Under the pieces are notes generated by a model. The model worked only from the letters and a program-made list of their open reading frames with translations, did no database searches and was not told where the DNA came from. Source: Octopus vulgaris (Eukaryota). Taken from it: a stretch of 64,000 bases of DNA. Shown here piece by piece: positions 1 through 64,000 of the stretch (positions within the stretch are counted from its first letter, which is position 1; every line of letters begins with the position of its first letter). The stretch spans positions 60,946,001-61,010,000 of the forward strand of contig OX597817.1 in assembly GCA_951406725.2 (NCBI GenBank), in the 5' to 3' direction. Both the position numbers and the translations under genes were made by a program.

Positions 1-325
1 ACTGCACACGAGTGAGCTTGTATTTATGTATCTTACGTGCATCTTTTACCGTGTTAAATTATAAAATGCTGAACAAACGTTCTTAGGAAAAAGAGTTGTT
101 TGTAGTGTAAGATTTGTGTGTTTGTGTTTGTGTGTGTGTTTGTGTGTGTGTATGTGTGTGTGTGTGACGGGTGCTTTTTTTGCGCATGCTTGTGCGAATG
201 TACGTGTATGCGTGCCAACTAGATTTACAAACACACGTAAAGGTTTAGCAGAATCGCTAGTCAAGGTTAGATGTTATTAAAAATCCATGCCAATAAATTT
301 TCGTTTTTGGCATGGATTTGTAAAA

Positions 326-333
326 TTACTTAT

Positions 334-418
<85 letters not shown>

Positions 419-435
419 CATATATATATATATAT
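326..435. repeat. (TA)n microsatellite, representative of dozens of TA, CA, GA, TATC, TACA, AAT, TAG and GAT arrays in the window
   Basis: Direct inspection; further large TA-rich arrays at ~8090-8182, 17864-18100, 30660-30990, 50296-50500 and 53880-53950. Confidence 0.98.
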
Positions 436-539
436 TCGTTTTCTTTGATGGAAATATAACTAGATGCTTTCCGTATATCGTAACCACATAAAAGAACTTT
501 TCTTTCACTTCATCTCTTTACCGAATCTGTATGAACATA

Positions 540-599
<60 letters not shown>

Positions 600-1046
600 C
601 ATATACATTCATACATATATACGTACATATAGGTGCAAAGAGAAAAGCTTAATTGAAATAAAGGGCGGTGACATATACATACACTCACATATTTGCATAC
701 ATGTATGTGTGCATGCATGTATATATGTGTGTGTGTTTATGCATATGTGTCAGTGCGTGTGTATGTGCAAATTTGCATGTATGTATGCTTGGCCTTCTAC
801 TTTCCACTCACGTATTATACCACAAAAAACCTTGCAACAGAAAAAAAGAAAGCTACCCAGAATCTCTGAAACCCAGAACTGGGTACGAATAGAAAAGAGG
901 AATACAACGCAGATACTGAGAATTTCTATTATACGGGTGGTGGCATTGCTGGTGGAGGTGATGGTGACGGTGATGGTTACGTTGACAACGAGGTCAAAGC
1001 CGACGGCGATAACGATCAATGATGATGATGATGATGCTGATGATGC

Positions 1047-1080
<34 letters not shown>

Positions 1081-2899
1081 AATGAAAAACCTGACTGGGT
1101 CCACTAGAAATGAAAATTAAAAATAGTGCTCAGAGAAGTTGTTCAACATGTCCACGGAAGGGCAAAATACAGACACAGATAAATCCATTTCCTCAGCCAA
1201 TTTTCGCTCCAGAATTCCTCAGGATTTCGGTGCTTGAAAAAGATTTCGCAGATTATCCTTCATCTGCAAAAAGACAGTGTTCCTCCAAAAGAAAATGAAG
1301 ACAACTGTTGCAAACAGAAATACGCGGGACTGTAAATTAAAAGTGGGGTGAAGACTGGAAACAAAGAAGACGTAGACATGGGACTTATAAAATATAAAGG
1401 ACAAAGACTTATCAAGAAGCCATGTATGTCATTCTGTGTGTGTGTGTGTGTGTGTGATCTAGCTCTTTAATTCACTAATGACTTCGCAATATCCCGTTTC
1501 TCTTAAGTGTATGTTTCGGCAGCTCAGCTTTACTCCGTTTGGAGAAGTACAGGTTGCTTATAAAATGATTTTGCCATTATGGAAGATCCAATAAACGCAC
1601 GGCGCTTCTTTGCCCTTTCACTAAATAGGCCCAAGTAATAAAATGACCCCGTCTCTATCCCTTATCTCTTTCCAATATGTTAACAAATTGTTGCAAACTA
1701 TGGACTACACAACACCAAAATGGCGCTTGATCGAAATATTAGCGTTACATCACAATTACTGGTACTGTTGTGTATAGCTTATGTTTGAGAATAAACCACG
1801 CATACATACATACATACATACGCACATTTCTATGCGTGGATTAGGTATATGGATTTTAAAGAAATCTGCTTTACTATTTGAGTTTGCTTCGTTTTGCTTC
1901 TCCTCAGTTCTCTCCGTCGCTGCTTCTCACACTTTTGCGAATCTGTGAGTGCAAATGGAGTTACTCAAGTTTGTGAGAATGTGAGAGCGAAGAGTGATGG
2001 ATTGGGTGTGAGTTTTAGAGGGAAGGTACGTAAGTTGGGATGTGTGAGTACGTGAGAGAGAGAGAGGGAGAGAGAGAGAGAGAGAGAGAAAATGGGGTAT
2101 GGATGCGTATGTGCGTGTTTGAGTAAAACGGAAAATAAAGAACCAAACTACGTTTATTTTGCTGTTTGACACCAATTTAGTCGGTAAGTGACTTTTGAGT
2201 CCAATACTTATAGACATACATGTATAAAGCTATTTCCCTCACAGATACATGTCCGTCAGCACATCCGCATACACACCAAAGTACACACTAACCAGCTTCG
2301 CTTATCATCATGTCTACATTACGTCGTGTCCTTTTCCACAGTCCTACATTTGCACACTCGTTAACTCCTTCACGCACGCAGTCATGTCTAATTGTATGCT
2401 TACCCATACACAGTGACATACGATCACAAAGAAGCGTATGTATATCATCGCTGCTTCCATGCAGAAACACATTCACTGACGCACACACAGTCGTATAAAT
2501 TAAATACTAAGTGGATCCTCCATCAGTTTCGACGATGATTTATTGATGTTCAGTCAAAGAAATACCAACTCATTGTATTACAGTCTGAAGCTGACACAGT
2601 CTAGGCTTACGGGAAGCGGGTCGCACCACTTAGAATGGTTAAGATAATATTCGCTGAATCGTGTCATTCAGACAGTTCTGTGCTTGAGTATTCCGGAGAC
2701 ATTTGTGTACTTGTAACATTCAAGGACAATCAGCGTCATACAATGTATGGTAAGTTTTCATCTTCCCAGTCGCACTGACAAAACATGGGTCAACCCAGGA
2801 AGAAGAAATTTACTCAAGGCACCATGTAGTGAGAACACACGAGGCCAAGGAGCCATGGTCGCCAAGTGATCTCCTTAATCATTTTTTGGTTTAAATGGG

Positions 2900-3605
2900 T
2901 CATATGTTAAGCTGATCTCCTTAAATAGTTTGTTTGGAACCCTGATAGAAACATAAGAGCATTATCATTCCATTCGGTATGTTTTGGGCATTTTTAGATC
3001 TGATAGAGTCTTTCTCTTTCTAAGATTGGGAGCACTTCAAAACGATACTAAATGAATGAAGAACTCGTGTTCAATTATTTGTTCCAAGTTCACTTTGGTG
3101 GGTTACTTTCTTCGACGTATGGCGGTTCAACAAGATACAGGTGTAGAGTATTCGTCTTTAACGCCGTGGGACTTATAAAGAAAATGTGATGGTGTTGGTA
3201 TTGTGTCTTGGTTTGGTGAACAAACCTGCACAATGAATATCATTCGAGCGGGGAAGGTTTGCGAACGACTTCAAAGTGATATCAGAACTTCATTCTCCTT
3301 CAAAGTTATATAAGTCTGCTGCAATCAGTGCCATGAATCCAGTAGTTTTCGGGAGGCAGGATTTCCGTGGTCTTACTTTCTCTTTGATGCGTGCTAAAGA
3401 AGTGAAAGACCTCGTCTCCCTTGGATCCATTGAAATGTCTGAATAAGCTTCTTCTGGGGGCAATTCTGTGACATGCTAATTAACCCATTATTAATCAATC
3501 CGTTTACATTTGACCAATTTACTAATCGATAGTTTGATTAATTTTTCGGCCAATCAGTCACACCACTTTGTCAAATTCCTTTCGTCGCCATTGTTGACCT
3601 CAGTG
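2900..3605 (-). mobile_element. Degraded Penelope-like element fragment (RT C-terminal linker)
   Basis: Minus strand gives HLVSF*SAPNLRK (PLE 'PxVAFRRxxNLR' linker motif) near 3020-3057. A decayed hammerhead-like CTGA-GGTC..GAC-GAAA lies upstream on the same strand at ~3576-3605. Confidence 0.45.
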
Positions 3606-4018
3606 AACGGTTAATCAGTCAACGATTAGCCCATTGGTTGAATAGTTAACCAACTGACGAATAATTTATAGAAGTGAAATAGAACCAATGCGTGTGTTAT
3701 TATTGGCTTAATGAACTTCCCGAAATACAACAAAATTCAGTTAGTTTGTAGAACCGATTAAAACTGAATATAGGTCGGAGGAGGAGTTGGCGGGGGGTCA
3801 TATGTGTCAAGCGGACGTGCCCTAAATACACTAGGTGACCCGATGCTTTTAGTGAACTTAGTATATTCAATATTGTATATGTATGTGCTTTATTGTGTAC
3901 GTGGGTGTGTATGAAGATGTGCACAGTACACATACTGTGTGCGTTCGCGTGCGTAATTTGCACGTAAAAATGCTTTAGTTCACTGCTGTAATTTGTGGCA
4001 GAACGGACGGACAGTGTT

Positions 4019-4081
<63 letters not shown>

Positions 4082-4394
4082 ATTTATACGTGTATATATG
4101 AGTGTGTGCGTTTGTTCATTTTTGCGCGTTTGCAAGTTCGTTTATTTGTGTGTGTGTGTGTGTGTGTGTGATAGTGAATCTTGTGTACTGTTGCTTATCT
4201 TCTCTCAATATACTCCGACTACACATTTCTCTACACCTTCCCTACCTCCACCTCTCTCTCTCTCTGTACCTCTCCCTCTCTCTCTCTCTCTCTCAATCCT
4301 CCTTTTATCCTCCTTTATAATAAAAGAGAACATCCCAGCTTTCTTTTTCCGTTTTCTCACTAATACAACCGATACTAATTCTAATAACACCCAC

Positions 4395-5412
4395 CTACCC
4401 CAGCTTTAAACTCTTCCCACAGCTCAGCTTCCTTCTGACTACAACCGCCACTGCCACCACCACCACCACCACTACCATTATCATCAACGTTCTCATCATC
4501 ATCGTCGTCGTAGCCGTCATCATGAACATCATCACCACCACCAACAACATCACCAACATCATCATCATCATCATCATCATCATCAAGAGATTACTTTCCC
4601 AAACCCGAGCCCTATCTCATATCCCTAACACCCCGCTGCCGACCTATCAAACTTCTCTGCCTCTTCCCCCCCCCCACTCTCTGCTCCTTGACCCCCCCCC
4701 ACTTCTCTCATCTTCATCTCTATCACAGTTCTGCGAGTAACACCGACTGTGCAATTCCCACACCACAAATATCACTAACGCGGGCTAAACCCCCCCCCCG
4801 CCGCCACATCCACCATAGTCACCGTCTCCACCACCACCACCACCACCACCACCGCCACCACCGCCGCCGCTGCTGCTGCTTCTGCTTGTACTACTACTAC
4901 TACTACTACAGTTGCTGCTGTTGTTATCAACATCCCCATCATCATCACCACAACCACCAACCACGACCGTCACTACTACAAAACCACCAATAAACAACCC
5001 CTTGCTACTGTCACCGCCACAACCACACCCAAAAAAACTAACACTACTATTATCACAATTATCACCATCGCTAAAACAGACACTCCACCGCCTCCTCCTA
5101 CTTACAATAGTAGTAGTAGCAGTTGTAGTAGTAGCTGTTGTAGTAGTAGTAGTAGCAGTAGCAGTTGTTGTTGTAGTAGTAGTAGTAGTAGTAGTAAGGT
5201 TATTCATTATGTCGCTCCGCATCATCGTCGCTGCTTCTTCCATCGACAGTTGTTAATAAGGTTTTAACATTTGGAAGGAATATTTTTTTTTTTACAGAAA
5301 AAAAAAAATTGTCGTAGTTATTATATGACCCCCCCTCCCTCTGCTCACCCCCGTTTCACACACACGCACACATTGTATATCTCTCTGCATATGTATGTCT
5401 ATATATATATAG

Positions 5413-5463
<51 letters not shown>

Positions 5464-5860
5464 GATTTGTTTGTTTTTCTTTTCGAAATAAGGTCACATT
5501 CTGCTGGTGGTAAGCTTCGGAGGTGTGGGAAACTCGTTGTTGTTGTTGTTGTTGTTGCTGTTCTTGTTGCTGTGTTGATAGTGAGGATTGTGTGTGCGTG
5601 GAGGAAGAGTGAGAGGGAGATGTTGATGATGAGGTTGGAGGAAATGGTGAGGGTTTTGGAGGTGGTGGTGTTGATGAGAGTAATGCATACTGATGGTTGG
5701 TCGCGGAGGTGATGAAGATGATGAGCAAGCGGTGGCAGCAGTGTTGGAGGAGGAGGTGGAGGAGGTGGTGGTGGTGGTGGTGGAGAATTGTAAGAGGGGT
5801 GGCGACGGGTGAATGAGTGATTGAAGGTGAACGAACGAAAAGAGATTTTGGGGCAACAAG
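4395..5860. repeat. Compound trinucleotide low-complexity block (CAC/CAT/TAC then GTA/GTT/GTG/GAT)
   Basis: Direct inspection; strand composition flips at ~5100. Confidence 0.9.
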
Positions 5861-6619
5861 AACAGAAGCATATCCTCTGACCGCTCCTCCGACTCCTCCG
5901 TCCCCCCTCTCTCTCTCTCTTTCTCCTTCGCTCCCTATTTTTTTTCTCCCCCATAACTGTCATGGGCCACATTAACACACAACCGCGGTTACCAACATTA
6001 GCTCCATCGCCACCACCACTACTCTGAACACACTCCAACACACACACGCATTCGCACGCACACACACACACACATCGACGTCTTACAGATATGACCCCGA
6101 ATCTGCAGTCACTCAGCCTTGAAACACCCTCATAGCTAAATTAAATTTGCTTTTTGAATAGAAACACTCTGCTTCCGTGTCCAGCATTTCTCTATAAGCC
6201 TCCAATATTGCTTTTTGGCCCCTAATGCCCAACGCCATTCATTTCAGTTTTTTTAACGCATTCCCTTCAGTTGTTCCCATTTCTCAGTTTTCTCGTTGTG
6301 AGGCCCCATACGTCACTGAGTTGTTTACAAAGCTTTGTTTGAATATCATCAATGGGTGTAGGCATGGCTGAGTGGGTAAGAAGCTCGCTTTGTAGCCACT
6401 TGGTTTCAGGTTCAAATCCGCTGCTCGGTGCCTTTGGCAAAGTACCGGGTTAACCAATGCATTGTGGGTGAATTTTACGGACGGAAATACACACACACGC
6501 ATCAAATAGTAATATTTTGAAGTGAGATTGAATGATTTAAAAATATGTCGATGCTGTGTTCTGCTGCTTGTTCTCTGTTCGAGATACGTGCTAAAAATAA
6601 CAACTTAAATCACGCAACC

Positions 6620-7381
6620 CTCAAATTTTTTTACCGTTTTGTTGCATAATCATATGAATTTCCGAGTGTAGAATATAAATTCGCAAAAATCTTCTGAAGA
6701 TTCCGAAAAATAAAGAGAAATTATGAGAGGTTTATAAGTCGTGCGTAAAGCAGTTGATTTATTTGCAGTTTCATAATACATCCCGCACAGAATGACAGCC
6801 TTTAAATCCTGTTTTCTGATTGGGTGAAAATCAAACTTTAAACCTACTCTACTCTTTTACTCTTTTACTTGTTTCAGTCATTTGACTGCGGCCATGCTGG
6901 AGCACCACCTTTAGTCGAGCAAATCGACCCCAGGACTTATTCTTTGTAAGCCTAGTACTTATTCCATCGGTCTCTTTTGCTGAACCGCTAAGTTACGGGG
7001 ACGTAAACACACCAGCATCTGTTGTCAAGCGATGTTGGGGGACAAACACAGACACACAAACACATACACACACACATATACATACATACATACGACGGGC
7101 TTCTTCACTCACAAGGCTTTGGTCGGCCCGAGGCTATAGTAGAAGACACTTGCCCAAGGTGTCAGGCAGTGGGACTGAACTCAGAACCATGTGGTTGGTA
7201 AGCAAGCTACTTACTACACTGCCACTCCTACGCCTCTATAACTTTTTTTTTTAAATTCTGGAAAAAGTGAAATACCTCCTGCGATTCAGCTTGGAAATCT
7301 ACGTTAATATACCAAATTTTAAAATGTTCGATAAACTCTGAATTTTTGAAAATTAGCAACCAAACTGAAAAGATCCCTTTA
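6620..7381. mobile_element. Old MITE-like element interrupted by a SINE
   Basis: Segments 6640-6740 and 7233-7330 are diverged reverse complements (e.g. ATTATGAGAGGTTTA vs AAACCT|CTCTATAACT across the SINE; GAATTTCCGAGTGTAGAAT vs ATTCAGCTTGGAAATC). Confidence 0.45.
6845..7233 (-). mobile_element. SINE family A, near full length
   Basis: Reverse complement of 26768-27182: tRNA-like head (TGGC..TGGTAAG...GGTTCAGTCCC), central CA/TG microsatellite and (GAGTAAAA)-type tail. Confidence 0.9.
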
Positions 7382-8083
7382 CTGTTTGGTCTGATTGAGG
7401 TCACTATTACAACTTATACGGACTCGATGCCAAAACACAAACTGGCCGGACTTGGCTTCATTTTTGTGGCTACTCTAACAACGATTTGGAGTAGTTTGTT
7501 ATATTTGAGGCCAGTCGAAAATTCTGGTAGTGTTTAGCAAAATAATGAAGTAGACCAAGTTCTCGTTCATCCTGCCTAGTCTTGCGCTTATGCTATATAA
7601 ATCATTACTCTCATCAGTAAATATACGAGAAAACTCCTATCAGCATTCAGCTTAGTTTTACATCATCGCAGTATCAGGACACTTGTCTCAGGAATAAGCT
7701 TGTTTAGAAACCCGCTCACACCTTCCCCCATGCTCCCAACACACGTGTATGTTAGAGTGCGCGTGTGTTTTCTATAATCTCTAATACTTGCAGATTATTC
7801 TCTTTTATACTCAGTTACCGCTGTTTGTTTTACTGTACAGCCAATGTACAAGTTGAATGAACAGTTTGTTTTTAATGTCGATATCTACACTGGAAGGTGA
7901 GTGAGGGTTGTATGTGGCGTGGTTTCAATGTGCTTTTTGCCGAATAAGTATAGCATTGTTGCTCTAATTATATACCGGGCCGTTTACGTGTAACCTCTCC
8001 TGCGCTTATTGCGTGCCTGCGCTTATCTATGTTCATATACACACGCGCGCGCGCGCACAGACACGCACACATACATATGTATA

Positions 8084-8184
<101 letters not shown>

Positions 8185-8463
8185 ATGAATGATCGCATAG
8201 ATAGATATACTTACATGTATACACAGACGCAGAACAGACATACACACGTTCAAGTGTCTGTGAGGGCGTATATACATACTTATGCCGGTGCATCTATGAG
8301 GGGTGTGTGCGTATGAATTTAGTCTAGGTCAGTAAACCAGCCTTTGCATGTGTGTGTGTGTGTGTGCATATGGTCTATTTCAGTTTACAAAGGGTATATG
8401 TACTCAATCTCGAAAGAGGTGTGTTTTAATTATTTATTATGATACTCGGATTACAATGTGTAA

Positions 8464-8504
<41 letters not shown>

Positions 8505-9139
8505 TAGTAGTAAATAATAATAATGATGATGATGATAATAATAATTACACACATAATAATTACACGACTGTATGTGCATAAATATATACACATTTAACGG
8601 TGTGTTTAGTAACGGTTTATTAACATCGAAAATTAAGGCTTTAACAACGAAACTCGAAAATCCTTGAGGCGGAAATAAGTCAGCTGAAGTTGGTGATGGC
8701 GAGGTTAATCCCTCTTTAATCCATCAATCCAATTATCATTATTATTTCATCACCATAGTCATAATCATTATCCGCCTCAGCACCATCAATATCACTCCCC
8801 CACCCCAAATCCCCACACGCACCCCTCGATGGTCAACAAACAGCAGTAGCATCACCATGACAACTAACACTCATCATCATCGTCATTGTTAATCAGATAT
8901 ACGAAGCTTAACGGATGATTTGAAAGAGCGCCATATTTGTTTAATTCGCCTCGTTTTGATATTACGGTCGGTTGCATTCTTTGTTTGAGGCTATTTCTTG
9001 GTCCCAGCCATTTCGCTGGCCCTAAATTCTTTGTTACATCGTTAATGTTAACATTACGTTGGTAAAATCGTGTCTAATTTCGGTTACATGTATAACACAC
9101 TAGTCTATATATACAAAAGAAACAACTGGTGCACAACAC

Positions 9140-9213
<74 letters not shown>

Positions 9214-9220
9214 ATTTCTA

Positions 9221-9287
<67 letters not shown>

Positions 9288-9380
9288 ATCTATCTACCAA
9301 TACATACACACACACGCACACACACACACACACACACACATACACACTCACACATATACACACACGTGCGCGTTTTTTAA

Positions 9381-9605
9381 TCTTTTACTTGTTTCAGTCA
9401 TTGGACTGTGGCCATGCTGTTGCACCGCCTTAAAACGTTTTGTTCAACAAATCTACCCAAGTCTTTACTTAAAAGAAAAAAAAAACAAAACAAAAACACC
9501 TGGTACCCATTTTTCGGTATCTATTTGCTGAACAGCTAATATTACTGGGACTTAAAGAAACCAACACTGGTCGTCGTGCGCTGGCGGAGAACAAACACAA
9601 AGACA
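9381..9605 (-). mobile_element. SINE family A, 3' portion
   Basis: CTTTTACTTGTTTCAGTCATTGGACTGTGGCCATGCTG shared with 6862-6900. Confidence 0.8.
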
Positions 9606-10091
9606 CACACACACATACATACATATATATAATTATTATTAACCGTTATACAGTATGATGACTGCTAATAAGTCGAACTTCGAAGACACTATCACTATTT
9701 TTCTTGCGCGCGTATGTGTGTGTTGTTATGTATGTGGTCTCTGTATGTATGTATGTATGAAATTCGACAGTAGTTACTAGAAAAACCATAAGTATTTGCA
9801 AACAGGTCTTCCTTTTCATCGTAAACCGGTGATTACCGTGCGTTGACAAGAGGCAAACACCACGAAACTGCAGTCCGTGCGTATCACTTAGGTTTACGAG
9901 AGAGGGATGACCTCCCTTTGCAAATACCATAAGGGCACAGAAAGTGTGCCTAAAGCCAGCTGGAGACGATGATCTCCTGGGGCTAAAAGCTACAGTAACA
10001 CCCACCCTTAGTGGTTAGCCATATTGATGGCTAGTATACTTTACGTTGTCGAGCGGTTATTGTTTACATCTCGTTCAGAGATTTATTATTG

Positions 10092-10149
<58 letters not shown>

Positions 10150-10151
<2 letters not shown>

Positions 10152-10363
10152 CGTTTTGGGATTTGGTTTGCAAGATTCTTTATATGAGTTCGTGTGTTGA
10201 AGCATATTTTGTTGTGTCTGGGTAAAGTCATTTTCTTTAACTATTGAAAAGGTTGCAAGACGCAACGAAAATTTTAGGACAATAAGAAAAAAGTGGAAAT
10301 CTTACCGGTGAGTGTGTTACATAATAAGGCACAAAAGGAAAATGACAGTCCCCAGACACAACA

Positions 10364-10370
<7 letters not shown>
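10150..10370. mobile_element. Short insert in (TA)n with 35-bp inverted repeat and decayed hammerhead-like motif
   Basis: 10204-10238 is the reverse complement of 10334-10369. Between them is TTGAAAA-G-GTTGC-AAGAC-GCAAC-GAAA. Confidence 0.5.
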
Positions 10371-10402
<32 letters not shown>

Positions 10403-10735
10403 TATATATTCAAATAATTCCTTATACTTTCCCATCACCTTTCTTCACTTCTAATTTATCTGTTGGAGGATCAGCGTCCGAAACGTCATGACTCTTTCCT
10501 TTCTTTTTCTTTAAGCGTTAAACTAATATATTTCCGAAAAGTTTTCCATCCCATGTCTCCTTTTATGCTCGTTATGAAGCGTGTGTACGTACGTATGTGT
10601 GAGTGTGTATGTGTATGTGTGTGTCTGTGCGTGGGCGCGTGCGCGCGAGCGTATAAATAAATTGCCTGCCTTAATTTTTAACGCCAGTATAAACTAATAT
10701 TATTCGTTCTGATTTTATTTATCTCTCTTTTTCAG

Positions 10736-10787
10736 CTTTTCCATTTGCAATCAAAGGATTTCCTAGTGTCTTGCCGTCACAGTATGG
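10736..10787 (+). CDS. RBM24: Penultimate 52-nt coding exon of RBM24/RBM38-family RNA-binding protein (xFPFAIKGFPSVLPSQYG)
   Basis: Branch-like CTAAT at ~10694, pyrimidine tract and TTCAG acceptor ending 10735; donor GG|GTAAGT at 10788. Entry is phase 1, exit phase 2. The peptide resembles the short post-RRM exon of vertebrate RBM24 (GFAFGVQQLHPALIQRPFG) and joins in frame to the exon at 49723. Confidence 0.85.
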
Positions 10788-11078
10788 GTAAGTACTTAGC
10801 ACTCACAAAATATAATATGCAGGATAAATATATAAATAAATAAAACATACACGCATCCCACCAAGAGAAACAATATGATTATAAAGAAAAAAAAACTAAA
10901 ATAAAAAATGGAATTTCTAAGCATATAAACGCATTCTGGGATCACTTTTAAATTTTATTTCAACAAACTTTCCATTTTTTCAAAATCAAACTATATTTTG
11001 CGTCCACAACTCCTGGCCCCATTCTATTAAACTTAGCATCATAATCATTGCTTTACTATTACCCTTTTATTGTTGTTG

Positions 11079-11131
<53 letters not shown>

Positions 11132-11133
<2 letters not shown>

Positions 11134-11330
11134 GGCGGTGAGCTGGCAGAATCATTAGCGCGCCGGACTAAATGCCTTGAGCCATTTCGTCCGTCTTTAC
11201 GTTCTGAGTTCAAATTGCCTTTCATACTTTAGGAATCGTTAAAATAAGTACCAGTTGGGCATTGGTGTTGATATAATCGATTAGCCCCTTCCCCTTAAAA
11301 TTTCACGCCTTGTACCTATAATACAAAAAA
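11132..11330 (+). mobile_element. SINE family B with (ATT)n tail
   Basis: Head AAGGCGGTGAGCTGGCAGAATC, B-box-like GAGTTCAAAT, tail ...GCCTTGTACCTATAA...(ATT)n. Related copies at ~13010, 13716, 18730, 23440, 33223, 37452, 61135 and 62810. Confidence 0.85.
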
Positions 11331-11349
11331 ATTATTATTATTGTTGTTA

Positions 11350-11442
<93 letters not shown>

Positions 11443-12714
11443 GACAATAAGAAAAGCACGGTGCTATTTGTAATGAATTGTTTATTTTACGGTTTGAACG
11501 ATATTTCGAGATCGTCTGTGTTCTTCAGGTTCAAAATATAAAAGGAAAACAACTGCAGAAACACAGAAATTCAAAATATAAACGAGGAAATCCTGCGTTC
11601 GTATTTTGCTGGAATGACATCATCAGTTTTCAGTTTTGTTACTGGTAAAAAAGAAAAACTGAAGAGAGAAGAAACATGAAAAAAGGAAAAAAAGAATATT
11701 TAGTCGAAGAGTTTTGTGTAAATGTGATGACATTCACCTGTCATTTTATTCATTCCTCCAGGTGGTGATGTTAAGTAATTCACAAATATATTTCTCCTCA
11801 TGCATTTTGAGGACATAAAGTGTAGTAGATTCAGAATGTTTTCTGAGAATATGCACTTTTTTGGTATTCCTCAAAATTGCAGCCGCTTGATGTAAAATGT
11901 TCGGTAAGCACTGTCGAACTACTGTTATTTTGCTTGTGCCCATTGAATCTTTTGTTTAATTGTTCTGTTGTACAACCAACAGAAATCAAGCTGTGTTTGG
12001 TGCATTCTGTTGTGTACACCAAATGGGAATTCTACACCCCACACCTTTCATGTAAATCAGGACATTTCTGTTGTGATTCCTGATGGAATTAACTTGACTC
12101 ATGTTGTTACACAATGAACAGGGCTTACCTCTCTTGCGGCTGTTTTTCAAGTTACAGTGTTAGAAACTCCAATGGTAGTTTTTTGGTGGAGGTTAGAAGA
12201 AGGGTTTTTTGGTGGGGGTTAGAAGTGGTTAACATTTCTCTTATATTTTCATTGCATCTAAAAGCTACAATAGGCGGCTGAGGGAATGTTTGTTTGAAAC
12301 GAGTATATTTTCCTGCAATATGCTGTAACTTTCAAGCAACACTTATGAAATGTCAACGAAATTTCGGTGCCGGTGAATCACTAAAGGAATTCTATATCAT
12401 ATTTTACTTTGGTTGCTACAATTATGCGTGGAAGTTTCACTTTCCTTGTATATTTTAGCTATGTCTTTTTATCTTTCCTTTTCCTCTAACCAGTTACAAA
12501 ACTGAAAACTGATGATGTCATTCCATCAAAATAGGAACGCAGGATTTCTTCGTTTATAGTTTGAATTTCTGTGTTTCTACGGTTGCTTTCATTTTACATT
12601 TTGAACCTGAAGATAGACGATCTGTCGAAATATCGTTCAAGCCGTTAAATAAACAATCTATTCCAAATCGCATCGTGCTCTTCTTATTGCCTTCCTGAAG
12701 GGTTAATTCAGTCT

Positions 12715-12716
<2 letters not shown>
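11443..12716 (-). mobile_element. 5'-truncated Penelope-like element: GIY-YIG endonuclease remnant between inverted pLTRs, inserted in (ATT)n
   Basis: Minus strand encodes FPQPPIVAFRCNENIRE, CSLC and VVYTTECTKHSLISVGCTTEQLNKRFNGH (GIY-YIG-like). 11443-11650 and 12488-12690 are inverted copies. Confidence 0.85.
12601..12640 (+). ncRNA. Minimal type I hammerhead ribozyme motif (PLE type)
   Basis: TTGAAC-CTGAAGA-TA-GAC-GATCT-GTC-GAAA-TATC-GTTCAA: perfect 6-bp helix I, CUGANGA core, short helix II, GAAA, palindromic minimal helix III with AUC site. Antisense twin at 11494-11534. Confidence 0.75.
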
Positions 12717-12772
<56 letters not shown>

Positions 12773-13174
12773 CATCATCATCATCATCATCATTCTCATC
12801 ATTCTCATCATCATTATACTTATTTTTATTTTCATTACTATTTTCTTCAAATACCGCCGAGGTCAATTATGCCATTCAGGCTTTGAAGATCGATAAAATT
12901 AAGTACAAGTCATATAATGGAGTCGATGTAATCTATGTTCTCCCCACCCCCACTCCAAAAACAAATTTTGCCGGCATTTTTCGGACATTTGAAGCAATTA
13001 TTAGGCAGGAATCTTTCACGATTCGGACAAAATGCTTTGCAGTATCTCTTCCGGTTTTTTACATCTAGAGTACAAGTTCCACCGAAGTCAGTTTTGCATT
13101 TCGTTATTTCGGGGTCGATAGAATATGCTCCAGTTGAGTCCTGCGGTCGATGGAAACGATTTAACCTTTTCCCT

Positions 13175-13580
13175 AAAATCGCTGGGTAACTCTTTTTCGA
13201 AGTTCCTCTGTGAAAGGAAAGTGGTGGCGGAGAGGGAGGTGCTGCCTTCCATTGAATTTGTGAAAAGATGGGTGACTGTGGCAAAACTGGTTTGAGTGAA
13301 TGACCGCACTCTAAACACTCGCTCCTAGATTGGAAAGCAACAGTTGGGAGAGGGTTCATGCCCTTTGTAGTCAGGGTAATCCTGGAACTGTGGGGTTCTT
13401 TGATCGGCCCCAGCTGCAGTTTCTCCTATATCAGGAGGATCGCATCACTCATGTTATTCCATACTTTGATATTAAGTCTACTTCTATCACATTTCATCTT
13501 TTATGTAAATCTTCACACAAATTGTTTTCTGTCCTTGTGGTGTACCCCTTGTTTACGTCCTTGTGGCTAATAAAAGAAAT
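13175..13580 (+). mobile_element. 3' end of an L1/Tx1-like LINE
   Basis: Decayed ORF2 C-terminus (..RKVVAEREVLPSIEFVKRWVTVAK..) followed by a 3' UTR ending CCTTGTGGCTAATAAAAGAAAT. Clade assigned by recalled resemblance. Confidence 0.5.
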
Positions 13581-13629
13581 CATTATCATCGTCGTCATCG
13601 TCATTGTTGTTATTATCATCATGATCACC

Positions 13630-13692
<63 letters not shown>

Positions 13693-13928
13693 GTTGTTGT
13701 TGTTGTTAAAGTTTCGAGCTGAGAAAATCGTTAGGACGCCGGGCAAAATGTTTAGAGGTATTTCGCCCGTCTTCACGTTCCGAGTTCAAATTTTGCCGAG
13801 GTCGACTCAGCCTTCCACCCTTTCGGGTTTGGGAAACTAACAGTGAAACACTGGGGTCGATGTAATCGACTATCCTCTTCCTCGCAAATTATTATTATTA
13901 TTATTATTATCATTATTATTATTATTAT

Positions 13929-13983
<55 letters not shown>

Positions 13984-14773
13984 TGTAGTAGTAGTAGTAG
14001 TTGTTGTTGTTGTTGTTGTAGCAGCAGCAATAGTTTAAGATAGGCGTCTATTGGCACCTTTCGAAAGAGCGCCGGACAATCCGTATTTTCTGATCGTTAA
14101 CCTCGTAGACAGTAATCAACTGTAATCAATTGTGTCCTTCCAAGATATGTTGGCGATGTTTGAAATCACTCTGCGTTGTCATCTAGGACCGGCTTCTGGG
14201 ATGCTTGTCCTTTCGCTTATCCTTTTAGCATCAGAGGGTGGAATTTCAACCGTGTTTCGTAGTTTAGTACCGCAACAGCTCCTTTATAGGATCCAGTTAG
14301 CTCAAGACATCATCAGGAGGAACCACGTCCAGTTTCGGCCCCTACTCCTCTACCGTTTTGACGTGGCGCCCCCTCCCCAATTTCGGAGGTGTCTTCGGAC
14401 CGTCACCTGTCAATCAGCGAAGCTAAACTCCCTCATCATTCAGAGAGATTCGTTCCCGTTTCTTTGATTTATATTTGATCTGAGCTCAATTATAAAGGAA
14501 CATTGAATAGGAACACTCTTCATTGTTTATGCCCCCAACATATCAATCATATATCGGTATCAATAATCGAATCATCATGTTCATTTGTATCGGCGATACC
14601 GAGACACCGAACGTGGATTTTCTTAGTAAGGAGTATAACGGTTTAAGAAGTCTGAGTTTACAGTATTTTGCTAATCAGAATCAAAATTGTGATAAGAGAA
14701 TGAAATCTCTTCAAATTTTCCCTCCTCGTTATCAGTTATTAAAGAACAATAATACTGAACGATAATCACACAG

Positions 14774-14812
<39 letters not shown>

Positions 14813-15159
14813 CTTACATGCAATGAGCGATAATGTATACATATTCATATACATACAGACTTATACTGTAATTACATGTATATAAATGATATAAGAATAT
14901 TTGAGTGTGTGTGTGTGTGTAGTCAGACTTAATATATTTGCAAGACAGTGCGTTCATTCCGCCTCTAATAGAATCAGTCAACCATTGTTTGGGAATGGTA
15001 ATTTGAGGCCAACAGGCTTCCATATATTGTACTTGGCCGATGCAAACTGGTGAAATACTTCACGAATTTCCCATGGTTCAACAACATTATATTATTCGGT
15101 GCGGTAAACAAATCGTAAATAACGAAGATTTCTTTCTAGTGTGCTTATAGATTTAGTGA

Positions 15160-15400
15160 AGGTGTGTAGCCTAGTGGTTAAAATATTACGCTGACGATCG
15201 CAAGACCGTGGTTTCGATACCCGGACTTGGCGGTACATTGTGTTCTTGTGCAAAACATTTCAATTCCTGTTGTTCCAGTCCACTAAGCTGTAAACAAGTC
15301 CCCCTGCGATCGACCGACGTCCAGTTCTGGGGGGGGGGGGTGTTGCGACCTTGGTCACTTGTACGCTATGGAAAACGGGTAGTAGCCCTATGAATCCTGG
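15160..15400 (+). mobile_element. SINE family C
   Basis: tRNA-like head GCCTAGTGGTTA...CGATCGCAAGACCGTGGTTTCGATACCC, shared with 45866-46125(-), 58487(+), 60697(+) and 61400-61665(-). Confidence 0.75.
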
Positions 15401-16172
15401 GGGTCGAGGTATTAGTGTCCAGAAGTTGTTGTTGTTGTTGTTGGGGATGATAATGATGATAACGATGAATGTCTAAATTAGAATACAGTCTTATGATCCG
15501 CTTACACTTAATGAGTTTCATAAGCAAAGTAAGAAGCGATGATAATTCGGTTCGCATAAATACATCACATTTGAATTGAGTTTAAACTCAAGGGCAGTCA
15601 GGCGTAAGTGGAGGGTAGGAGACGCTTTGGCTCTGCTCTTTTGGCGTCACCTATTTGATGCCGATGATACGACTCTGACGTTTTACTATTTCGCCCGTTC
15701 ACTTTATCTTTCTGTCTGTCTATCTCTCTCTGTATTTTTCTATCAGTGTGTGTGTGTTATGACCCTCTCCATTTCTATGTACGAATATCTACGTATGTTT
15801 ATGTAACCTCTCTCACTCTCTTTCACTCATTCTATCTCTCTCTCTCTCGCACCTGTTTGTGTGTGTGTGTGTTTGCTTCTAGCGCCAAAATGTACTCTCG
15901 CCAAAACAAGCTGGATTTACACACACACACATACACACACACACACACACAAACACACACATCAGGTTTCCTAACAGTTCCCGTCTACCAAATTCACTCA
16001 CAAGGCATTAGTCGGCCTGGGACTATAGTAGAAGACAAATGCCAAAGGTATCAGGCAGTGAGATTGATCTCGAAAGCTCGTGGTTGCAAAGCAAACATTT
16101 TACCAACACACCCATATCTGCACCTATTATATGACAATTATACATACATGTATACATACGTACATACGTACT

Positions 16173-16267
<95 letters not shown>

Positions 16268-16581
16268 CTTCTTTTTCTGTGGGAGTCAATTGAATTCCGC
16301 ATTGCACAACAATGAAATCCTCATCTGTCTGTGAGTGATGATGTTGCTGTTGTTGTTGTTTTTGTTGGAGCTTTTTCCTGATTGCGACAGTAAATTATGG
16401 CTTCTTTTTTTAGCCGCGTGAATTTCATCATGTCGAGAGAGAGTAAAGTGTTTTAGATGGACCAAACACGGATACGAACAAGTTACAAATCTGATATCGA
16501 TTGGCTGTGTGCGCTTTGTCTTGGTTATATGTGAACCGTATACATGTAGGTGTATGTACGTGTGTGCGTTTATATATATAT

Positions 16582-16620
<39 letters not shown>

Positions 16621-16904
16621 CACGCACACGCACAAATATATATATATATATATATATATGTATACATGTATATATATGTACATGTACGTATATATTATTT
16701 ATAGTATATGTTTCTTTTTCGCTTATAAGAAGATGGGTATTACAGTGACTTCGAAGTATTGGCACGCTAGCAATTGCCGGAATGTCAACGAAGGCTACCT
16801 GGCCGAAACTTCAAAGTCACTATCACTCATGTACTTTACAAAAAAGGATGGCGTAATCCTATAATTCAATGTGAACATGGTTTCATTATAGCACAGCATA
16901 AAAG

Positions 16905-17115
16905 CACGCTTCCCAACTCTATGGTCCCAGGTTCAGACCCAGCGTGAACTCTTGGTCAAGTGTCTTCTAGTGTAGCTACGAGCCGACCAAAGCTTTGTCG
17001 GTGATTTTTTTTTTATACGGAACCTGAAAGAAGGTAGATTTATGAGAGAGTAGAAGTTTTCAAGGCGCTGCTCCAGCTTGGCTGCAGCCCAATAACTGAA
17101 ACAAGTAAAAGAGAA
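16905..17115 (+). mobile_element. SINE family A, internally deleted
   Basis: Head GGTTCAGACCCAGCG..GGTCAAGTGTCTTCT joined to tail GCTCCAGC..ACTGAAACAAGTAAAAGAG. Confidence 0.75.
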
Positions 17116-17124
17116 AAGATAGTA

Positions 17125-17190
<66 letters not shown>

Positions 17191-17220
17191 CACTCACACA
17201 AATACACATACACACACATA

Positions 17221-17856
17221 TTGAACGAAAGAGTGGTTCGGTTTCTAACCTCTGTAAAGAAGACAATCTTATATGGTATTGTCATTGATATGCTAAAAAA
17301 AACAATATTCATTACGTTTGGTAATAAATCCGAGCTGGAACATGGAGCTGAAGAAAAATACATACGTAAAAGAAAAGAAGAGCCTAGAGAGGAAAAAGAA
17401 GAGGTTGAACATGTTTAAATCATACCATTTTGCTTATGTGAATCTCTCGGCTCCACTTCTTTTCTTTGACGCATCTATTTTTCTTCACTCTGATGAAGCT
17501 CTATGTTCCAGATCGGTTTTATTACCAAATATGATGAATATTATTTGTTTTAGCATATCCATGGTAATACCATATAAGATTGGAAGCAGAAACAGCTGTT
17601 AGATGGGATGCAGTCTATTTGTATTGAATTAAAAAATAATAATTGATGTAAGTCAATTGTTGTTGATCAATAATTCTCCATTTTCTGTTTACTTTAAATT
17701 TGATCTCTGATAAACTCATATTTATCTTTCTCATTACCTGTAACCTATGAGCATAATATGCTTGCATATGTATACTCAGGGTTAAACATAGATAATTATA
17801 CCGGTAATATAATGGATATTTTTATCCCCTAAACGGTTATTCCAACCTCTAACTCT

Positions 17857-17862
<6 letters not shown>
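17221..17862 (+). mobile_element. Non-coding PLE/retrozyme-like insert with ~130-bp inverted repeat and hammerhead-like core
   Basis: 17264-17390 is the reverse complement of 17443-17582. CTGATGA at 17490-17496 and GAAA-CAGCTG-TT at 17589-17600; the insert is bounded by microsatellites. Confidence 0.65.
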
Positions 17863-17907
<45 letters not shown>

Positions 17908-17969
17908 ATATGTATATATATATATATATAATATATATATATATATAAATGTGTATATGTATATATCTA

Positions 17970-18004
<35 letters not shown>

Positions 18005-18053
18005 GTGTATATGTATATATATATATATATATACATATGTATGTATATATACT

Positions 18054-18102
<49 letters not shown>

Positions 18103-18128
18103 GTATCTATATGTATATACACACATAT

Positions 18129-18160
<32 letters not shown>

Positions 18161-18949
18161 GTGTGTGCATGTATGTATGTATATACTGTATATGTACACG
18201 CACACACGCAATAATATTTATTTTTACAACTATGTAAATATCTGTTATATTGCAGTGAAGTACCTCGAATGAAACTGTAGTAAAGAAAGACTCTATAGAA
18301 GCCGTACCCTGTTTTTATCTCCGTTTTATAGTTCCCTTCGCCACTTATTTTATTTCAATTTATATATTTATCCATTTCTATTTGTATTTGAAACATTTAT
18401 TTATGTTTTGACAAGTTTTAGCAAAAGCCACCAATCTCACCGACTGCATGCGACTGGATAATCTTTCAATCTATCTGATATGAATTTATCTTAATTCTGT
18501 GCATAGTCTATGTGTTTGTTTAAGATAGATTTGGTCGAAGAACTGAAAAGAAAACAACGATATTGCCATTATATTGGGCCCTTGTCTTGGTCTCAATTTT
18601 CTTCGATTCTTATCACGTATATGCATGTATATATACGGATGTATGTGTATATTCTCTCTCTTCCCCCCTCTCTCTCTCTCTTATATGTAAGCCAACAAAC
18701 ACGCATATACACACAGTATTTTTTCCGTCTTTAGGTTCTAGGTTCAAATACTGTCGGAGTCGACTTTATCTTTCATCGTTTCAGGGTCGATAAAAAAAGA
18801 ACCGGTTGAGCATTGGTGGCGTCGAGATAAACGACTTGCACTTTCTCCACAATTGCTGACCTTGTACCAAAACTTGAAACCAACATAGCATAGAAACTAA
18901 AAGGGAGAAAGTGAGAGGGAATTCCTGAGCCCTGTGCATTCTCTTCGAT

Positions 18950-19136
18950 GTTAACCATTCTGGGGCGCGGCGTTGAAGGGCTTTGGTCGAACGAATCGAC
19001 CACAGGAGTTTTTTTTTAACACTGGTACTTATCGTTGTCTTTCGCCAAACCGTTTATTTACGGGGAAGCAAACCAACCAACTTGGGTTGTCAAGCGGATG
19101 ACCAACACAAACACTCACACTCACACACATATTGAT

Positions 19137-19183
<47 letters not shown>

Positions 19184-19320
19184 CAGTTTCCATCCACCAA
19201 ATCCACCCACACAACTTTGGTCGGCCCTTGGCTGTAGCCAAAGATGCTTGCAGCGGGACTGAACCCACAATCATGTGGTTGGAAAGCAAACTTCTTACCA
19301 CATAGCCATGCCTGTGCATG
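18950..19320 (-). mobile_element. SINE family A
   Basis: GGGACTGAACCCACAATCATGTGGTTGG..CTTACCACATAGCCA head (reverse), central CA repeat and conserved body. Confidence 0.8.
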
Positions 19321-19459
19321 AGCATATCTTTATGCTCTCTAGCATATCTAAGATGTAAAACTGAATATATTTGCATCCTTCAGTGTTGGATTCACGACAG
19401 TTCATATATAGAAAAAGAGACAACGTTGGATGTATCACAGAACATAGTGGTAGAGTGCG

Positions 19460-19519
<60 letters not shown>

Positions 19520-20192
19520 AGTGTGCGTGTGTGTGTGTGTGTGTATGCGTACTGTGTGTGTGAGTACGTATATGTGTATTGTTTCATGACACCACGATCT
19601 CATTTTATCACGCTTCATGTAATACTGAACGTCCTTCAAATTCTGGTCATTGGTCACTTCTGACATTCATCCTCTCCAAGTCGACAAAATAAAGTCCCAC
19701 TGAAGTTTGATGTCAACATAATCAACTAACCCCACCCTTCCCCTCGTAATTCTCAGCCTTGGGCTTAAATTAGAAACAATTATTTTCATACTAAGTGATT
19801 GTGATCTTGATTTCCTTTGGTTGTTTCCTCGGGCCGTTTCGCTACGGAAAGGCCCGAACGAGCCGCGCCGGTCAGAATTTTCGAAGGAGAATACTTTGGT
19901 AGTTACTCGTTGTCTACCATCGGATATTTTCTATAAGACATTCTCTTGACGATCACATGTCGACAAACACCGCAAGGCATTTTGCCCGACGCTCTATCGA
20001 TTCTGCCAAATCTCCGCCAAATGTGTATCAATTGGTCTGTAATAGCTCACCGTATGGGTCTATGTGCGTGGGTGAGGGTGTGAGGAGATTGATAGAGACA
20101 GAAACAGGGGGACAAATAAATGGAATAGACTACAACACAATGCAATAGCTAGATAGACAGATAGGGAGGAGAGGGAGAGAGAGGGAGGGGGG

Positions 20193-20223
<31 letters not shown>

Positions 20224-21160
20224 TTAGCATTTACTTGTTATTGTATTTTTTTTTACTTGTTCTTGTAAGCAGATCCTCTGATAATAATTTTTTCAGAATG
20301 AACAAGATTTCTTTTGGTCCCGAAAGACGGACTGGCTTCTCATAAAACTCGATTGCAGATCATGTACGTGCCTTAATCTTTGCAACGGAGCAAAGTCCTC
20401 TATAAAGGGCTCCTAAAGGTCGGGACTTGTGTGAAAGGAGGCAACGTATTAAGTGCCAGAAGCGCAGATACGTTGTCATGTAAATGAAATTGATAAAATG
20501 GTGTTGACATGAATATACAGTTGTTCGATCAATCAAAATAACATATAAATGGCTGAGTATTCCAAAGACATGTGGACCTTAAATGCTGATTCACGAGTCA
20601 ACGTGACACAGGGCATGACCTTTTTATTGCAAGTACGATCTATCCAACGGGTATGAGATGTTTTGGCGCAGCCGTATTGGCGTCGCTGCTTCGATGCTGG
20701 CTTATTTGACATAACTCATTTTAATGTTTTTCTCGTTCCCTCTCTCCACTTTCTCTCTCTTCCCGCGCCCCCTCTCCGTGGTTATGGGTATGAGGAAAGG
20801 AAAAGTTTTATGGATATTGTGTTCAATTCCTATAATGTCTCCCCCGTCCTTCTCTCCCCCTCTCTCTCTGTTTATCTCTATGCGTACATTTCTGCGCATA
20901 CGGCGTTCTGTCATCGAATCAGGCTGAATATCCTTTTAGCCGTGCCAAATCACCAGCGCCCAAGTAGTAACGCCAAATCGTCTCATTCCGCCACCGAACG
21001 AACTTTCACAGTTTCAGTCCACCCGAATTTCAAGCCCGATCTTGGGATGAATCAACGCTATGGCAACAGACATTTGCCCCCCAAATGCCACGTAGGGCGA
21101 TAGAATTCAGGATCTCATGATTACAAATAAACGTCCCAACCATTCCCCTAAGCCATCAGT

Positions 21161-21226
<66 letters not shown>

Positions 21227-22122
21227 AAACATTCAAATTGAATTTGACTTGAAGACTTCAACAAAACGTTTTTCATCTATCCTCTTTATCTCTATTTTTC
21301 ATTCCAATCATTTACCATCATTAATTACTTTCATTATTAATATTGATATTAATATCATCATTATTATTATTTTTATGATTATTATTATTATTCGTTATCA
21401 TCATTATAATTATCAGCGTATGAAGAAATATTGTTTATGCAAGAAGTATTGTTTATTTTTCCTTTTCGACCGAAAATAAAACAAAACAAAATAAATATAT
21501 TCAGGCATAGACATTACTATTATTATTATTATTCCCCTTTCTTCTTGTTTCCTCCCATAGCCGCTAGGTGCCGCTGACAGTCGAATATTACGTCACAGCA
21601 GCTGTTTTAAAATAAAACGCTCAACAAGAAACAAATATTCGTTTCAACTCTTGCATATGATGGCGATGATGATGCTGATACTGATGATGAGCCCATCACA
21701 TGATGCAACTACTACTACTACTGTCATTTATAAGCCAGCGCTACCAAAATATTCAGCGGGTTCGGGTTCGCATATCATTGCTTGTGGAATTTTTTTGTGT
21801 CAAATCAGTTTTTTTATGGGTGTTTTATAATTTTCCTTTTTTTCTTTAACTTTTAAGTTTTTTTTTTCTTTTCTTTTAAAATCATCTTTGGTTTGCTTGC
21901 TATTGTGTGGAATTGCTTAAGTTTGTGGTTTATATCTTTTGAGAAAAAAAAGTATTCTTCCATCTGCTGTAAACTTTAATTTAATTTTTTTTTTATTACC
22001 TCTATTTCTGAATACCATATTCCTTGTTGGTTTGGTAAATTCTTCCGTCTGGTTTGCTTAGATGCGAATATATTTTCATATCTTGATTTCTTTGTGAATT
22101 TCTCGTTTTATAATAAATCCTA

Positions 22123-22336
22123 AGCACCCCCAAAAATGTTAACTTCACTTAAAAATTCATTATTTTGTGTCAAAATTTGCGTCGCACCCACTGTGACCTG
22201 CTCCCTAAAAAGAGTTCACTCGTCCAACTTGAGTTCTACTACAAGTGTGTTAGTGACGAGGTCACAGTGTTTGCCACACATATTTTGACCCCAAATAATT
22301 TATGTTTAAGTGAAGTTAACAGTTTTTGAATGGCTG
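22123..22336. mobile_element. MITE with ~85-bp terminal inverted repeats
   Basis: AAAAATGTTAACTTCACTTAAA...CACTGTGACCT pairs with AGGTCACAGTG...TTTAAGTGAAGTTAACAGTTTTT. Confidence 0.8.
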
Positions 22337-22599
22337 ATCCGTGTCTACCAATGCAGTAATTGTTTCACTAGCGACATACAGTCTCAGATCAAATCCTTTG
22401 TCTGACAAGGACAACTCCAAGATATTTTCCGAGGTTTATTATTATTAAAGAATGGCCTAAACATACACAGACATATGCGTTTATCAATAAATGCACACAA
22501 ATGCACACGTGCCCACTCATACACACACATAATATATGAACATATATTAAGAATAAGGAGGTAGTCATGATTTATATACACACACATGCATGCATACAT

Positions 22600-22643
<44 letters not shown>

Positions 22644-24722
22644 GCATAGATATAAGTATGTGTGTGTTAGTGTGTGTGTGTGTGTGTGTGTGTGTGCATG
22701 GACATATATCGTTTAAGCCCATAACTGGTGTCACAAGTAGTACTAATCTGAACGCTTCAACATTGGCCTTTAGATAAAGTCTATGCTCACGTACAATCTC
22801 ATAAACACAGACGCAGAAGTTAGACATGAGAACATTTGCAGCCTTTGCTTTTTCTCTTCCATAAATGCTGCCATTATGATTTCATGACTCAGATATCCAT
22901 TAAGCGAAATCAGTGTTAACATCAACGTTACAAAAATTGCTCAAATACAAAATTCTATACGGATTGCTTAACGATTTGTTTGTAATGCACACCTGATATA
23001 CACATTATTTCATTAAAATAAGATATAATTAATGTCCGTACTGAAATATGAATGATAGTAGGGAGATTAATTTCCAGCAACGGCCAGAGACATTGTATTG
23101 CACATAAAACCTAAAAGCTATGAAAATGCATTTATATTTATTAGATTGCATCAGGGTTTATTAATAGTGATCAATATCCATCGATAGAACTTATTTACAG
23201 TTGGCCGTCTCTTTTACAATCAGTATGGTTTGGGTATAATGAAAAGTAATGATATATAAAAATGATACAACAGCTAAATCTCCCTCCAATCAATTGCCAC
23301 CGTCATAAAGGAAAGAAAAAATATGGAGCACTGAATTACGCACTCTTTGATATTCGTATTTTGTCGGGATGGTCACGGCGGTATTGGTTTTGATCATAGT
23401 TTAGTTCAATTAAGAAGATTGTTGCGTGGCTAAATATCTCTTTCTACTGAAGGCACAAGGCCTAGAATTTAGTCTAGGCATTTGACCCCAGGACTTGACT
23501 GCGACTTGTTTTATCGACCTGGAAAATATGAAAGACAAAGTCGATTTGGGCGACATTTGAACTCAGAACGTAGAGCTGAAAGACCAGCAGTTACGCATTG
23601 TGTCCGACCTTCTAACAACTCTACCGGCTCAACAATCCATATATGTACCACATCACCTTTACGCAAGAATTTCCCAAACGAGAGAGATTTTATCGTTATT
23701 CTCTTTCTTCAATATATAAAATTTAAGCTTATTTCCTTCCTTGATTCTATAAGAACTCAGAAGAATTCCTGAGCCATCATCTCTGAATCCTAATGACAGA
23801 AACAAATAAAAGATGAAAGAGCATCCTCCATTTGATTTGTAACTGGTGTTTTTGTTATTGTTGATGGTGATGTTGTTGTTTTTGTTGTGATCGTTATAAG
23901 ACATGGCTGCATACAGACATAGAAATAGAAATGGAAGATTTGCCCTCCATAATACGGATTTCATAAGTATCGAGAGAATATACTTAGCAGAGTCCGAGGA
24001 CTGTGGACCCAGGATGCAGAATAATGCTGATTCAGGTCTCTGCTCGGAACTGTATTCACTTACACACTTCTGCTAAGCTGAAATCTTGCAGAAGTAGACC
24101 TTGCCTTTCATCCTACCGGGATCGATAAAATAATAACCAAACACTGTAATCGATTAGCCTTCACTCCCAACAAAATATTTCTGCCATTGTTCCTATATAG
24201 TAGAAGGAATTATTATTATTATTATTATTATTCGCTCTATATGTATACATGTATATGCCTGTGTATGTGTTTATCTATCCATCTATCTATCTACATACAA
24301 ATGTATATATGATGTGTGTGTGCCTTTGTGTTTGTCTCCCGTCACTGCTCGACAAGCGGTGCTGGTATGTTTGCGTCACTGCAACTTAGTAGTTCAGCAA
24401 AATAGACCGTTACTATAAGTACCAAGCCTTATGGAAGAAAAAGGTACTGGGGCCGATTCCTTCCAGGCGGTACCCGGGTATGGCTACAGTCTAATTACTG
24501 GAACAAGTAAAAAATAACATTTTACTTGTTTATACAGTGTATAGTAAAATCGTTAATGAGTCAAACGAAATGCGGTGCAGTATTTCTTGTGGCTCTTTAT
24601 GCTCTGAGTTCAAACCCTGCTGAAGTAGACTACTTTGTTGAGTACCAATCAAGTATTGAGGATTGATGTTTTCGACTAAATCCCCTCCCTCAAAATTATT
24701 AGATTCTGCTCTAATTAATACA

Positions 24723-24754
<32 letters not shown>

Positions 24755-26117
24755 CACACACATCAGACAGGACAAAAGAAATAGACTTGGGTTCGTACCT
24801 CGTATAAATGGTTTTCTTTCCGTTTCTGTACTGTTTGGTCCTGATTGATCGAGCTTTTATATTTTTTTCAGGCATAGTGTATTTAAAACCACAATATGCA
24901 CCGAGTCATTTCCTTTTTATAATTTTGTAAGACAATAGTGTGGTTTGAAAATGGTTTGGATATTTTTCGCAGATCAGGTGTTGCTTGTGATAGGAAAAAA
25001 AAAAATATATATATACAAACATACGTGTGTGTGTGTTGGGACTGGGCAACTGAGTGTTAATATGAAATTCTGCTAGTGTTTGTAAATATGGACATGCCAG
25101 ATGTTTATAGAGATCTGCAGATCTAAGGAAGAAGGATTTATCTGGTCTAGAAAAGGGCGATGAGACGAAGCTTGGGAGCGGTGAGTAATGGCTGTTTGAG
25201 AAGCTACTCATCGAAGTGGTTTGAAGTGGGGTAGTAGAGTAAAAAATCCGTCATATGGTTCAAAACATTCACTGGTCTTTGGGAGTATTTAGCGGAGTCT
25301 CTTTCATTAGAAGCATTCGTATTTGGTGTCTTGTTTCAAAACACCTTCCTCTATTTAGTCCGCCATTGTGGGAGGCCCTGAAAGGGGTTACGAGCGTCAA
25401 CCTTATGATTAAACAATAATAAGAGACAGTCTTGCACTCCATCAGTTTGTACCAGTTGATGTACGCTTCGTGCTAAGTTGGAAGCTTGACACATCATACT
25501 GTGCTCATTCGTTAATAGAGTGGCTTGTGTTGTTGGTGTTGTTGTTTAGCCATTTCAGTTCTTGTCAAGCAGATATTTCCAACCATGACTATTCCATCCG
25601 TCCATCAATCCATTTTCTCCGACTACAACGACTATCTCAGAGGGAGGGTCGTCAAGTTCTCAAGATTTCTATCAGAGGTAAAACTGGACACTATTTCAAG
25701 CAGATAAAATGGACACATCTTTGGCTATTGTTTCATTGTTGTTGTTATTGGTAGTTTCTGTTCTACAGGGTTTTTTGTTCGAAATTATTACCAATATTAT
25801 CGATTACCAATATTATTAAACTTTATGAAAAATTTGGTCTCTTAAACAGTTTATTGGTATTCAATTAGTTTTTAGCTGTTTTCTATTAATAGTTGCCTCT
25901 CCTCAAAGCCTTTCATTTATAATTAACGATTGTTTTATTTCTGTTTTCTTTTTCGAGTATGAATTTCTCTCTATTTTTTTTTAATACTGTTTTTGTTCTA
26001 TTTTTGAAATTAGTAAAACATAATTTAGAAATTTGGTTTTTCTGCTTCTTGTGTGCTGACACTATCACACTTATAATTCTCTCAATCTTTCATTCTTTCT
26101 TTTCTTCTCATCTCTCG

Positions 26118-26163
<46 letters not shown>

Positions 26164-26280
26164 TTACTCCCTCTTTTATAAATCTATACAAACATCTACT
26201 TACACATACTAGGATACTCATACATACACATGCAAAGACACGTGCATACAAACATATATAACTGAAATTAATACAGACTA

Positions 26281-26382
26281 ACTGTACAAAACAATCAGAT
26301 GTATTAGTATAACGTTCAGGAATTGAAAAAGTCTTTTACGTTTCGAGCCTACGTTCTTCTACAGAAAAGGACACAGGAGAGA

Positions 26383-26390
<8 letters not shown>
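26281..26390 (-). mobile_element. Short hammerhead-like repeat (CUGUNGA-variant family)
   Basis: Minus strand CTTTT-CTGTAGA-AGAAC-GTAG-GCTC-GAAA-CGTA-AAAG, then ACTAATACATCTG, shared with 46430-46540. Confidence 0.6.
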
Positions 26391-26446
<56 letters not shown>

Positions 26447-26767
26447 AAAATCATTTATGATTTCACACTAAAATTATTTTTACCTTTCATAATTATGCCT
26501 CTTATATTCAGTTAGTCTAATGTTGTACTGAGGTCAGTTCATAGAGCACTCACATAACCACACACACACACACACAAACGAACAATCATACATGATAGAG
26601 GTGAGGTTGCAAAAACGATATTTTAGTGAAGTTTTTGATTCCAAGCTTTTACCTCATCTATTACATAATAGTCTCCATGCAGTATCATGTCGACTAACAT
26701 TGTGCACAGAAAACCGTCTGTTCAGACCATCAACAGCAAAATATTACATACATACGTTCATACACAC

Positions 26768-27182
26768 ATGCGTGGAGTGGCTGTGTGGTAAGTAGCTTGC
26801 TAACCAACCACATGGTTCCGGGTTCAGTCCCACTGCGTGGCATCTTGGGCAAGTGTCTTCTGCTATAGCCCCGGGCCGACCAATGCCTTGTGAGTGGATT
26901 TCGTAGACGGAAACTGAAAGAAGCCTGTCGTATATATGTATATATATATATATAAGTGTGTGTGTATATGTTTGTGTGTCTGTGTTTGTCCCCCTAGCAT
27001 TGCTTGACAACCGATGCTGGTGTGTTTACGTCCCCGTCACTTAGCGGTTCGGCAAAAGAGATCGATAGAATAAGTACTGGGCTTACAAAGAATAAGTTCC
27101 GGGGCGATTTGCTCGACTAAAAGGCGGTGCTCCAGCATGGCCGCAGTCAAATGACTGAAACAAGTAAAAGTGTAAAAGAGTA
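26768..27182 (+). mobile_element. SINE family A, full length and little diverged
   Basis: A-box-like TGGCTGTGTGG, B-box-like GGTTCAGTCCC, central TA/TG microsatellite, tail ACAAGTAAAAGTGTAAAAGAGTA. Confidence 0.92.
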
Positions 27183-27623
27183 TACATATATACAAACATA
27201 CATACATGCGTACATACGTTCATACATATATACATACATACATCCCGATATGTATTTTTCAACTTCGTCACGTTTCTCTTTCTAGTTTGGTGGATTTGGT
27301 TTGATTTTAGAACTCTTCCAGACTAATTCTTAGTCGTGAATCCTTCTTTTGTTGTTTATTTTTGCTGTCTGTGTGTCCACCTCATTATTGGTTGCAGTAC
27401 TGCTGCTGCTGCTGTTGTTGCTGCTACTGCTGCTGCTGTTGTTGTTGTTGTTGTTGATGATTATGATGATGCTGTGATTGCTGAAGTTGAAGTTGTCTGA
27501 GTTTGGTTCTCATATTTACTGACATTAAATTCAATTTGAGTTCGATATATGTGCTGTTAGCTTATTGTTACTTTGGTCAATGTTCTATATATATATATAT
27601 ATAGCATACAACTGTTGTTGAGT

Positions 27624-27665
<42 letters not shown>

Positions 27666-28019
27666 TTGTGGTTGTGGTGGTGTTGGTGGTGTTGGTAGTG
27701 GTGAAGACAGTGATTGTAATACATGTTAAGGGAAGTATATACAGTGGATTAAATCAATACCAGTGTTTAATTTATCGGCCCTATGGAGAAGAAATGTGAA
27801 GTTTCCGGCAGTGAATTTGAACTTAGGACGTAGCCAGAAGAAACATAATATGGCAATGCGTTTAGTCCGGTATTACTGCTCTCTGCTGCTCTGATAATCA
27901 TAATAATATCTTACATTGAGACAAAGTGACAAATAATTGACGAAGGAGAACAGAGTCGTAGAATCGCCCCCCCCCCACCACTCCATTCTGCTTACCAAAA
28001 CAAATTAATAACTCATTGA

Positions 28020-28700
28020 CGACGAAGATTTGAGACGAAAAATTAAACAAATGCTTGTGTCAAATGTGACCAATTCCATATCAAAAGAAGAGATAATCTC
28101 TGGTGTGTGCCTTTTTCGTTGGAGGCGGGGGATCAACCTAATGCAGACCTGCATACACTGTTTCTCGATGCTATTCACAATATTCTTAGTAATGTCAGTG
28201 CCGTCCCTCGTAGGGTTGCTATCTTCCGACTCTTTTGTATATAAGATTTTTAGAGTTTTTTGGTTCAGTTTTCGTCTGCATCTATTCTTGTTGTCAGTCT
28301 CCAAGCTACACTTTATCACGGAAATTGTTTCTCTCTTAAGGTCTCATATTCGGCTTATCTCTATTTCTAAATCTTTATATCTGACTAATTTCTCCATTGC
28401 TTTTATTAGGTTGTTGGATGAATTCATTCGCTTTCCCCACCCTTTTTTTTTTCTACTCGGTACTCCATCGTTATGTCTAAGCAGAGATAACATTTGTTCA
28501 AATTTCAAAAGTTATGAACAAAAGTTGTGAAGAAAGAACAGAACTACAAAACATAAACAGAAGACCTCAACCACTACAATATAAAATACTTTTCTGTTAA
28601 TTCAAATGAAATAGAGAAAGTAAGAAACAGATGTTGGAGTTAACTCATCAAAGAACTAGATTTCTTTTCGTGGTCAATTTGTTGAACTCTCTCTGTATAC
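28020..28700 (-). mobile_element. Degraded reverse-transcriptase fragment, probably Penelope-like
   Basis: Minus strand shows KGG (DKG-like motif) upstream of ELVTFD (LVSFD RT motif); multiple frameshifts. Confidence 0.4.
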
Positions 28701-29303
28701 ATTGGCATCTTCAGAATATGGTAATTGACAATATTATTAATTTCAGTGGTTGATTCGCAGATGCATTGGACCATTTGTGCTGATGTTTCACGCTGTTTCT
28801 TATTGTTTTTTTTATGTTATCAGTTCTCCAGGATAAATTTTGCCTTATACACATATATTCTTATTCTTTTTCGTTGTTGTTCACGCCACTCTTAGGAATT
28901 TTTGGCAATGGTTGTGTATATACACATATTTATATTTTTATGTTTGTATATATGTTAGTATAACTGTATATAAATGTAAGGGCGAATTCGTTAAGATCAG
29001 AAGTTTTTCTAAATGAAGTTCTTTTTCAATGGACCGTATTCGCTGAAAGATAAATTTACTCCCCAAAATGGCTCCCTCACAGCAGTTCCTTAGTTCAGAC
29101 ACGACAAAACTGGGCACGAATTCTATATGGCATTTCTTTCAGATTAAGGGCGCTCAGTGGTGTGCTCCATCCATGCCATTTGCAACTGTAAAAGATTTCT
29201 AATATTTGTGCTTCATCATCAAGATTATCATTAGCATCGATCATTATCATCATCATCATAATCGTCGTCGTCATCATCATCATCATCATCATCATAATCG
29301 TCG

Positions 29304-29350
<47 letters not shown>

Positions 29351-29365
29351 GTCATTATTATTATT

Positions 29366-29637
29366 TTATTGTCTCTGCAAGCTTCTTTAGCTGGAGATGT
29401 ACTACGGTGTTAGTTGTTCCCTACCAATGACCTAAGGTAACACCTCTTATTTTTCGAGCACCTTCCTGAGTATTCGAGCGGTTCCAAGCAGTGCTGTTTT
29501 CTGCAAGTGGTCCACCCTTATTGCAGCCCCTATTTGTTCCACGTACTTCTCAAGATTTTTACTCACTGTTCCCAGGTCTCCAACAATTATTGGTGCTACT
29601 ACCACCCTTTTCATCGACCACAACTGCTTAACCTCTT
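29366..29637 (-). mobile_element. 3' terminal fragment of R4/Dong-clade non-LTR retrotransposon
   Basis: Minus strand EVKQLWSMKKVVVAPIIVGDLGTVSKNLEKYVEQIG..LQKTALLGTARILRKVL, then a short UTR ending at AAT/GAT repeats. Confidence 0.85.
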
Positions 29638-29838
29638 GCTCCTCCTCCTCATCATCATCGTTGCTATTGTTATTAATTTGTGATGCTGATTTCTTCTTTT
29701 CTATTCCTTCGCTAAATAGAAAAACGTTTCTTTATTTTATAGAAATCCACCAAATCATAAACACCGTCCATTGCATGTAAATATCTGACTATATTGTCAT
29801 CATCATTATTGTCGTCATCATCATCATCATCATCATCA

Positions 29839-29873
<35 letters not shown>

Positions 29874-29916
29874 GAATTGACCCTGGCTTGTTCTTATTTC
29901 TGCTGGAATTTATGTG

Positions 29917-29954
<38 letters not shown>

Positions 29955-30289
29955 GCAAATTTAATTCTGCAAAAGATGATACTATCTTTGGTTGAATGAC
30001 CAACTGTTTGGGTTTCGGTTCCAGGGCCTACACAATTGAATACATGACACCGATCTCGAAAGAAAAAGAAGGCGATGCTTCCAGGTACGGTTCTATGTTT
30101 TTATTGTGCCGCATGGAAGCTGACTTTGTTAGATAGAAATTTAAAAAAAAAAGTACCTGCAGTAGCAGCAGCAGCAACAGGGGCAACAGCTATTTATCCA
30201 CGGGGTCGATAATGTTGCTTTATCTGTTGTTTTTGTTTTGTCGTTGTGTGGTTATTATTGCTGCTCATATTATCATTGCAGATGTCTTT

Positions 30290-30345
<56 letters not shown>

Positions 30346-30450
30346 TTGCTACTGCTACTGCTGTTGCTGCAAATTGTTACGCACTTTAAAAAAATGGAAA
30401 TTGTTTCTGGTCTTTGATATGAAATAACAATGATAATAATAATAATAATC

Positions 30451-30502
<52 letters not shown>

Positions 30503-30669
30503 TAATAATAATAATAATAATGACGAGAATGATGTTGCTTATTCTGATGCTGATGATTAGTAATAGAAAACAGATAATAACCAAAATAATACATACGAAA
30601 AAGACTTGTTTGGTACGGTGGCCTGTGTGAGCATATATCTATATAAATACATACATACATATATATATA

Positions 30670-30717
<48 letters not shown>

Positions 30718-30720
30718 TTT

Positions 30721-30768
<48 letters not shown>

Positions 30769-30788
30769 TATATATATGTATGTACCTT

Positions 30789-30862
<74 letters not shown>

Positions 30863-31456
30863 TATATATATACATATACATATATATGCATGTATATGTA
30901 TATATGTACATATACATATATATGTGTGTATGTGTATATACATATATATGTGTATGAATATATATATGTATGTATGTGCATATATATATAATTAATATAT
31001 ATGTATGTGGTATGTGTATATAACCCTTAAAGAAACTTACAACTTTGCATGTTTTTTGTGCAGTGTTTTTGTTTTTCTAAACATCTCCCCTAATTCACAA
31101 ATTTATTTTTGTTTTTCAAACAAGTGCAACGTTCTCTACTTCTCCCAGATGCACATAGATTTAACAGAATGATCAGCTCAACCGTTCTTTTCTCAAATCT
31201 TCGATGCCCATCACACAGGCACAGATCACAGAAGCGCACACACAGTCGCATACATATGTTGTTTTGCAAACGGCGAATTTATCAATAAAGCCGCATGCAG
31301 TGGTTGTATTTCGCTTCGCTTTGTGGGATTCATTGGAAATGTTGCAGATGAGTGGCGAAGGATTGAAAATTCAATGTTATTTTAAAAGAGGGAAACACTG
31401 CCAGTGACCAAGTAAAAGAGGGGAACACTGCCAGTGAAGAATGACCAAGTCAAAGT

Positions 31457-31522
<66 letters not shown>

Positions 31523-32448
31523 TGTGTGTGTGAGTGTTTGCCAGAGAGGGGAAGATGCGGTTGAGATAATAGGAGTGTTGTGAGTGTTTGGTACTAGTTT
31601 CGAATGAGATAGTGTGCAACTAGTTTGTCCGAGGGGACAGATCCCTTCGTAGCAGCGACAAAATAAGCAGTGAAGTTGCTTGTGAGAAAAACCACCGCTT
31701 AAGAACCAATGTTGGTTTGTTTACGTGAGCAATAGAATGAGAGCCAGACTTTCAAAAAATCTCGAGGTCGATTTGTTTCGCTCCACCCCACCCCCACCCC
31801 CTCCAAGGCGGTGTCCCAGCATGGTTACAGTTTAATGATTGGAAGTGGAAAATAAAGGATGAAAACTTGCTCTGCCTGAATTTGAACCCAGAAGTTAAAG
31901 AGACCGAGAGAGAGGGAGAGAGAGAGAGAGAGCGTAAGACGAGGCTAAATAAAACACGATGTTTAATTTGAAGAATTAATGGTTGTTGCGACGCCAAAGA
32001 TTTAACACAATCAACAAGTATATTTAAGATCTGCGCAATAGTTTGTTTCTGTAAGACTTATTAGCTTGGAAGCAATATTAAACAATAACTTTGAAAATGA
32101 AACCACGGAGGGGCTCCACCACCACCCGACCGACCGCCACCACTACCATCACCATCATCATCATCGTCATTCTACCCCTCCTCCCCCTCCCCCTCATCAT
32201 TATCAGAAGAAAAGAACTAAAAAGAATCAAATCTAGGTGGTGGGGAAAGCCCCACAACTTCAGCTCAGTGGAAACTCTTATTAAATGGTGTTTAGGATAA
32301 ATGTAGAATTTTCTCTGTGACTAGTTCTCTGTAAACCGTAAATCATTTGATTTGTAATATAAACATAATCAGAAAGATTTCCTCTCCCCTCCATGTTTGC
32401 GTTGCAGGACATACGCGCAGCCGTATCGCTTTCTCCAATATTCCTCTT

Positions 32449-32492
<44 letters not shown>

Positions 32493-32744
32493 CCTCCTCT
32501 CTTTCCGTTCCTCTCTCTGTCTCTCTCTGTTCTTCTCACACTCTTTCAAGTGTTTCTTTTCCTCAATCTTTCATTCTTAATATAATTCGGTTTTCTTTAG
32601 TTGTCGTTGTTGTTGCCGCAGTTATCTTGTCATAAATTGTAAAAATGTCTGAAGTATTATGCTCTCACCAGAAGCATGTTTCGAAAAATAAACAAACGAA
32701 AGCAAAACAACATAATGATAATGATGAGGACAACAGCAATAATA

Positions 32745-32794
<50 letters not shown>

Positions 32795-32795
<1 letters not shown>

Positions 32796-33191
32796 GTCTT
32801 GGTATAAAAGATGGGCTACAGCAAAATTCTGCTCAATACCACAGATTTGCTTGTCAGTTGTTTGACTAACCAGTTGAGCATGTCCCTTAGTGGCTGACGA
32901 TATGCGCATCTCTGATCACGAGCAAGTAGTGGGGGAGCATCATAGCCATGTGTTGAGAGGGATTCTTTGGGGTTTGAATAAGTCACCTCTGGAAACATGG
33001 GTGGTTCTTTCAACATCCTTAAACAACCCTTATTCAGGACCTTTTGAGCGGGATGGGCTACTCAACTGAAGAAAATTCTAACGGGCCCCACCTGCAAGGT
33101 CATGTGCTGTTTATCTTAATAATAATAATAATAATAATAGCTGAATAATACCCCAGTGTCACTTTGATGGCATGCACTGCTCTCTCACTCA
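32795..33191 (+). mobile_element. Probable non-LTR 3' UTR-type repeat embedded in (AAT)n and split by an internal (AAT)n run
   Basis: Unique-complexity block bounded on both sides by (AAT)n, with an internal AAT run at 33118-33148; no ORF recognised. Confidence 0.4.
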
Positions 33192-33222
33192 ATAATAATA
33201 ATAATAATAATAATAATCATCA

Positions 33223-33416
33223 TCCTTTCTACTATAGGCGCAAGGCCTGAAATTTTACGGGAGGGGTCTAGTCGATCACATCGACCCCAGTGTGGCACTG
33301 CTACTTAATTTAGTGACCCCGAAAGGATGAAAGGCAAAGTTGACCAGAGCGGAATTTGAACTTGGAACGTAGTGACGGACGAAATACTCCTAAGCATTCT
33401 GCCAGCTAGTCGCCTC
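33223..33416 (-). mobile_element. SINE family B
   Basis: Reverse complement of the 11132-11330 type, including tail GGCCTTGCGCCTATAGTAGAAAG. Confidence 0.85.
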
Positions 33417-34321
33417 AACAACAACAACAACAATAATGAATCCTTACTACTACAGGCACAAGGCTTGGGTAACGGTTTCAAATCTGGGCTCCAGACGTTG
33501 GCATTGCTGGTAATTTAGAAGCTTGTTTTGCAGGTCAAGTGTCCTTTTTTATAGACTCGAACCGCTGACCAATGTCTTGAGAGTGAGTGAATTTGAAACT
33601 GCGTGGTACCCCATCGTATATATTACGGATGTGTGTGTATCTATGTTTATATTTGTCCACCCCACCAGTGCTTATCTGCTTTGACGGCCGCTGTTGGATT
33701 CTTTTCGTTCCCGTTACGTAGCGGTTCGATAAAAGAGACCAGTAGGATAAAGCTCCATGCGTAAGAGATAAATATCAGAGCCTATTTGTTCGACTAAACA
33801 CTTCAAGGCATTCTTCAGCATCACTGCGGTCCAATTTCTAAAACAAGACGCAAGATAATGAATCCCTAATGGCAAGCTGGCCACTAAGGGTAATTCGAGG
33901 GAAATCCCACATAAAATGTCCCTTATTACTCTTTTTGGGGCACCGGAAGAGCCCTCTTTCAGTTTTTTTGTTTTTTTTTTCTACTTTCCTACTTAAAAAA
34001 CTATTCTACTAAATAACAACCACAACACACTCTATGCAGGCTGAAAATGGCTTCTTGATGACATTTTTACATATATTTGTGGGGATTTTAAAAAATATTT
34101 TATTTCTCATTTTTACCGTCTTGAATTTATTTTTCCCTGTGTGTGAATTAATTTTGTATGTTTTGGATTTATTTTTCTTAAATTCCTTTTTCTGATGCCG
34201 CCGTTTGTTTGCGAGAAACAAACATGGCGGTGGAGACAGTGAGCGTCGACGGGTCGTAATGCGAGTGCTTGGAAACTTTGAAAAAGATGGATTGCCGTGA
34301 TTGTAGCAACAAAGAGCGCTA

Positions 34322-34356
<35 letters not shown>

Positions 34357-34434
34357 ACCAATAATGATGATAATGATGATTATTATGATAATGATAGTAG
34401 TATTAATAGAAGGAGTTATAGTAGTAGTAACATC

Positions 34435-34478
<44 letters not shown>

Positions 34479-35170
34479 CAACAACAACAACAAAACGATG
34501 ACGACGATGATGATGATGATAACTCAGTAAATAGATATGAGAACAAAACAAACCACCACCAAGAAAAAAAAAAAAGAATATAAAAAAACTATCCCTGCCA
34601 AAGCGTGTTGTTTTCTTCTATCCAGTAAGACAGTTTTAATGTTTTCATGCTGTTAAAAGCATGCTATCATAGTCAGAACAAAACTTAGAAGGTAAATCGA
34701 AAAAAGATGTTGGAAATATTTGAGAACAAATAGACATAACCATAATCATTTCTCTGATTATGACTGCATCTGCTCCTCTACCTCACAAAACACACACACA
34801 CATACACACACACACACCTTCTCTATCTATCTATGTGTATGTGTGTATATATATATGTGTTTCTGTGGTGTTGGTGTAATTATATAGACATGTGTATGTG
34901 GATCATCCGTGATAATAGCAAGTGGGTGGGAACAAGGCGTTCATTTATCTACAGAAAAATGTATCTACCTATGTTTGGATTTATATATATGTGTGTGTGT
35001 GTGTGTGTTTGTGCGTGTATATATATATATATAAAATATTAAAATATGATATATATATTATATATATAATATAATATATATATATAACATATATATAACA
35101 TGTATGTATATATATATATAACATATATATAACATGTATGTATATATATATATAACATATATATAACATG

Positions 35171-35215
<45 letters not shown>

Positions 35216-36319
35216 CACGCACGCACATGTATGTATGTATACATGTGTATATATGAGTGTCTTTACATACACACAGACAGCATAATTAGCCTTTAGAAAT
35301 ACATGCTATTTATACGTAGCAAACTCGTTCTACTAAGCTCACACACATACATGTATATGTATGTGCGTGAGTGTATATACATGCATGCACGTATGCATAA
35401 ATACATATTACACACATACACACACATGCACATACATCTGTGTATATCCACAAGCACACAATACTTATGCTGTTCATCATATTTGTAGCTGACATATTAA
35501 CAATTTCTACTGAAAACTTTGTTGCCTGACATGCTCAGCGCTTTCCCTAATTGTTTTAATTACATTTACTCGTATTACTGTCACTTCTGATTATATTTAT
35601 ACATGATTATAGTTATATACATATATATGTGTGTATGTGTGTAAATCTCTCTTTCTTTCATTCTCATTCTCTCTCTCTTTCTCTCTCAATCTACGTGTAT
35701 ACTTGGGTTACCTTGGATCTCAAAAGAATTAGTGCATGAAGCATCGGTTATACCACTTAGACAAACTACAATGAAATCACACCTTCATAACAACAATGGA
35801 TGCTATAGTTGCATTTGTACCCCTTAAATCCTTTTGAACAGGGAAAATATCATCTCTTTCTGTCAATCTCTAGCACTCCTCCCCCTCTCTCTCTCTTTCC
35901 TCTTTCAATTTGATTAGAAAATTCGGGAAACAAGGACACAATCCGGCTTCTGTAACTTAAACTATTTTGGTCGACCAGCTTCTTACTCATTACGTAACTG
36001 CGGAGTTTGTGCATCAGAAAAGCTGAGTTGTTTTCTAAGAGTCGTCATAAACGATTCTTTCTTCGGGAGAATTTCCAGCTCGCTAAAACCTACGTGCTAA
36101 GCAATTCATATTCCATAAATTATCGATTATAAAATATACGAACAGACAGACAGCCTTGAAATCTCTGAAAACGAGAAAACGGTGTTTCATTCTTTACTAC
36201 TTGCAAATAGTTTCGTTTCTTCTTGCCTTTTCAATCTGTCTTTCCAACTCAGCACTATCAGAGTTTAGCTGCTAAATGTTTACATCAATTCAACATTAGC
36301 TTTAACTTCTCTCTCTCTG

Positions 36320-36356
<37 letters not shown>

Positions 36357-38227
36357 ATAAGATCCAAGGATCAAGGTGTAAGAAGAAAGCTTCTAGTAAA
36401 CAATAGTAAATATAAAAAAAACAACTTTCAGGGACAAGAGTGGTTTATTGAGATGGAAGGTTGTGGATTTTTTTTTTTTTTTATTAAAGTACGATAAATT
36501 GAAATGTTCTTTTTTATATTTTACGGTAGGCAACCAGGGTTACCGGGTATGTGAATATGAATACAAGAGTTAAAGAATGGAGTAAATAAGATCCGGGTAA
36601 AATATGTTTCATAGCGAACGGAACCTCGGAAGTGGTAAATATCCAAGCGAGGTGTATATGGCAGGCTACTCGTCAGGTCAAGGGTATCTTGGTTGAATGA
36701 AAGTTTACTTTGTCGCAAAGAGGTATATGCTAACACAGGGAAAATTCTATCTGATTGAATCTTCCGTGTGTTAACATGTACCTCCTTCACACCGTGGGTT
36801 AATCCTCAAGCTAAAGATATCTTCATTAAATGAAAGTTTACATAACCGAAAAATTAAAAATCAATCATAGGATTTGAAATTAGCATATCTTTTTTTCTTG
36901 GAAAATATAACCATTACACTGTAGCATATCGCTTATTTAATTTTAGAATTCGTCGCGGGGAAAAAATTACCAACTTTATATTGAGTTAGGACTCTTCTCG
37001 GAAGGGTTTGAGAACTCAGCATGTTGCGAATGGGAACAAGTTAAACCACAACGATTTCCTGGGAATTCCCGCCCACAGCCACGTTATGTTCATGGAAATC
37101 ATTGTAAGGTAGAGAAAACATACCGGACATTTTCTAAAAAAATAAATGTGTGAGGTGGGGAGTATGTGGCTTTCATATATATCCTGTCTGGTTTTATTAG
37201 TGATGTAAGGGATAAGAATTAATCAGATTCAACCGGAAATCAGAACTGCCCTCCCGGACGTTTGTCATTTGGCATCTATGGCGTCGGTAAATTAAAGTTG
37301 AACAGCTTCATAGTTACAGTTTTGTTCTTAGTTTCCTTTACGTCACTTCCGCTTTTCAAGTTTTGTTTGATGTATTTCGTCATTTACGATACTATTTGTG
37401 ATATTTCTGGAGATGGCATAAGACTAACTGTTTGGGAAAGAGCCGATTAGAAGCCGTGAGCTGGCCGGATCGTTAGCACGTCGGACAAAAATGTTTAGAG
37501 GTATTTCTTCCAGCATCACGCTCTGTGTTCAAATCCAGCCCATTTTCGGGGTTGATAACATGACATATCAATCAATGCAATAGATCACTTTTTCTGCTAA
37601 GCATAGCAGCTAAATAAGCTAAATATCTTTTAAATAGAATTCTAGTGCCTTTAAAAATGAAGGAGCATTCATTATATAACGTAGTTCTAAATATACTGTT
37701 TATAGTCGTGGTTGGAACACTTCCAGACATTTGTCTGTTTGAACAGGATCCACCAGCGGTTAAATGACACCAAATTCTATGTATTATAGCGTCTTCGTAA
37801 GAATGAAGTTTATTTTCTTCAGGGCTCTCACGACCCCACCAGTAATCGTCTTTATTCAGATTTGTACAAGAACCTCTCCCCGCTCTCTCTCTCTCTCTCT
37901 CTCCCTCTCTCTCTTTCTCTGCTCACGCACACATACACACTCACACATGCACGCACGCACACACACACATGCATGCATGGATGCATTGTTTACATCACAA
38001 AAAACTATAAACTTCGACTGAAGTGAAATAACACGTTTTTAAACTTTTTAATTTGAACTAGATAAAGATACGTTAATAGAGTCTAAATACTGGGCGAGCA
38101 GCCTTCGAATTTTTCTATCCAAAGGGTCTTCATAACCCCATAATGAAACGTTATTTATAGTTTTATCTACTTCGAGTTTCATCGATAAAAAGAAAAAACG
38201 AATTATATATGTGTAGGCGTGTGTGTT

Positions 38228-38278
<51 letters not shown>

Positions 38279-38381
38279 GTATATATATATATAATAGAAA
38301 TATGTTATATATATTCATGTAAGTGTATGTATGAATATACGTAGGTTTACATTAACGTAAATGTGTGCATCAATCTATGTA

Positions 38382-38416
<35 letters not shown>

Positions 38417-38692
38417 GTCTCTCTCTTTCTCTTTCTTTCACTAGTTGTTTTCATATGAATCTATTCCTCTCTCACTCTATTTCCCTCTTTAATTCTAGTA
38501 ACCAAAGTACTACTACTATTACTACTACTACTACTACTACTGCTGCTGCTGCTGTCACAGGTAGCAGTAGTGTCCCTCATAACTTTGCTTCAGTAATGAA
38601 AATAAGTGTACTGCGATAAATTCTTAATGGTAACCACAGCAACACCATAATATATGCTGTTTGATCAACCTCTCTCTTTCCTACACTCGCTT

Positions 38693-38740
<48 letters not shown>

Positions 38741-41700
38741 GAAGTAGTAGTAATGGTAGTGGTGGTGTTAAAATGTGTGTAAAGTAGCAGATTAATTAAT
38801 CCTTAAAACATAATTAATGACATTCGATAATCATTGTTATTATTGATTATAATCATCGCCGCCGTCACCACCACCATAATCATCACCACCACCACCACCA
38901 TCGTCATCATTCTTATGGTTCAAGGTTTATTGTACAAGGTCGTATTCGTTTGCAGATGTTATTAGCTATAACGGCATGGTGACTAGGAACACGGTGGAAT
39001 CAGTTATGAGCCAAAGAGGCCTACGGAACCAGCTTGCCACCGCCAACAGGTCCAGTTAGAATTAGAGTCTTTCGTCATAAGCCATGGGCACTCTTTACTG
39101 ATGATAACCACTGTGTTGAAACGAAGGGTTACCATTAATATATTCCAATTCAGAAACTTTTAGCTGCTTATTTCTGTCTATCGCGTTTCCATCGAAACAA
39201 TCCAGCGACCCCTTAGACTCGTAGTCTTCGTACACCCCGCTTCCTCACATATAATTTTGGGATGCTGTGTATTTTTCGGGGATTTGTAAGATATGTAATT
39301 CTATCCAAGATTCCTATCAAAACTTTTCACTCCCAAGAGAAAGAATTTTCATAAATCAGAAAGGTGCGGATGGCAAATATAGAAGAAGCTGCGCTTATTC
39401 GTCTCCTTATCTCTCTCCCTGTTTCTCTCTCTTTCTCTCCCCCTCTCTCTTGCTCTTTTTCTTAGCCATTCGTGCACACACACACGCACACACGCATATG
39501 TATGCATGCATGTGTGTGTGTGTGTATTTTTGTGTCTATGAGTGTTTTCTCGCTCAGGTTGAAATTATCAATCAATGGTGAGGCATTATATGAGTGTGTG
39601 TATAAGTACGTATATGTGTGTGTGTTTACAAAGATATAGTGGGAGATAGAGAAAGAGAGAGAGGGAGGCGTGTGAGGAACATGTGCCTTGACGATTTCAA
39701 TTTCTATACATTTATAATTTTAGCTTTTTTTCTTAATTTTCATGCATTATGTATTAATTGTAGATTTACTGTTTCGTAGAAATGTGTCCACCAATGTCTG
39801 TCTAGGTTTGTGCATGTATTTACTTTGGCTTGTGCACGGCTTGGGTCCCATAATAATGAATTTACTTAAAATACGAGCAACAAACTAACCCCAATATAAT
39901 GACAATGGATTGGAATTAAACGAAAACCTGTTTCGTGTTCTTGGCTTAGCTCGGTTAATTAATAGGGTGCTATTGATTTATTGCTTAACTGATTAAAGCA
40001 TCGATGACGTAGCTAGAGACTGCAAGGCACTCTATCTTGTTGTTGTTGTCGCGGTCGTTGTCGTCGTTAATAAGATCGCAACATCTCTTCCCGCACGAAT
40101 CGTAAGTTTAGCAATGTTCTCCTTCGAAACATTTTTTTCCTGCTACCTAAAAGGTAGCTCTTTAACCTATAAACGGTCTAGATCCGGCCTATCACACCTG
40201 CTCGGCAATGTCATTTTAAATATAAAGAAACACTTCATTGAAATCTCGAAGCTACGCGGTAATGCTTGATCAATGCAAAATGATGTAAAGAAATAAACAT
40301 TTGACAGAGGGCGCTCTGAACGCTGAAAGCTTCATTTATCTACGCCGATGGCATCGCTAAAGTATAAGGAATATCCCTAGAATATCTGGCATATCTGCAA
40401 TTCTACAAAAAGGCCGAGGGGACATCATTAGGAAGAGGTAGACTATTTAGTTTCCAGGGCGTATATGTGACCCACATCACATTCCCCCGCCCCGCCTGAA
40501 TGGGACCCCGATTTGAAACCGTTAATTCTGTTGTTGGTTTTGTTTCTAGCAAAGTTACAAATTTGGAGGAAGGAGCTGAATGAATTACATCGTCCTCAGT
40601 ATTTCACAGGGAGTTTATTGTATCGACCCCTAAAATAGACACTGCTCATTTGGCTTAACCGAGATTTGAAACCAGAATGTAAAGATTTAGCAGAAATACC
40701 GCAAAGCATTTATGTCTGATGTAAATTCATCTTGTGCTAGGACGAATGTTGATGGCGCGGGTGTAGACCCAGTATGAACAACAACATTTCTCGAGATATG
40801 GACTGCATGAGTTATTGACTCATCACCCGGCGACTCATGAGTGGTTATACCACATTTCAGTGTTCGTCATTAGTATTTATTTCATCGTGAGCAAAGAGAT
40901 GAAAGGTAAATTCAGTCTCCAAAAGATAGACTCAGAATATGAAACAAAGACCTCGTTAAATGTCTTTGTTAATCTGTCGCGTTTCTGATCTATCTTCCTT
41001 GGTGCCACTGGCTCTGAGAAAGGCTTAACGAAGTAGATCTATTCCAAAATCGTTTTAGTGTTTTAACAGAGGCAAACAATGCCGGGATTTAGTCAGCAAT
41101 TATCATTAGCGTACTTGCTAATATGTTAATGATATAATAATTGTCGTTGCTAACAATGATAATAATCATAGATAAGCTGGTGGTTGTGGTGGAGATGGAC
41201 GTTGATTCGTTCAATGGCAATTATGAATGAATGGAAGATAATAGAGAAAGGACAAAAAGAAGAGTGAGAGCAAAAAAGCTAACAGTGGACATGTCACGAT
41301 CATCAAAATCGAAAATAGACGGAGGTTGAAATTGCTTGCTATTAAAATCATTGCAGTTGATGATGAAGATGACAACGGCGATGATGATGGCATTGGCGCC
41401 AGCGATAATTGCACTGAGTTACCTGCAATTAACACTCTCCTTTGCCAATGACACCTTTTCCTGTACAGGTGCATCTTTTCTGACGACATCCAATGAAATC
41501 CCATTGTAAGACGACTGCGCAACTCACGTTCGCTCACATCTCATCAACTACACATGCATGTCTGCCATCATATAAGCAGCTATAATTACACATATGTGTA
41601 TATGCATATGTGTGTGTGTGTGTGTGTGTGTGTATACTCATATATATGTATGCAGCCACACATGCAATCAATCAATTATTATCACTCGTTCGATCGAGTT

Positions 41701-41856
41701 TCGAAAACGTCAGATGAGTTCGGTAAAGCGAGGCGCACTTCAGCTTGTAACGAGTTATTAACATAAACAACTGTCTATTATATATTTACTCCATATTTTA
41801 TAGAATTCTGATCCGTTCATTGGATTGTGTCACTTGTGTGTGTGTGTATGTATATA

Positions 41857-41892
<36 letters not shown>

Positions 41893-41918
41893 TGTATGTA
41901 TGTATGTATGTATGTATG

Positions 41919-41960
<42 letters not shown>

Positions 41961-42168
41961 AATATATAAATATTGTGTGTATATTATATATGTGTTTGTC
42001 GATAGACAGGACAGACAGGATAGACAGGACAGACATAGATAACGTGTGTAGGCGAGTATTGCCCACTCCATTTAGTCCGTTCGTGTACATCCTTCGCCTC
42101 AGTGACTTTCACTATACTTTATGCAAAAATGAAATTTGAATCCTTGAACTTTAAACGTACCGAAACTA

Positions 42169-42510
42169 TAACAGAAAGGTACAGGTGTCAGTCCATTACG
42201 GCCGTTTCCAACGACTCTTTTAATCGATTAATCCGTTTTCATCAGTTGAGTGCAAAATAACGTCATTCGATATTCAAAATAAAGGACATTCAGAATGATT
42301 TAGCATATTAATAGTTTAAAATAACAGAAGCAATATAAATGTTTTTGCTGCGTAGATTTTAAACTATGTCAAACCATTCTGAATGTCTTTTATTTTGAAG
42401 TTCATGAATTCATCTGACGAAAACGCTTTCTTCACAAAAATGTAATATTTTCATTTATCAATTAAAGAAGTCGTGGGAAACGGCCGTAATGGAGTGATAC
42501 CTTTCTGTTA
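42169..42510. mobile_element. Near-fully palindromic MITE flanked by TA
   Basis: TA-ACAGAAAGGT..TCCATTACGGCCGTTTCC pairs with GGAAACGGCCGTAATGGA..ACCTTTCTGT-TA. Inner arms TTCAAAATAAAGGACATTCAGAATG / CATTCTGAATGTCTTTTATTTTGAA. Confidence 0.9.
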
Positions 42511-42941
42511 CTCATATTTTATTCACCTAGCCCAGAATCTGGCCTTCGTAAATATTATGGACAGTATATTTAATATAATATAAAGTACATGTCTGAATAT
42601 CTAAGAGGGGATTTCTTCCCTCAGCTGGGTCTAACTGTTTACATACACTGCAATAATATCATTCGGCTGCTACTTATGTAACAAGTTTGATATTTACATA
42701 ATATTGTTGTGTGTGTATATTATACCAAACTAGCAAGGTGCCTCAAGTTAAGTACCTAATTCATCTGAATCTTAATTATGTGTGTGTACACTCACATATG
42801 CATATTTATGTGAATACGAGTGCGTGTGTTCACATGGGAATTTTAATGTAAAGGCACAGCATGTGTACTCTTGTTTGCTTAGTCTTCTAAATCGATATAT
42901 TCGTTTTTGCAAACAAACATAACTGACGTGTTGGCATATTC

Positions 42942-42983
<42 letters not shown>

Positions 42984-43133
42984 AAAGTACATTTTGCACA
43001 TAGACAAGCAGATGTGATGTGAGAAGACGGGTGTGTCAGTATATGTACATGCATGTGGTTTTTGAATGGCATATTTGGAAGTCCACACATTCAATTTAAA
43101 CCTCATCAAATAGGGAATCACCACCACCACAAA

Positions 43134-43227
<94 letters not shown>

Positions 43228-43628
43228 TAAAAATAATATTGATGATGATATTAATTAACGTGTAGTGCTTTTGTAATTTATTCCACCCACTTACTTTTAC
43301 AAAGTTTGTCTGTGATAGAAAATAAAGATATTCTATTTAATCGTTGGCTAAATCCCTAAGTTGAAAATAATCTTGATAATCTTCAAAATCCATTAATCTT
43401 TTAATTTCGTAGACTTCAAGGCAGGAATGAAATCTAGAAGTTGATGTTACACACATATATGTACACTTGCACATACGCACACACAAACCGGCATACGTGC
43501 ATGCACAGACACGCACACAGACAGACACACACACACACATACATGCACACGCGCACAGATACATATAAATGCACGTATATTTATATGCACTTACAGTGTA
43601 CTAGTGTGTATATGTATGTATCTGTCTG

Positions 43629-43697
<69 letters not shown>

Positions 43698-44010
43698 ACA
43701 TCCTCTAAACGTTTTTATTTGCACTTTTTAGAGTACCTGTCTATACAAGCACACCTGACGCACGCGCAGACACAGACTCGCGTACGCGCGCACACACACA
43801 CACACACACATCTATATGTATTTTCTGTCTCCCCACTCTCATTCTCTCAAAAGGGCCTCATAAAATAAGTACCACACCTAAAAAATATAATAGGCCCTAG
43901 ATCTGATTCGTTCGACTAAAACACTTCAAGGCCGTGCTCCAGCATGAACGCAGTCTGAGTAGAACAAGTGAAAGTTATATATATATATATAATAGTAATA
44001 ATAATAATAT

Positions 44011-45843
44011 TAGGGAGTAAATCCAAACTTACAGGGAAAAATTAGATTTAGGATTAAATCTAATTTTACAGTATAAATATATAAAATAAATTAGAGATAA
44101 AACCACTATTAGGCAAATCAAACAGTGAAAAACATAAACCAAAACATAGAAATAAAATTAATTAATATAATATACAAAATATATAAAAATTTAAATTATT
44201 TAAATTTAAAGTTAAAATTTTAAAAAAATTTTCGATCATTAAATTATACTTATAAATTTATATACATATATATATATTTATTATTTTTACTTTTATTATT
44301 ATTTTTATTTTTATTTATTTATTTTTTTAATTTAATTTAATTAATTTATTTTTTAAAAATATATAACTATCAAAAAGTATTAAAAAGCTTAATATAAGAT
44401 AAAAAGTAAAACCACTACGATCGTTTCATGCCCATAACCTAATTCGAATAACAATAATTTAAATTCAATTAATAATTCGAATTATGGTTATCGTCAATCT
44501 TCAGGTTAATGATAATATTTAAATAAATAATCAAATATATTTAAACAATATTTAAAAAAAATATAAATAAAATAATAATTCTTCTTATAAAAAACTCTAT
44601 TATCAAACTAGAAACTTTAAACATTATGATTATGTCATACAATCGATTATAATGTTAAATATTAATTTTTAAGTATTATTTTTACGGTAAGAAACCCACA
44701 AATAATCTAATCTCAGTTATAGTTAATATCTAATTACATAAATATTTAACAAAAAAAAATCACTATTCATATTATTAAATTTAATTCCAAGTCAAATAAT
44801 TATATAATATTTGAATAATAATTAATAATAATAAATATAAGAATTAAGATCTAAAATTATCTCTATCAATAAATATATATGCACGTATAATAAAGACCTA
44901 ATAAATTAATTATTCATTATTACTTATAAATATATTAAAAGATTAAAGATGAAAAAGTTAATTGTAAACAAACAAACTATCTTAAAAGAACGCTATAACT
45001 AATTAACGATCCATATATCTCGTTGGTTAATTAATAACTTACAAAAACCGTATAGTTAAGACCTAAAATGAAATAATAAAATACTTAATGAAATAATCAA
45101 TCCGTAGTTATAAAGTATCCAATAAATACTACGAATATATTTATCAATGGAAAAAATACTACTACCAATTATCAATTGAAAAAAGCAATTTATAAGTTAT
45201 AATAACAATTATGAAATATTTAAAATAACTATCAACAAATATAGTTATTTAAGACTAAAATTTATGCTATCAATACATGTATATACATGAAACCTAACTT
45301 TAAAAAACTTGTATAACTGTTAACGATCTATATATCTATTTGGCTAAGTAAAGTCTTACGAATAAACGTAGAGTTAAAATCTAATAATTATATAGAAAAA
45401 ACTACGATAACTAAATCATTACATAACAATCAGTATTTGTATAAAATACAAAATTATTCAATAAGACTTATTAAAATATTTAAATTTTAAAATTTAAAAT
45501 CTTAAATATAAATATATACTTAGCTTTGCAAGGTTTTTAATACTTTTTGATAGTTATATATATATATTTTTTAAAATTAATAATTAAAAAAAAAAAAAAA
45601 AAAAAAAATAATAATAATAAAAATAAAAATAATAATTAAAAAAATATATATATATATAAATTTATGAGTATAATTTAATAATTAAAATTTTTTTTTAAAT
45701 TCTAACTTTAAATTTAAATAATTTAAATTTTGAATTTTATATTTTATATATTTTGTATATTATATTAATTAATTTTATTTCTATGTTTTGGTTTATGTTT
45801 TTCACTGTTTGATTTGCCTAATAGTGGTTTTATCTCTAGTTTA
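44011..45843 (-). mobile_element. Extremely AT-rich non-coding element with ~300-bp inverted repeats, internal direct repeats and a hammerhead motif, inserted in (TA)n
   Basis: 44088-44390 is the reverse complement of 45530-45843. Diverged direct repeats at ~44846-45066 and ~45251-45384; no ORF. Confidence 0.8.
44411..44511 (-). ncRNA. Hammerhead ribozyme motif with long helix II
   Basis: Minus strand: CTGAAGA, long hairpin (ATAACC-ATAATTCGAAT ... ATTCGAATTA-GGTTAT), GAAA-CGATC-GTA with palindromic helix III; helix I imperfect. Confidence 0.6.
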
Positions 45844-45865
45844 ATATATATATATATATATATAT

Positions 45866-46125
45866 CGCCGTGACCGACCAGGCTGTCAGATGTTGCTACA
45901 CATCGCTGGTCACAATGCACTTTGCATTGTTTTAGCCTTCAAATGACGCCACCCCGCAGGCTAAGTGAGCAGGCCAACAGAAGAAAGAGTGAGAGAAAGT
46001 TGCGGCCTCGTGGAGCTTTATGTGTTTTCGCTCAATAAACACTCACAGCGCCCGGTCTGGAAAGCGAAACCGCGATCCTACGACCACGAGTCCGCTGCCC
46101 TAACCACTAGGCCATTGCGCCTCCA
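45866..46125 (-). mobile_element. SINE family C
   Basis: Reverse head TGGCCTAGTGGTTAGGGCAGCGGACTCGTGGTCGTAGGATCGCGGTTTCG, tRNA-like. Confidence 0.8.
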
Positions 46126-46429
46126 CACACACATATATATAAAGGAATTAAAAAAATGGGATAAAAGCGAAAAACATCCAGACAGATGATACAAAAAACG
46201 GGACAAAAAAAAACAAGGATGGGTCATTCGGAGTTTTCGTTCCTCAGTCGAGTTCCAGATTATCTTTGCAATTCGGCTGGTTATACTCGAGATTGCTCCA
46301 TCTGGCCAACTCCAAGGAGAACTAGGCTAAGAGCACTAGATTGCTTGGAAAAAAGCAGCGAATGTATACGAAAACAAGGACGAAAAACAAACGGAGAAAT
46401 GGTACATACACACACACACACACATATCA

Positions 46430-46540
46430 TGTTCCTCTCTGTTGAAGAGCGTAGGCTCGAAACATAAAAGGCTTTCTTACCTTCCCGAGCGTCAAACTAA
46501 TACATCTGTCTTCCTCTTTTGTTTTTCTGTAAATATCAAC
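46430..46540 (+). mobile_element. Short hammerhead-like repeat (CUGUNGA-variant family)
   Basis: CCTCT-CTGTTGA-A-GAGC-GTAG-GCTC-GAAA-CATA-AAAGG...ACTAATACATCTG; homologous to 26281-26390 and more weakly to 10455-10530. Confidence 0.6.
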
Positions 46541-46544
46541 TATG

Positions 46545-46576
<32 letters not shown>

Positions 46577-47002
46577 CGTGTGTGTGTGTGTGTATGTGTG
46601 TGTGTGTTTGTATTTAAGGCTATGTCGGGTCATAGAGTGAACAATATTTTCGCATTCACAAAGAGCCTAGCCTCGTGGATAGCTCGCCGAACTACAAAGC
46701 CGAAGACAAAAACATATAAGACAAGACATAAATAATGGTCATTACATATTTTTACCTTTATTAGAGTAAAACATATTTAATGATCGTCATTTATCACTTG
46801 TCTTGTATATCATTCTGTGTAAAACCCAGTTTATCTGGAACCCATCCACGGATTTACAATATACTGATGAATCATAACTTGGGACCCAACCAAAAGATTA
46901 CCTGGAGTTCTTCACTAATCCAAGCAATATTATTAGCCTGCTGTGCCAACAGAGACCTTATGAAGTATTCTGCCCGGATTGATAATCCCTCGCTATTAGA
47001 TC

Positions 47003-47104
<102 letters not shown>

Positions 47105-47473
47105 AAACATATACACAAATACATTCAAATATATGCGATGAGAAGTCATAAGATTTCTATTACGAATATATTATCACCGCCATCACCATCACCATGGAAA
47201 CAGGCAACAGCAATCGACAGAATAAATATCTCCTGGTTAGATTGAAATCCGCAACGCAATTACAGAAAGCGCAAACTAATTATTGAGATATTTAATATGG
47301 CGGTGTCTGATGTGTCGACAGAAAATCGTGAACAAAAGAACATGGAAATGTAAACACTAGGAATATAACATTTGCACTACTTACTACCACTTACTAAAAA
47401 AAGGGTCATGTTTTAACTACACACATGCATACACACATACATACATACATACATACATACATACATACATACA

Positions 47474-47506
<33 letters not shown>

Positions 47507-49432
47507 GAGTGTATGTATAAACATATATACGAACAGGTGTGCTACCCTTCGACGAATTGTCGGATAAAGAGTAGGAAGGCGAAACATCGAACTCACTGTG
47601 GAAACATAAGTACAGACTGGACGAAAAATATGGAGTATTTCTTCAGTTTGATGTCAATTTTTTGCAACTCGGCATATTTAGAAGCATTAACATACATGCA
47701 TAGAAACGTATATACATAATATATATATATGGTCAGCATGGCCACAGCCGCAGGGCTGAACCATATAAAGGAATAAAAAACAAAAACAAAACAAAAGAAT
47801 ATACGTGCATAGACAAAGACACAGGTGAATCGAGGCGAATGCATATGTAAACATCGGTGAAGAGAGTTCTGTAGATAACGATGCTCGACGACAAACATCA
47901 GTTCAAAGACTAATTGCTTACGATGTTTGATTAATTCCACGCCCATCACCAACACGACGCGACCAGCAGCGCCACCACCACGACCATCTCCACCGACACT
48001 ACCATCACCTACATCTCCTGTCTATCAATAACATCGAAGAAATCCATTAACCTGCATCGGAGCCAAATGAAAGATCGATAGGCCCTTTACTTCTTCAAAT
48101 ATCTACCTTCATTAATTGACTCTCCATTTTGATTCTAAACGACCTCACCTTATTTTATAAACACATTGGGGAGGGGGGAGGTGGCGAGGCGTTCGAACAG
48201 CCTCCTACTTAAGAACGGGTTGCAACCAACAACTAGAATACATTGATTCCAACATTTCGCTTTTCTATTACCGTTAATGTCCTCCTACTATAGAAACTTC
48301 TCCTCCTTCTCCCCCTCGTAGTTCTCCCCTCTTCCTGCTACTCTTTTGTTTGCTCTAACTTATCTCACACCGTCTCTACTTTGTTATTTATTCTGTTATT
48401 ATTACACGTAATATATGTAATGTATTGTTAGTGCTACAGTAACGAGACTAGTCTAACGCTGGGCAGCGAGTTTCTGGTCGCTTAGTAACAGGTCATATTT
48501 CATTGATTGCTATGTGCACAATTGGGTTTGTGCTTACATGTATATGAGTGATTGTATGTGTGTATAAACGTACACACACACACACACACACACACTTATT
48601 CCATATATGTCCGTATGCATGCGTTTGTATCGATGTGTGTGTGTGTGCTGGTGTAAGTATGTTTGTATGTAATCAGCTATGTTTTTTTTTTTGCTTTACT
48701 TCGCCTATTTTTGCCGCCACCGGCCATCAAGAGTCACGTTGACTTCTGGCGTTTTACACTGAATGCATTCATGCATGCGTTGCTGTTCATTGCCGCCATA
48801 AAACATTCTTTTTCAGAACTGACTGAACGGATTCTGTCGTTGGAGTCCATTGTTTGAGCAATGAAAGCACTCGGTGATAGTTCACACCTTTGTACAGCAT
48901 CTTGTTGAGTGCAAATCGGTGTGTCTTTGTGTCGTTGTTTATCTCTCAATTGCAACACTTGACAACCGGTGTTAGTTTATTTACGGCCGCGCAATGTAGT
49001 TGTTCGGCAACAGTATAAGTACCAGAGATTTCTTTTTCTTTTTGTATTTTTTTTTGTACGTGTGTACTGTGGCGATTTGTCCCGCAAAAGCCCTTCATGG
49101 TGGTACCCCAGCATGGCCGTAGTGCAATGACTGACAAGAAACAAAATAAAATAATGTAATGGGTCTCGTTCTTTATACACACGTGCGCGCGCACACACAC
49201 ATGTTACAATAAGAAAGAGTTAAGAACGTGTTTAATTCTTAAACATTTTTTGTTTGAATAAAACAAGTTCCACTTTTTAACGCAAGGAGTCGATGATATT
49301 TTCATATATCTATTCATAAATAAAAACTGAAAATACAAAAATATATTTTCACCCACTGTAAATGTTATCGTATGACTGTTTTACTGAAAATATATCAGAG
49401 TATTTACAGAAGATGAGTTTTACATTCAACGC

Positions 49433-49490
<58 letters not shown>

Positions 49491-49722
49491 AAGAAAAGAT
49501 CATGTTACTTAAATGCTCTCGTATAGAAAGGTTTTTGTATGAAAAAAGATTTTATGAATATATTTTAGTGTATGTTGTTGCCAAAAGAGGTTTTACAATT
49601 GGAGAAAAATCATATTTATACGCACATATAGTGACATGATTTTAAATAGATTTCTATTAATTTTTTACGATAAATTTTATCCATTTCTCAATTTTTATTT
49701 ATTTATTTATTTTCTTCTTCAG

Positions 49723-50023
49723 GTACCCATCATACATATATCCATCGTCAGCCGGTGCCGCAGCTGCTACCTACATGACAGCACCGAGTGTAATCCTGCC
49801 TCATTCGTCCTTGTCGCCAACAACAGCCGGACAATATGTAGAGTATGCATCTCCGCCATACACAGGACAGTTTCCGAACGGATACGAAGCCTACCCTTAC
49901 TCTACGGCCACAAACGGCTACGTCACGCCCGCGGCCTATACATACGCTGTCCCACAGGCAATAGCAGCCGGGGCTGGACATTATCCACACTTCCAGGCAC
50001 AACAAATCCAGGAAAGATTGTAA
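49723..50023 (+). CDS. RBM24: Terminal coding exon of RBM24/RBM38-family protein (low-complexity Y/P/A-rich C-terminus)
   Basis: Long U-rich tract and TTCAG acceptor ending 49722; GG+G completes Gly. Reads YPSYIYPSSAGAAAATYMTAPSVILPH...QYVEY...YEAYPYSTATNGYVTPAAYTYAVPQAI...FQAQQIQERL-TAA, matching the RBM24 C-terminus pattern (YVYP...VVIPH...YIDY...YDQYPY...GYVT..YGYAVQQPI...YQPQQLQTDRMQ). Confidence 0.9.
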
Positions 50024-54082
<4,059 letters not shown>

Positions 54083-54167
54083 AATATATATGCTCAATCA
54101 TATGCATATACAACATATTTTATATATATATATCATATATATACCATAACTATTATATACATACATT

Positions 54168-54201
<34 letters not shown>

Positions 54202-54672
54202 GACAGCACACCCACATATGCATACAGGCATACGCAGACAGAGATGCACTCACATATACATATGTCTTTGCACTCTAGCGTTTTATGCGCTCACACATAA
54301 ATATATATTTATTAGAAGAATAAAAGAAAAAAAGAGAGCAAGAAAAAAAAACATTCCACATCTTTTTTTCCTTTCTTTTTATTATTTTTTTTGTCTAGAA
54401 TCTTTGAGGACATCTTTTTGTTGTTTTTGTTGTTGTTTTAGAGGAGTAAATATTGAATTTTTGAATATGTTCTTCACAGGCTGGCATGAAATATGAGCCA
54501 GTCTCAAACATTAATTTGAAAAAATTACGCGAAAATGTCGGCAAGGAAAGAAAGTAGAAAACTGATAAGAGCTACGTTTTAATGTCATTATAGAAATATT
54601 TTAATACCAACATACTTTATTACTTAGAAAGAGATATGTTATATGATAAATATTTTGTATGTATGTGTGCGT

Positions 54673-54704
<32 letters not shown>

Positions 54705-54729
54705 TCTTTTATGTTATTTTATTCGTTTC

Positions 54730-55890
54730 AGCCATGTCGAAATAGAATATCCAGTTCCTTTGTCAAAATATCCTCCACCGCATTGTGTGGGTCTCTTCGG
54801 TTCAATTGGTAGGGTATCGAAGGGCCGTGGGCCTTTGAACCCTGACCTAGTGCAGTACCTGATTCTGTCTTTAGATGGAGCGGAGGGTACTTTTAATACA
54901 ATGCAATGGCGTGAACTTCCGGCATTTGTATAACACTCGATGCCAAAGTACGGTGCCAGCTCTTCCAGAATTTTTCATACGTAGATTAACACATCTTCGC
55001 TCCCGGGAGAAAAGTCGTAGCTTTCCAGCCTCTCTCTGTAGTTCCTCTACTGCACTGTTACAATTTTTTTTTAGTGTAGTAACGTTGGGCCACTTTGAGC
55101 CCTGCTCTTAGTTTGGCGCTGTGTGGTGGCCACAGCTGAGGGCAGTAGTCCAAGTAGCTGAGAACAAGAGTCCTCCACAAGATCAACATGACCTCTTGAT
55201 CTCTTTTCTTGAAGGACCTTAGTATCCATCCTGCCAGTTGTCTGCACTTTGTTACCATCTTGATAATGTGCATATGAAATTATTACACATCCCGATTCTC
55301 AGGTCTCTCACTGTCTGTGAAGTCAGGCAGTCTCCCAGTTTACCAGCAATGCCAAAGTCTTGCAGTTTGTGACATACCATGCCACGATACACCTTATCAA
55401 AGGCCTTTACAAAAGTCAAGATATATATAACACATTGACATCTGAATGGTCATTTGGGAGGCTGAAATCCCTCTGCTATGTGTCTGAAGCTAACATCTAA
55501 TTTACCATAATGTTTCGAGCCATTTGGTGGGCGATATGTTGTGCTCAGAGCTACATCAATTTGCTTTATATGTATTATTAAAGTGTGACAAGAGTACAAG
55601 GGGCGTGACATCTTCACGAATGTACATAGTAACTCTTCCGTGGCGTCTTTCTCTTCTGTCCGTACGAAATAAAACATACCCAGGTATGCGTATTTCCGCA
55701 TCTGTTATATTAGAGTTTAGACACGTTTCTATAAGCGCCATGCATATTGCTTCATTGCATGCGGCGGCTGTTTCAGATAGAGGATTTTGCTTCTGCTACA
55801 GAGTCGTAATAGATCTCCAATATTTATTTGGAATATGGGTGCGATATCTGTTTAAGAGTTACAGGTATTTAAGTTGGCCATCCTGAGTTC
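54730..55890 (-). mobile_element. Internally deleted CR1/L2-like LINE remnant
   Basis: APE endonuclease (ALIETCL..IPGYVLFRTDR..GRVTMYIR), RT motif (YLDF/KAFDKV, frameshifted, ~55395-55430) and C-terminal LWRTLVLSYLDYCPQLWPP. Confidence 0.85.
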
Positions 55891-55929
55891 ATCATTTGTG
55901 GTGATTTTTTGTATTGAAATGCATGGCTA

Positions 55930-57462
55930 TGTCAGTTGCTGCACTATCTTCTGGGCTGTACTCAATTATTTTTTACACTCACAATTCTTTCCTTTTTGAA
56001 CATAATATCCCACTCAGTAATATTCTTGCCTTTGCGTCTGATGGAGCCCCTTCGATGATAGGAAGATATAGAGGTTTTTCATCTCTCCTAAAGCATGAAA
56101 TTCCTCACCAGATACTAAATGTTCATTACTTGGCACACCGGCAGCATTTAGTGGCAAAAAATATGAACAGTAGATTGAATGATGCACTACAGTTAGTTAT
56201 CAAGACTGAACAAATTGAAGTCCAGTTCCTTGTTTGATCGAATTTTCCATCAACTCGAGATGATGAGGACTATACTAAATATGCTGAAGTGTAGTAGCTG
56301 TCAAAAGGAAACTGTTTTACGCTTTGTTGAACTGTTTCATATACCTTTTTCTTTGAAGCTACTCCACTATCCGCTTCATTGATGGCTGCAAGATGCGGTA
56401 TCTTTTTTCTTTGAGATATATATTCACAAAATTGAATGATTTGAATAAGTTATTGCAAGGAAACAGAAAAAACTCTCATTGATAGTAAATCATTTATCAC
56501 GACCCTCATTTCGAAATTGATGATTAAGACTAACATTTCAAAACATCAATTCCTTCAATTTCCACAATTTGGTTCTTTGAAAGATGAATCGGTTGATGAG
56601 GATTTAACTACATATTGAAACTATTTACAATCATTGCACGATGGTATGTTGGAGCGATTGCAAGATGTTACTGCACTGAATATTCCAAATTGGTATAGCA
56701 ACCCATTTGAGGTTGATGCAGTCAATTGCGAGGACAATGTTCAGGAGGAATTGATGGAGTTACAAAATGACAATGACGCCACAATGCGATATTGCCTTAA
56801 TGGCAAAGAAGGTTTGTGGTACCATCAGGGGATATTGAATTCCTACTCAAATCTGTGGAAACATCATGACTTTTGCTTGCCTTCCCTACCTCATACCCGG
56901 TTGAATCTGGTTTTAACCATGTTGGAACTTTACTTTCCCATAAAAGAACTGGTCTGGGAGTGACACAACGAGGAGACTCGCAGCTAAAGTTGACAAGTTT
57001 GAAACCGAATGTACCTGCACTAGCTGCATTGCACCAGATACACGGTTCTCATTAAAAAGTTGTATTCTTTTCCTTTATAATACAATCATTAATTATTTTA
57101 GCATCAGTAGTTCTGATCAATGGTTCATTTGAGGAAAATGAAAATCAGTGTAAAAGAAAGCACAAGTTCCCAGAAGTTAATCTGTCTGCATAATATAGAG
57201 TTAAAGTTAGAATTTTATTGACACTAATGGCAAAACTAAACCCACAATAAGGAATAAACAACCGCATACTTAGTCCAAACAGCACTAACAGGGCAATGAG
57301 TCTGATATAGTGTATGTATCAAATGATACAGGGGCAGGGTCTTAGGGGATTTTGCATTGGGTAGGGTTGTGTCGGGATTTTTTACACAGATGGGCGATGG
57401 AGCATTTTTTTTGGTCTATAGGTGGGCGATATTGTAATTTGCGAAAAGTTTGGGAAACACTA
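55930..57462 (+). mobile_element. hAT (Buster/Charlie-type) transposase remnant with right TIR
   Basis: SDGAPSMIG, HYLAHRQHL (CxxH motif decayed) and FPTSYPVESGF..RGD..HQIHGSH*. Right TIR AAAGTTTGGGAAACACTA is followed by gtcTAcat, fitting the Buster nnnTAnnn target. Confidence 0.9.
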
Positions 57463-58486
57463 GTCTACATGGATCAGACGATATTTGTTGGAATAGATTT
57501 GCTACAGTGGAATACGCTTCTTGCCGTTAATCCTCACCTGTTTCCAAGCAAGGTAATATTTCCCCATGGCCTGATATTTTGTTTACAAAAGAGTAGAAAC
57601 AAGCGACACCATTTGTATGACGGTGATGCTCATTTACAACTACCATGCGATGTCAAGGCAAAGAGACAAAGACACACACACATAAACGGTGAGCTTCTTT
57701 CAGTTTGCGTCTACCAAGTCCATTCAAAATGCATTGGTTGGCCCAGGGTTATAGCAGATGATGCTTGTACAAGATGTCATACTGAAGGACTGGACCCAAA
57801 TCTACCTGCTTGTGAAGGAAACTCCTCAAACACACAGTCTCGCCTACATGTATATGGTTATAGTACATAAATCCACATTGGCAGAACCTCAAGGTTTAAC
57901 ATAAACTGAGCTTGATCACCCCAGCCTTCATAGCATCCTCGATATCAATGGGGCAATATCCTGATTTTGAATGGCGGTGGTTGCTGAAGAATTTTGCTGG
58001 ACAGTTGAATCATGTATATCCACATCGGGTTGTCAGGAATGCATCATTAACAAATTCTTGTTTAGCTTCCAACAATTTCGTGCACCTTGCATGCATCTCT
58101 CTCCAGTGACAATGGAGATTGCAAGAAGACTGCTGCACAGTCTCCCGTCAGATGCTTTCTTTCTCGAAGATATTCAGGACAACTCATAACATGGTGCTAT
58201 AAACGTTCTCGAGCCTTTCCTGCAAATTGTTTGGTGAGCGTCTTAAACGTCTCTGAAAAACCATCTGATAACGATGCCATCCAGGTATCATTTGGCCACT
58301 CAAAAACAGCCATGCTGTGAACAATGCGTTACGCAGTCTCCAGACTGATGAAAGTTAAAATCGACCTTGTCATTATTTGAACTCAATTACCCAGGCATTT
58401 GTCTGATACTTTACCGGAACTGCCTTGCATAGCATTAATACTGTTAGTTATAAAACTTTAACTGACATATACACAACAGTAACATA

Positions 58487-58790
58487 GCGTGGCCGGGTTG
58501 ATAGGGTTTGACACTCACGATCGTGAAATCGCGGTTTCGATTCCCAGACCGAGCGTTGCCTTGAGTTTTTGAGAAAAACACTTCATTTCATATTACTCTG
58601 CGATCACCTCCGCATCTGATGTGTGGCTCATCATGCGACTGTACAGGTAATATCGATTTGATGGAGGGAGTGAGATAATGTGCAGCACGATCTTATGTTC
58701 GCTGCAAACAGATTATTTGTGCAAATTGTTCAGCGAGAAGCTGCTGAACCCTCGCCTGACGTTTGCGACAGGAGAGTTTTTGTCGTATAA
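58487..58790 (+). mobile_element. SINE family C
   Basis: Head GCGTGGCC..CACTCACGATCGTGAAATCGCGGTTTCGATTCCC. Confidence 0.7.
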
Positions 58791-59406
58791 GTAAGTATTT
58801 CGTATGGAGTTGCTCAGTTCAAAATGAAAATGGTCAGATATCATCGTAATAGAGAAGAAAAACAAAGTAAGATCATAGACTTTGTCATAGGGTCCTTAAC
58901 GTTTAAGATAACATGAAGATGGTGAAGATGTATGAATTTAACGAAGATCTCAGGTACACGAATCAAAGCTTTTCATATGACCAAAGAAACAAAACTAAGG
59001 ACCAACACAATCTCCTGATGAAATACATAAACAAATAGTTGTTGCTTCTAGATTGTTATACAGAAAGTATGAGGCATTGAAGACTAACAACCAACCAGTT
59101 GCAACCTGATCTCACACACTGTTGCATTTGATTTAACTACGTAGATATTTGCCAGCTTTCATCAAGGAATTGGTAATTTCCTTTGGATGTTATCATTCTC
59201 CCTATTTTCGCTATTGTGTTGATTTTTAAAACCTTCACAGTTTGTATCGGCCATAGGATATAGTTTACAAATCATCCTTATTATTTTCTATCATCAAAAT
59301 ATCAGTTTTCTTCGAAAACTAAATTCGATATCTAAAAACATTATTTACTAGACAAAAGATGTCCATTCAATTCTACATTGCTGAAAATACTGATGTCTCT
59401 AAAATA

Positions 59407-59783
59407 CAGTGATACCTCACAGTACGAGTTTAATTCGTTCCACCACAAAGCTAGTCTGACAGTTTACTAATTTTACAAGTCAATTTTCCCCATTGAAATT
59501 AACTAAAGCATAATTAATACGTTCCAGCCACCCCCGCAAACCACTCAAAAACAATTTTTTATGTGTTTTGAAATAGAAAAGGTGTGGTTAGAAGTAAAAT
59601 GACAATTATAAAATTAGATAATGCAAAAGAAATATGTACTCTGGTTTTATTAACTGAATTACCTTAAAGCCAGGACGATTTGTGTGCTCGTACTGCGGAT
59701 TTCCGCTCGTACTTCAAGACAAAAGTACGTACGTCCTCGGCTCGTACAACAAATTACGAGGTTCGTACTGCGAGGTTCTACAG
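59407..59783. mobile_element. Tc1/mariner (pogo/Tigger-like) MITE
   Basis: TA-CAGTGATACCTCACAGTACGA at left pairs with TCGTACTGCGAGGTTCTACAG at right; subterminal (G)CTCGTAC repeats. Confidence 0.7.
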
Positions 59784-61134
59784 GTTACAAAATATAAGTA
59801 AATTCCGTTATTTTATGAAACTGGCACCAATGGTTTCATATCACCAACAGTGGTTCCGTCTTCATAATATATTTGAATAATTCACTCATAATTTTGTGAC
59901 GTTTGATCCTCCTTCAATTCATCAATTCAACACGCACACACACACACATTGAGGCATCAGATAACGGGCTTCGGTTGAAGTTTCCAACTATAACTACCAA
60001 ATTCCAATCGTAAAATAATGTCTCACTGAAGGGTATCGCATACATTTGCTCATGAAGTCGTGCGGTGGGACCGAAGCCAGAATTACGCGGTCTACTCTTC
60101 GCAAGTCCCACACATTGGAATTACAGGTGATGTACATGGATTTTCTACACCAGAGGGCTTTCAGACTTCCTCGAGACACGAATTCGCGATGTCAGCAAAG
60201 AACGCCTTGTTTGTTACACTCCAAATACTTCAACTTCCTGTCCCATCAAGTCTCTAACATGTGTGTGTGTGAGTGCGTGTGTGCGCGTGCGTGTATGTAT
60301 AAATATGTGGGATACATGTGTGTTATTACGGATCAAGCCCTAAACCCACAACATCCGATCTCAACTGAACGCATTGTACACTCACTTCTTCGTATTTCAG
60401 CGAATCCTTATTATTCGGAGTCTTACGTTCATGTATGCATTTCTCATTATCTTCCCAATTTGATAATCTGGACTTTATTATTTTTGTTCATTAAATCATA
60501 CCACGCCAACGTTCCAGACGTTTCTCCATTAATACAAAATGATTTGGTAACTTTCCTTATCTGCACTTGAGAAATCTGATTTATTGTTTTCTGCAACATC
60601 GCTCTCATACCGTTCCTAAGCTGCACTGCTACATTGGTTAGGCAAGCTATTATCTGTTAGGTATTGATCTTGTCCAATTTATAGCTATTATGGAAGGAGC
60701 GTCGCCTTGTGGTTAGGGTACTCTGCACTCACGGTCGCAAGATGGTTGTTTTAATTCCCGGATCCGACGATGCGTCGAATTCTTGAGGAAAACATTTGCT
60801 GCAGCCCTCTCAAATGTAAATGAATAACCCTGGAACTGTTTGTGATCTGTTATACGCCATAGACACTGGATAGCTGGGTAGCATGAATGCTACGACTCAA
60901 AACCGTTCTTCCTTTACCTACTGTGTTGTTTTATGCGTCATGACTTGACTTGCAAGCATACACTCCGACAACGCATAGCGTTCGTACAGGGAACAAGCAG
61001 CTGAGACATTCTAGGCCGTTCTTTAATACTGCTTGGCTATATATTCTACAGCATGCGCCTGACTGCAGCTTCTTTTGCTAAACCGTCTTGTCTACGTTGC
61101 TCCGTCTTTCTGGCGAAATCCTTTACTCATAATA

Positions 61135-61360
61135 TTTATTTCTTTATTGCCCACAAGGGGCTAAAGATAGAGGGGACAAACAAGGACAGACAAAGGTATT
61201 AAGTCGATTACATCGATCCCAGTGCGTAACTGGTACTTATTTAATCGACCCCGAAAGGATGAAAAGCAAAGTCAACTTTGGCGGAATTTGAACTCAGAAC
61301 GTAACGGCAGACGAAATACCGCTAAGCATTTCGCCCGGCGTTCTAGCGATTCTGCCATCT
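61135..61360 (-). mobile_element. SINE family B with LINE-derived tail
   Basis: Family B head and body; tail CTGTCCTTGTTTGTCCCCT..CCCCTTGTGGGCAATAAAGAAAT. Confidence 0.88.
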
Positions 61361-61399
61361 CATAATATTACGCCTATTCTGATCATTCTAGGTGTACGA

Positions 61400-61665
61400 A
61401 TGCGTACAAATAAGTACAGTCGCATGGTCTAGAACTCCTAGGACCAGTTACTCAGTTCTATGGCTTATAAGTGACAGATGACATCATTTCCTCTGAGCGA
61501 GAAACCAGTTTGTCTCAGGGTTAGTAATCTACAATTGTTGAGTGGATTGGAGCAACGTGAAGTAAAGTGTTTTGCTAAAGAACACAATTCACAACCCGGT
61601 GCGGGAATCGAAACCACAATCTTGCGATAGTGAGTCCGATATTCTAACTACAAGATGCGCACCTG
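61400..61665 (-). mobile_element. SINE family C
   Basis: Reverse head GTAGTTAGAATATCGGACTCACTATCGCAAGATTGTGGTTTCGATTCCC. Confidence 0.7.
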
Positions 61666-62941
61666 TGTACGAATATGAAACAACTATATCCACTTCTTTC
61701 ATATTCCTGCCAGTCCATCCCCCGTGTCCTTCGCAGTTCTTATCACCCTTTCCTTTTATTTCTTGCTTGACTCGGTGCTTTAGCCACGCTTCCACGCTCC
61801 AAAGTCTTTAATGTTATCTGGATGACACACTCGTCTATTATTGGCAGTGTCCCCCAGATTTAGGGTACAGACAATCCCGTTACATCATCTAATAATGAGC
61901 CATCTCTATTTTAAAATTGTCCGCTACAGGTTTAAAGGTATGTTTTGCAGTAGCCATTTCGTGAAGCATGACTGGAGACAAAAACATTCTCGTAAGAACT
62001 TTCTAGCAGAGTTTTCCATTTTCTCTTTCTTTTATTCAAAGTATTTCAGACTCTTGTTGGGATCTAATGAACCTTGGCAAAAGGCTATGGGGATAAATAA
62101 CATAACTTCCTGCCAAACCTCACTCAGCCTCATTTCGATCTCAGCACTCTTCACTCTTACGTGTATGTGTATTTATACATGAATATCTCGTTATAAACGT
62201 ACAGAAACGGGTACACACACACACACACACACACTCACAGCCAGTCTTTGGCTGTGTCTCACATATACCCAATAGATGAAGAGTTAAATTGTATTATGAT
62301 TAACTTTTTAAACTCTCAAGAGAAATAGAAGCAAATCGGCGGGAAGCGACAATAGAGTAGCGTCGAGTTAATTTGGAAAGCTCCAACAATAGTACAGCTG
62401 ATGGCGATAGGAAGCAGCTGTTCGTTTCCTTCACTGCTACATAATTTACTTCTCATTATACACACCCAATAAGGCCTGACTAATTTGCGTATTCTTTATA
62501 TTATTTTATTTTTTGTGTATATTTATTGTGTGAAGATGAATTAATTAATTAACATGCAAATTAGCTAAACTTGAACACATCTATATATTCATGGATAATG
62601 ACAGAGAGAGAGAGAGAGAGAGAGACGGAGATAGTATTGTTCATATCAAGAGGTTGACGTAACAGATGCAGAGAAGTGAATATATCCCCGAAACATTAAA
62701 TCTGTTTTATAGTGTTACTTTAAAAGACTTGTCGTCCCATAACAGGGATGTTAGGCCGCAAAATAATCTATATAACCTCTTGAGTCTCAAGAACCAGTGT
62801 ATCGAAAGACAGGGAACTGGTAGAATCGTTAGGACAAAATGCTCTGCAGCATTTCGGCTAACTCTATATTCTAAATTCATAGTCCGCTGCGGTCGACTTC
62901 GCCTGTATAATAATATAGTCCGCTGCGGTCGACTTCGCCTG

Positions 62942-62994
<53 letters not shown>

Positions 62995-62998
62995 TAAT

Positions 62999-63740
62999 AT
63001 GCCCAGGACCAGGCATCGAAAAACCAACTCAGTAAAGAAGAATATATACCACACAAGTGCATCGGACCTCTGCAGAATATGTGGGAAGAGGGTCGAAAGC
63101 GTAACTCACATTGCTTGTGAAAGTCTTACGTAGAAAGAGTACAAACATAGACACGACGAGGTAGTCCAAAACCTCCACTGGCTACTATACCGTAAGTATG
63201 GCTATGCGGTTACGGGTGGTTGGTACCAACATACACCGGAAAAGGTAATGGACGAAAAGAGGACGGCAAGAACCCTCTGGGACTTTGATTTCCAGACAGA
63301 CAAGGTGTTAGAGCACCGAAGGCCGGATATAGTAATCTTTATGAGTGACAAACAAGAGTGCCTAATAATCGACGTGGCAGTGCCAGGATATCAATATACC
63401 ATTATGAAAGAAAGAGAAAAGGTTGATAAATATGGAGACCTGAGGAGTGAGATCGCTAAGATGTGGCAGCTACGCGAGTCGAACATAAAGGTTATCCCTA
63501 TTGTCATCGGAGCATTGGGTTCAATACCACACAATCTGAAAAAAACATCTGAAAACCTTAGAAATACCCTATAATCTAAGTGTATAGCAAACGTCCGTAT
63601 TACTTGGAACTGGACGCATATTGCGTAAAGTATTGTCTGTCTGAGGTCCTTGTTGTGACTTGACAAACAGTACAAGCCACCGGTAGACGCAATATCTTCA
63701 ATCAGCAACCTCACGATATTGTATACTGTGTGACGTCTAT
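62999..63740 (+). mobile_element. 5'-truncated R4/Dong-clade retrotransposon (CCHC knuckle + restriction-like endonuclease) inserted in (AAT)n
   Basis: AQDQA, CRICGKRVESVTHIAC, RHD, LWDF..RRPDIV..LIIDVAVP..KVDKY..VIPIVIGALG; in-frame stop and frameshifts. (AAT)n on both flanks, the known Dong-type target. Confidence 0.92.
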
Positions 63741-63794
63741 AATAATAATAACAACAACAATAATAATAATGATAAATATTCAGACAAATACAAA

Positions 63795-64000
63795 AAATCT
63801 ATACGGATGTGGTCTTTTTTGCTACATTCTTAACACGTTGGCTTTTTGCCCTCAGCTTGTATTCTGAGGGCGATATCCTCACCAAAGAGCACCCTCTCTG
63901 AAAGCATTTCGATATCTTCCTGAGTTCCCTGAATAATGGCAGAAATGCTCTGCCCGAGCCAGTTTTGTGGGGCAGAGCGTGTGATCTGAAGGAAGACGAT
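63795..64000 (-). mobile_element. Gag-like ORF1 remnant of a LINE (Tx1-like), running off the window edge
   Basis: Minus strand ..IQAEGKKPTC*ECSKKDHIRIDF is a decayed CX2CX4HX4C zinc knuckle. Confidence 0.6.

What the first reader, a model, noticed from the sequence alone, without database searches (positions are those of the whole stretch)
9650..46540. Introns of one RNA-binding-protein gene host many distinct hammerhead-bearing PLE/retrozyme-like inserts
Seen: CUGANGA/GAAA-type motifs with short palindromic helix III in several sequence-unrelated families. They are at 11494/12601, 17490, 44411, 10460/26333/46439, 9652/16783, 10241 and 39098, mostly sitting inside TA or ATT microsatellites, and four to five carry an inverted partial copy. 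Known: Penelope-like elements carry minimal type I hammerheads in their pLTRs and often have 5' inversions. Inference: this may be a diversified radiation of non-autonomous ribozyme retroelements that targets microsatellites and seeds introns with dsRNA hairpins.
Basis: partly seen in the sequence, partly recalled or inferred. Interest (0 to 1): 0.75.

Follow-up and report, generated by a model that had tools for sequence, protein, structure and literature searches.

The report
Penelope transposon stubs with hammerhead ribozymes
The motifs are the cut-off, often back-to-back ends of several families of Penelope-type jumping genes lying in introns of a likely octopus RNA-binding-protein gene, a known and common arrangement, most copies damaged; two families carry a predicted self-cutting RNA with an unusually long arm that has not been tested.

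Summary
Observation mostly right; interpretation only partly. The host is an RBM24/38 homolog. Ten of 11 listed sites belong to seven dispersed repeat families whose copies carry a type I hammerhead layout; 39098 is single-copy and probably chance. Only 10244 passes a strict descriptor; 17490 and 44504 pass a long-stem-II one; the rest are damaged. Families A, F and I run upstream into GIY-YIG (A, F also RT) coding DNA, with tails, inversions and target-site duplications: they are truncated ends of autonomous Penelope-like elements, not tandem retrozymes. Density is unremarkable; microsatellite bias is family-specific. Two extras: (1) families B and C have Hydra-type hammerheads with a 68-87-nt stem II, against at most about 24 nt in published Hydra elements; (2) most F arms (54 of 58 unselected) stop at or within 13 nt above the core, likely the RNA's 5' end, suggesting priming at the 5' pLTR. 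AT-rich family C may be truly non-autonomous. The scan already noted long-armed octopus hammerheads on other DNA.

The parts
10736..10787 (+). Internal 52-nt exon of the RBM24/38-like host gene
   Evidence: tblastn 18/18 aa to P0001; AG and GT at the edges
49723..50023 (+). Last coding exon of the host gene; the intron 10788-49722 holds most inserts
   Evidence: 98% to P0001, named RNA-binding protein 24-A of Octopus bimaculoides by its source
9640..9712 (+). Heavily decayed family E end; only helix III and the 3' strand of stem I are recognisable
   Evidence: 30-nt matches to 4 family E loci
10150..10366 (+). Family F insert between TA arrays: inverted arm with tail (about 10150-10238), then sense arm with the only intact minimal hammerhead of the window (U3-A8 core 10244-10250, GAAA 10267, predicted cut after 10274)
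   Evidence: long F copies reach EN and RT
10428..10566 (+). Family D end; core at 10460 carries two changes; family majority is a complete minimal type I motif
11443..12716 (-). Family A: 5'-truncated PLE with decayed GIY-YIG coding DNA (11783-12319), 3' hammerhead at 11528(-), inverted arm with hammerhead at 12607(+) and tail; ATT arrays on both sides; both hammerheads damaged
16720..16850 (.). Family E fold-back centred on the 5' strand of stem I; both arms decayed
17264..17862 (+). Family B fold-back (arms 17264-17582) with long-stem-II hammerhead: core 17490, GAAA 17589, 6-nt palindromic helix III loop; TA array at the 3' end
26262..26389 (-). Family I end, core at 26364(-)
39098..39130 (+). 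Isolated CUGAUGA...GAAA motif, no cleavage triplet in register, single copy: probably chance
42169..42510 (.).
   Evidence: family not searched genome-wide
44010..45858 (-). Family C: AT-rich insert between TA arrays, long-stem-II hammerhead (core 44504, GAAA 44427), tail at 44010-44086, inverted arm about 45530-45858
46426..46540 (+). Family I end, core at 46439 with U at position 6 as in the family; helix III palindrome damaged

Best explanation
The inserts are 5'-truncated, often head-to-head inverted 3' ends of several Penelope-like retrotransposon families, shown by coding DNA upstream for three families and likely for the other four, and they are likely passive leftovers whose hammerheads do not cut the host RNA. 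Mechanism: the element's GIY-YIG endonuclease nicks AT-rich DNA and its reverse transcriptase primes inside the RNA at one of two sites 110-180 nt past the hammerhead (established in vitro, PMC11167929), which gives the tail/no-tail ends seen here. Copying from both target strands, or fold-back of the first cDNA, gives the inverted arm (inferred). Long copies come from priming in the 3' pLTR; the many very short copies of F likely come from priming at the same site in the 5' pLTR and running off the RNA's 5' end 13 nt above the core (inferred). In the RBM24 pre-mRNA the inverted arms are predicted to form long hairpins, which lock the B motif; most other motifs have decayed.
For: A: 21 of 28 non-window loci hit RT/GIY-YIG proteins (two overlap), Pfam GIY-YIG at cutoff in L015, relatives carry RVT_1 plus GIY-YIG. 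F: 608 exact matches to an upstream-extended pattern, control 0; 5 of those 30 loci reach EN, L249 also RT. I: L218 runs from EN through a 3' UTR into the motif. Two 3' ends about 60 nt apart in F; none of 63 tail ends continues into shared DNA. Target-site duplications of 10 nt or more in 15 of 18 F loci against 10 of 306 mismatched pairs. Stems differ wholly between families yet pair, and the core covaries C3-G8 to U3-A8 in F. Strict motif kept by 1 of 35 A arms, 1 of 16 D, 26 of 74 F. F arms not selected for length: 54 of 58 end 13 nt or less above the core; 10 of the 13 ending exactly there have G where long copies have C; in L249 the inverted arm stops there and shares diagnostic bases with the long arm. 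Window fold-back B: -153 kcal/mol, z -18.6, core paired. Published: opposite-strand min-HHR pairs 100-700 bp apart, mostly truncated PLEs (PMC4209133); inversions, tails, (TA)n bias (PMC8557442).
Against: No PLE coding DNA was found for B, C, D or E (the profiles were built from relatives of family A and may miss Hydra proteins). None of the 30 pattern-selected long F loci showed the window's C variant, which 24 of 30 arm-query hits carry, so that variant may have its own short master. 13 of 16 C copies stop at one 5' site and share a frame-broken AT-rich body. No full-length element with a 5' pLTR was recovered, so the 5'-priming step is not shown. The F motif at 10244 is intact and lies in the loop, not the stem, of its hairpin.
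Confidence: 0.78

Rival explanations
1. Some families (C above all, the C variant of F, perhaps B and E) are true non-autonomous PLE derivatives: short or frame-broken units with their own internal promoter that are transcribed and re-copied in trans by PLE protein.
For: C is young at its 3' end (96-99% in 40 of 40 scored hits), at least 2.1 kb, about 12-25% GC, longest open frame 103 aa or less, shared between copies at 84-92%; 13 of 16 copies share a 5' stop and L215 shares the window's whole inverted layout. 37 of 39 C-variant F arms are short. pLTRs act in trans (PMC3846280, passages); Penelope has an internal promoter (PMC2377424, passages); a short pLTR-ORF-start RNA is a template in vitro (PMC11167929).
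Against: The same stop occurs in the A variant of F (17 of 19 unselected arms) and inside an RT-EN-bearing locus, so a fixed end does not need a separate master. C queries select copies that cover the query. No tree of copies was built.
Confidence: 0.35
2. The inserts are retrozymes: hammerhead-processed, circular, tandemly copied RNAs.
For: Type I motifs with palindromic helix III; retrozymes are proposed to derive from pLTRs (bioRxiv 10.64898/2026.07.22.740005, parts 1-3 of 5).
Against: No tandem unit of this kind in the window; motifs are single or on opposite strands; copy ends lie at the tail sites and above stem I, not at the predicted cut.
Confidence: 0.05
3. The inserts were kept because their hairpins or ribozymes regulate RBM24 pre-mRNA (dsRNA for editing, or cleavage).
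For: At least seven stable fold-backs in two introns; motifs at 10244 and 17490 are on the transcribed strand and near-intact. Heavy A-to-I editing in octopus is recalled, not tested.
Against: No enrichment over unselected flanks; arms are only 66-88% alike for A, B, G, H and most cores are broken; minimal motifs need a partner and cut poorly (PMC4209133).
Confidence: 0.06

Closest known systems
Minimal type I hammerheads (min-HHR) in pLTRs of metazoan Penelope-like elements (Cervera and De la Pena 2014, PMC4209133; parts 1-2 of 4 read)
   Same: Short stem I, unpaired base before stem II, palindromic helix III, U3-A8 core variant, single motifs from truncated copies, opposite-strand pairs 100-700 bp apart
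   Different: B, C and G have far longer stem II; I has U at core position 6 in 18 of 19 arms and E mostly C at position 4, not seen in the parts read
Hydra clade of EN+ PLEs, including Hydra-1_Obim (Craig et al. 2021, PMC8557442; passages, section 11, File S1 rows, File S2 table, parts of Fig. S7)
   Same: B, C, E and G share the File S2 layout: one extra base on each side of stem II and a 4-bp helix III; (TA)n flanks; C is 2.1 kb like Hydra elements
   Different: Stem II with loop is 87 nt (B) and 68 nt (C) against about 24 nt or less in the Hydra rows (53 nt in one plant PLE-X row); the Hydra-1_oBim motif is a different sequence; no Hydra protein was linked to B or C
Poseidon element PAc (Frangieh et al. 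2024, PMC11167929; parts 1-2 of 4 read)
   Same: Two internal priming sites give the tail; ATT/AT-rich targets; both strands extended; hammerhead not needed for insertion
   Different: The parts read do not describe run-off copies from the 5' pLTR
Adineta vaga Penelope families (PMC3846280; passages)
   Same: Inverted pLTRs, tails, 8-10-bp target duplications, palindromes at the inversion junction, solo pLTRs
   Different: Low copy number; solo pLTRs there are ascribed to recombination or deletion
Metazoan non-LTR retrozymes (bioRxiv 10.64898/2026.07.22.740005, parts 1-3 of 5; PMC7229834, search listing only)
   Same: Type I hammerhead, pLTR kinship
   Different: Defined by tandem units with at least two motifs on one strand; not met here

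Membership tests
EN+ Penelope-like elements (families A, F, I) | RT and C-terminal GIY-YIG coding DNA upstream of the terminal repeat | tested here: met
   A: EN and RT; F: EN and RT; I: EN in 1 of 19 non-window loci
EN+ Penelope-like elements (families B, C, D, E) | RT and GIY-YIG coding DNA upstream | tested here: inconclusive
   No hit linked to these elements; flanks mostly 1.5 kb, profiles biased to relatives of A
EN+ Penelope-like elements | Optional 3' tail and inverted 5'-truncated arm | tested here: met
   F, C, A, B
EN+ Penelope-like elements | Target-site duplication | tested here: met
   F: 15 of 18 loci with 10 nt or more, control 10 of 306; not measured for other families
EN+ Penelope-like elements | Clade placement by RT phylogeny | not tested
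   Neptune-like for A and I, Nematis-like for F rest on recalled linker motifs only
PLE minimal type I hammerhead | Core, stems I and II, palindromic helix III, NUH site in the family majority | tested here: met
   D and F pass strictly; A is split 14/14 at position 3; I passes only with U6; E by eye only, 0 of 23 arms pass
PLE minimal type I hammerhead | Self-cleavage, as dimer or protein-assisted | not testable with these tools
   Needs a bench assay
Hydra clade (B, C, E, G) | Hammerhead with extra base each side of stem II and 4-bp helix III; (TA)n insertion | tested here: met
   (C ends next to microsatellite 18 of 30, B 4 of 12)
Hydra clade (B, C, E, G) | Hydra-type RT and EN (RWK, DKT, CxCX5C, no CCHH) | tested here: inconclusive
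   Only a by-eye likeness of one C frame to the DKT region of Fig. S7; tblastx against a local Hydra-like fragment found nothing
Non-LTR retrozymes | Tandem units with two or more same-strand hammerheads | tested here: not met
Non-LTR retrozymes | Circular RNA | not testable with these tools
   Only contigs of runs guessed to be RNA were available

The most novel reading that the evidence does not exclude
This genome holds a large, descriptor-invisible class of Hydra-type hammerheads with 26-87-nt stem II arms, carried in part by a young, AT-drifted, non-coding 1.6-2.1-kb element (family C) that is copied in trans; and the abundant 130-190-nt solo and fold-back inserts are run-off products of priming in the 5' pLTR, so their shared 5' end plus added G maps the capped start of PLE RNA and shows that both target strands are primed.
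Probability: 0.35. Interest if true: 0.55.

Novelty: new variant of a known kind. Interest (0 to 1): 0.32.

Why it matters
As a locus it is ordinary: PLE stubs of this kind fill the genome. Two by-products have some value. Long-stem-II motifs were missed by Rfam here (listed rows) and would fall outside the 7-17-nt spacer used in PMC8557442, so PLE hammerhead counts in cephalopods may be too low. The fixed 5' end of short copies is a genomic read-out that could test the open question of how PLEs make solo and inverted pLTR inserts.

Tried and rejected
Rfam scan: microsatellite-driven miRNA hits only among the 150 listed of 318. The repeat finder was swamped by microsatellites; replaced by masked self-BLAST. 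Protein searches with L015 and L057 fragments against longer proteins found nothing; the Atlas gave only unnamed eukaryotic clusters. A pattern search meant to count F variants had a wrong gap length and returned 4 useless hits, so the genome-wide share of short copies per variant is unknown. Script stopped half-way; finished. RNA: no RNA holder listed; contigs of guessed-RNA runs laid on A and B gave short pieces, largely from other copies, and say nothing on expression, editing or cleavage. Expected count for the window's own nine families (1.8 per 64 kb) was rejected as a density test because the families were chosen from the window; replaced by family-blind descriptors. Lunse et al. 2017 on PLE hammerhead variants was not held, so U6 and C4 cores may already be described there. 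Idea that C is an assembly artefact rejected: its body recurs at 84-96% elsewhere. Re-wired (non-circular) topology for B and C not needed: both parse as type I. Three sequence look-ups and one more in earlier findings were blank. bioRxiv supplements and most of the PMC8557442 supplement (parts other than 2 and the search hits) were not seen; Repbase/Dfam could not be searched, so whether these families are catalogued is unknown.
Full report
Setting. The window is G000:C4:60946001-61010000 in a 2.8-Gb, 227-contig assembly, rich in microsatellites (149 tandem rows). An open frame at 49724-50020 is 98% identical to P0001, which its source names RNA-binding protein 24-A of Octopus bimaculoides; a second exon lies at 10736-10787. 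So the animal is likely an octopus, the host gene is an RBM24/38 homolog on the + strand, sites 9652-10460 lie in the intron before the small exon and the others in the 38.9-kb intron after it.

Observation check. All listed motifs are at the given places. Alone they are weak: a strict minimal type I descriptor finds one site, 10244 (shuffle mean 0.025; 1 of 40 shuffles reach 1), and allowing two core errors gives 4 against 2.05 (4 of 40). A descriptor for long stem II and 6-8-nt helix III finds 17490 and 44504; 0 of 30 shuffles reach 2. No hammerhead family is among the 150 Rfam rows listed of 318. The support comes from the families: searches of G000 gave 690 (A), 759 (B), 42 (D), 26 (E), 2388 (F), 2102 (I) and 1694 (C) first-look candidates, 40 or fewer scored each. 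Site 39098 matched only itself and nothing in the other loci.

The motifs in the families. Alignments of 19-29 copies show unrelated stem sequences that all pair. D and F majorities pass the strict descriptor; F uses the U3-A8 core described in PMC4209133; A is split 14 C and 14 U at position 3; I has U at position 6 in 18 of 19 arms, though these were found with a U6 query; E mostly has C at position 4 (27 of 38, column partly out of register). Intact arms are few: A 1 of 35, D 1 of 16, E 0 of 23, I 1 of 20, F 26 of 74; B 9 of 22 and C 9 of 13 under a looser, long-loop descriptor. B and C have one unpaired base on each side of stem II and a 4-bp palindromic helix III, the layout of Hydra-clade motifs in File S2 of PMC8557442, but stem II with its loop is 87 and 68 nt and folds as one hairpin, against about 24 nt or less in the Hydra rows; one plant PLE-X row has 53 nt. 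The Hydra comparison was prompted by earlier notes of this scan and checked here only at the level of the RNA motif.

What the inserts are. In A the window itself holds decayed GIY-YIG coding DNA at 11783-12319 on the - strand ahead of the 11528 motif; 21 of 28 other A loci hit RT or EN proteins; relatives of the L015 fragment carry RVT_1 plus GIY-YIG. For F, a pattern reaching 26 nt above the core has 608 exact matches (reversed control 0); 5 of the 30 fetched reach EN, and L249 holds RT, EN, 3' UTR, motif and an inverted arm. For I, L218 runs from EN into the motif. F has two 3' ends about 60 nt apart, none of 63 tail ends continues into shared DNA, and 15 of 18 loci have a duplication of 10 nt or more against 10 of 306 mismatched pairs. 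These are the published marks of PLE insertion: inverted truncated arm and optional tail (PMC8557442, passages), internal priming at two sites (PMC11167929), opposite-strand motif pairs from truncated copies (PMC4209133), palindromic junctions and solo pLTRs (PMC3846280, passages). For B, C, D and E no coding DNA was linked; B copies share up to about 600 nt upstream, C at least 2.1 kb.

Fixed 5' ends. With a query starting inside the F core, none of 30 hits extends more than 27 nt above it. Over all F arms not selected for length, 54 of 58 end 13 nt or less above the core; 13 end exactly there, and 10 of these have G at the next place where long copies have C. In L249 the inverted arm stops at the same place and shares diagnostic bases with the long arm. 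I read this as run-off to the capped 5' end of the template after priming in the 5' pLTR (inference; the extra G as a copied cap is recalled from LINE-1 work). A splice-donor-like motif at 10307 fits the promoter-plus-intron layout of Penelope (PMC2377424, passages). Against: the window's C variant was in 24 of 30 arm-query hits and in none of the 30 long loci (several not callable), which also fits a separate short master, and my attempt to count variants failed. E copies are fold-backs centred on stem I, but the query was such a fold-back. In C, 13 of 16 copies, the window's included, start within 514-556 of a 2250-nt reference; the body is AT-rich and frame-broken in every frame, and 40 of 40 scored 3' ends are 96% or more identical. 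C is the best case for a non-autonomous family, unproven.

Microsatellites and density. 3' ends next to a microsatellite: I 10 of 15, C 11 of 17 and 7 of 13, A 5 of 14, B 4 of 12, F 6 of 50 and 10 of 57; random places 349 of 5000. In 417 kb of outer flanks the short-stem descriptor gives 3 hits (0.46 per 64 kb; window 1); after dropping C-selected loci and two duplicates, the long-stem descriptor gives 6 distinct hits in 356 kb (12 shuffles: 0-2), about 1.1 per 64 kb against 2 in the window. The gene is not a hot spot by this test, and long-armed motifs of several other sequences occur throughout the genome.

Effect on the host. On the + strand B folds into a hairpin of -153 kcal/mol (z -18.6) that pairs its core; F folds with the motif in the loop (z -4.6); A, C, E, G and H also fold back. 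These are predictions. Sequencing data gave no answer. Minimal motifs showed no monomer activity and low dimer activity (PMC4209133), and PAc's motif needed protein and was dispensable for insertion (PMC11167929), so cleavage of the host RNA is unlikely.

Novelty. An octopus PLE hammerhead is already in print (Hydra-1_oBim). Seven searches of the paper library listed no paper whose title or abstract start points to long-stem-II PLE motifs or 5'-pLTR run-off; I read only the papers named, and Lunse et al. 2017 was not held. The finding as framed is a known kind; the long arm is a variant of it, already noted by this scan on other DNA. Interest 0.32.

Noticed in passing
window 46140-46400 (-), core at 46247: Repeat (J) directly beside site 46439 with a CUGANGA core whose 5' helix partner lies upstream, a 6-bp helix that changes on both sides between two sequence variants (5 copies seen), and a second helix whose 5' strand lies before the putative cut site; GAA is followed by U. 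Resembles the core-opened, re-wired layout in earlier scan notes.
   Followed up: partly
   Followed up: partly
window 22132-22326: 195-nt fold-back (75% arms) with no clear hammerhead and no match in the fetched loci.
   Followed up: no
window 11134-11327, 12846-13164, 13716-13872, 33226-33403, 37453-37534, 61199-61362 and 6870-7233, 15975-16114, 16908-17112, 26770-27162: Two other dispersed repeat families with many copies in the window, SINE-like in size (name not tested).
   Followed up: no
window 29447-29731 (-) and 63134-63574 (+): Open frames that look like C-terminal ends of non-LTR retrotransposon proteins (resemblance recalled).
   Followed up: no
L032, L055, L070, L176, L180, L245 outer flanks: Further sequence-distinct long-stem-II motifs with 6-7-nt palindromic helix III loops, some as inverted or repeated pairs.
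   Followed up: partly
L057:22-1000 (+) and L249:8941-9100 (-): Decayed RT/EN fragments with Hydra-like motifs, not linked to families B or C.
   Followed up: partly
L218:3950-4200 (-): TATA-like box about 30 nt above the place where several family I copies begin.
   Followed up: no
window 44974-45081 and 45291-45400: Internal 110-nt direct repeat (75%) in family C.
   Followed up: no
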